Shown: one piece after another, positions 1 to 45,844 of the stretch | Numbering within the stretch: the stretch's first letter is position 1 | Layout: every line of letters starts with the position of its first letter | Source: Myxococcota bacterium | GTDB taxonomy: Bacteria; Myxococcota; XYA12-FULL-58-9; JALHOP01 | DNA length: 45,844 nucleotides | NCBI GenBank assembly: GCA_041288095.1 | Contig: JBGGMJ010000203.1 | Location: 1 to 45,844 of the forward strand | Direction: 5' to 3' | Program-made: the position numbers and the translations under genes | The notes under the pieces: model-generated | What the model was told of the DNA's origin: nothing | The model's input: the letters and a program-made list of their open reading frames with translations, nothing else | Database searches by the model: none

Positions 1-945
1 GGCGAGGCGATCGAAGCGCGTGATTTCGTCGGTCGGGTCGAGGTTCTCGCAGTTGACGCTGACGACGAGCATCTCGGTGTCGCTGGCTTTTAGCTTGCTC
101 TTGAACTCGTATGCTGGCGCCTCGGTGATGGCGGGCAGCGACGTGACCTCGAGCACGAACTGCCCGCGGTCCTGGGTGAGGATGCCGCTGACGTCGCCCT
201 TGATGCGATCGCCGACCTTGAGCTTCGGCGCGATCACGAAGTCGCCGTCCTCGCGGCCGGACACCAGCTTCACGGCGATGGCTTCGGGCTGCGCGTCGTC
301 ATCCGCGATAGCGATCAGAACGCCGGCGCCGTTGACGCGAGTCGCGCCGCTACCGGCATCGGTAACCGCGACGAACTTGCCGAACGCTGTTGGTCCGACG
401 ACGAGCAGGTCCTTGATGGTGACGCGCTCACCCTCGAGGCCCTCGTAGAACTTGATGGCTTCGACCGCTTTGACGTTCGGCTGAACCAGTCCGCCCTTGC
501 CCACGAGACGGGGCGAGCCGACGGCGACGTCGAGGTTCAAGCCGCGGGCCTCGATCATGAGGGTGAGGCGGCCGGCGACCTCGGTGCGCGGTTGCTCCAA
601 CGGCTGCGACTCGGGCTTGAACTCCTTGACGTCGCCGATGACGGTGAGCTTGTCGCCAACAGCGACGCCGGTGCGGTCGGAGCCGGTATAGACCCAAACG
701 GCGCGCGAGCCCTTGGCGCTCTCTTCCTTCGCGGCCTGAAGGTAGAAGCCGGTGCCCCGCAATGCCGTGACGATGCCCTTGGTCTTTACCCGCTCGCCGA
801 CGAGCGGCGAGGTCGGCCCGTCGCCCTGGATCTCACCGATGGTGACCTCTTTGGGAGGCTTCGGCGGCACTGGGCGGCTACTGATGCGCGCGGATTCTTG
901 CGACCAAGCGTGCGCGGGCACGCCGACGGGTTTGATCGGGTCCAT
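1..945 (-). CDS. Extracellular-type endonuclease/exonuclease/phosphatase (ExeM/NucH/YhcR-like, OB-fold plus start of EEP domain); 3' end runs off the window
   Basis: Not in the ORF track because it has no stop in the window. My translation from ATG 945 (RBS GAGGTG upstream): MDPIKPVGVPAHAWSQESARISSRPVPPKPPKEVTIGEIQGDGPTSPLVGERVKTKGIVTALRGTGFYLQ...SRAVWVYTG...VGDKLTVIGDVKEF...FYEGLEGERVTI...SVNCENLDPTD. The IQG..SPL.G, GFYLQ, YE.LEG..V and N.ENL motifs typify this family; the frame is open to position 1. Confidence 0.75.
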   Translation of the reverse strand, partial: MDPIKPVGVPAHAWSQESARISSRPVPPKPPKEVTIGEIQGDGPTSPLVGERVKTKGIVTALRGTGFYLQAAKEESAKGSRAVWVYTGSDRTGVAVGDKLTVIGDVKEFKPESQPLEQPRTEVAGRLTLMIEARGLNLDVAVGSPRLVGKGGLVQPNVKAVEAIKFYEGLEGERVTIKDLLVVGPTAFGKFVAVTDAGSGATRVNGAGVLIAIADDDAQPEAIAVKLVSGREDGDFVIAPKLKVGDRIKGDVSGILTQDRGQFVLEVTSLPAITEAPAYEFKSKLKASDTEMLVVSVNCENLDPTDEITRFDRLA

Positions 946-969
946 GGATACACCTCGAGCGGGAGGGAC

Positions 970-997
970 GTATCGGCAGGGGTTTTACGCTGTTGCG
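970..997 (-). promoter_or_regulatory. Motif A promoter (sigma28-like/ECF-like)
   Basis: Minus strand CGCAAC-N14-GCCGATAC ending 24 nt upstream of ATG 945. Confidence 0.6.
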
Positions 998-1001
998 GGC
1001 G

Positions 1002-1436
1002 TTAGCTCGTTTTAGCTGGGACCCAAAGGCCGCCCGCGGTTTGACGGAAGGCCTCGGTGTTTTCGAGCGCAGCCGCGGCGCCCGCCATGAGGTTCGACGA
1101 GGAAAGGTACTGGGTGATGGCGGCCAAGCCGGCCATACAGGCTCTCATCTCCGCGGAGATCGCGAGCGACTGGAGGGTCATCGGCCCCGTCGTGTCGAAG
1201 GCAGCCAACTGGGCGTGGGCGTTCGCCAACTTGAGGGCCGCGTCTTCGAGGGCTTTGTTGGCCTCGGGTGCCTGCGCGACCGGTGCGCGGGGCGGGATCA
1301 GGAGTCCTCCGGGCCCGCGTGTGTAGCCCGCGCCCAGTGCCTGAGTCGGCGTCCTGGTCTCGCCTCGCGCCTGGGTTTGGCTCAGCAGCTCCGCGGCTTC
1401 GAGGCGCACCTTCTTCGCATAGCCCACGATGTCCAT
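1002..1436 (-). CDS. Hypothetical alanine-rich helical protein (144 aa)
   Basis: C-terminal part of track ORF 1002..2378 (the rest is antisense to the acyltransferase). ATG 1436 gives MDIVGYAKKVRLEAAELL...TAGGLWVPAKTS; fills the gap and has a motif A promoter. Confidence 0.65.
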   Translation of the reverse strand: MDIVGYAKKVRLEAAELLSQTQARGETRTPTQALGAGYTRGPGGLLIPPRAPVAQAPEANKALEDAALKLANAHAQLAAFDTTGPMTLQSLAISAEMRACMAGLAAITQYLSSSNLMAGAAAALENTEAFRQTAGGLWVPAKTS

Positions 1437-1473
1437 TTTTGAATCCCCGGCGGCGGCGGCCCCGTGGAGATCT

Positions 1474-1501
1474 GTTTCGGCACGTCCTCGGCACAGTTGT
1501 G
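1474..1501 (-). promoter_or_regulatory. Motif A promoter
   Basis: Minus strand CACAAC-N14-GCCGAAAC upstream of ATG 1436. Confidence 0.6.
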
Positions 1502-1574
1502 TTTTTAAGGGCTTAGGCACTACACCGCGGACTGCCAGGAGATACTCACGGTCGTTCGCGCCCTCAGCTTCCTG

Positions 1575-2423
1575 ATGCGGATGGTGCCGCTCTCCTGGGC
1601 TCTGGCCTTCGCCCGCGCCATGGCCTGGGTCTGGTTCTGGCTCGTGCCCATCCGCAGACGGGTGGCGCTCGAGAACGTGCGACGGGCTCTCGGCGACGAA
1701 GCTCCGCGCCATGCCATCGTTCGCGGTTGCTTCGCCAATCTCACCATGTTCGCGGCCGAGGCGCTGCGCCTTCCCGAGCTCACCCGCGAGAAGGTCGAGG
1801 CGTTGGTCGAGGTTCAGGGGCAGGAGCACCTGGACGCCGCCCTCGCGTTGGGCCGCGGGGTCGTCGTGGTCTCGGCTCACATGGGCAATTTCGACCTCCT
1901 CGGCTGCGCCGCCGCGCTCCGGGGCGAGCTGACCAACGTCGTCTACAAGGCCATCCGCTGGAAGCAGGCCCACGACTTCTTCTTCGCGGCGCGAAAGCGG
2001 TGCGGCGTCACCGTCATTCCGCCCAAGGGCTCCGAACGGCAGATTCTGCGGGCTTTGCGGGCAAATCAGGCGGTGGCCTTCGTCATCGATCAGCACATGC
2101 CCAAACACAGGGGAGTGGCTTGCCGCTTCTTTGGGCGCTACGCTTCGACGACCCCCGCGCCGGCGCTCTTCGCGATGAAGACCGGAGCGGTGGTACTCCC
2201 GGCGTTGATTCGCCGTGTCGGTCATAGCGGACGTCACGTGAGCACGATCTATCCCCCCATCGCCATGGAAGAGCCTCACGCCGACCGCGCCGCGAACTTG
2301 CGGCACAACATGCAGCGGCTGAACGACTGGCTCGAGGCCGAGGTGCGCAAGACGCCCGAGCAGTGGCTGTGGCTGCACAAGCGCTGGAAGATCGAGCAGA
2401 ACCTCGCGGAGTGGGGGCTGTGA
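1575..2423 (+). CDS. Lipid A/lysophospholipid acyltransferase (LpxL/HtrB family)
   Basis: V.G.EHL..AL..GRGVVVVSAHMGNFD, DQH, FFG..A.T, and C-terminal PEQWLWLHKRWK signature. The frame is open about 20 codons upstream without a canonical start. Confidence 0.9.
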   Translation: MRMVPLSWALAFARAMAWVWFWLVPIRRRVALENVRRALGDEAPRHAIVRGCFANLTMFAAEALRLPELTREKVEALVEVQGQEHLDAALALGRGVVVVSAHMGNFDLLGCAAALRGELTNVVYKAIRWKQAHDFFFAARKRCGVTVIPPKGSERQILRALRANQAVAFVIDQHMPKHRGVACRFFGRYASTTPAPALFAMKTGAVVLPALIRRVGHSGRHVSTIYPPIAMEEPHADRAANLRHNMQRLNDWLEAEVRKTPEQWLWLHKRWKIEQNLAEWGL

Positions 2424-3313
2424 CCCGCAAGAAGCGCGAGCTTTATTTTTCGGGTGCTCCGGTCGAGCTCGACCCGAGCAAGCCGTTGCCCGGCGAGATC
2501 ACTCCCGAGCGGCGTCGCGCCTTCATTTTCGCCGGCTCGTTGGTGGGCTGCTTTTGCCTCGGCCTGGTGCTGGGTTTGGCTTTGGCGCCGCAAACACCGG
2601 CCGAGATCCTCGCCAAGAGCGAGGCCTTGGAAGAAGAGCTCACCGGTGCGCAAAAGCGGATTACCGATCTCGAGCGCACGTTGCAATACCGCGAGACCGA
2701 AAAGCCCATCAAAGCGGGCAAGCTCGCCCCCGAGATCCGCGCTCGCAACCAACAAGGCATCGATCGCATCGCCGTGATGATGAAGCGCTTCAAGGCGCAG
2801 GGTGCGTCGGAGCTCATGGAGTGGTTCGGCAAGCGCTGGAACGACCTCCTCGAAGCGCCCGAAAACGAGGACCGCACCGGCCGGAGAGCCGCGACCCTCG
2901 CCTTGCTCATCGGCGGCATGGCCGAGAACATGCACCCGCAAGACTTCGTCGAGTGGCAGGCGAGCTTCTTTCGCGGCAATTGGCTGGCCGAGCTGCACTA
3001 CGACATCGACGGCGACGGTCTACCCGGCCCTTCGTCGGCGCGGAATCCCAAGGACGGCTTCGCCAACGTTTCGGTTTGCCAGATCGCCATGGCTCTCAAT
3101 CAGTCGGTCACCGATACGCAGATCCTGGTGACGCCCGACATGCGCTGCGATCGTCCGCAATCGCGGATGTCACTGTTCCTCCAAGGGTCGACTTTCAAGA
3201 ACGCCATCGACGAATTCGTCGAAGCGGTCGAGCAAGAGGGCTTTCTCTTGGTCCAGCGCAAAGAGAAAAATGTTAGGCTGATCCTCATCGGGACGAAGCC
3301 CGGCCAGCGGTGA
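2420..3313 (+). CDS. Hypothetical single-pass membrane protein with coiled coil
   Basis: GTG 2420 overlaps the upstream TGA (GTGA). TM segment FIFAGSLVGCFCLGLVLGLALA, then heptad-like LEEELTGAQKRITDLERTLQ and a DIDGDG motif. Confidence 0.7.
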   Translation: MTRKKRELYFSGAPVELDPSKPLPGEITPERRRAFIFAGSLVGCFCLGLVLGLALAPQTPAEILAKSEALEEELTGAQKRITDLERTLQYRETEKPIKAGKLAPEIRARNQQGIDRIAVMMKRFKAQGASELMEWFGKRWNDLLEAPENEDRTGRRAATLALLIGGMAENMHPQDFVEWQASFFRGNWLAELHYDIDGDGLPGPSSARNPKDGFANVSVCQIAMALNQSVTDTQILVTPDMRCDRPQSRMSLFLQGSTFKNAIDEFVEAVEQEGFLLVQRKEKNVRLILIGTKPGQR

Positions 3314-3333
3314 CCCTGCGTCAGTTACTCGAG

Positions 3334-3362
3334 CACACCGCTTCGCCGCTTCAGCCCGAGAA
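3334..3362 (+). promoter_or_regulatory. Motif A promoter (weaker variant)
   Basis: CACACC-N15-CCCGAGAA ending 10 nt before ATG 3373. Confidence 0.35.
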
Positions 3363-3372
3363 AGTATCCTGG

Positions 3373-3927
3373 ATGACGACGAGCGTGCCTTCTGTTCCGT
3401 TGCGGCGCCCCGGCCTCAAAGGCTGGGTGGCGCACCAGCGCGACAAGTCGCTCGGCTGGGCCCGCGAGCAACAGGCGACGGGCACCGGCTACCGCAAGAA
3501 GGCTGCTGAAACCCTGCTCGAGCAGACCGAGCTCTTGGCACAGGGGCGTTCGCTCACCCGCGTCTACCGCACCGAGGAGCGGTTTATCCTCCAGGACAAC
3601 GGCCAGCGGGAGCTGCGCAACGTCGAAGTCGTCAAGTGGATCCCATCTGTGCTCTTTGCGGTCTTGGCGGGGACGTTCGCTGTCGGCTCGTACTTCACCG
3701 TGTTCGGCTACATCTTTGCCGCGGTCGGCGCCGCGCTCTTCGCCGGCATCGCCAAGGGCGCTCGCATCGCCAAACGCGACGACATTGCCTGCACCGCCAA
3801 GCGCATCTCGACGCTCTCGGGCATGGCGCTGATCCCGGTCGTCGGTAACGCGTTTCCGAGCCTGATCCTCGCGTCAGAGCTCAACGCGCTCGCGGCGCTC
3901 CGCAAGAAGATCGCGCCCGCCAGCTAG
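3373..3927 (+). CDS. Hypothetical membrane protein with long bilobed hydrophobic segment
   Basis: Track ORF 3310..3927; start is GTG 3310 (GTGA overlap) or ATG 3373 (MTTSVPSVPLRRPG). About 40-aa hydrophobic stretch WIPSVLFAVLAGTFAVGSYFTVFGYIFAAVGAALFAGIAKG. Stop shares CTAG 3924-3927 with the convergent gene. Confidence 0.65.
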   Translation: MTTSVPSVPLRRPGLKGWVAHQRDKSLGWAREQQATGTGYRKKAAETLLEQTELLAQGRSLTRVYRTEERFILQDNGQRELRNVEVVKWIPSVLFAVLAGTFAVGSYFTVFGYIFAAVGAALFAGIAKGARIAKRDDIACTAKRISTLSGMALIPVVGNAFPSLILASELNALAALRKKIAPAS

Positions 3928-4211
3928 CGCGTCTGGTCCATTTCCACCGGACGAAAGCCGATTTCGAGCTTGGGCCAGCGGGTGGCGAGGATCGTGCGTA
4001 CCGTGCGCTCCCGCATCTCGAGGTTACGGTCGGGCGTTCGATTGGCGTCGATGCCGATGAACAGCGAGCGGCCGTCGTACTGCATCTGCGTGATGTCGAT
4101 GCCGCCGGTGTGCAGCGTGCCCGCGGCAGGGCGCAAGTAGGCCTGAATTTCGTGAACGAATTTAGCACGTTGCAGGCGCGTGAGCTCGGGTACGTCGGCT
4201 TGGTTCTGCAT
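3924..4211 (-). CDS. Small hypothetical protein, NifU-C/NfuA-like pattern without CxxC
   Basis: EIQAYLRP....HTGGIDITQMQYDGRSLFI...VRTILATRWPKL recalls the NifU-C pattern IRP.L..DGGD...V.V; no cysteines. Confidence 0.55.
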   Translation of the reverse strand: MQNQADVPELTRLQRAKFVHEIQAYLRPAAGTLHTGGIDITQMQYDGRSLFIGIDANRTPDRNLEMRERTVRTILATRWPKLEIGFRPVEMDQTR

Positions 4212-4216
4212 GCCCT

Positions 4217-4246
4217 TACTTACACGCTGATGTGGGTCCCCGGTTG
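4217..4246 (-). promoter_or_regulatory. Motif B promoter (ECF-like), probably leaderless transcript
   Basis: Minus strand CAACC-N15-CGTGTAAGTA, 5 nt before ATG 4211; nearly identical to the site at 45118-45147. Confidence 0.6.
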
Positions 4247-4260
4247 GAGACCCGCGCCCC

Positions 4261-5253
4261 CTAATTTGCGGTCGCCTCGCGCGCGATCGCGGTCTTGATG
4301 AGGTCGTTCACGTCGACCTTCTGCAAGCCCACGGCGTTGCCGCCGCCGGGGATGACGACGATGCGCTTGCCCTGGAGCGCGCGCGCCAACGCCAGCTTCA
4401 CGTTGGTGCGGCCGCCGGCGCTCGCCATGGCGCGGTTGAGCTCGATGACGCCCTTCGCCTCGGCTTGCTTCTGCGCCATGATCGCCTCGGCTTCCTTTTG
4501 CCGCGAGAAGGCATAGGCGTCGGCGGCGAGCTTGGCGCGCTGGGCAGAGCCTTGTTCCTGGGCGATCTGCTGGTCGACGTCGCCTCGGGTCTTCTCGAGA
4601 GCGGCGACCCACGCGCCCTGCGCGGCTTCCTTGGCTGAGCGATTGGTGTTCACCGACTGGTCGAACACCTTCTTGTTGACGATGGCTTCTTGGTACTTCG
4701 GGTGGAAGCGGTGATCGCCGAGGGTGATGTTCTCGCAGGCGACCCCGTAGGCTTTGAGGGCCGAGTTCAAGGTGTCGACCGCTTGTTGGCCAGCTTTGAA
4801 TTTCTTCTCGGTATAGATCTCTTCCGATGTGAGCCCGTTCAAGGCGTCGCGCACCAGTGCACGCGATAGCGGACGAACGACCTTCTCGCGCAAATCCTCG
4901 TCACTCACCGCCACTGCTTTCAAGATGTGGATCGCTTGCTGCGGATCGATGCGGTAGAGCACGGTGACGTCGACGCCGACGTCGTTACCGTCACGCGTCT
5001 TGAACTCGACGTCGTCTTGCTCGTCGCGCTGCCCGGTCTCCTGAGCGCGGGTCATGGCGAGCGCTTGGGTCTGAGTGCTGAAGGTGTACCAGTCGTTGAC
5101 CAGCGGCAGGAAGAAGTAGGTGCCGCCGGGAGCGTAGATGGTCGTGTCGATGCCGGTGAGCTTGTTGACGCGCACCCCGACCTCGGTGGAGCCGGTCGAG
5201 CGCTGGGCGCAGCCGCCGGCGAACAGGGCGACTAGGAGGAGAGCGCTTTTCAT
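4261..5253 (-). CDS. SPFH/prohibitin (band 7) domain protein, probable lipoprotein
   Basis: Lipobox-like LFAGGC, TEVGVRV, PGG.YF..P, FKTRDGNDVGVDVTVLYRIDP, Ala/Glu coiled-coil tail. Confidence 0.85.
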   Translation of the reverse strand: MKSALLLVALFAGGCAQRSTGSTEVGVRVNKLTGIDTTIYAPGGTYFFLPLVNDWYTFSTQTQALAMTRAQETGQRDEQDDVEFKTRDGNDVGVDVTVLYRIDPQQAIHILKAVAVSDEDLREKVVRPLSRALVRDALNGLTSEEIYTEKKFKAGQQAVDTLNSALKAYGVACENITLGDHRFHPKYQEAIVNKKVFDQSVNTNRSAKEAAQGAWVAALEKTRGDVDQQIAQEQGSAQRAKLAADAYAFSRQKEAEAIMAQKQAEAKGVIELNRAMASAGGRTNVKLALARALQGKRIVVIPGGGNAVGLQKVDVNDLIKTAIAREATAN

Positions 5254-6305
5254 TCGGCACCAATCATCTTCATCATGGAGTTGATGTTCAGGGGGTTCAC
5301 GCCGTGGGTCTCGTCGCCCACGATGATCAGGTTGATGCCCTCGAGCACCTTCACCATCTCGAGCGCCACGAGGTTCGTGGTGCCGCTCGAGGAGTACGCT
5401 TCATTCACCAGGGCGGTGCCCTTGGCTTCCGAGATGCGCACCTGCGCGTCGCCTTCGGCTTCCTTCTTGCGCTTGTAGAGGTCGGCCTCGGCGCGGATCT
5501 TGGTGACCTCGGCTTCGCCGCGCTGGATCTCGACGTCGACCGAGGCTTGGCCCTCCGATTCGACCTTACGGCGCTCGGCGTCTTCTTTAGCGGCCTCGCC
5601 CTTGGACTTGTTGGTGAAGACGAGCTGATCCTGGACTTTGCGGTTCTCGATCTGCTCCTGGTAGCCGGCCTCGTAGTAGTACTGGCGTACCAGCACGTGG
5701 TCGACCTCGATGCCGACGTCTTTCAAGAGCGCGTTGAGCTCGTCACGCGCCGCCATGGTGCGCTCGATGCGGCGGACCTCGTGATAGAAATCCTCGGCGA
5801 GCAGCTGGCCGAGGTTCTTCTTCATCGACAGCACCGCCTTGGGGATGAGCGCCGCGTCCTCGAAGACCCGGCCCGGCCCGATCTTCGTCATCACCGCGTA
5901 CGGGTCGACGATGCGGTAAAGCACGGTGGCGTCGACCTTCACCTTGCTGCCGTCGGACGTGTCGACCTCGATGAGTCCGGTATGGCGGACATCGCCCGCC
6001 CACGGCGCTTCGGAGCTCGTGCTCTCGGTCATCTCCAGGGCCTGCAGCGCCAGCGGAAAGCGATGCAGGGTCACTCCGAGGGCGGTGAAGTACCAGTGGC
6101 CGCCTTCGTAGATATCCGTTTGGATGCCGCTGCCGTAGCGGGACTCCTTGATGCCTGCCTCGTAGGGCGCGACGTAGTCGTAGCAGGCGTTGAACATGAC
6201 GAAGATGCCGAGGACGACGATGACGATCGGAATGAGACGCGCTGGGGAGCGCGTCGCGAACCAATTCGTCAGTCGCGAGAATTGCTGGGCGGGGGTTGGG
6301 GGCAT
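5250..6305 (-). CDS. SPFH/prohibitin (band 7) domain protein
   Basis: N-terminal TM, VDTSDGSKVKVDATVLYRI, EAE-rich coiled coil; ATGA overlap with its paralogue gives an HflK/HflC-like pair. Confidence 0.85.
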   Translation of the reverse strand: MPPTPAQQFSRLTNWFATRSPARLIPIVIVVLGIFVMFNACYDYVAPYEAGIKESRYGSGIQTDIYEGGHWYFTALGVTLHRFPLALQALEMTESTSSEAPWAGDVRHTGLIEVDTSDGSKVKVDATVLYRIVDPYAVMTKIGPGRVFEDAALIPKAVLSMKKNLGQLLAEDFYHEVRRIERTMAARDELNALLKDVGIEVDHVLVRQYYYEAGYQEQIENRKVQDQLVFTNKSKGEAAKEDAERRKVESEGQASVDVEIQRGEAEVTKIRAEADLYKRKKEAEGDAQVRISEAKGTALVNEAYSSSGTTNLVALEMVKVLEGINLIIVGDETHGVNPLNINSMMKMIGAE

Positions 6306-6339
6306 GCGGCTGGAACGCTACGTCCGCGCGCGACTTTGA

Positions 6340-6366
6340 CGCAACTTTCGCCTGCGCCGGCGATAA
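6340..6366 (+). promoter_or_regulatory. Motif A promoter
   Basis: CGCAAC-N13-GGCGATAA upstream of the 6403 gene. Confidence 0.55.
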
Positions 6367-6402
6367 CTGGACTCCGAAATCGCGAGCAGCCGTTCTATTG
6401 TC

Positions 6403-6966
6403 GTGGGCGTGAGTGACGTGGGTAGTGATGTGACGACCGTGCGGCTGCAGGGCTATGCCGCAAGCTCGGCCGAGCCAGGCCAAGAGAAACAAACCATCAA
6501 CATCAGACGCGATGCCGCCGGCCGCGTCTTGGACAGCAACGAAGAGCTCAAGCGCACGAGCCATGCGGCCGCGCGTCCGGACGCCACCAAGGTCGCGGCG
6601 CTCGCCAGGGATGACCAGGCGGTGCTCGAGCTGACCGCTGCTCTGTATGCTTGCCAGACGCGACGGGTGATGTCGGTCGCCGTTGGCGGCTTCTTCTTGC
6701 TCGCGCCATTCGCCACGGCGGCGTTCGCCGGCGCGGTATCGACCGGCGTCATCGCGCTTTGTGCCGTGGGTGTCGCCGGTAGCGCCGTCGTCTGGGGCGT
6801 CGAAAAGCTCCGCGATGGCAATTGGCACCGCCGCCTTGCCGCGGAACGCGTGCTGGCCGAGAAGCGAGCGTTCGACGTGCTCGCGAAGCCGACGGAAGCG
6901 ACACCGGCAGTGCCGGTGCGCAAGGTCGAGCTCGGTCTCATCGGCCGGCTGTTCGCGGCAATCTGA
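6403..6966 (+). CDS. Hypothetical protein with hydrophilic N-terminus and bilobed hydrophobic hairpin
   Basis: Fills the gap between opposite-strand operons; GTG start at 6403 or 6409. About 45-aa hydrophobic region VMSVAVGGFFLLAPFATAAFAGAVSTGVIALCAVGVAGSAVVWGV; no Sec signal. Confidence 0.65.
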   Translation: MGVSDVGSDVTTVRLQGYAASSAEPGQEKQTINIRRDAAGRVLDSNEELKRTSHAAARPDATKVAALARDDQAVLELTAALYACQTRRVMSVAVGGFFLLAPFATAAFAGAVSTGVIALCAVGVAGSAVVWGVEKLRDGNWHRRLAAERVLAEKRAFDVLAKPTEATPAVPVRKVELGLIGRLFAAI

Positions 6967-6969
6967 CCG

Positions 6970-7833
6970 CTATTGCGGCTGCGCCTGCAGCATCGCCCTG
7001 ATGCGCTCGCGCTGCGGGCTCTCGGGCGCCACCGCCACGAACTGGGTGAAGCTCTCGCGCATGCGTTCCGTGTTGCCTGCCTGCATGGCGAGCATGCCGC
7101 GGAAGAGCCAAGCGTCGGGGAGCTTCGGGTTGTCGTTGGTGATGCTGTCGAGGCGTGAGTTGGCGCCGTTGACGTCGCCGGCGGCGGCCATGAGGACTGC
7201 TTCGTAGACCATCGCCATCTGGTTGTCGGGCGCGATCCTGCGCACGCGCGCGATGGTGGTTTGAGCTTCCTCGAATTGCTGGCTGGCGAGCATCTGGCGC
7301 GCGTGCGCGAGGAGTTGTTGCACGTCGTTCGCATCGGGCGCGGGACGGCCGGCCATTGGGCCGCTGGTCTGCTCGCGCGGCTTTTGCTCGATGGCGACGC
7401 TGGCGATGAGGATGCCGCCGACGATGCCGACGCCGAGCACCCAGGCGAGCGTCCGCGCCCACGGACGCGCGTCGAGCCAGGCTACGGCGGGTGAGACCTC
7501 GCCCTCGGCGACGGCGCGCTTCGGACGGTCAGGGCCGCTCTTGATGACGTCCTTGCCGGAGAGGACGTCGTCGCGCTCACGCAAGGCGGAGGCGGCGCGT
7601 GCTTCGAGCTCGGCGCGCTGCTCGGTGTAGAAGGCGGGCTCGATGCGAGCCTCTTGGAGCTGCAAGTCACGGAGCTGATTGACCGTGTGCTCGACGCGCT
7701 CCTCGAGATCACGAAGCGTCATGTCGCGGTCGGTGGCGACCCCCGCGCGTCGCGCGAGCTTCACCACGATGACGCCGACGAGGGCGCCGAGCGCGAGCAC
7801 GATGATGCCGGGTAACCAGACCTCCAAGGTCAT
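6970..7833 (-). CDS. CcmI/CycH-like TPR protein for cytochrome c maturation
   Basis: TM - LRDL..QEARI...FY...RAELE - TM - TPR repeats; follows ccmH with a 4-nt overlap. Confidence 0.75.
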   Translation of the reverse strand: MTLEVWLPGIIVLALGALVGVIVVKLARRAGVATDRDMTLRDLEERVEHTVNQLRDLQLQEARIEPAFYTEQRAELEARAASALRERDDVLSGKDVIKSGPDRPKRAVAEGEVSPAVAWLDARPWARTLAWVLGVGIVGGILIASVAIEQKPREQTSGPMAGRPAPDANDVQQLLAHARQMLASQQFEEAQTTIARVRRIAPDNQMAMVYEAVLMAAAGDVNGANSRLDSITNDNPKLPDAWLFRGMLAMQAGNTERMRESFTQFVAVAPESPQRERIRAMLQAQPQ

Positions 7834-8255
7834 TGCTCGACCTCTCGGCGGACCGCATCGATGTACGGATCCGAGGCCGCGACCGCCGCGTTGCCTGCTT
7901 TAGCGGGCGCGCCTCGTTTGGTGTAGCGGCGCAGCACGAACAAACCGAGGAGCAGGGCGATCGGCGGCAAGGTCCACAACAAGATCAGCACACCTTCCTT
8001 GCGCGGCTCGAGGAGGACCCAATCGCCGTAGCGCTGCGTGAAGTAATCGAAGATCTGCTCGCGCGAGCTGCCTTCGGCCTGCATCTCGCGGACCTTGCTC
8101 ATCATCGCCTGCGCCATTTCCGACGGCGATTCGCTGATCGGCATGCCTTGGCACACGGGGCAACGCAGTCGCTGACCGATGGCGTGTGCTTCTGCTTCCG
8201 CATCGGCGGACGCGGGACCAGCGGCGATGATCAGCAGGGCGACGAGAAAGCTCAC
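7830..8255 (-). CDS. ccmH: Cytochrome c-type biogenesis protein CcmH
   Basis: LRCPVCQG..I.ESPS.MA, RYGDWVLLEP, LLW.LP; GTG 8255 overlaps the ccmG stop. Confidence 0.9.
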   Translation of the reverse strand: MSFLVALLIIAAGPASADAEAEAHAIGQRLRCPVCQGMPISESPSEMAQAMMSKVREMQAEGSSREQIFDYFTQRYGDWVLLEPRKEGVLILLWTLPPIALLLGLFVLRRYTKRGAPAKAGNAAVAASDPYIDAVRREVEQ

Positions 8256-8773
8256 GAGCCCCCCAGCCTGTTGTCGAGCCAGCGGCGCAGCTCCTGGCCG
8301 CTGATGACGCCGGGCGACTTCTCGCGGACGACACCGTCCTTGTCGACGAGGTAGGTCTCGGGCACTCCGGAGATTCCGTAATCGATGGCCACCGAGGTCG
8401 TCGGATCGAGCAGGTGTGGATAAGCGCTCGCGTGCTTCTGCAGGTAGTCGCGCACAGCCTCTTCGCTGTCCTGATAGACGATGCCGACGAATTGCACGGT
8501 CTCGCCGTAGTAGCTCGACGCCTGCTGCAGCATGTCGTGCTCGTATTTGCAGGGCTCGCACCAGCTCGCCCAGAAGTTGATGACCACGGGCTTACCGCGC
8601 AGCTCGGACAGCTTCATGGTGGCGCCGGAGAGCGTGCGCAGGGTGAAGTCCGGCGCTGGTTTGTCGCGCAAGGCGAAGGGCACGGCGTGAGGATCCCGCC
8701 CGAAGCCGAAAGCCAAGAGGCCGATGAGCGGCAGCGCGATCAAGGCCGCGATGATGACGTTGCGCCATTTCAT
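8252..8773 (-). CDS. ccmG: CcmG/DsbE (TlpA-family) thiol-disulfide oxidoreductase
   Basis: N-terminal TM, APDFTL, GKPVVINFWASWCEPC, YGISGVPETYLVDKDG; within the ccm operon. Confidence 0.85.
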   Translation of the reverse strand: MKWRNVIIAALIALPLIGLLAFGFGRDPHAVPFALRDKPAPDFTLRTLSGATMKLSELRGKPVVINFWASWCEPCKYEHDMLQQASSYYGETVQFVGIVYQDSEEAVRDYLQKHASAYPHLLDPTTSVAIDYGISGVPETYLVDKDGVVREKSPGVISGQELRRWLDNRLGGS

Positions 8774-10752
8774 GTCGCCGCCGCCCCCTCGGGCAGGGTC
8801 GCTTCACGCGTGCGGCGCTTCGGCCACAAAGCAATGAGCGAGCCGGCCGCGAGCAGCGGAATGGCGTACCACAGCCACACGACCAGCGGGATGGTGAACG
8901 CGCGCACGCCGATGCGACTGCCGTCTCGCTCCATCGACAAGAGCGACAAGTACAAATCGGTTTGACCGATCGTATAGACGTCGGGCGTTCCAATCGGCTC
9001 GCGCTGGCGGTCATAGTAGTTGAGCGCGGGCGCCATGTAACCTACGACCTTGTCGCCTTCTTTCACGAGCATGTGCGCTAAAACGGTGTCGCGATGCTCC
9101 TGCTTCTTCATGCCACCGCGCTCGTAGGTGAGCGTGTATTTGCCGACCTGGAAGCTATCGCCGGGCGATAGCGACGCCTCGGTGGTCGACTTGTAGGTCG
9201 CCGAAGCGGACACAGCGGCGACGATCATGATGACCGCGGTGTGCACCACGTAGCCGCCGAAGCGCCGGCGGTTCGCCGCGATGCTGCCGGCGAGCGCGGA
9301 GAAAAAGCTCTCCTTGCGGCGCTTGCGACGCTCGCGGGCCGGCGCCACCATCTCGCGCAGGGTCACCGCCATGGCGAAACCACAGAGACCGAAGGTGAAG
9401 AGCGTGAGCCACTCGCGCACCCCGAAGGCGAAACACACGGCCATCACGACCGCCAAAGCGGCCACCGGCAAGCGGAAGCTGCGGAGCACCTCGCTGCTTT
9501 GCGGCTTGCCCCAAGGCAGCACCGGGCCGACGCCCATCATGAAGACCATGAGCAGGCCGATGGGTACCGCCATGCGGTTGAAGTAGGGCTCGCCGACGCT
9601 CACCTGCGTGCCGCGCACCGCTTCGGTGACCAGTGGAAACACCGTGCCCAGGAGCACCGTGAAGGTGAGCACGACGAACACCAGGTTGTTGAGCAGGAAG
9701 GCGCTCTCGCGGCTCACCACTGCCTCGATGCGACCTTCGCTCTCGAGCAAATGCGCGCGGCCGACGAGCAAGCCGATCGAGCCGAGCATGACGATGGCGA
9801 GGAAGGTGAGAAACACCGGCCCGATCGGTGACTGCGTGAACGAGTGCACCGAGTTGAAGACACCCGAGCGGGTCATGAAGGTGCCGAGAATGGTGAGCAG
9901 GAAGGCGCCGAGCACCAGCGACAAGGTCCAGGCCTTCAAGATGCGGCGGCGCTCTTGCACGACGGTCGAATGCAGATAACCCGTCGCGGCGAGCCAAGGC
10001 AGCAGCGAGGCGTTCTCGACGGGATCCCAGGCCCAATAGCCGCCCCAACCGAGCACTTCGTAGGCCCACCAGCCGCCGAGGACGATGCCGATGGAGAGGA
10101 AGGTCCACGGGATCATGGTCCAGCGGCGCAGCGGCTTGAGCCACCCTTCGGAGAGGCGCCCCCGCAGCAAGGCGGCGACGGCAATGCCGAACGGGATCGT
10201 CATGCCCACGTAGCCCAGGTAGAGCGACGGCGGGTGGATGACCATCAAGAGGTGATTCTGCAATAGCGGATTCGGGCCCGGGCCGTCGGGCGGCACCGGC
10301 GACATCGCCGTGAATGGATTCGCGACGCCCGCCACCAACAAGGCGAAGAACGCCGCGACGAAGAGAATCGTCCCGAGCGCGTACGCCATGTACTCGCGGT
10401 ATGCCTGACGGTTGAAATACGTGAACGCCGCGACGTAGGCCCCGAGGATCGCCCCCCAAAACAAGATTGAGCCCTCGAGCGAGGACCACAGCGAGACGAT
10501 GGTGACCCAGGTCGGTGAGGCGCGACTGCCGACCTGAGCGACGTAGCTCACCGAGAAGTCATGGGCGAGCAGGGCGCGCATCATGACGACGTTGGCGACG
10601 ACCATGGCGCCGGCGAACACATATGCGGCTCGTTCGGTCAGCTGTAGCAAGCGCAAGCTCTGGCGTGCGCCGGCGACGAAGCCGACCACGACACCGAAGC
10701 TCGCGGCTAGGAGCGCTACGAGAACCGCGCCTTGTCCCAGAAGCGAATGCAT
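8770..10752 (-). CDS. ccmF: Heme lyase CcmF
   Basis: NPLLQN..M.IHPP..YLGY, WAYEVLGWGGYWAWDPVENASL, TRSGV..SVHSF. Confidence 0.97.
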   Translation of the reverse strand: MHSLLGQGAVLVALLAASFGVVVGFVAGARQSLRLLQLTERAAYVFAGAMVVANVVMMRALLAHDFSVSYVAQVGSRASPTWVTIVSLWSSLEGSILFWGAILGAYVAAFTYFNRQAYREYMAYALGTILFVAAFFALLVAGVANPFTAMSPVPPDGPGPNPLLQNHLLMVIHPPSLYLGYVGMTIPFGIAVAALLRGRLSEGWLKPLRRWTMIPWTFLSIGIVLGGWWAYEVLGWGGYWAWDPVENASLLPWLAATGYLHSTVVQERRRILKAWTLSLVLGAFLLTILGTFMTRSGVFNSVHSFTQSPIGPVFLTFLAIVMLGSIGLLVGRAHLLESEGRIEAVVSRESAFLLNNLVFVVLTFTVLLGTVFPLVTEAVRGTQVSVGEPYFNRMAVPIGLLMVFMMGVGPVLPWGKPQSSEVLRSFRLPVAALAVVMAVCFAFGVREWLTLFTFGLCGFAMAVTLREMVAPARERRKRRKESFFSALAGSIAANRRRFGGYVVHTAVIMIVAAVSASATYKSTTEASLSPGDSFQVGKYTLTYERGGMKKQEHRDTVLAHMLVKEGDKVVGYMAPALNYYDRQREPIGTPDVYTIGQTDLYLSLLSMERDGSRIGVRAFTIPLVVWLWYAIPLLAAGSLIALWPKRRTREATLPEGAAAT

Positions 10753-10761
10753 TGCCCTACG

Positions 10762-11451
10762 CTATAGGCGCAGACGGCGTGCGCCCACAACTGGAGCGTG
10801 GCTCACCAAGAGACATGCGAAGCCGAGCTCCCTCTGCAGCGTCGTCAGGGTTTGCAGCGCTTCGGCCCGTGCCGCCTCGTCCAGGGCCGAGACCGGTTCG
10901 TCCGCGAGGACCAGCTCGGGGGTGCCGACCAGGGCGCGAGCAAGTGCGACACGTTGCCGCTCGCCACCCGAGAGCGTCGCCGGATAGCGGCCGGCGAGCT
11001 CGTGAGCCCGCGTTCGCTCGAGCGCCTCTCTCGCGAGCTTATCGGCTTCGGCCTTGCCCGAGCCCGTGAGCACCAGCGGCTCCGCCACGCTCTCGACGAT
11101 CGTGAAGCGCGGATCGAGCGCCGCGCTGGGATGCTGGAAGAGCAGGCGAACGCGCCGCCGATAATCGCGCAGGGCCGGTCCACGGACACGCGTTACGTCG
11201 TGGCCCTTCCACAGCAGCGCTCCGTCATCGGGCGTGAGGAGCCGGGCCAAGCAATGCAGCAATGTCGTCTTACCCGCGCCGCTCGCGCCTTCGACGACCA
11301 CGAGCTCGCCGCGTCCGACCTCGAAGGAGATTGGCTTCAAGGCCTGCACGGTGCGGCGTTCGAAGCCGGGCAGGCGATGATTTTTTGCGAGCTTACGGAC
11401 CTGTAGCAGCGGCGCCGCGTCGACCTCGCCGCTATAGCAGACAGACGTCAA
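10762..11451 (-). CDS. Peptide/nickel ABC transporter ATP-binding subunit (short)
   Basis: GASGAGKTT, FQHPSAALDPR, LSGGERQR, LADEPVSALD, H-loop VSH; ends about 11 aa after the H-loop. Start uncertain. Confidence 0.85.
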   Translation of the reverse strand: MTSVCYSGEVDAAPLLQVRKLAKNHRLPGFERRTVQALKPISFEVGRGELVVVEGASGAGKTTLLHCLARLLTPDDGALLWKGHDVTRVRGPALRDYRRRVRLLFQHPSAALDPRFTIVESVAEPLVLTGSGKAEADKLAREALERTRAHELAGRYPATLSGGERQRVALARALVGTPELVLADEPVSALDEAARAEALQTLTTLQRELGFACLLVSHAPVVGARRLRL

Positions 11452-12140
11452 TCGGTGAGGCTCGCCATGATCTCTTCGATCATCTCATCGGCGGGAAGGC
11501 CGTGGGCCACCAGCACGCGCGCGATACCGACCAGCATGACCCGGGCATCGGGGAGGTGGCGTGGATCGTACGAAGTGCCGTTGAACGCGCCGGTCAACGC
11601 CTTGCGCGTGCGGTCGGGATGCCCCGCGGCTCCGGCGAGCTTCTGCAAGGCCTCGAGCGCCTTGGGATCCGGCATGAGCTGATCCATGGAGATGCGGCTC
11701 ACCGGGGGTGGCTCTTCCATCGAGAGTGGGAGCTGCGGCGCCAGCGGATCGTCATGCGGCGCGACGACCGGCGGTAGCAGCGCCGCCATGTCTTCCGGAT
11801 TGGTGCCGGAGACCATGGCGCGCAGGTCGGCCGGTGGCGCGCTCGTCGGGTCAGTCAGCATGGACTCGAGGTCCACGTCGGCGGGCGAGCTGGTAACCGG
11901 AAGATTGCCGGTCGGCGCCGGCTCGGCCGTCATCGCCCCTGGGAACACGGGGGGCGCGTCCGGCTCGAGCGAGACGTCGACGTCACCACCGATGGGGGCC
12001 CCACGGGCCAGCTCCTCGGCCGCGGCGCGCAGCTCGCGCTCGGTTTCCGCCGAAATGATCCCACGTGACATGGGACGCGGCTTTTCGGCCACGACGTCGC
12101 CTTCACGGAGGTCCGGTACCTCGTCGGATGCCCTGGCCAT
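11448..12140 (-). CDS. Hypothetical acidic Pro-rich protein with helical C-terminal domain
   Basis: C-terminal half of track ORF 11448..12836; ATG 12140 (MARASDEVPDLREG) lies 17 nt after the permease stop and its stop overlaps the ATPase start. Confidence 0.65.
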   Translation of the reverse strand: MARASDEVPDLREGDVVAEKPRPMSRGIISAETERELRAAAEELARGAPIGGDVDVSLEPDAPPVFPGAMTAEPAPTGNLPVTSSPADVDLESMLTDPTSAPPADLRAMVSGTNPEDMAALLPPVVAPHDDPLAPQLPLSMEEPPPVSRISMDQLMPDPKALEALQKLAGAAGHPDRTRKALTGAFNGTSYDPRHLPDARVMLVGIARVLVAHGLPADEMIEEIMASLTD

Positions 12141-12157
12141 GGTGCGCTTTGAAGGTA

Positions 12158-12988
12158 TCAGGGGCCGGCCCGATCCGACAACAATCGACTGTCGCGAGCC
12201 GAGGCGACCTCGCCAAGGACGTTGCAGGCGATGGTCAGGCTGAGGAGCGCAAGCCCCGGGCCGAGGATGAGCCACCACGCTTCGAGATGCTGCGCCGCGC
12301 CGCGCATGAGACCGCCCCAGCTGGCGACGGCGTCCGGTACGCCGAAACCCAAGAACGAAAGCGAGGCCTCGACCAGCGCCGCGGTGGCGACCCCGAAGGC
12401 GAAAGCGACCGCCACCAACGGCACGAGGTGTGGCAGGACGTGGCGCCGCGCCACATAGAGCGATGAAGCCCCCATGGCTTCGGCGGCTCGGACGAAATCG
12501 AGTGTCTTCAAGCGCTTGGTCTCGGCGCGTATCAAGCGCGCGAGTGGCGGCCAGGCCGAGCCACCGATGATGACGATGACGAGCAAGGTGCCCGGCTGGG
12601 CGACGACCCCCATGACCGCGAGCGCCACGAAGAAGATCGGCAGCGCCAGCACGGCGTCGGTGAGGCGTGTGAGCAGGCGATCGAGCGCCGGTGGTCCGTA
12701 GCCGGCGGCGAGCCCGATGGCGACCCCGATGACGATCATGATCGTCGCCGCGCCAAAGCCCACCGCGAAGGCGAGGCGAGCGCCGTGGACGAGCCGCGCC
12801 AGCACATCGCGCCGCGCTGTGTCGGTGCCGAGCCAATGACTCGAATCCGGCGGACTCGCCGGCGTCACGTTCTTGTCGACGGTTTCCGGCGCCCAGCGCA
12901 CCAGACCGTCGTCACGCGCGATCACGTCCGCTAAAGCGGCAACAACGAGCCAGGCCGCGAGGACCCCGATGGCGATCTTGCGCGTCAT
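12158..12988 (-). CDS. Peptide ABC transporter permease (DppC/OppC-like)
   Basis: HWLGTD...RDVLARLVHGAR, EAA loop DFVRAAEAMGAS, EASLSFLGFG, SWG. Confidence 0.92.
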   Translation of the reverse strand: MTRKIAIGVLAAWLVVAALADVIARDDGLVRWAPETVDKNVTPASPPDSSHWLGTDTARRDVLARLVHGARLAFAVGFGAATIMIVIGVAIGLAAGYGPPALDRLLTRLTDAVLALPIFFVALAVMGVVAQPGTLLVIVIIGGSAWPPLARLIRAETKRLKTLDFVRAAEAMGASSLYVARRHVLPHLVPLVAVAFAFGVATAALVEASLSFLGFGVPDAVASWGGLMRGAAQHLEAWWLILGPGLALLSLTIACNVLGEVASARDSRLLSDRAGP

Positions 12989-13878
12989 GCGCGCCGCAGC
13001 CGCGGGTCGAGCCAGGTTTGTACGACATCGCCGAGCAAGCTGCTGGCCAGGGCGACGATGGCGACGATGGCGGTGGCGCCCATGATGACGGGCACGTCAC
13101 GTCGCAGGATGGCGTCGAAGGTCAACATGCCCATGCCGCGCACGGTGAAGATGCGCTCGACGACGACGCTGCCGCCGAGGAGCCACGGCAGCTCGGCGGC
13201 GAGGAGCGCCAGCGGCGCGGTCAACGCCGCGCGCAGGATGTATCGCCTGACGACGAGCGACTCGGGCAAGCCCTTGGCGCGGGCCAGCAGCACCGGGGCC
13301 GTGCTCGCTACCTCGCGTGTCGCGGCTTTCTGATAGCGGGCAATCCGCGCCAGCCCCGGATACGTGAGACACAAGATGGGCAAGACGAACGAGCCACGCA
13401 CGGAGAACAGCGTCGAGGCCGCGAGCCCCAGGAGCAGCGCGCCCCAGAACACCGGCACGCCGTGCAAGACGAACAGACCGCTATCGACGACAGACGCAAC
13501 CCGGCGCTTGCGCGTCAATGCCAGGTACAACCCCAGCGGCACCGCCAACACATAGGTGAGCAGCGCCGCCGACCCCGCGATGACGAGCGTCGAGCCGAGC
13601 GCTTCGCCGAGCAGCTCGCGCACCGGCCGCGTGTCGATGAACGAGCGGCCGAAGTCGAGCGACAGGCTCGCGGCGAGCCAGCGGCCGTATTGCGTCCACA
13701 ACGGCTGGTTCTGACCGCGCAGCTCACGCCACGCTCCGATGGTCGCGTCGTCGGCGACGCCGCTCAGCGCATCGCCGACGTATGGATCACCCGGCGCGAC
13801 GCGCGACAACGCGAACGTCAGCAGCGTGATCATGAGGAACGTGAGCACGAGGTCGGCGAATCGTTTCGCCAATCTCAC
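12985..13878 (-). CDS. Peptide ABC transporter permease (DppB/OppB-like)
   Basis: APGDP, QY.RWL....DFGRS, ARAKGL, GSVVVERIF..RGMG, RRD.PVI, LDPRLR. Confidence 0.92.
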   Translation of the reverse strand: MRLAKRFADLVLTFLMITLLTFALSRVAPGDPYVGDALSGVADDATIGAWRELRGQNQPLWTQYGRWLAASLSLDFGRSFIDTRPVRELLGEALGSTLVIAGSAALLTYVLAVPLGLYLALTRKRRVASVVDSGLFVLHGVPVFWGALLLGLAASTLFSVRGSFVLPILCLTYPGLARIARYQKAATREVASTAPVLLARAKGLPESLVVRRYILRAALTAPLALLAAELPWLLGGSVVVERIFTVRGMGMLTFDAILRRDVPVIMGATAIVAIVALASSLLGDVVQTWLDPRLRRA

Positions 13879-15569
13879 CGCGCCGCTCCCACCGCGAAGA
13901 AGTCGTCGTAACGAAACAGCCCGTAAGGCGTCGAGTACACGCCGCCGAAGCGCTTCGACACCATCGACAAGTTGTAGCGATTGAAGAGCAGGGTGATCGG
14001 CTCTTGCTCGTGCAGGAGCTCGCTGAAGCGCTGATAGATGGCGGCTCGCTTCTCGCGATCGAACTCACGGCGCGCGTCCTCGAGCATGGTGTCCGCTTCG
14101 GCGTTCTTGAAGCCGACCCAGTTCGAGCCTTCCTTGATGCTGCTCGAGTGCCAGATTGGATAGGGGTCGCCCTTGGGCTCGAGCTTCCACACCAGAGAGC
14201 AAGCTTCGAACTCTTGCCGGCGTAGACGCTCGGTGTAGACCGACCACTCGAGCTTCGCGGTGCTCACGGCGATCTTGGCGGCGCGCATCTCCGTGGTGAT
14301 GAGGGCGGCCAGCTGCTCGTAGAGCGGATTGTTGGTCGGATAGAGGAAGGTGAACGCGAGCTCGACGCCGCCTTTGTCGAGGGTGCCGTCGCCGTTGCTG
14401 TCACGCCACCCGGCCTCGGCGAGCAGCTTCGCAGCGCCCGCGGGATCGTAGGGCCACGGCGTGATGCGTGGATTGTGCTCCGGCGACCCTGGGTAGAACC
14501 ATGACGCCGCCGGCACATCGAGACCGAGCCGGAGGTTCTGCACGATGTCTTCGCGATCGATGAGCATGGTCAGCGCTCGCCGCACGCGCGCATCGCTGAA
14601 CATCGGCTTGGCTGCATTCCAGCCGATCCACTGGATGCCGTCGGGGACGTGCCGCAGTCGGTGGAACTTGTCCGCTAGAGCGGCGTCTTGGGTCAGCGCC
14701 TTCCACTGCTCGGGGGCGAGGCGCTCGACCACATCGAGCTCGCCATTGCGGATCATCTGCGCGCGCATCTGCGCGTCCGGCACGTAAACGAACGTGAGAG
14801 TGTCGAGGTGCCCCGGCGTACCGTAGTAGCTCTTGTTCTTCGCGAGCGTGAGGTGATCGCCGGTCTTCCACTCGACGAACTTGTAGCGCCCCGTGCCGAT
14901 GGGCGCGCGGTTCGCCGGATGCGCGTTGAAGTCGCCGCTCGCGAAGACGTGCTTCGGATAGATGTAGATGTCGGTGATGGCTTCGAGCGCGAACCAGTAG
15001 GGCTGCGAGGTGGTGAAGACGACGGTGTGCGGATCTTCGGCGACGACGGAGGTAATGGGCTCGACGTAGCCGCGCATACCCGTCGCCGCCACCTTGGGAT
15101 CGCGCAGCTTCTCGAAGGTGAACACGACGTCGTCGGCGCTGAAGGGCTTGCCGTCGTGCCACTTCACGCCGCGCCGCAGGCGGAAGCGGAAGGTGCGACG
15201 GTCCTCGGAGATCTCCCACGACTCGGCGAGACGAGGCTCGGGACGCCAGTTGCGTGGGTCGGCCTGGGCCAACGATTCGTAGATGTAATAGGCGAGGTCG
15301 CGGCCGCGTGCGTCCACGGGATCGAGCTGCGGGTTCAAGTGCGGCGGCTCGGAAGCCATGCCAATGCGCAGGGTGCCGCCTTCGACGCGCGTGCCCTGTT
15401 CGCTGATCGCCGGCAGGGTGTCGCCCCGGTAGACGCTGGGAGCCACCGGCCGCGGCGGCGGCTCGCTTTTTTCGGACGCCTTTTCGCTAGAGCAGCCGGT
15501 GCAGACCGCTAAAGCGAACGCCAACCATGATGTCTTACCCGGTGAGCCCGTGAACGATCTCCGATTCAA
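13875..15569 (-). CDS. Peptide ABC transporter substrate-binding lipoprotein (SBP family 5)
   Basis: Lipobox-like VCTGC, GGTLRI, LAESWEIS.D...F.F.LR.GVKWHDG.PFSADDVVFT, PIGTG.YKF, FSDARVRRAL, GWRDSNGDG. TTG start is uncertain and overlaps the upstream gene. Confidence 0.93.
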   Translation of the reverse strand: MNRRSFTGSPGKTSWLAFALAVCTGCSSEKASEKSEPPPRPVAPSVYRGDTLPAISEQGTRVEGGTLRIGMASEPPHLNPQLDPVDARGRDLAYYIYESLAQADPRNWRPEPRLAESWEISEDRRTFRFRLRRGVKWHDGKPFSADDVVFTFEKLRDPKVAATGMRGYVEPITSVVAEDPHTVVFTTSQPYWFALEAITDIYIYPKHVFASGDFNAHPANRAPIGTGRYKFVEWKTGDHLTLAKNKSYYGTPGHLDTLTFVYVPDAQMRAQMIRNGELDVVERLAPEQWKALTQDAALADKFHRLRHVPDGIQWIGWNAAKPMFSDARVRRALTMLIDREDIVQNLRLGLDVPAASWFYPGSPEHNPRITPWPYDPAGAAKLLAEAGWRDSNGDGTLDKGGVELAFTFLYPTNNPLYEQLAALITTEMRAAKIAVSTAKLEWSVYTERLRRQEFEACSLVWKLEPKGDPYPIWHSSSIKEGSNWVGFKNAEADTMLEDARREFDREKRAAIYQRFSELLHEQEPITLLFNRYNLSMVSKRFGGVYSTPYGLFRYDDFFAVGAAR

Positions 15570-17010
15570 TCGCCTGCGGGATGATGGCGCCGCTTTCGGG
15601 GTCGATGCAAACGTACATGCGTCGCATGACGCCCGACATCGCCGAGTGGGCGTTGTAATCGGTGATCCAGAAACACATCAGCTGATCGTTGCGCTGCTCG
15701 TCGTAGGCCATTTTCGGCACTTCCTCGTGCCAGTCGCGCTTCTGCAGCGCCTCCTCGTCTTGTTGATCGTCGTCGCGGCCCTGCTGTTGTTGTTGCTGCT
15801 GCTGGCGCTCGCGCTCACGTTCGCGCTCGTACACACGCGAGTGCGCCTCTTGCTGGCGCCGGTGCGCGGCGAGCTCGGTCCAGAAGAGGTTCTCGAGGTA
15901 CCAGGCTTGCACCAGCTCCTGCGCGTCACCACGGCCGAGCTGCCGTCCGATCTGTTCGCGGTCCGCGAGCATGATGTCACTCGCCCGGCGTGCGGCGCTG
16001 CGCGCCCAGTGCATGAGATCGCGTTTGACGATGGGCCGGCTGCCCTTCGAGGTCTTGCCGAAGCCACCGAGTGATTCGCGCAGCTTCTTGTAGAGCGCCG
16101 TGAGCTCTTCGTGCGAGAGCGCGCGCATCGCCGCCATGGTGCCGAGCATGGCGACGCCGGCGTCCTTCAAGCCCAGCAGGAACTCCGGGCGCATGCCGAG
16201 CTCGCCGTTGCGGCCGGGGCCGATCTTCAAGAGCTCGGCGCGCATGAGCAAGGTGAGGAGCTCGCCGCGGCCCATTCCCAAGGCCTCCGCCAAAGCGGCT
16301 CGATCGCCCGGCATCGCGCCGGTACGAACGAGCTGCAGCGGATCACTGATGCCGAGGCGCCCGAAGACGTCGGCAAGCTCGTCGCCGAAGGTCGCCTTCA
16401 TCAGCGCCAGGCGCTGGGTCGGAGATAGATCGCTCGGTGCGCGCTCGACGAGATGCGGCAGGCGCAGGCTCGCGCCATCGAGAGCCGACAAGCGCTGCCC
16501 GAGGATCTCGATGAGGGTCGTGCCTTCGCCCTTCGGCGAGGCGACGCCATGGCGATCACGCACCAGCGCCTGCGGGATGTGCGTGACCTTCTGGACGAAC
16601 TGGGTCCACTGCAGCGCTTGATGCGGCGTCGACTGATCTGTCGCTGCCTGGCGGGCGGCTTCGGGCGTCGGCGCTTGGCCGAAGCGGTTCTGCGGGTTCG
16701 GATCGTTGGCGTTGGCGAAGCGCTGCATCAGCTTCGCCAGGACCGCGTCGTTTGCCGAGCCGGTCTGGAGCTGTTGCGCTAGCTGCTCGGGGAGCTGGCC
16801 CCGAAGCTGCTCGACCAGCATGCGCCCCATGGCCTCTTTGGCCGGCTCCGACAGCTCGGCAGGGTTGAGCCTCGCCAGCTCGACAGCGGCTGTCCGGTCT
16901 TTGCGGATTTGCGTGAGCAGCGCATAGGCCGCATCGTCCGACCGCTGACGGGCCCTGTTGCCCTCATCAACGTGGGACAAATCCACTTTATTTTCGCGGA
17001 TTTCGACCAT
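15535..17010 (-). CDS. Hypothetical protein with DUF4332-like helix-hairpin-helix region, poly-Q linker and small Cys-containing C-terminal domain
   Basis: ATG 17010 MVEIRENKVDLS (GTG 17043 also in frame). LGISDPLQL...GDRAALAEALG...LL.LL.RAELL.I...LKDAGV..L resembles DUF4332; RERERERQQQQQQQG; tail CFWI...RMYVCIDP.SG. Confidence 0.7.
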   Translation of the reverse strand: MVEIRENKVDLSHVDEGNRARQRSDDAAYALLTQIRKDRTAAVELARLNPAELSEPAKEAMGRMLVEQLRGQLPEQLAQQLQTGSANDAVLAKLMQRFANANDPNPQNRFGQAPTPEAARQAATDQSTPHQALQWTQFVQKVTHIPQALVRDRHGVASPKGEGTTLIEILGQRLSALDGASLRLPHLVERAPSDLSPTQRLALMKATFGDELADVFGRLGISDPLQLVRTGAMPGDRAALAEALGMGRGELLTLLMRAELLKIGPGRNGELGMRPEFLLGLKDAGVAMLGTMAAMRALSHEELTALYKKLRESLGGFGKTSKGSRPIVKRDLMHWARSAARRASDIMLADREQIGRQLGRGDAQELVQAWYLENLFWTELAAHRRQQEAHSRVYERERERERQQQQQQQQGRDDDQQDEEALQKRDWHEEVPKMAYDEQRNDQLMCFWITDYNAHSAMSGVMRRMYVCIDPESGAIIPQAIESEIVHGLTG

Positions 17011-17055
17011 GAACCGTCCAGTGCCCCCGGGATACGGGGCCACATGGCGGCATTA

Positions 17056-17085
17056 TACCTACGCGACAGGCGCCCGTCCCGGCTT
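17056..17085 (-). promoter_or_regulatory. Motif B promoter variant
   Basis: Minus strand AAGCC-N15-CGCGTAGGTA, overlapping a TATAAT, upstream of the 17010 gene. Confidence 0.4.
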
Positions 17086-17111
17086 GTGAATTTGCCTGTT
17101 AGGGAGCCGGC

Positions 17112-17879
17112 GTGGTAGCGCGCTTCGTCATGAACGCCCTGTACGTCGCATCGCTTTTGCTCGGGCAGACGCCCCCGGCTCCGGCCGTGGCGCCGCCCAG
17201 CTACGGGTTCATCGAATCCATGGTGACCGCCGGCCTGCCGGAAAAGGCCGTCATGGTGCTCCTCATCATCTTCTCGGTGGTGAGCTGGGCCATCATTTAC
17301 TTCAAGTGGCGCACCATTCGCCGCGCTTACGGCGACAGCGAATCGTTCCTGGACATGTTCTGGAGCAGCAAGCGCCTGGACGCCATCTACCAGAAGAGCG
17401 ACGCGTTGCCGGCTTCCCCGGTCTCGCAGGTGTTCCGCGCTGGTTACGTCGAGCTCGCGAAGCTCAAGAAGAAGGAAGAGCCGTCCCCGGGCGGGCACGT
17501 CGGCGAAACCGCGCTGGGCGACCTCGAGAGCGTCGAGCGCTCCATGCGCCGTACCGCTGCCGCGGAGCTCACCGGCCTCGAATCGATGATCCCGTTCCTC
17601 GCCACCGTGGCCTCGTCGTCGCCGTTCATCGGTCTTTTGGGCACGGTCGTCGGAATCATGACCTCGTTCCAAGACATTGGACGTATGGGTAATGCGAACC
17701 TCGCGACTGTCGCGCCGGGTATCGGTGGAGCGCTCGTGGCTACGGCCTTCGGTCTCTTCGCGGCGATCCCCGCCGTCATCGCGTACAACTTTTTCGTCGC
17801 CAAGATCCGCGTGCTCGACACCGAGATGCAGAACTTCTCGGCTGACTTTCTCAACATCATCAAGCGTCACTTCTTTTAG
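17112..17879 (+). CDS. tolQ: TolQ
   Basis: S..SWAII..K, FLATVASSSPFIGLLGTVVGIM.SF, ANLATVAPGI..ALVATAFGLFAAIPAV.AYN; AGGGAG precedes GTG 17112. Confidence 0.92.
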   Translation: MVARFVMNALYVASLLLGQTPPAPAVAPPSYGFIESMVTAGLPEKAVMVLLIIFSVVSWAIIYFKWRTIRRAYGDSESFLDMFWSSKRLDAIYQKSDALPASPVSQVFRAGYVELAKLKKKEEPSPGGHVGETALGDLESVERSMRRTAAAELTGLESMIPFLATVASSSPFIGLLGTVVGIMTSFQDIGRMGNANLATVAPGIGGALVATAFGLFAAIPAVIAYNFFVAKIRVLDTEMQNFSADFLNIIKRHFF

Positions 17880-17888
17880 GACTCCGCC

Positions 17889-18308
17889 ATGGCGATGTCA
17901 GTTGGCGGCTCGGGCCGCGCGCTAGCCGAGATCAACGTCACGCCGATGGTCGACGTGATGTTGGTGTTGCTCATCATCTTCATGGTGACGGCGCCGCTCA
18001 TTCAACAGGGTGTTCCGGTCGACTTGCCGCAGACCAAGGCGCCGACGCTCGATGTGCAAGAAGATCGCTTGGTGCTGACGGTCACCAAGGACCGCCACAT
18101 CTTCATCGGCGAGACCGAGATCCCGTACGCGCAGCTCCGCGACAAGCTGGTCGGCAACACCAAGCTCGCGCGTGACAAGCAGCTCTACCTGCACGCTGAT
18201 CGCAACTTACCCTACGGTGTGGTGGTCGATCTCATGGCCATCATCAAGGACGCGGGTGTCACCAATCTCGGGATGGTGACGGACCCCGTGCAACCGAAGA
18301 CGAAGTAG
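17889..18308 (+). CDS. tolR: TolR
   Basis: AEINVTPMVDVMLVLLIIFMVTAP, VDLP, AD..LPYG.VV..M. Confidence 0.92.
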   Translation: MAMSVGGSGRALAEINVTPMVDVMLVLLIIFMVTAPLIQQGVPVDLPQTKAPTLDVQEDRLVLTVTKDRHIFIGETEIPYAQLRDKLVGNTKLARDKQLYLHADRNLPYGVVVDLMAIIKDAGVTNLGMVTDPVQPKTK

Positions 18309-18316
18309 AGGCACTC

Positions 18317-19045
18317 GTGAAGCAGCTCGGCCAATTGGACAGCACGCGACGCCGCGCGTCGACGACGCTGGGCCGAGCCATCACCGTGTCCGTTATAGCG
18401 CACGTAGGTGTGGTCATCGTCGCGCTCATCACCATCAAGTCGGCGCACAGCCGCAAGCCGGCGCAGAACGTCATCGTCACCGAGCTCGTGCGCCTCGGCA
18501 AAGAGCGGCCGAAAGATCTTTTGCCGCGAAAAGACGAGCCTCCGCCTCCGCCCGAAAAAGCGGAGCCGCCACCGCAGACCAAGCCGACCGATCCACCCCC
18601 GCAGACCAAGCCGACGCCACCCAAGGACGCGACGCCGTCAGCCAAGGATCGTCTGTCGCAGCTCAGCAAAGTGCAGAACGCGCTCGACCGCTTGAAGAAT
18701 CAGGACGAGCCCGAGGGGCGCGAGGACGGCTCCCAGTACGGCACGACCAACAAGGCGCTCGCCGGCAACAAGCTCGCGAGCGAAGTGTACGCCTGCATGA
18801 AGGCGCACTGGGACTTGCTCGGCATGTCCCCGGCGCAGGCCGCGGGTAGGTCGGCGAAGATCGCGATCAGCGTGCAGAAGGATGGACGACTCTCCGATCT
18901 CGAGATCACCAAGTCGAGCGGCGATCAGCGCTTCGACTCCGCGGTGAAGAATGCCGCGCAGAAGTGCGGCAGGGTCTCGCCACCCGACGCCGAGATCGCC
19001 GAACAAGCACGTAAGGATGGATTCGAGGTCACGTTCACTCCATAG
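18317..19045 (+). CDS. tolA: TolA/TonB-family energy transducer
   Basis: TM with S...H (SVIAH), Pro-rich linker with a PPPQTKPT duplication, TonB-C-like end KSSGDQRFDSAV..A; lies between tolR and tolB. Confidence 0.8.
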   Translation: MKQLGQLDSTRRRASTTLGRAITVSVIAHVGVVIVALITIKSAHSRKPAQNVIVTELVRLGKERPKDLLPRKDEPPPPPEKAEPPPQTKPTDPPPQTKPTPPKDATPSAKDRLSQLSKVQNALDRLKNQDEPEGREDGSQYGTTNKALAGNKLASEVYACMKAHWDLLGMSPAQAAGRSAKIAISVQKDGRLSDLEITKSSGDQRFDSAVKNAAQKCGRVSPPDAEIAEQARKDGFEVTFTP

Positions 19046-19056
19046 TGTGGGCCGTC

Positions 19057-20379
19057 ATGATGACTCTTTTCCGTAAGCTCTTCCTCGTGGCCGCCGTGCT
19101 TCTCCTCGCGGCCCCTGCCTCCGCGCAGCGCATGCAGATCGCCGTCGGCGGCGCGAACTTCCGCCCGTATCCGGTGGCCGCGCCCGACATCGTCCCGGCC
19201 GGTGGTGACTCCGCCAAAGTGGCCAAGGAGCTCTCGGCGATCCTCCAGATCGATGTCGATCTCGCTCGCTCGCTCGAGCTCGTACCGCCGAACACGTACC
19301 TCGCTCCCGACAAGGAGGCGGTGACCAAGCCGAACTTCCAGAACTGGACCAACGTCGGCGCTTCGGGCCTCATCCGCGGCTCGGTCGCGGTGGCTGGCAA
19401 GACCGCGAAGATCAACCTGCGCTTCTACGACGTCGTCGCTCAGCGCGAAGTGCTCGCCCGCGACTACGACGAGGGCATCGATCGCGGCTCGCGCGCCGTT
19501 CACAAGTTCCTCGACGAGGTCATCGAGATGCTCACCGGCGAGAAGGGCATCTTCTCGTCGCACCTTGCGTACGTGCGCAAGACGCGCGGCGGCAAGGCCG
19601 TGTTCATCGCCGACATGGACGGCGGCGCCGAGCGTCGCATCACGTCCGAGGGCATCTTGTCGCTCTTGCCTGCCTGGCTTCCGGGCGGCGCGGGCCTCAT
19701 CTACACGTCGTATGCCGACGGCAACCCCGATCTGTGGCGCATCGGCCTCGACGGTCAAAACGCCAAGAACCTGTCGAACCAGCGCGGCTTGAACACGGGC
19801 GCGCAGGTCTCACCCGATGGGCGCCGCATCGCCCTCACCTTGTCGGTCGACGGCAACACCGAGATCTACGTGATGGACGTCGGCGGCGGTAACGTGCGCC
19901 GTCTCACGGACTCGTGGGGCCAAGACGTCTCGCCGACCTGGAGCCCCGACGGCTCGCGCATTGCCTTCGTCTCGTCGCGCGCCGGCAATCCGCACATCTA
20001 CGTCATGAACGCCGACGGCTCGAACGCACGCCGCCTTACCTTCCAAGGCAACTACAATCAGGAGCCGGATTGGTCGCCGCGCGCCGGTGGCCAGATCTCC
20101 TTCACCGCGCGCGACGAGCGCATGAAGTACGACATCTTCGTGGTCGACCCCGACACCGGGGTCATCACGCGCCTCACCCAGGACGAGGGCAACAACGAGT
20201 CGCCCACGCATTCGCCTGACGGTCACCACATCGCTTTCGTGTCGACCCGTGCCGGTGCCGGCGGCCGCCGCCTCTACATCATGGACGTCGACGGCAACAA
20301 TCAGCGCCTCATCGCCCGCGTCCAGGGCGACGTCGAGACTCCCTCATGGGGTCCGCGCCTTGGTTACGGCAAAGACTAA
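19057..20379 (+). CDS. tolB: TolB
   Basis: Signal peptide, TolB N-terminal domain, LTGEKGIF, repeated PD40 motifs (SPDGRRIA, PTWSPDGSRIAFVSSRAG.P.IY). Confidence 0.93.
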   Translation: MMTLFRKLFLVAAVLLLAAPASAQRMQIAVGGANFRPYPVAAPDIVPAGGDSAKVAKELSAILQIDVDLARSLELVPPNTYLAPDKEAVTKPNFQNWTNVGASGLIRGSVAVAGKTAKINLRFYDVVAQREVLARDYDEGIDRGSRAVHKFLDEVIEMLTGEKGIFSSHLAYVRKTRGGKAVFIADMDGGAERRITSEGILSLLPAWLPGGAGLIYTSYADGNPDLWRIGLDGQNAKNLSNQRGLNTGAQVSPDGRRIALTLSVDGNTEIYVMDVGGGNVRRLTDSWGQDVSPTWSPDGSRIAFVSSRAGNPHIYVMNADGSNARRLTFQGNYNQEPDWSPRAGGQISFTARDERMKYDIFVVDPDTGVITRLTQDEGNNESPTHSPDGHHIAFVSTRAGAGGRRLYIMDVDGNNQRLIARVQGDVETPSWGPRLGYGKD

Positions 20380-20443
20380 CTAGCTGTTTGTGCGAGAGTT
20401 TCGCTGGCTCGGCGCCGATGCCAACCTGGCGTAGGCGCTTCTG

Positions 20444-20471
20444 CGCACCGTCGCGCTCATTCTGCCGATGT
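20444..20471 (+). promoter_or_regulatory. Motif A promoter
   Basis: CGCACC-N14-GCCGATGT upstream of ATG 20500. Confidence 0.5.
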
Positions 20472-20499
20472 ACTGGGAGAACGAACTTGCGGGGCGTGT

Positions 20500-21153
20500 A
20501 TGCCAATTCAATTCCCTCCGACTGTCATCGAAACCGGCGCCATCAAGCAGCCGCGCGAGGTCATGCATGCCGTGCGCGCCATCGACGGCTCGCGCTATGT
20601 CGTCGCCATGAGTGGCGGAGCTCCGGCGCATCGCGCCACCCTCGTTGCCGGCATGTTCGAGCAGATGCGGGCCAATCGTGACTGGAGCTTCATGCCGATC
20701 GACGACGTCTATCAGCGTTACGTCGGCCGCGCCGCTCCAGCGGATCGTTCCCTTGCCGGCGTCCTCGGCATGCTCTTCGACATTGGCGGTGGCACCTACA
20801 GGATGACCACCCCGGACGGCCGCACGCGTGACCTCAAGCCCGTAAGTATCCGCCAAGGCTACACCGATCGATCCGCTTTCGTGGACGCTCTTGCGAAGAG
20901 CCCCGCGAAGCTCATGACCACCCTGCAGGCGCTATCGCTCACCAACCCAGAGACCACGGTGTTCGCCATCGACGCCGACGCGAGTCCGGGTCGAGGCGTG
21001 CGCCGTGGTGCCGGCGACCCACTTTGGGACCTCTTCAACATGCTCGTGCACAACCCGACCGACGTCCGCTTCATCGTCACCGGCAAGGAAGCAAACAAGC
21101 TCCTGCCCCCCAGCGCGCCGACGGGCCGGATCCAGGCGATCGAGCTGCGCTAG
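20500..21153 (+). CDS. Hypothetical protein, possibly a degenerate P-loop NTPase fold
   Basis: Best-fitting ORF in the gap after tolB; YVVAMSGGAPAHRATLV, TVFAIDAD and VRFIVTG occur in Walker A / Walker B / sensor order but without GKT. Confidence 0.65.
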   Translation: MPIQFPPTVIETGAIKQPREVMHAVRAIDGSRYVVAMSGGAPAHRATLVAGMFEQMRANRDWSFMPIDDVYQRYVGRAAPADRSLAGVLGMLFDIGGGTYRMTTPDGRTRDLKPVSIRQGYTDRSAFVDALAKSPAKLMTTLQALSLTNPETTVFAIDADASPGRGVRRGAGDPLWDLFNMLVHNPTDVRFIVTGKEANKLLPPSAPTGRIQAIELR

Positions 21154-21181
21154 AGAGTGCCGACCTGGCGCCCGGGGTAAA

Positions 21182-21209
21182 CACAACGTGCCGCGCCGCG
21201 TCGCGAGAA
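21182..21209 (+). promoter_or_regulatory. Motif A promoter
   Basis: CACAAC-N14-CGCGAGAA upstream of ATG 21243. Confidence 0.5.
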
Positions 21210-21242
21210 TGAGCGCTCACACTCATTCTCGGAGTTACCAAC

Positions 21243-21581
21243 ATGCGCACCACTCGCGTGGACGCCGCCGTCCAAGCTCGCCCCGCATCCGCCGGCACCC
21301 GGATGATCGTCGTCGAGCAGAACTTTCCGAACCCCGCGCAGCCCCACACCCATCGTGCCCTCGACCTCGGCACCGGCTGGGCTTCGACCCCGGTCGCCGT
21401 GCTCTTCGCCGGCAACCGCTACGAGGTGAAGCTGATGAATGACGGCTGGCGCAACCCGAAGAAGCCGTTCGCGGTGAAGTTCCCCATCTTGAACGACGGC
21501 CTGCACGGCGCGACCGTTGTCCTTCAGAACGGACAGCAGGTGCCGGTGCTCTTGTCGGTGCACACGACGTTCTTCCCCTAG
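21243..21581 (+). CDS. Hypothetical beta-rich protein (112 aa)
   Basis: GGAG RBS 8 nt before ATG; stop shares CTAG 21578-21581 with the convergent kinase gene. Confidence 0.65.
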   Translation: MRTTRVDAAVQARPASAGTRMIVVEQNFPNPAQPHTHRALDLGTGWASTPVAVLFAGNRYEVKLMNDGWRNPKKPFAVKFPILNDGLHGATVVLQNGQQVPVLLSVHTTFFP

Positions 21582-24010
21582 CGCTCTTCGATGATGTTGT
21601 TCTGATCGGGCAGCGGTGCGTTGAGCGCGTAGACGTACGACGCGGTCATGATTAGCAGGCCCATGAACGCGGCAACGACGAGCGTGATCATATCGCTGCG
21701 CGAGAAGAAGCGACCGACCTCTTCGTACTCGTCGTCGTCGTCGGCCTCCTCGTCGGGCCCGTCGTCGAGCATCGCGCCGGGCATGGGGGTCGCGACGGTT
21801 CGCGGGGCGTTGTCGGCGTCGTCGGGGAAGGGGCCTGAGCGCGCGAAGGCCTCGTCGTCGAGGAGCTCGATGTCCTCGACCTTGTCGGCGGCGGTGTCGC
21901 TCTCGTCGAGCTGCGAAGGCCCGCGACCCTTCTTCTTCTTGCTCTTGGCGTGAGCCATCGCGACTTGCGTGACCGCCTTCTCGGGCGGGGTGGCAACGAC
22001 GGTCGAAACGTGAAGCGGCTGCACCGTGGTGGCGACGTTCATGCCGTCAGGTGGAGCTGGATTCACGACTGCGAGCAGCTCGGCGATTTGCGCGTTGTCG
22101 GCGTTCTTGGGGCGCTTGAAGTCCTGCTTCGTAATCTCGACCCCGAAGCCCGACGGCTGCGTTCGGCGTACGAGATCCGCGATGCTGTCCTCGTAGACCT
22201 TGGTCTTGGCCTCGAAGATGATCGAGGGACTCGCGGCTGTCGGCGTCTTGAGCTGGAAGAGCGCGTCGCCGGGGCCTTGGTCGCCGAAGAGCGGCTCGAC
22301 GACGACTGTTGGACCTTCGTTCAAGGCTGCCGGCGGCACGGTAAACGAGGAGGTCGCGCCCCCTTCGCCGGCCCAGGGATTCGCGAGCTGCACGGGCGCG
22401 TCGGCGATCGCTTCGCGTGCGACGGGCTGGTCGGCGCCGGTTGGCTCGTCGTCGAGCTTCGGCATGACCTCGTCGACGGTGAAGCTGAAGTCACCCATCG
22501 TCACGAGCTCGGGCTCCGCGGCGGGAGCGACGGACTCGGTGCCGGGCGTTGGCTCGAAAGGTATCAATTGCAGCGTATCGGTCGAGGCTATGAACTGCGC
22601 GGCCCCGGGCGACTCCGTGACCGGTTCGTCGATCGCCTGAACCGCATCGAACAAGCCGCTGTCGGAGATCTGCTCCTCGATGATGACCGGCCCGTCGGCA
22701 CGCGTGCTGGTATCGGTGACTTCGAGGTGCACGCCGGTATCGGTGATCTCACGGTGCACACCGCTGTCGGAGACGTCGTGATGGACGCCGGTGTCCGGGA
22801 TGTCGCCGTTGATGCCGGTATCGGTGCGCTCGACATGATCATCGAGCGGCGCACCCTCGGCGTCGCTCACGCCGGTGTCGTCGTCGTCATCGATGCTGGA
22901 GAGCCGCGGATCATCGGCGGTGGTGCGTTCGTCTTGTATGTCGCGCGTCCGCGAGCCTTCGAGGCCGCCGCCGCTGGGGCTGTCACCCATGGCCAGCGGC
23001 TTGCTCCCCGAGCCGGTCGCCGGCAGGTGCGTGAGGCGGCGGTATTGCTCGACGCGCACCTTCTCGCGCTCGTAGTCCTCGAAGAAGAGCTCACGCATGA
23101 TGCGCGCGAGCTCACCCTTGTCGATCACCTGTCCGTCGTCACGGATGAAGGCGCGCAGGGCCTCCGCCATCTCAGCCGCGGTCGCGTAGCGCTTGTCGGG
23201 CTCACGTTGCATGGCGCGCTCGATGATCTTTCCGAGCACCCGTGGCATGCCGGCGTTCACCAGGTCGGGTGGCGAGAAGCTCGCGCGCGCGACTTTCCCG
23301 AGCGTGGCCGCGTCGCTGCCGCCGCGGAATGGGGCCATCCCGGTGGTCATCTCGTAGAGAATGACGCCCAACGAGAAGACATCGGAGCGCCTATCGGCCG
23401 GGTTGCTGATCGCTTGTTCGGGAGACAGGTACCCGAATCGACCCTTGATCGAGCCGATGCGGCCTTCGATCCCGCGGCTCTTGGCGTCGCGCGCGCTGAA
23501 GTCGATGACCTTGGGCACGCCGTCGTAGGAGATCAGGAGCTTTTGGGGGCTCAAGTCACGGTGAACGACCGATTTGCCGAGCTCGTCGGGGACCTCGAGG
23601 CCGTGAGCGTAGTCGAGCGCGTCCGCGATGGCGGCGGCAATGTACGCGCTGGCCACATAGGACAAGGGAGCGCCGGTCTTGCGCGCGCGTTGCTGGATGG
23701 TCTTGAGGTCCTTGCCGTGGATGAACTCCATGACCAGGAAGTGCTGCTTGTTGTTGACCCCGGAGTCGATCGTCTCGACGATGTTGGGATGGCGCAGAAT
23801 GCTGGCAATCCGCGACTCGTCCTGGAAGGTCTTGATGAGCTCGGGATTGCCGGCGAATTGCGTCAGCAAACGCTTCACCGCGAGCAGACGTCCACCTACG
23901 CTGTCCCCGAGCCGCTTACCCAGGAACACCTCTGCCGTCCCACCGGTCCCCAGCCGGCCGAGTAGGTAGTAGTCGCCGTAGGCGATCCCTTCACTCACGC
24001 AGCGAAACAT
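21578..24010 (-). CDS. Hanks-type Ser/Thr kinase-like membrane protein, probable pseudokinase
   Basis: LGTGGTAEV, AVKRL, HPNIV, MEFIHGKDL, HRDLSPQK, IDFS, GYLSPEQ, DRRSDVFSLG; long acidic disordered linker; C-terminal TM. Confidence 0.9.
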   Translation of the reverse strand: MFRCVSEGIAYGDYYLLGRLGTGGTAEVFLGKRLGDSVGGRLLAVKRLLTQFAGNPELIKTFQDESRIASILRHPNIVETIDSGVNNKQHFLVMEFIHGKDLKTIQQRARKTGAPLSYVASAYIAAAIADALDYAHGLEVPDELGKSVVHRDLSPQKLLISYDGVPKVIDFSARDAKSRGIEGRIGSIKGRFGYLSPEQAISNPADRRSDVFSLGVILYEMTTGMAPFRGGSDAATLGKVARASFSPPDLVNAGMPRVLGKIIERAMQREPDKRYATAAEMAEALRAFIRDDGQVIDKGELARIMRELFFEDYEREKVRVEQYRRLTHLPATGSGSKPLAMGDSPSGGGLEGSRTRDIQDERTTADDPRLSSIDDDDDTGVSDAEGAPLDDHVERTDTGINGDIPDTGVHHDVSDSGVHREITDTGVHLEVTDTSTRADGPVIIEEQISDSGLFDAVQAIDEPVTESPGAAQFIASTDTLQLIPFEPTPGTESVAPAAEPELVTMGDFSFTVDEVMPKLDDEPTGADQPVAREAIADAPVQLANPWAGEGGATSSFTVPPAALNEGPTVVVEPLFGDQGPGDALFQLKTPTAASPSIIFEAKTKVYEDSIADLVRRTQPSGFGVEITKQDFKRPKNADNAQIAELLAVVNPAPPDGMNVATTVQPLHVSTVVATPPEKAVTQVAMAHAKSKKKKGRGPSQLDESDTAADKVEDIELLDDEAFARSGPFPDDADNAPRTVATPMPGAMLDDGPDEEADDDDEYEEVGRFFSRSDMITLVVAAFMGLLIMTASYVYALNAPLPDQNNIIEER
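22709..22826. repeat. Degenerate 27-bp coding tandem repeat (about 4.4 copies; D[TS]G[VI] nonapeptide)
   Basis: Units begin at 22709, 22736, 22763, 22790, 22817; protein TDTGINGDI-PDTGVHHDV-SDSGVHREI-TDTGVHLEV-TDTS. Confidence 0.75.
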
Positions 24011-24112
24011 ACTTGATCAGTTAGTTTGCGCAAGCTGGCGGCTGATTTATAACTTTGACAGGCGTTGGTGGGTGCGGCGGACAGGTCCAGTCGCGTCTCC
24101 CTGTGCACGACG

Positions 24113-26044
24113 ATGATCGTTCAATGTCCGCAGTGCTCCACGAGGTTTCGCCTCGACCCGCGCCGTCTGAGCGATCGTGGTGCGCGCGTCACGTGCTCCG
24201 TGTGCAGCCACGGCTTCGTGGTGCGGCCCGACGATGACGTCGAGGAGCTCGATCCATTCGCATCGACCAAGGTCGACGCTCCCCAGCAGCCGTTCGGACC
24301 GCCGGTAGCGTTCGACAGCGACACCACCGCGCACGAGGTCATCCCGCCGAGCTTCGACCTCAACCAGTCACCACACGAGACGAAGACAGCAGTGCACATG
24401 GTCGCGCCCGCGAGCCGTGGCCGCGCACCCACTTCGTTCGACGACTTGGAGACGCTCGTCGATCCGCCCTCGCGCGCCGCCATGACGCTCGACGACGTCT
24501 CCGCCGCCGTTGCTCCCGGCATGCCGTCACACGGGGGTGCCGCGTTTCCGACCGCCTCGCCGCTCGCGCCCGCCTACGACATGATGGACATCGACATCAG
24601 CGATGACTCCGCTACAGCGGTCACCGATGACGACGTCATGAGCATCGATGACGACGACCTGGTGTCCATCGAAGACGAGCCGACTGTCGATCAAGACGTC
24701 GCCGTTGCCCTTCGTGGGGCCGCGATGCCCGAGCCCATGGGGGGTGAAAGCTCACGCGCCGCCACGCGAGTGGTGCAAACGCCGTCGCTCTTCGTGGAGC
24801 CGACGAACCCGATCGGGATGGACATCCCGTTGCCCAGCCCGTCCCCCTATCCGGGGCCTTCGTCGCTTCCCGACTCGCCGGTGTTCCCCGACCAGATCGC
24901 GCAGGCACGCACCTCCATCATTCAGGTCCCGTCACTGACGCGGCCCACGAACGAGGCTCATCAACAGAGCGCTATGCTCTCCGCCGGCGGCGGCATGGAG
25001 ACCTTCGTCGGTCGCATCGATCCCGCGCTCATGGCGCGCGCCATTCCGCAGCAAGACGACACCGAGCTCCTGCTGAGCGGAGGCTTGGGCTCGGACGGAA
25101 CGTATTCGCCGCCGCAAGAGCCGACTCGCCCGTCGATCGAGGCTTTCGAAGGCCAGACCGCGATCCATGACCTGCAGCTCGGCCGTCTTGGCCCGCGCCG
25201 CGAGACACGCCCGCTGCCCAGCGGCCTCGGCGAAGGGGCGACGCAGGACGGCGTCCCCCGCCCTCCTCCCCCGCCTGACGCGACGACCGGGACGCGTTTC
25301 GTGCGTGGCGCGACCACGGTGATGTTGTCGGTCGTGCTCCTCGCGCTCGCGGTCTTCGCGCTGGTGCGCAGCGGTCAGCTGGATACCGAGGTGCTGCGCG
25401 ATCCCGAGCGCATCGTGCGCGGCGATACCGTCGAAGGTGCGTCCGGCATCTTGGGCGTGCAGCCGACGTCGATGCGGTCGGTCTTGTATCCGACGGTGCA
25501 TGGCAAGATTCTCGTGTTCACCGGCGAGGTGAAGAACACGAGCACGCAGCCGGTCTCGAGCCTCGAGGTGATCGCCGAGGTTCGCAAACAAGACGACACC
25601 CTCATCGGTGAGGCGCGCGGGTCGCTCGGGGTGGTGCTCAGCGTCGCCGAGCTGGCGCGGCTCGAGACACCCGAAGCCGCCACCCGCGCTTTCGCCGCCA
25701 AGCAGACCGGACCGCTCACCATCGCGCCCGGCGAGCGTGTGCCGTTCATGGTCGTCATCTCACCGGCGCCACGTGAGCTGCGCTCCACTCGTCATCGCGT
25801 CCGCTTGGTGCAAGCAGCGCCGCCGCCGGTCCCGGTGACAGCGCCGGCTCTCCCAGCGGAGCCCGCGCCGCGCGAGGTCGCGCCGCCCAGCCAGGAGGCT
25901 CCGTCGTTCAAGACGCCCGACGCCGGTGGCGAGCACGACGTCATGCAGAACAAGACCAAGATGAAGGCCAAGCGCACGAAGACGAAGCGCAAAGCCCGTG
26001 ATGCCGACGACGGGACGCCCAGCGAGCCGGCCGGCGACCAGTAG
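24113..26044 (+). CDS. MJ0042-type zinc-ribbon protein with TM and DUF3426-like C-terminal domain
   Basis: MIVQCPQCSTRFRLD...VTCSVCSHGF; acidic/Pro linker; TM; VFTGEVKN...IAPGERVPFMVVI. Confidence 0.85.
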   Translation: MIVQCPQCSTRFRLDPRRLSDRGARVTCSVCSHGFVVRPDDDVEELDPFASTKVDAPQQPFGPPVAFDSDTTAHEVIPPSFDLNQSPHETKTAVHMVAPASRGRAPTSFDDLETLVDPPSRAAMTLDDVSAAVAPGMPSHGGAAFPTASPLAPAYDMMDIDISDDSATAVTDDDVMSIDDDDLVSIEDEPTVDQDVAVALRGAAMPEPMGGESSRAATRVVQTPSLFVEPTNPIGMDIPLPSPSPYPGPSSLPDSPVFPDQIAQARTSIIQVPSLTRPTNEAHQQSAMLSAGGGMETFVGRIDPALMARAIPQQDDTELLLSGGLGSDGTYSPPQEPTRPSIEAFEGQTAIHDLQLGRLGPRRETRPLPSGLGEGATQDGVPRPPPPPDATTGTRFVRGATTVMLSVVLLALAVFALVRSGQLDTEVLRDPERIVRGDTVEGASGILGVQPTSMRSVLYPTVHGKILVFTGEVKNTSTQPVSSLEVIAEVRKQDDTLIGEARGSLGVVLSVAELARLETPEAATRAFAAKQTGPLTIAPGERVPFMVVISPAPRELRSTRHRVRLVQAAPPPVPVTAPALPAEPAPREVAPPSQEAPSFKTPDAGGEHDVMQNKTKMKAKRTKTKRKARDADDGTPSEPAGDQ

Positions 26045-26059
26045 CGGGTAGCGCTAGCC

Positions 26060-26191
26060 TCAGCGCTTGCCGAATGTCCGCTCGAGCAGACGCCCTAGAC
26101 CGTCTGCAAGACGTCGCAGATTGTGGGCGCTGAACACCATCGCGAGGATGAACAGGGTGAGCATCAGCTCTGGGAAATACGGCACCTGCAT
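26060..26191 (-). CDS. Very short TatA/TatE-like membrane peptide (43 aa)
   Basis: ATG overlaps the upstream stop (TGATG). MQVPYFPELMLTLFILAMVFSAHNLRRLADGLGRLLERTFGKR follows the TatA pattern EL....hydrophobic.FG..KL..LA.GLG. Confidence 0.55.
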   Translation of the reverse strand: MQVPYFPELMLTLFILAMVFSAHNLRRLADGLGRLLERTFGKR

Positions 26192-27099
26192 CAGATGTTC
26201 AGACCGACCTTCAGCGTGTGGCTGACGTGATTGCCGGCGGCGCCGATCCCCGACGGTATGAAGCCGATGTCGAGGAAGTAGCCCGCGAAGCCGAAGCCAT
26301 ACACGGCATGACAACCCAGGAACAAACGCGTGATGTGGTTGTCGCCGAAGCCCAACGTCGGAAAGCGATAGAGCGAGCCGCCGGGCGCGAAGGTTTGATC
26401 GGCGGGGTCGACGACCTCGGCGGGAGTCGCGTCGAGGACGCCGCTGCTGGTGCGAACGAGCATGCGCCCGATCCCGAGTGAAGGCGTGAGCCGGAGCGCG
26501 GCTCTCCAGATGATGGTGTAGGAGGCCAGCAGATCGAATTCGAGCGTCGTCTGCGTCAGCTCACTGGCGCCGACGAGGTGGCCAACTCCGGCACGCAGGG
26601 CAACGTCGGGAACGTAACGCGGTAGATACGCCTCGAAGAGCCCCACTTTGACGTCGAGGCCGAGCGCCACCATCGAGCTCGAGCCGAGGTACGCCATCGA
26701 CAAGCCCAGGTCCGTCGACAAAGGCAGGCCTTTGCGGACTTGCAACGTCGGCGACCAGAAACCGCCAGGCGAGCCACCACCGTTGACCGCGCTCTCGAAG
26801 ACCTGGGCGGATGGTGCGCCCTGCCAGTATTCGGCGCTGCCACTTATACCCGTATAGTTGAGCGCGAAGGCGAGCTCGAAGCCGGCGGCGCCCAGGCTGT
26901 CGGCGCCGGCGAGGACCCGGGGTCCAACCACGAACGCGAGCTCGGTCGCCAAGGCCCGATAGCGGGCCACCGAGGGGTCGGAGAGGTCGTTGCTCTGCGG
27001 TCGCCCAAGGCCGATCAGCGAAAAGTCGCGGGGACCGGCGTAGGCCACACCGGTGCCCAAAAGGACGACGAGGAGGGCGGCGAGACGGGCGAACGCCAT
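26191..27099 (-). CDS. Exported hypothetical protein, probable outer-membrane beta-barrel
   Basis: Signal peptide MAFARLAALLVVLLGTGVAYA; alternating beta patterns LQVRKGLPLS.DLG, PDVALR.G; ends LKVGLNI. ATG 27147 (ATGA overlap) is an alternative start. Confidence 0.7.
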   Translation of the reverse strand: MAFARLAALLVVLLGTGVAYAGPRDFSLIGLGRPQSNDLSDPSVARYRALATELAFVVGPRVLAGADSLGAAGFELAFALNYTGISGSAEYWQGAPSAQVFESAVNGGGSPGGFWSPTLQVRKGLPLSTDLGLSMAYLGSSSMVALGLDVKVGLFEAYLPRYVPDVALRAGVGHLVGASELTQTTLEFDLLASYTIIWRAALRLTPSLGIGRMLVRTSSGVLDATPAEVVDPADQTFAPGGSLYRFPTLGFGDNHITRLFLGCHAVYGFGFAGYFLDIGFIPSGIGAAGNHVSHTLKVGLNI

Positions 27100-27143
27100 G
27101 GGTGCTCGATTGTCGGCGCGTTTGCCCATTCTGTTTCGGCGGC

Positions 27144-28271
27144 TCATGTCGCGCCTTCGAGGAAAAAGGGGTGGAGAGCTGAGAGGCTAGCGAGGTCATG
27201 CACGTCGCCGGCAAGCTCGGGCAAGAGAATCGTGCGGACCTGGCCCAGGCGCTCGGCGAGCTGCTGGATGGCATCGCGGTCGGCGGCTGCGAGTGCGGCT
27301 TCCTCGCGGAGGGCGCCCACGGCCTGATCCGCGGCCCCTGGAGTGAGCGTCTTGAGGGCCGTGCGAACCGCTTCCAGGGTCTTGGGGCTTTCGACGTCGG
27401 GCGGGACGTTGCGGACGCGATTGACCACCAGGGCACGGACCTTGAGGCCCTCGGCCGCGAGCTCCTCACGGAAGCGGAACATGGCGTCGTGCTGGGCGCG
27501 CTGGGTGCTCGATACCAGGTTGAAGGCAACCTCGTCGGAAGCGAGGAGGTCGCGCACGCGTCGCGAGCGCTCGCGGAAGCCCTCGTACATGCCCTGGAAG
27601 CCGAGGACGAACTCGGCGAGCTCGCGCAGCGTCTCCGCTCCGGCGAGCTTGCCGACGCTCTTGCTGATGAACGAGCTGCCAACGTCGAGGATCTTGAGCG
27701 AGAAGCGGCCCGCCGCCGCGTAGGGCTTCACCAACCACTGCACTGTGTCCTGCTCGAGGAAATCGATGATGCGGCTCGGCGCCTCGAGGAAGTCGACGGC
27801 GTTGCCGGAGGGTGGGGTGTCGAGGACGATGAGGTCGTATTTGCCGCTGGCGTAGACTTCGTGAAGCTTCTCTACCGCGGCGTATTCGTGCGAGCCGACG
27901 AGCACGGTCGAGAAATGCTGATAGATGCGGTTGCCGAGGATGGCGCGCTTCTTCTCGTCGTTCGGGGCGAAGCGCTCCACCAGCTCGTCGAAGGTGCGCT
28001 TCACGTCGGGCATCATGGCCCAGAGGGGCGCCTGGAGCTTCACGCCATAGGGCGCGAGCTGATCTTGCTCGATTTCATGCTCGACGTTGCCGAACGCGGG
28101 GAGGCCCAGGGCGTTGGCGAGACGGCGGGCTGGGTCGATGGTCATGACGAGAGTGCGACGCCCGCTTGCCGCGGCGGCGACCGCCATCGCGGCCGACACG
28201 GTGGTCTTGCCGACGCCGCCGGTGCCGACGTTGACGACGACCTTGCGACCCTCCCAGACCGGCTTGCTCAT
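27144..28271 (-). CDS. ArsA/Get3-family ATPase
   Basis: GTGGVGKTT, TIDPARRLANALG, EYAAVEKL, YDLIVLDTPPS, FLEAP, VVNRV. Confidence 0.9.
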   Translation of the reverse strand: MSKPVWEGRKVVVNVGTGGVGKTTVSAAMAVAAAASGRRTLVMTIDPARRLANALGLPAFGNVEHEIEQDQLAPYGVKLQAPLWAMMPDVKRTFDELVERFAPNDEKKRAILGNRIYQHFSTVLVGSHEYAAVEKLHEVYASGKYDLIVLDTPPSGNAVDFLEAPSRIIDFLEQDTVQWLVKPYAAAGRFSLKILDVGSSFISKSVGKLAGAETLRELAEFVLGFQGMYEGFRERSRRVRDLLASDEVAFNLVSSTQRAQHDAMFRFREELAAEGLKVRALVVNRVRNVPPDVESPKTLEAVRTALKTLTPGAADQAVGALREEAALAAADRDAIQQLAERLGQVRTILLPELAGDVHDLASLSALHPFFLEGAT

Positions 28272-29197
28272 TGGTCGGCCTCGCGGGCGAGCGCCGGCAC
28301 GATGACATCGGCGATGGCCTCCAGGCTCCGGCGCCCGAAATCAGCGGCGACGATACGGGGAATGCTCACCGAGTCACGTAGCATCTTGTGCGGCAGGCGT
28401 TGCAGGTTCTGCTCGCCGCCGATGCGGCGCTGCTCGCGGGCGTGGAGCACGCGGGCGGCGGAGGCGAGACTTGTGTCTGTTATGGCGGACGAATCCAGGA
28501 TCGGCACGATCTCGGGCACCAAAGCGCTGACCCGCTGATTGAGGAACGTCGTGCCGATGCGCATGCCGAGCTCGTCGTCGACGGCGCGCTCGATCTCGAC
28601 CGCCTCGTTCACCGGCATTTCCTCCGGCGTGGTGACGACGTGCACGGTGGTGCGGGCCGTGTCACGCAGGAGCTGATCCATGTTGCGTGCGTTTTCGCGG
28701 AGCGGTCCCGCCGGCACCGTGGCTTGCACGACGCTGGGCGCGCGCAGCATGGCGATGGCGTGCCCCGTCGCCGGTGCGTCGAGCACGATGACGTCGAAGC
28801 GGGGCTGGTCGTCTTCGCGCTCGCGCTCGTGATGCCAGATCTTGCCCAGCATCATCAGCTCGCCCAGGCTCGGTGTCAGCCGCAGGAAGTTCTTCACGAC
28901 ACGGTTTTCGAAGACGGCCTTATAGACGGTCTCGAACTTGAAGGTGAGGAGCACGTATTCGCGCAGCGTGTCGCGGGGGTTCATGTCGACCAGGGCGATG
29001 TTCGGCAACACGGCGGTCAGCTTGCTGCCGGTCGGCTCGACCCCGAGCAGGTGCGCCGCGCGATCGCGTCCATTCACTTCGGCCAGCAACACTCGCTTGC
29101 CACGGCGGGCCTCCGCCAGGGCGAGCGCGGCGGCGACGGTGGTCTTACCAACGCCCCCCTTACCGGTGACGACGCGAAGCCTGGGAGAAAACGCCAT
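28268..29197 (-). CDS. ArsA/Get3-family ATPase
   Basis: VTGKGGVGKTTVAAALA, LGKI, DVIVLDAPATGH, VTTPEEMPVNE; ATGA overlap with its paralogue. Confidence 0.9.
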   Translation of the reverse strand: MAFSPRLRVVTGKGGVGKTTVAAALALAEARRGKRVLLAEVNGRDRAAHLLGVEPTGSKLTAVLPNIALVDMNPRDTLREYVLLTFKFETVYKAVFENRVVKNFLRLTPSLGELMMLGKIWHHEREREDDQPRFDVIVLDAPATGHAIAMLRAPSVVQATVPAGPLRENARNMDQLLRDTARTTVHVVTTPEEMPVNEAVEIERAVDDELGMRIGTTFLNQRVSALVPEIVPILDSSAITDTSLASAARVLHAREQRRIGGEQNLQRLPHKMLRDSVSIPRIVAADFGRRSLEAIADVIVPALAREADQ

Positions 29198-29239
29198 GGC
29201 GGCGCGTTCCGTCGCATGTCGGGGGCGAAGGTGCAACGT

Positions 29240-29268
29240 TTGACGGGGACGACTGGGCGCCGTAGGTT
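29240..29268 (+). promoter_or_regulatory. Sigma70-type promoter, leaderless transcript
   Basis: TTGACG-N17-TAGGTT, 6 nt before ATG 29275, no SD sequence. Confidence 0.6.
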
Positions 29269-29274
29269 CGCGCC

Positions 29275-29469
29275 ATGGCCGCGAACGAATCGATGTTCGA
29301 CACCCTCAAAGAGTGGCTCGTTGCCGGCAACCCCGGCTTGGTGACCAAGGACGATCTCTCGCGCCTCGAGTCGCGCGTCGACGAGCTCCTCGAGCTGATG
29401 GACGAGATCGAAGCGCGCCTGAACGAGCCCGAAGGGGACAAGAGCCTCAACGGCCACGGGGACGAGTAG
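29275..29469 (+). CDS. Small coiled-coil protein (UbiK/BMFP- or phasin-tail-like)
   Basis: LVTKDDLSRLESRVDELLELMDEIEARL; has its own promoter. Confidence 0.65.
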   Translation: MAANESMFDTLKEWLVAGNPGLVTKDDLSRLESRVDELLELMDEIEARLNEPEGDKSLNGHGDE

Positions 29470-29532
29470 CGTCGTTCGATCGTCGGTCGATTGTTGAGCC
29501 GATCTTAGGTCCCTGCGCGACGACCCAGGGAC

Positions 29533-31116
29533 ATGCGCCCGGTTGTGCTCCTCACTGCTTTCGCTTTCCTCGCCGGCTGTGTGGGCGAGATCGGCGAGCT
29601 CTTGGATCGTCCCACGAGCGCGAGCGAGCTCGTTTGTGGGCAGCGCCCCGAGCTCCACCGACTCAGCGGCGTGCAGTACCGCGCGGTCGTCGATACGCTG
29701 CTTGCGGGTTCTAGCGCGGCCGCCACCGCCGAGGTGCCCTTCGCACAGGCTCGCCGCGCTGATTTCTTCAGCACCTGGTCACGCCAAGCGGGCATCGGCG
29801 AATACGAGATCGACGAGGTCTGGAACGCAGCCGACGCGGTAGCCAGGGCATGGGCGAGTGACCCTGGGAATGTCTGCCCTGCCGCCGAACGAAGCGCCTG
29901 CGTTGGGCGCGTCTGGGCCGACGCTCTCCGGACTCTCTGGTCGCGACCCGCGACCGAGCTCGAGCTCGCCGAGGTGAGTCGCGGGCTCGAGGACGCCGAG
30001 ACGGAGCTGACGGCTCAGGAGGCGACCACGGCGCTCATGCGCGGGGCGCTGATGAGCCCTGCGTTCCTGTTCCGCGGCGAGGGCCTGCAGGGGAAGCTCA
30101 CTGGTGATGAAATCGCGGCGGCGCTCGCGTTCACGTTGCTCGACCGCCCACCCGACGATGTTCTCCGCGCCTTCGGCGCGACACAGCCCGATGCCGACGC
30201 CATCCGTGCCGAGGTCAAACGACTCCTTGCCGCGCCGAGCATGGTGCCCGCTCTGCGAGGCTTCGTGCGCGAGTTGTTCCAGTATGGGCGCGCCGTCGAG
30301 ACGCAAAAAGACCTCGCCGCCCACCCTTTTCACCACGCGCGCGAGCTCGTCGACGACAGCGAGCGGGTGATCGAGCGCCTGCTCGACGACCACGCGACCT
30401 CCGGCCTGCTGCGCGCGCTGCTGACCAGCGATCTCGTCTTCGTGCGCGCCTCGACGGCGCAGAGCTGGGCGCTCGCAACGCAAGCCGAAGAAGGCACCTA
30501 TCTGCACGAGCCCAGTCGCGTGGGCTTGCTCACGCACCCGTCGTGGCTCGTCGCCATGAGCCATCCCGAGCAAAACCATTTGGTGCGTCGCGGGCTCTTC
30601 GTGCGCGAGCGCTTGTTGTGCGGCTCGGTGCCTCCCATTCCGGGCGGTGTCGTGCCGCAGATCCCTGATGTCCCCGGCCGGTCGCTACGCGAGCGCATTG
30701 CCGAGCACTCGAGCAACCCCGCGTGCTCGACCTGTCATCACCTCATGGACCCGCTGGCTAGCGGCTTCGAGGCCTGGGACCACCTCGGCCGCCCCCGGAC
30801 CGTCGACAATGGCGCCGCCGTCGACATGACCGGTGAGCTCCTCGGCGCTGGCGACGACAAGGATGGCGCGTATGCGGACGCGCGTGACCTCATGGGACGC
30901 CTCGCCGATTCGGAGGTGGTGAAAGCCTGCTGGGTCACGCAGCTCTATCGCTTCGTCCACGGCCGCGACATCCGCGAAAGCGATCAGTGTGAGCTCGACC
31001 GCCTCGCCGCCCTCTACGACAGCTCGGGCGAGGACACCCTGGCCGTTATCGCGGAGATGTTCGCCTCACCCGAGTACCTGGAGCGCACCACCATCACCAG
31101 CGAGACGAACCGATGA
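29533..31116 (+). CDS. DUF1592/DUF1588/DUF1585-type lipoprotein with CxxCH motif
   Basis: Lipobox FLAGC, HRLS..QY, LMSPAFLFR.E, R.GLLTHPSWL, VRRGLFVRERLLC..VPP.P, CSTCH..MDPL..GFE. Confidence 0.88.
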   Translation: MRPVVLLTAFAFLAGCVGEIGELLDRPTSASELVCGQRPELHRLSGVQYRAVVDTLLAGSSAAATAEVPFAQARRADFFSTWSRQAGIGEYEIDEVWNAADAVARAWASDPGNVCPAAERSACVGRVWADALRTLWSRPATELELAEVSRGLEDAETELTAQEATTALMRGALMSPAFLFRGEGLQGKLTGDEIAAALAFTLLDRPPDDVLRAFGATQPDADAIRAEVKRLLAAPSMVPALRGFVRELFQYGRAVETQKDLAAHPFHHARELVDDSERVIERLLDDHATSGLLRALLTSDLVFVRASTAQSWALATQAEEGTYLHEPSRVGLLTHPSWLVAMSHPEQNHLVRRGLFVRERLLCGSVPPIPGGVVPQIPDVPGRSLRERIAEHSSNPACSTCHHLMDPLASGFEAWDHLGRPRTVDNGAAVDMTGELLGAGDDKDGAYADARDLMGRLADSEVVKACWVTQLYRFVHGRDIRESDQCELDRLAALYDSSGEDTLAVIAEMFASPEYLERTTITSETNR

Positions 31117-32459
31117 GCATGTCACGACGTCGATTCCTTTCGTCGCTCGGCCTCACCGCCGGAGCACGAGTGCTGGCACCGTTCGTCACGCAGCTCGCGT
31201 CCACGGTTTGGGGCGCCGAGCCGATGGCGGCGAAAAATCTCGTGCTGCTGTCGTTCGGCGGAGGGCTTCCCGACAAGCAGCTCGGTTGGGACTCGCGGCC
31301 GCCGTCCGACGTAAACCCCATGAGGAGCTTCATCGAGACCTCGGAGTGGTCGTACCACGAAGCGCTCGCTCCACTTGCGCCATGGCGCGACCAAACAGCG
31401 ATCTTGCGTAACCTCTCCCTGAACCTCGTGGACTACCAGCACAGCGGTGGCTACGGCCTGCTCGGTTGCGGCGGATACGGCGACAGCGAGCGCACGGAGG
31501 GTCACGCTCCCGTCGGCATCACCTTCGATCAACTCGTGGCCGAGCGCGTCGGTGCGCAGACTCCTGTGCGCTCTCTACTCTTCGGCATCGACGCCGACGT
31601 GAACCGAGCGACGAACGAGATGCTGTTCGCGCGTGCGGCTGACCAGCCCATTTCATATCCGGTGCAAGCCGCTCGCTTGTTCGACATGCTCTTTGCCGAC
31701 GCGAGCGTCTCCCAACAAGCCATCGATCGCCGCGTGCTCGCGCGCGTGAACGCGGATGTGAACAGCCTGCGTCAGCGGCTCGCGGCGAGCGAACGAGCCC
31801 AGCTCGACAGCTATCTCGCGAGTCTCGATGCCTTCGACCGGCGCCGGAGCAGCACTCAGTGTCTCGCGCCCGGGGCTCCGACGGGTGAGCGCGGCGCCGT
31901 CAAAGAGTTTCCGGTGATGCTGGACATGGCGGCCACCGCGCTGCGCTGCGGCCTCACGCGTGTCGTCGGTGGCGTCGTCGGCGGCGGCAACACCCACTAC
32001 CACTTTCCGGCGCTCATCGGTCCGCACATCGGCACCGAGCTCGAAGCCCAGGGCTACGTTGGAGAGCACGGGCATGATGGGCCCGAGCTCTACGACTCCG
32101 CGCGTACCATCGGTTGGAAATGGTTCTCCTCGGAGGTCGCGCGCTTCCTCGAGCTCCTCGGCCCGACGCTCGACGACACCGTGGTGGTCGTCTTCTCCGA
32201 CGGCGCCCACGCCCATCACAATCTCGAGAACTCGAACTGGCGTTTCGTCGTCATCGCCGGACGCAACGTGCCCATCCGTACGGGCGGCCGCATGCTGAGC
32301 TTCGGCTGGGACGTCGGCTGGGAGCCGCTCAATCCGGACTCGCGCGCCGTAGCGAGCCTTTGGGTGACCATCGCGCGCGCGCTGGGCGTTTCGATCGACA
32401 CCTTTGGGAGTGAGCTCGGCGGAGCCCGGACCAATGGTCCGCTTCGCGAGCTTACCTAG
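31113..32459 (+). CDS. DUF1552 family protein (Tat-like signal)
   Basis: SRRRFL, LAPLAP, ITFDQLVA, ERAQLDSYL.SL, ALRCGLTRV, LDDTVVV..SD; usual partner of DUF1592 proteins, ATGA overlap. Confidence 0.88.
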   Translation: MSMSRRRFLSSLGLTAGARVLAPFVTQLASTVWGAEPMAAKNLVLLSFGGGLPDKQLGWDSRPPSDVNPMRSFIETSEWSYHEALAPLAPWRDQTAILRNLSLNLVDYQHSGGYGLLGCGGYGDSERTEGHAPVGITFDQLVAERVGAQTPVRSLLFGIDADVNRATNEMLFARAADQPISYPVQAARLFDMLFADASVSQQAIDRRVLARVNADVNSLRQRLAASERAQLDSYLASLDAFDRRRSSTQCLAPGAPTGERGAVKEFPVMLDMAATALRCGLTRVVGGVVGGGNTHYHFPALIGPHIGTELEAQGYVGEHGHDGPELYDSARTIGWKWFSSEVARFLELLGPTLDDTVVVVFSDGAHAHHNLENSNWRFVVIAGRNVPIRTGGRMLSFGWDVGWEPLNPDSRAVASLWVTIARALGVSIDTFGSELGGARTNGPLRELT

Positions 32460-32481
32460 TAGCGGCGAGAGCCTGGACTCA

Positions 32482-33180
32482 TCATCCGGGCAGGCGCCGA
32501 TAGACCCCGACGACCAAGCCGATGATTTGCACCTGCTTGAAGTCTTTCTTGTCGACGTAAATGGGTTTCATGCTGGCGTTGGCCGGCTGCAGGCGGATGC
32601 GATCGCCCTCGGGGTAGTAGCGCTTCACGGTCGCTTCGTTCTCGATGATGACGACGACGATCTCGCCGGGGTCGGCGTGGGGGCGCTTGCGCACGAAGAT
32701 GTAGTCGCCGTCGTAGATGCCGTCTTCGATCATCGACTCGCCGACGACCTTGAGCGCGAAGAGCTTCTTGCCATCGCCGACCAGCATCGAATCGACGACC
32801 ACCGAGCCCTCGGCGTTCTCTTCGGCGAGGATCGGCTCGCCCGCGGCGACGCGACCCAAGATGGGGATCTCGACGCTGCGGCCACTGCCGCCCGATGGGA
32901 ACAGCGCGCGCACCACGTTGCTACCGCGCCCATCGCCGCGCTTGTCTTCGGCGGCCTCGTCGTTCACCAGCATGAGGGTGCGCGACTTCATGTCTTGCTG
33001 CTGCAGGTAGCCTTTGCGCTTGAGGGCCTTGAGATGGTCGGCGACGCCGTTGGTCGAGCGGATGCCGAGGTGCTCGCCGATTTCACGGATTGTCGGGGGA
33101 TACCCCCAGGCGCGGATGCGGTCTTGGATGAACTCGTAGACTTCGCGCTGACGATCGGTGAGCTCGGGACGGTCGTTCAT
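32482..33180 (-). CDS. lexA: SOS repressor LexA
   Basis: LTDRQREVYEFI, GYPPTIREIG, HLKAL.RKGY, GRVAAGEP (Ala-Gly cleavage site), GESM (Ser), EATVKR (Lys). Confidence 0.97.
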   Translation of the reverse strand: MNDRPELTDRQREVYEFIQDRIRAWGYPPTIREIGEHLGIRSTNGVADHLKALKRKGYLQQQDMKSRTLMLVNDEAAEDKRGDGRGSNVVRALFPSGGSGRSVEIPILGRVAAGEPILAEENAEGSVVVDSMLVGDGKKLFALKVVGESMIEDGIYDGDYIFVRKRPHADPGEIVVVIIENEATVKRYYPEGDRIRLQPANASMKPIYVDKKDFKQVQIIGLVVGVYRRLPG

Positions 33181-33187
33181 ACCGGCG

Positions 33188-33216
33188 ACGTTACTGAACG
33201 CTTGAACACGTGTCAA
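33188..33216 (-). promoter_or_regulatory. Sigma70 promoter of lexA (leaderless) overlapped by candidate LexA half-sites
   Basis: Minus strand TTGACA-N17-TAACGT then 7 nt to ATG 33180; YTGAAC/GTTCAG half-sites at 33194, 33202 and 33219. Confidence 0.75.
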
Positions 33217-33342
33217 ATGTTCAGCAACGGAAAAGACCGCTAACGCGTACGCGCCTTTGGCACCGGCGAGAAGGTTCCTGGTGCTTTCGTTTTCCTGGCT
33301 TCACGGAGGGATCTCGCGCTACGAAGCGAGGACCGACCTCCC

Positions 33343-34050
33343 ATGTATCTTGCCAAGAATCCAAAGCTCATCGAGGCCTTCAAAAAGGGCGATCGCAAGG
33401 CGATGGATGAAATCTACCGGCACTATGCGCCCGGTGTGACCTCGTTCTTGCGCAAGGGCTTCAGCTTCCGCAGCGCTACCGGCAACTTCTACTTCAAGGG
33501 CATTCAAGACCCGAGCGAGCTGAAGTCGGCGGTGCAAGAGGTCTTCCGCCGCGCCTTCGAGGCCAAGGCACGCAACTCGTACAACGGCGCCTACTCGTTC
33601 ACCAACTGGGTGCTCGCCATCTCGCGCAACATGGTGATCAACCAGTTCCGCAACCGCGAGATCGCCTTCAGCGAGTACATCTCGGGCTCCGACGAACGCA
33701 GTCACCTCACCGTCATGGACGACGAGGTCACCGAGGAGTTCACCGGTCTCCTCTACGGGCAGCCCTCTCCATCACAAGACGCCAAGATGGAGACCACCGA
33801 GCTCAAGACGCTCATCGACAAGTTCATGGGCGAGCTCGACGAGCACGACCGCAGCCTCTTGGTGCTGCGCTTCGCCGAGGGTCGCGGCCAGGAAGAGACC
33901 GCGGAAGCGATCGGCAGCACGCGCATGAAGGTCCGCACGGCGGAGTCGCGCCTGCGCGGCCGCCTGCGCGCTTACCTGCGCCACTCCGGCTACATCGACA
34001 ATCTACCTCTCGGTAAGAAGCCCGACGGCGAAGAGGACGAAGAGGGCTAA
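33343..34050 (+). CDS. RNA polymerase sigma-70 factor, ECF-like
   Basis: FKKGDRKAMDEIY, VQEVF.RAF, F.NWVLAISRN..IN (region 2); L...DR.LL.LRFAEG..QEETA..IG.TR..VR (region 4). Confidence 0.88.
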   Translation: MYLAKNPKLIEAFKKGDRKAMDEIYRHYAPGVTSFLRKGFSFRSATGNFYFKGIQDPSELKSAVQEVFRRAFEAKARNSYNGAYSFTNWVLAISRNMVINQFRNREIAFSEYISGSDERSHLTVMDDEVTEEFTGLLYGQPSPSQDAKMETTELKTLIDKFMGELDEHDRSLLVLRFAEGRGQEETAEAIGSTRMKVRTAESRLRGRLRAYLRHSGYIDNLPLGKKPDGEEDEEG

Positions 34051-34114
34051 GCCCGATCGCCTCATTTTCCGCCGCGACATCACCACCCTGCGCCGGCCCG
34101 TCGGGTCCGAATTC

Positions 34115-34142
34115 CACAACCCGGCCTCGCGCGTCCCGATAA
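34115..34142 (+). promoter_or_regulatory. Motif A promoter
   Basis: CACAAC-N14-CCCGATAA upstream of ATG 34219. Confidence 0.6.
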
Positions 34143-34218
34143 CCGACTCCGGTTCGTCTTCCTTCTTACGGGCTCCGTTTGCGTAGGGCTACGCGGCGGA
34201 ATTTGAAGGGCTAACAAG

Positions 34219-34920
34219 ATGCTGTCGATTCAAATGCCCCGGCTTGCCGGCGGCTACTCCGCGGAACCCCAACCCCGGCCGGCACCCGGTCCACGGCCAC
34301 GTCCGCGACCCCAGCCTCGTCCGGAGCCCCGTCCCGACCCGCGCCCCGAGCCAGGTCCCCGTCCGCGTCCCGGCAAAGGTGACGCCGAGCGTGTCGAGCG
34401 CATCGAGCGCGTGACCGCCAAAGCGCACGGTGACATGGAAGCGGCCATGGGCCCGGTGCAGAACATGCGCTGGCAGCTCGAGCTCGGCGTGCACGCCTGG
34501 CGCCGCGGCATCCTCTCGCCGAAGTTCGGCCCCTATCTGCAAAAGCGTATCGATGGTGTCAGCTTGGGCGGACTGCAGTCGGCCGCCGAAGAGGGCGCTT
34601 TTCAGGCGATCAAGGCCTACGAAGGCGCGCTCGGCAACCCGAACGGTGTGGTGTTCCGCGCCGCCGTGGCCGCCATCGACAGCATCGCCGATGGGCGCTG
34701 CGCGCAGAAGAAGCAGGTCGACTTCGTGCAGCAAGGTCTGAACGCGCTGCTCAAGCAGGGACCCTTCCCGGATCCGTGCGGTCAAGCCCCGGTCGAGGAA
34801 GAGCCTGCCCCGCAGCCCCGCGATGGCGGACAGTTCGCCGCGGAGCAACACTTCGAGCAGCAGACCAGCGAGAGCACGTCGCGTCGCACCCATGTGCGCG
34901 GCGAAGAAGTCCGCGAGTAG
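34219..34920 (+). CDS. Hypothetical protein with N-terminal Pro-Arg-Pro repeat
   Basis: MLSIQMPRLAGGYS then EPQPRPAPGPRPRPRPQPRPEPRPDPRPEPGPRPRPG and a helical domain; GAAGGG upstream. Confidence 0.65.
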   Translation: MLSIQMPRLAGGYSAEPQPRPAPGPRPRPRPQPRPEPRPDPRPEPGPRPRPGKGDAERVERIERVTAKAHGDMEAAMGPVQNMRWQLELGVHAWRRGILSPKFGPYLQKRIDGVSLGGLQSAAEEGAFQAIKAYEGALGNPNGVVFRAAVAAIDSIADGRCAQKKQVDFVQQGLNALLKQGPFPDPCGQAPVEEEPAPQPRDGGQFAAEQHFEQQTSESTSRRTHVRGEEVRE

Positions 34921-34932
34921 GAACGGTCCGTG

Positions 34933-34963
34933 CGTTCAGCCGAATCAGATGTTCGGCTGAACG
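34933..34963. terminator. Perfect 12-bp hairpin between convergent genes (possible bidirectional terminator)
   Basis: CGTTCAGCCGAA-N7-TTCGGCTGAACG; the loop contains the stop codon of the 34945..36066 gene; no U-tract. Confidence 0.5.

Positions 34964-45844: not shown

Follow-up and report, generated by a model that had tools for sequence, protein, structure and literature searches.

The seven copies of a bipartite motif dispersed over the window (the whole 45,844-nt stretch of Myxococcota DNA analysed here) very probably belong to one promoter class of the sigma-28 family. This class, CGCAAC-N14/15-GCCGATAA in its genome-wide consensus, would be read by RNA polymerase carrying a non-flagellar sigma-28 paralogue. 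The proposed regulon comprises the apparatus operons of a T3SS (type III secretion system) together with ~300 genes that mostly stand alone; seven in ten of these lack a known domain. Many of the products may be exported by the T3SS, and the sigma factor would then couple the machine with what it carries, a role that HrpL has in plant pathogens. From sequence, we put the probability of this reading as a whole (paralogue, T3SS and ~300 genes under its control, many products exported) at about 0.5.

All seven strings reported by the first-pass annotation are present at the positions and on the strands given there, each 5' of a co-oriented open reading frame. Their weight-matrix scores range from 14.4 to 20.8:

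970..997, minus strand: putative promoter site 1, CGCAAC-N14-GCCGATAC, score 20.7; -35 and -10 kept in the related genomes G001, G002 and G003
1474..1501, minus strand: putative promoter site 2, CACAAC-N14-GCCGAAAC, score 18.9; kept in G001-G003
3334..3362, plus strand: putative promoter site 3, CACACC-N15-CCCGAGAA, score 14.4, the lowest of the seven; in the alignment, G002 and G001 have CAAC as -35 and an unchanged -10
6340..6366, plus strand: putative promoter site 4, CGCAAC-N13-GGCGATAA, score 15.8; kept in G001
20444..20471, plus strand: putative promoter site 5, CGCACC-N14-GCCGATGT, score 16.7; kept in G002, where the aligned -35 is GCAAC
21182..21209, plus strand: putative promoter site 6, CACAAC-N14-CGCGAGAA, score 16.8
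34115..34142, plus strand: putative promoter site 7, CACAAC-N14-CCCGATAA, score 20.8

The -10 octamer ends ~24, 34 and 10 nt before the start codon at sites 1 to 3 (ATG 945 and ATG 1439, both minus strand; ATG 3373), ~36 and 28 nt at sites 4 and 5 (GTG 6403, ATG 20500) and ~33 and 76 nt at sites 6 and 7 (ATG 21243, ATG 34219). The genes downstream are:

1..945, minus strand: target gene 1, running off the window; weak ExeM/NucH-like nuclease domain (41 bits against that nuclease-like family, under its cut-off), without signal peptide
1012..1439, minus strand: target gene 2, a 142-aa orphan missed by the genome-wide gene caller
3373..3927, plus strand: target gene 3, an orphan with the N-terminus MTTSVPSVP and paired hydrophobic segments in its C-terminal half; ATG kept in the same-genus alignment
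6403..6966, plus strand: target gene 4, an orphan whose interior has a hydrophobic stretch of two lobes; no relative besides itself among 5.8 billion proteins
20500..21153, plus strand: target gene 5, a 217-aa orphan with only two relatives (79% and 62% identity) among 5.8 billion proteins
21243..21581, plus strand: target gene 6, a 112-aa orphan; no match at DNA level in G001-G003
34219..34920, plus strand: target gene 7, an orphan, Pro-rich (PRP-repeat) in its N-terminal part

The description of these genes as orphans is borne out. None of the seven reaches a Pfam cut-off (target gene 7 has a sub-threshold, low-complexity match of 19.7 bits against a cut-off of 100), compared with matches at E<=0.001 for 24 of the 37 other genes in the window (Fisher p=0.002), and the three targets searched against 5.8 billion proteins have 2, 1 and 0 relatives.

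Could the motif be a chance or compositional product of GC-rich DNA, or the binding site of a repressor or activator? Degenerate versions are indeed common in coding DNA, which holds 173 of the 306 matches to the loosest pattern and 478 matches to the weight matrix at the cut-off used for the genome scan (score >=16). Orientation and location argue against this explanation. The regular expression AAC-N13-15-[CG]CCGATA has 148 matches in the genome, of which 108 lie in intergenic DNA in the correct orientation and 8 in the wrong one, 27 are coding and 5 stand at contig ends, in a genome that is 8% intergenic by our own crude caller of genes and start codons, a caveat that extends to all genome counts. 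With the matrix the intergenic matches number 353 in the right and 22 in the wrong orientation; these counts are partly circular because the matrix was trained on upstream regions, and those of the regular expression are not. Intergenic density is 9 to 33 times the coding density. Spacing is equally specific: CAAC-N14/15-CCGATA occurs 100 times, as against 7 times with spacers of 10-11 nt and 8 times with 18-19 nt, and the consensus is the same for the 201 sites with a 14-nt spacer and the 84 with a 15-nt spacer. A reversed-pattern control gives 5 matches versus 138. Matrix sites are regularly placed before start codons (median distance from the -10 element, 49 nt), and comparison within the genus shows the -35 and -10 blocks conserved at sites 1-5 as spacers and flanks drift. 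An artefact or a non-promoter element is thus contradicted by the regular-expression counts, the matrix scan, the spacer and reversed controls and the conservation, and we give it practically no credence. A single promoter class under one alternative sigma, with a regulon of very large size, was first suggested from the window and agrees with the ~326 genes found at threshold, or 6.7% of called genes.

The family of the sigma factor is indicated by the -10 element. In Pseudomonas aeruginosa the fliC promoter consists of (-36)TCTAAAG(-30) and (-15)GCCGATAA(-8), the latter being named as the consensus -10 (PMC12784957). The motif has the same full octamer at the same 14-nt spacer, as the sigma-28/FliA assignment of the first-pass annotation had it, and differs from TCTAAAG in its -35. 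TAAA-N14-16-GCCGATAA does not occur in the genome; flagellin genes of the sister genomes G001 and G005 have canonical CTAAAG-N14-G(G/T)CGATG promoters. The annotation had also noted the geometry of ECF promoters, and an ECF (group 4) sigma could be imagined as the reader, since 16 nt separate the AAC at the end of the -35 from CG. Candidates are plentiful, with 36 Sigma70_r2 matches genome-wide, mostly of ECF size, and ECF-sized genes on contigs C53 and C126 directly follow a motif-bearing gene. One lies in the window:

33343..34050, plus strand: ECF sigma gene adjoining site 7, with no motif upstream; probably not the motif reader

ECF -10 elements are of the CGT type. What is conserved here is the eight-base GCCGATAA, with an invariant CGA followed by T/A-A, at the spacer of sigma-28 promoters, and the motif is tracked across genomes by a subfamily of sigma-28 whose -35 helix is re-specified. 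The ECF geometry is therefore disfavoured and an ECF reader appears very unlikely.

The search for FliA/WhiG-like sigmas suggested by the annotation yields two genes. For both the best family is TIGR02479 FliA_WhiG (166 and 164 bits, under the NCBIfam cut-off of 189.6 bits) and the top PDB matches are solved FliA structures. The first is probably the motif reader, judging from its gene row, its place near sctJ-sctN, its helix and its distribution:

G000:C92:35188-36072: C92-type sigma, FliA/WhiG-like, 12 kb from sctJ-sctN

This gene is the last of a four-gene row, headed by the motif (score 19.2), that includes a TPR, T3SS-chaperone-like gene. Its -35-reading helix has SKSWTSRLH in place of SESRVSQLH. 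In P. aeruginosa FliA, S224 and Q228 contact -35 bases (PMC12784957); the C92-type helix carries Q to R and R to W changes, invariant in 38 of 39 orthologue loci, and the C127-type and flagellar-type paralogues retain S..Q. Among relatives, a motif excess of at least 10 over the reversed-pattern control is found in 20 of the 22 with a C92-type orthologue and in 6 of the 18 without; in one exception, G023, the sigma is distant and its helix reads SRSWVTRTH. Two other genomes show an excess (a strong one, 74 vs 4, in G005 and 36 vs 8 in G022), yet no C92-type sigma was found there, in G005 by either protein query or profile. Of 18 relatives examined, 8 have a motif scoring at least 14 upstream of the orthologous sigma, and its homology is visible in G001, G002, G009, G014 and G017. 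Autoregulation of the row is possible, and the argument is not exclusive because the motif is likewise found somewhere upstream of three sigma genes of ECF or other type.

Alternatively, the reader may be the second sigma-28 paralogue (C127; G000:C127:21744-22571), alone or together with the C92-type. A FlgM-family anti-sigma gene lies directly downstream of it (PF04316, 31.3 bits; cut-off 25), and export of FlgM via the T3SS would free the sigma and time the expression of its targets. Close orthologues (>=59% identity) are confined to G001-G003 and G005, in which the motif excess is stronger than in any other relative, and G005 is the genome that has this paralogue and no detected C92-type sigma. 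However, the -35 helix has the canonical form (TDSRVCQLH, with S and Q retained), like that of E. coli and P. aeruginosa FliA, and therefore predicts a TAAAG-type -35, not CGCAAC. Moreover, no motif precedes the C127 gene itself, and the excess extends to relatives without a C127-type sigma (G011, G013, G015, G019, G025, G034). We regard C127 as an improbable reader of the motif.

The suggested connection with the secretion system is strengthened by further motif positions in the genome. Besides the operon of the C92-type sigma, the motif heads the sctJ-sctN operon (score 18.3, 111 nt before the row); it also lies upstream of sctV (17.8) and, with a score of 21.8, after sctU and a chaperone gene. 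This assembly, which is 90% complete, contains neither flagellin nor flagellar export genes. Against the proposal, the window itself holds T3SS genes without a strong motif in the matrix scan:

34945..45069, minus strand: row of T3SS translocon and chaperone genes (SycD/LcrH, SseC-like, SseD-like)
42681-43820, minus strand: SycD/LcrH chaperone (LcrH_SycD, 130.6 bits against a cut-off of 104.8)
41081-42556 and 39323-40828, minus strand: SseC-like genes (SseC, 42 bits)
38242-39285, minus strand: SseD-like gene (SseD, 24 bits, weak)
42619..42649, minus strand: weak candidate site between the chaperone gene and an SseC-like gene, score 12.5, under the working threshold

Genome-wide, the motif favours genes without a known domain. 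Pfam matches occur in 75 of 247 scanned motif genes, 141 of which came from the regions richest in motif genes, and in 86 of 129 controls (p=2e-11); the same survey agrees with the early impression that housekeeping targets are few. Annotated motif genes are mainly peptidases (18 of 75, versus 4 of 86 annotated controls), lipases, nucleases, wall hydrolases and protease inhibitors, without signal peptides. They include the normally extracellular families M14, S8, M4 with FTP propeptide, GGT, chagasin and lytic transglycosylases, as well as serpins, and low-complexity N-terminal extensions are found on annotated enzymes lacking signal peptides. A hydrophobic N-terminus is rarer in motif proteins (25 of 326) than in controls (547 of 1998; p=4e-17). 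Over residues 2-26, P, Q, S and A are over-represented and aromatics, C, K and E under-represented. No genomic paralogue exists for 215 of the 326. A few targets have lipoprotein-like signals (cytochrome c, DHOR, PSD/PSCyt). In a small sample of sister genomes, motif genes are no more variable than their neighbours.

Are these products T3SS substrates? Their secretion is suggested by the missing signal peptides and the N-terminal composition, and for most of them we consider T3SS export somewhat doubtful. The check for type III export signals proposed by the first-pass annotation gave no support: three rules of the Pseudomonas syringae type did not discriminate (14/326 motif proteins, 81/1993 controls). 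Likewise, signal peptides in motif proteins and their best non-motif paralogues (7/67 and 13/67) do not differ significantly (discordant pairs 10 vs 4, p=0.18). To our knowledge, ~300 substrates would be several times the largest repertoires known. It is conceivable that the same promoter class and sigma family serve a global life-style programme (attack, starvation, development), in which most products are not T3SS substrates but act inside the cell or exit via vesicles or lysis, the T3SS being merely one of many co-regulated modules. There is a precedent in the bacterial predator Bdellovibrio bacteriovorus, where TTAAG-N16-CCGATA is reported at 92 of 140 attack-phase promoters, which control flagella, proteases and surface proteins as well as numerous genes that are uncharacterised (PMC3627812). 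The size of the putative substrate set and the negative export rules fit such a programme, as do a T2SSE-ATPase operon, PilZ, FHA, kinases and AAA ATPases in the regulon, together with UvrC, PanB and enolase, which look cytoplasmic. Nevertheless, retention in the cytoplasm is hard to explain because normally extracellular enzymes here have no signal peptides. The motif also stands on T3SS operons and beside T3SS chaperone genes. A life-style programme of this kind seems rather unlikely.

Among known systems, the proposed sigma-28-type T3SS regulon would come closest to the hrp-box regulon of HrpL and to that of FliA in Bdellovibrio. HrpL belongs to the ECF sigmas, and its hrp box has the form GGAACC-N15/16-CCACNNA. 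In Pseudomonas syringae and Erwinia it uses one promoter type before T3SS operons and dispersed effector genes, the latter mostly stand-alone, with some non-effector genes as well (PMC3879358). The present system would likewise place one alternative sigma and a single promoter type on T3SS operons and dispersed genes, and such a promoter may be usable to find candidate effectors. It differs in its sigma-28 group sigma, its GCCGATAA -10, a regulon several times larger and the putative nature of product secretion. With Bdellovibrio FliA it shares a sigma-28-type promoter and a large non-flagellar programme including proteases and uncharacterised proteins. There, however, the flagellar FliA itself acts on a near-canonical -35, whereas here a separate paralogue with an altered helix would recognise CGCAAC, T3SS operons belong to the regulon and sister-genome flagellins retain CTAAAG promoters.

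Class 3 flagellar promoters of the FliA-FlgM system (E. coli, Salmonella, P. aeruginosa) have the same GCCGATAA -10 and 14-nt spacer, with TAAAG instead of CGCAAC as -35 and flagellar instead of non-flagellar targets. As in that checkpoint, a sigma-28/FlgM gene pair is present and a type III export machine is in the same putative regulon. In Myxococcus xanthus, of the same phylum, a T3SS-related, needleless machine (T3SS*) works with the Kil Tad pilus to kill prey and is tied to contact-dependent predation (PMC12075869); none of the abstracts consulted describes a dedicated sigma or promoter class for that system. Unlike T3SS*, the genome studied here also encodes SseC/SseD-like translocators and SycD/LcrH chaperones. 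Finally, WhiG of Actinomycetota, held by the c-di-GMP-armed anti-sigma RsiG, controls few sporulation genes, a regulon different in size and content. It is a sigma-28 family member re-used, with a GCCGATAA-type -10, for a non-flagellar programme (PMC8325347, 10.64898/2026.01.14.699351), as is proposed here.

A promoter motif, for which the genome gives the consensus CGCAAC-N14/15-GCCGATAA, had been reported by the first-pass annotation ahead of seven genes of the window. Sequence inspection and a regex scan found every string at its place and on its strand, each with a co-oriented ORF downstream whose start codon lies 10-76 nt away:

970-997, minus strand: site 1
1474-1501, minus strand: site 2
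3334: site 3, ahead of the gene at 3373-3927
6340: site 4, ahead of the gene at 6403-6966
20444: site 5
21182: site 6
34115: site 7

The parent genome, G000, of which the window forms contig C203, is a draft of 5.85 Mb in 212 contigs (66% G+C, 90% complete), in which our own simple codon-usage caller gave 4861 genes covering 92% of the DNA; it is crude and missed the target of site 2. Intergenic DNA makes up 8% of the genome. A whole-genome regex for AAC-N13-15-[CG]CCGATA returned 148 matches, 108 of them intergenic and correctly oriented, 8 pointing the wrong way, 27 in coding DNA and 5 at contig ends. The loosest pattern implied by the first reading gave 306 matches (117 correct, 13 wrong, 173 coding). 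The spacing is specific, with 100 genomic occurrences of CAAC-N14/15-CCGATA against 7 and 8 at spacers of 10-11 or 18-19 nt, and 138 of CAAC-N15/16-CCGATA against 5 for the reversed pattern used as control.

An iterated two-block weight matrix converged on cGCAAC-N14/15-GCCGATAA, with -10 frequencies of G 59%, C 56%, C 99%, G 100%, A 100%, T 63%, A 70% and A 56%, and one consensus is common to the N14 (201 sites) and N15 (84 sites) spacers. Genome scans gave 353 correct, 22 wrong and 478 coding sites at scores of at least 16, and 267, 14 and 96 at scores of at least 18; as the matrix was trained on upstream regions these counts are partly circular, which the regex counts are not. Sites 1-7 score 14.4 to 20.8, and the median distance from -10 to start codon is 49 nt for motif sites genome-wide. 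At sites 1 to 5 the -35 and -10 blocks are conserved in three same-genus genomes while spacers and flanks drift. The strand and intergenic bias of regex and matrix, the spacer specificity and the block conservation therefore mark the motif as real and promoter-like in its behaviour. Judged from sequence, it is a genuine promoter class.

Two high-scoring sites of the window lie in or across genes. At 15711-15740 (minus strand) a motif of score 18.9 falls within the 3' part of gene 15535-17010. An Opp/Dpp-type ABC transporter operon follows, the solute-binding-protein gene of which has its longest start about 140 nt downstream of the motif; an internal promoter and a chance match are both conceivable. 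At 27110-27140 (minus strand) a motif of score 18.3 spans the junction of an ArsA-like ATPase gene (27144-28271) and a gene of unknown function (26191-27129).

A structural study of Pseudomonas aeruginosa sigma-28 (PMC12784957) gives the fliC promoter as (-36)TCTAAAG(-30) with (-15)GCCGATAA(-8), and names GCCGATAA as the consensus -10. The matrix consensus matches this octamer, including the extended-10 GC, which upholds the earlier assignment of the -10 element to sigma-28, and the 14-nt spacer equals that of fliC as described there. The -35 element, cGCAAC, departs from the TAAA(G) of sigma-28. A genome regex found no occurrence of TAAA-N14-16-GCCGATAA in G000, and TAAA-type promoter patterns showed no excess in any of the 40 relatives scanned, a result probably explained by the small number of flagellar late promoters. 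In ECF promoters the -35 element contains AAC and the -10 element CGT, about 16-17 nt apart, and an autoregulated sigma/anti-sigma operon typically follows. The suggested ECF-promoter geometry is matched in part: the AAC is there, but the -10 element reads CGA-T/A-A-A rather than CGT. The sequence also differs from the hrp box, GGAACC-N15/16-CCACNNA, which is read by the ECF sigma HrpL. In the HrpL regulon one promoter type serves both T3SS apparatus operons and scattered effector genes, a logic that the present regulon would share, but its sigma group and box differ from those found here, where the candidate sigmas possess regions 2, 3 and 4 (group 3) and are not of the HrpL type. The promoter family is clear; which sigma reads it and what becomes of the products are inferred.

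A profile search for sigma-70 region 2 gave 36 matches in G000. The check for FliA/WhiG-like sigmas proposed at first reading turned up two, TIGR02479 being the best family for both, with scores (166.1 and 163.7 bits) below the curated cut-off of 189.6:

G000:C127:21744-22571: sigma gene (C127-type), directly followed by an 80-aa FlgM-family gene (PF04316, 31.3 bits; cut-off 25)
G000:C92:35188-36072: sigma gene (C92-type), last of a four-gene row
G000:C92:36185-36664, minus strand: gene immediately ahead of the C92-type sigma gene, encoding a 159-aa protein outside any known family

The C92 row, headed by a motif of score 19.2, also holds a 185-aa gene and a TPR gene that matches SycD/LcrH, SctY and CdsG weakly. 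The 159-aa protein occupies the same position at at least 8 of 31 orthologous loci (identity 32-96%). It begins with a conserved M-x-R-I-G-G-G-G, its low-complexity stretch is variable, and its helical C-terminal half is again conserved; the C92-type factor could have in it a partner or an anti-sigma. The sigma-28-like/FlgM pair (G000:C127:21744-22853) sits in an assembly without flagellar genes and is kept in the same-genus genomes G001-G003 and in the further relative G005.

Which of these paralogues reads the altered -35 element? In P. aeruginosa sigma-28, S224 and Q228 of region 4.2 contact -35 bases, according to PMC12784957. Alignment to solved FliA chains allowed the corresponding helices to be compared.

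Table. The -35-reading helix in FliA and in the sigma-28-type factors compared
P. aeruginosa and E. coli FliA: SESRVSQLH
C127-type: TDSRVCQLH (S224/Q228-type feature present)
Flagellar-type sigma beside flhA in G001: TESRACQL (feature present)
C92-type: SKSWTSRLH (Q to R; feature absent)

The C92-type helix, SKSW[T/A]SR, is unchanged in 38 of 39 orthologue loci (48-99% identity), the remaining locus ending short. Flagellin genes, a second FHIPEP gene and a third sigma lie near one another in G001-G003 and G005 (two flagellin genes, the second FHIPEP gene and a FliA-like sigma nearby at G001:C2:510500-530400 and on G005:C48). The flagellin promoters of G001 and G005 read CTAAAG-N14-GGCGATGA and CTAAAG-N14-GTCGATGC, not the CGCAAC type; beside the CGCAAC motif, they therefore show that two sigma-28-type promoter codes coexist in the lineage. 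Sigma-28 promoters classically serve late flagellar or chemotaxis genes, a placement that the CGCAAC motif does not share. The flagellar cluster, flagellin included, is absent from the 90% complete G000 assembly, by either loss or binning.

The altered-helix, C92-type paralogue would be the natural reader of the altered -35 element, an assignment to which we give a probability of about 0.6. An excess of the motif over control of at least 10 occurs in 20 of 22 genomes with a C92-type orthologue against 6 of 18 without (40 relatives, which are mutually non-independent), and one of those six, G023, carries a distant sigma with the helix SRSWVTRTH. A motif scoring at least 14 precedes the orthologous sigma gene in 8 of 18 relatives examined and is visibly homologous there in G001, G002, G009, G014 and G017. 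Some genomes run counter to this assignment: G005 has 74 motifs against 4 in the control and no C92-type sigma in protein and profile searches, in G022 (36 against 8) none was found either, and G016 likewise shows the motif but no such sigma. The motif may instead be read by the C127-type sigma, alone or alongside the C92-type. Close orthologues of the C127-type are confined to the four genomes in which the motif excess is strongest; its helix keeps the S and Q of P. aeruginosa and E. coli FliA, however, and we consider this unlikely. An ECF sigma is a far more improbable reader: the motif lies somewhere upstream of three sigma genes outside the sigma-28 group, but the ECF gene of the window itself (33343-34050, plus strand) has none.

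The preferred C92-type sigma shares its contig with genes of type III secretion. G000 contains one FHIPEP gene (sctV, contig C31), one sctU (C41), one sctJ and one sctN (both C92), and no flagellin. The same-strand row containing sctJ and sctN is preceded by a motif of score 18.3, 111 nt ahead of its first gene, another (17.8) lies 381 nt upstream of sctV, and a third (21.8) comes after sctU, a 170-aa gene and a SycD/LcrH-like chaperone gene. The window carries a SycD/LcrH chaperone gene (130.6 bits, above the cut-off) with SseC- and SseD-like translocator genes in a row at 34945-45069 (minus strand); before this row no motif scores 13 or more, and only a weak site of 12.5 is present. Its members include:

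39323-40828, minus strand: about 500-aa neighbour of the next, SseC translocator family
41081-42556, minus strand: about 500-aa neighbour of the former, SseC translocator family
42681-43820, minus strand: SycD/LcrH-family chaperone with two TPR modules, at 379 aa roughly double the normal length; two stretches match the LcrH_SycD model

The two SseC-family genes, one a clear and one a weak match, look like tandem translocator paralogues.

What does the promoter control? With targets defined by a motif score of at least 16 within 300 nt of the start codon, a very large predicted regulon results, as foreseen by the first-pass annotation: 326 targets. They make up 6.7% of called genes, or 14% of those 2324 genes that have 60 nt or more of free DNA upstream. 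The description of the targets as stand-alone orphans also agrees with the counts, in that 71% stand alone against 60% of controls, and a Pfam match (E<=1e-5) was obtained for 75 of 247 targets against 86 of 129 controls (p=2e-11). The 247 comprise 141 from the 40 regions richest in motif genes (40 matched) and 106 from the rest (35 matched), the controls being random first-in-unit genes without motif from the same regions. Of the 326, 215 are without a paralogue in G000, the largest family has 4 members, and no N-terminal domain is common to the targets. For three window targets, a search of 5.8 billion proteins gave 2, 1 and 0 relatives. The target of site 6 finds no DNA match in G001-G003, and in G003 tolB and the kinase gene are just 40 bp apart. 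Motif genes were nonetheless no more variable than their neighbours in a small sample from same-genus genomes: of 3 genomes, motif genes were present in 1.33 on average and other genes in 1.5 (p=0.6). The sample comprised 15 motif genes and 30 others, drawn from parts of the window and from two regions rich in the motif, with 40 candidates scored per genome and two window targets scoring below 16 counted as non-motif.

By Pfam, the annotated targets are chiefly degradative, whereas the control genes are typical core genes (aconitase, EF-G, GuaA, IMPDH, RF, FtsK).

Table. Annotated targets of the motif in G000
Peptidases (18): M14, S8 (three), S9 (two), S41 (two), C11, M20 (two), M4 (two), M1, C26, trypsin, M24, M74
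Protease inhibitors: serpins, chagasin-type inhibitor
Lipid- and polymer-degrading enzymes: lipases, PLD, PHB depolymerase
Others: Endonuclease_NS, lytic transglycosylases, GH3, GGT, asparaginase, adenosine deaminase, amine oxidases, one Fic protein
Exceptions of housekeeping appearance: UvrC, PanB, enolase

Several features of the products are consistent with export by a route other than Sec. A hydrophobic N-terminus is found in 25 of 326 targets (7.7%) against 547 of 1998 controls (27.4%; p=4e-17). When proteins with a hydrophobic N-terminus are excluded from both sets, residues 2-26 of the targets contain more P, Q, S and A and fewer aromatics, C, K and E, the S+T+P+Q+N fraction being 0.308 against 0.250; S, T and I are over-represented at positions 3-6. 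Normally extracellular families occur among the targets without a signal peptide (M4 with FTP propeptide, S8, M14, GGT, chagasin, serpins, a beta-lactamase-fold protein), with low-complexity N-terminal extensions, so that 40 to about 165 residues precede the first recognised domain. Other results are neutral or speak against export. A few targets do carry lipoprotein-like signals. Three export rules are known from work on P. syringae (at least 10% Ser among residues 1-50, I, L, V or P as residue 3 or 4, and residues 1-12 free of D and E), and in combination they do not discriminate, being satisfied by 14 of 326 targets and 81 of 1993 controls. A paired comparison with non-motif paralogues found signal peptides in 7 of 67 against 13 of 67 (10 against 4 discordant pairs, p=0.18). 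Signal-peptide scarcity and N-terminal composition, set against these results, therefore leave export by the T3SS a reasonable inference only, and that the majority of targets take this route appears possible at somewhat less than even odds.

The window targets 3373-3927 and 6403-6966 lack an N-terminal signal, and the C-terminal half of each contains two adjacent hydrophobic segments, a layout reminiscent of T3SS-delivered membrane proteins such as the chlamydial Inc proteins; genome-wide, two-lobed internal hydrophobic domains are no commoner in motif genes (1.8%) than in controls (1.3%).

The main rival to an exported arsenal is a global life-style programme resembling the FliA-driven attack phase of Bdellovibrio, for which PMC3627812 reports TTAAG-N16-CCGATA at 92 of 140 attack-phase promoters. 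The sigma family and the arsenal of a predator are alike in the two cases; in Bdellovibrio, however, the flagellar sigma itself acts, on a near-canonical -35 element. The FliA-FlgM flagellar checkpoint and the WhiG regulons are also among the closest known systems. A literature search at abstract level found no publication in which a factor of sigma-28 type controls an injectisome, its cargo or effectors in Myxococcota.

For the arsenal reading, it may be proposed that a dedicated sigma-28 paralogue split off in an uncultured, flagellated branch of the Myxococcota; that the helix with which it reads the -35 element changed from SESRVSQLH to SKSWTSRLH, and its target accordingly from TAAAG to CGCAAC; and that it would now drive an injectisome-type T3SS together with some 300 unrelated, fast-turning-over substrates, namely orphans, proteases, lipases, nucleases, wall hydrolases and a Fic protein, all without Sec signals. 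Taken jointly, these steps are rather unlikely all to hold. Were they to do so, the repertoire would be on the scale of the Legionella Dot/Icm effectors, and a sequence tag would mark about 7% of the genes of an uncultured bacterium, most of them lacking any other annotation handle, as one co-regulated set with a link to a type III secretion machine. In metagenome-assembled genomes, T3SS cargo could then be found directly by its promoter. The system would also offer a natural case of a sigma paralogue changing promoter specificity, through two residues in one helix and one promoter element, with the flagellar copy retaining the old promoter code within the same genus. Soil and water myxobacteria might, by the same token, possess very large arsenals of injected or exported proteins, perhaps directed against prey bacteria or eukaryotic hosts.

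Other motif-driven loci of G000 include a 162-aa Fic/DOC-domain protein on contig C89 (local 6271-6759) and a 4157-aa protein with dynein-type AAA_5 and VWA domains on contig C190 (local 1470-13943, minus strand). The row at G000:C136:5904-8260, made up of a 132-aa gene and the gene for a 612-aa T2SSE (PilB/GspE-like) ATPase, has a motif of score 18.6 at its head and is the one such locus with a motif among the six T2SSE-ATPase loci examined in this genome.
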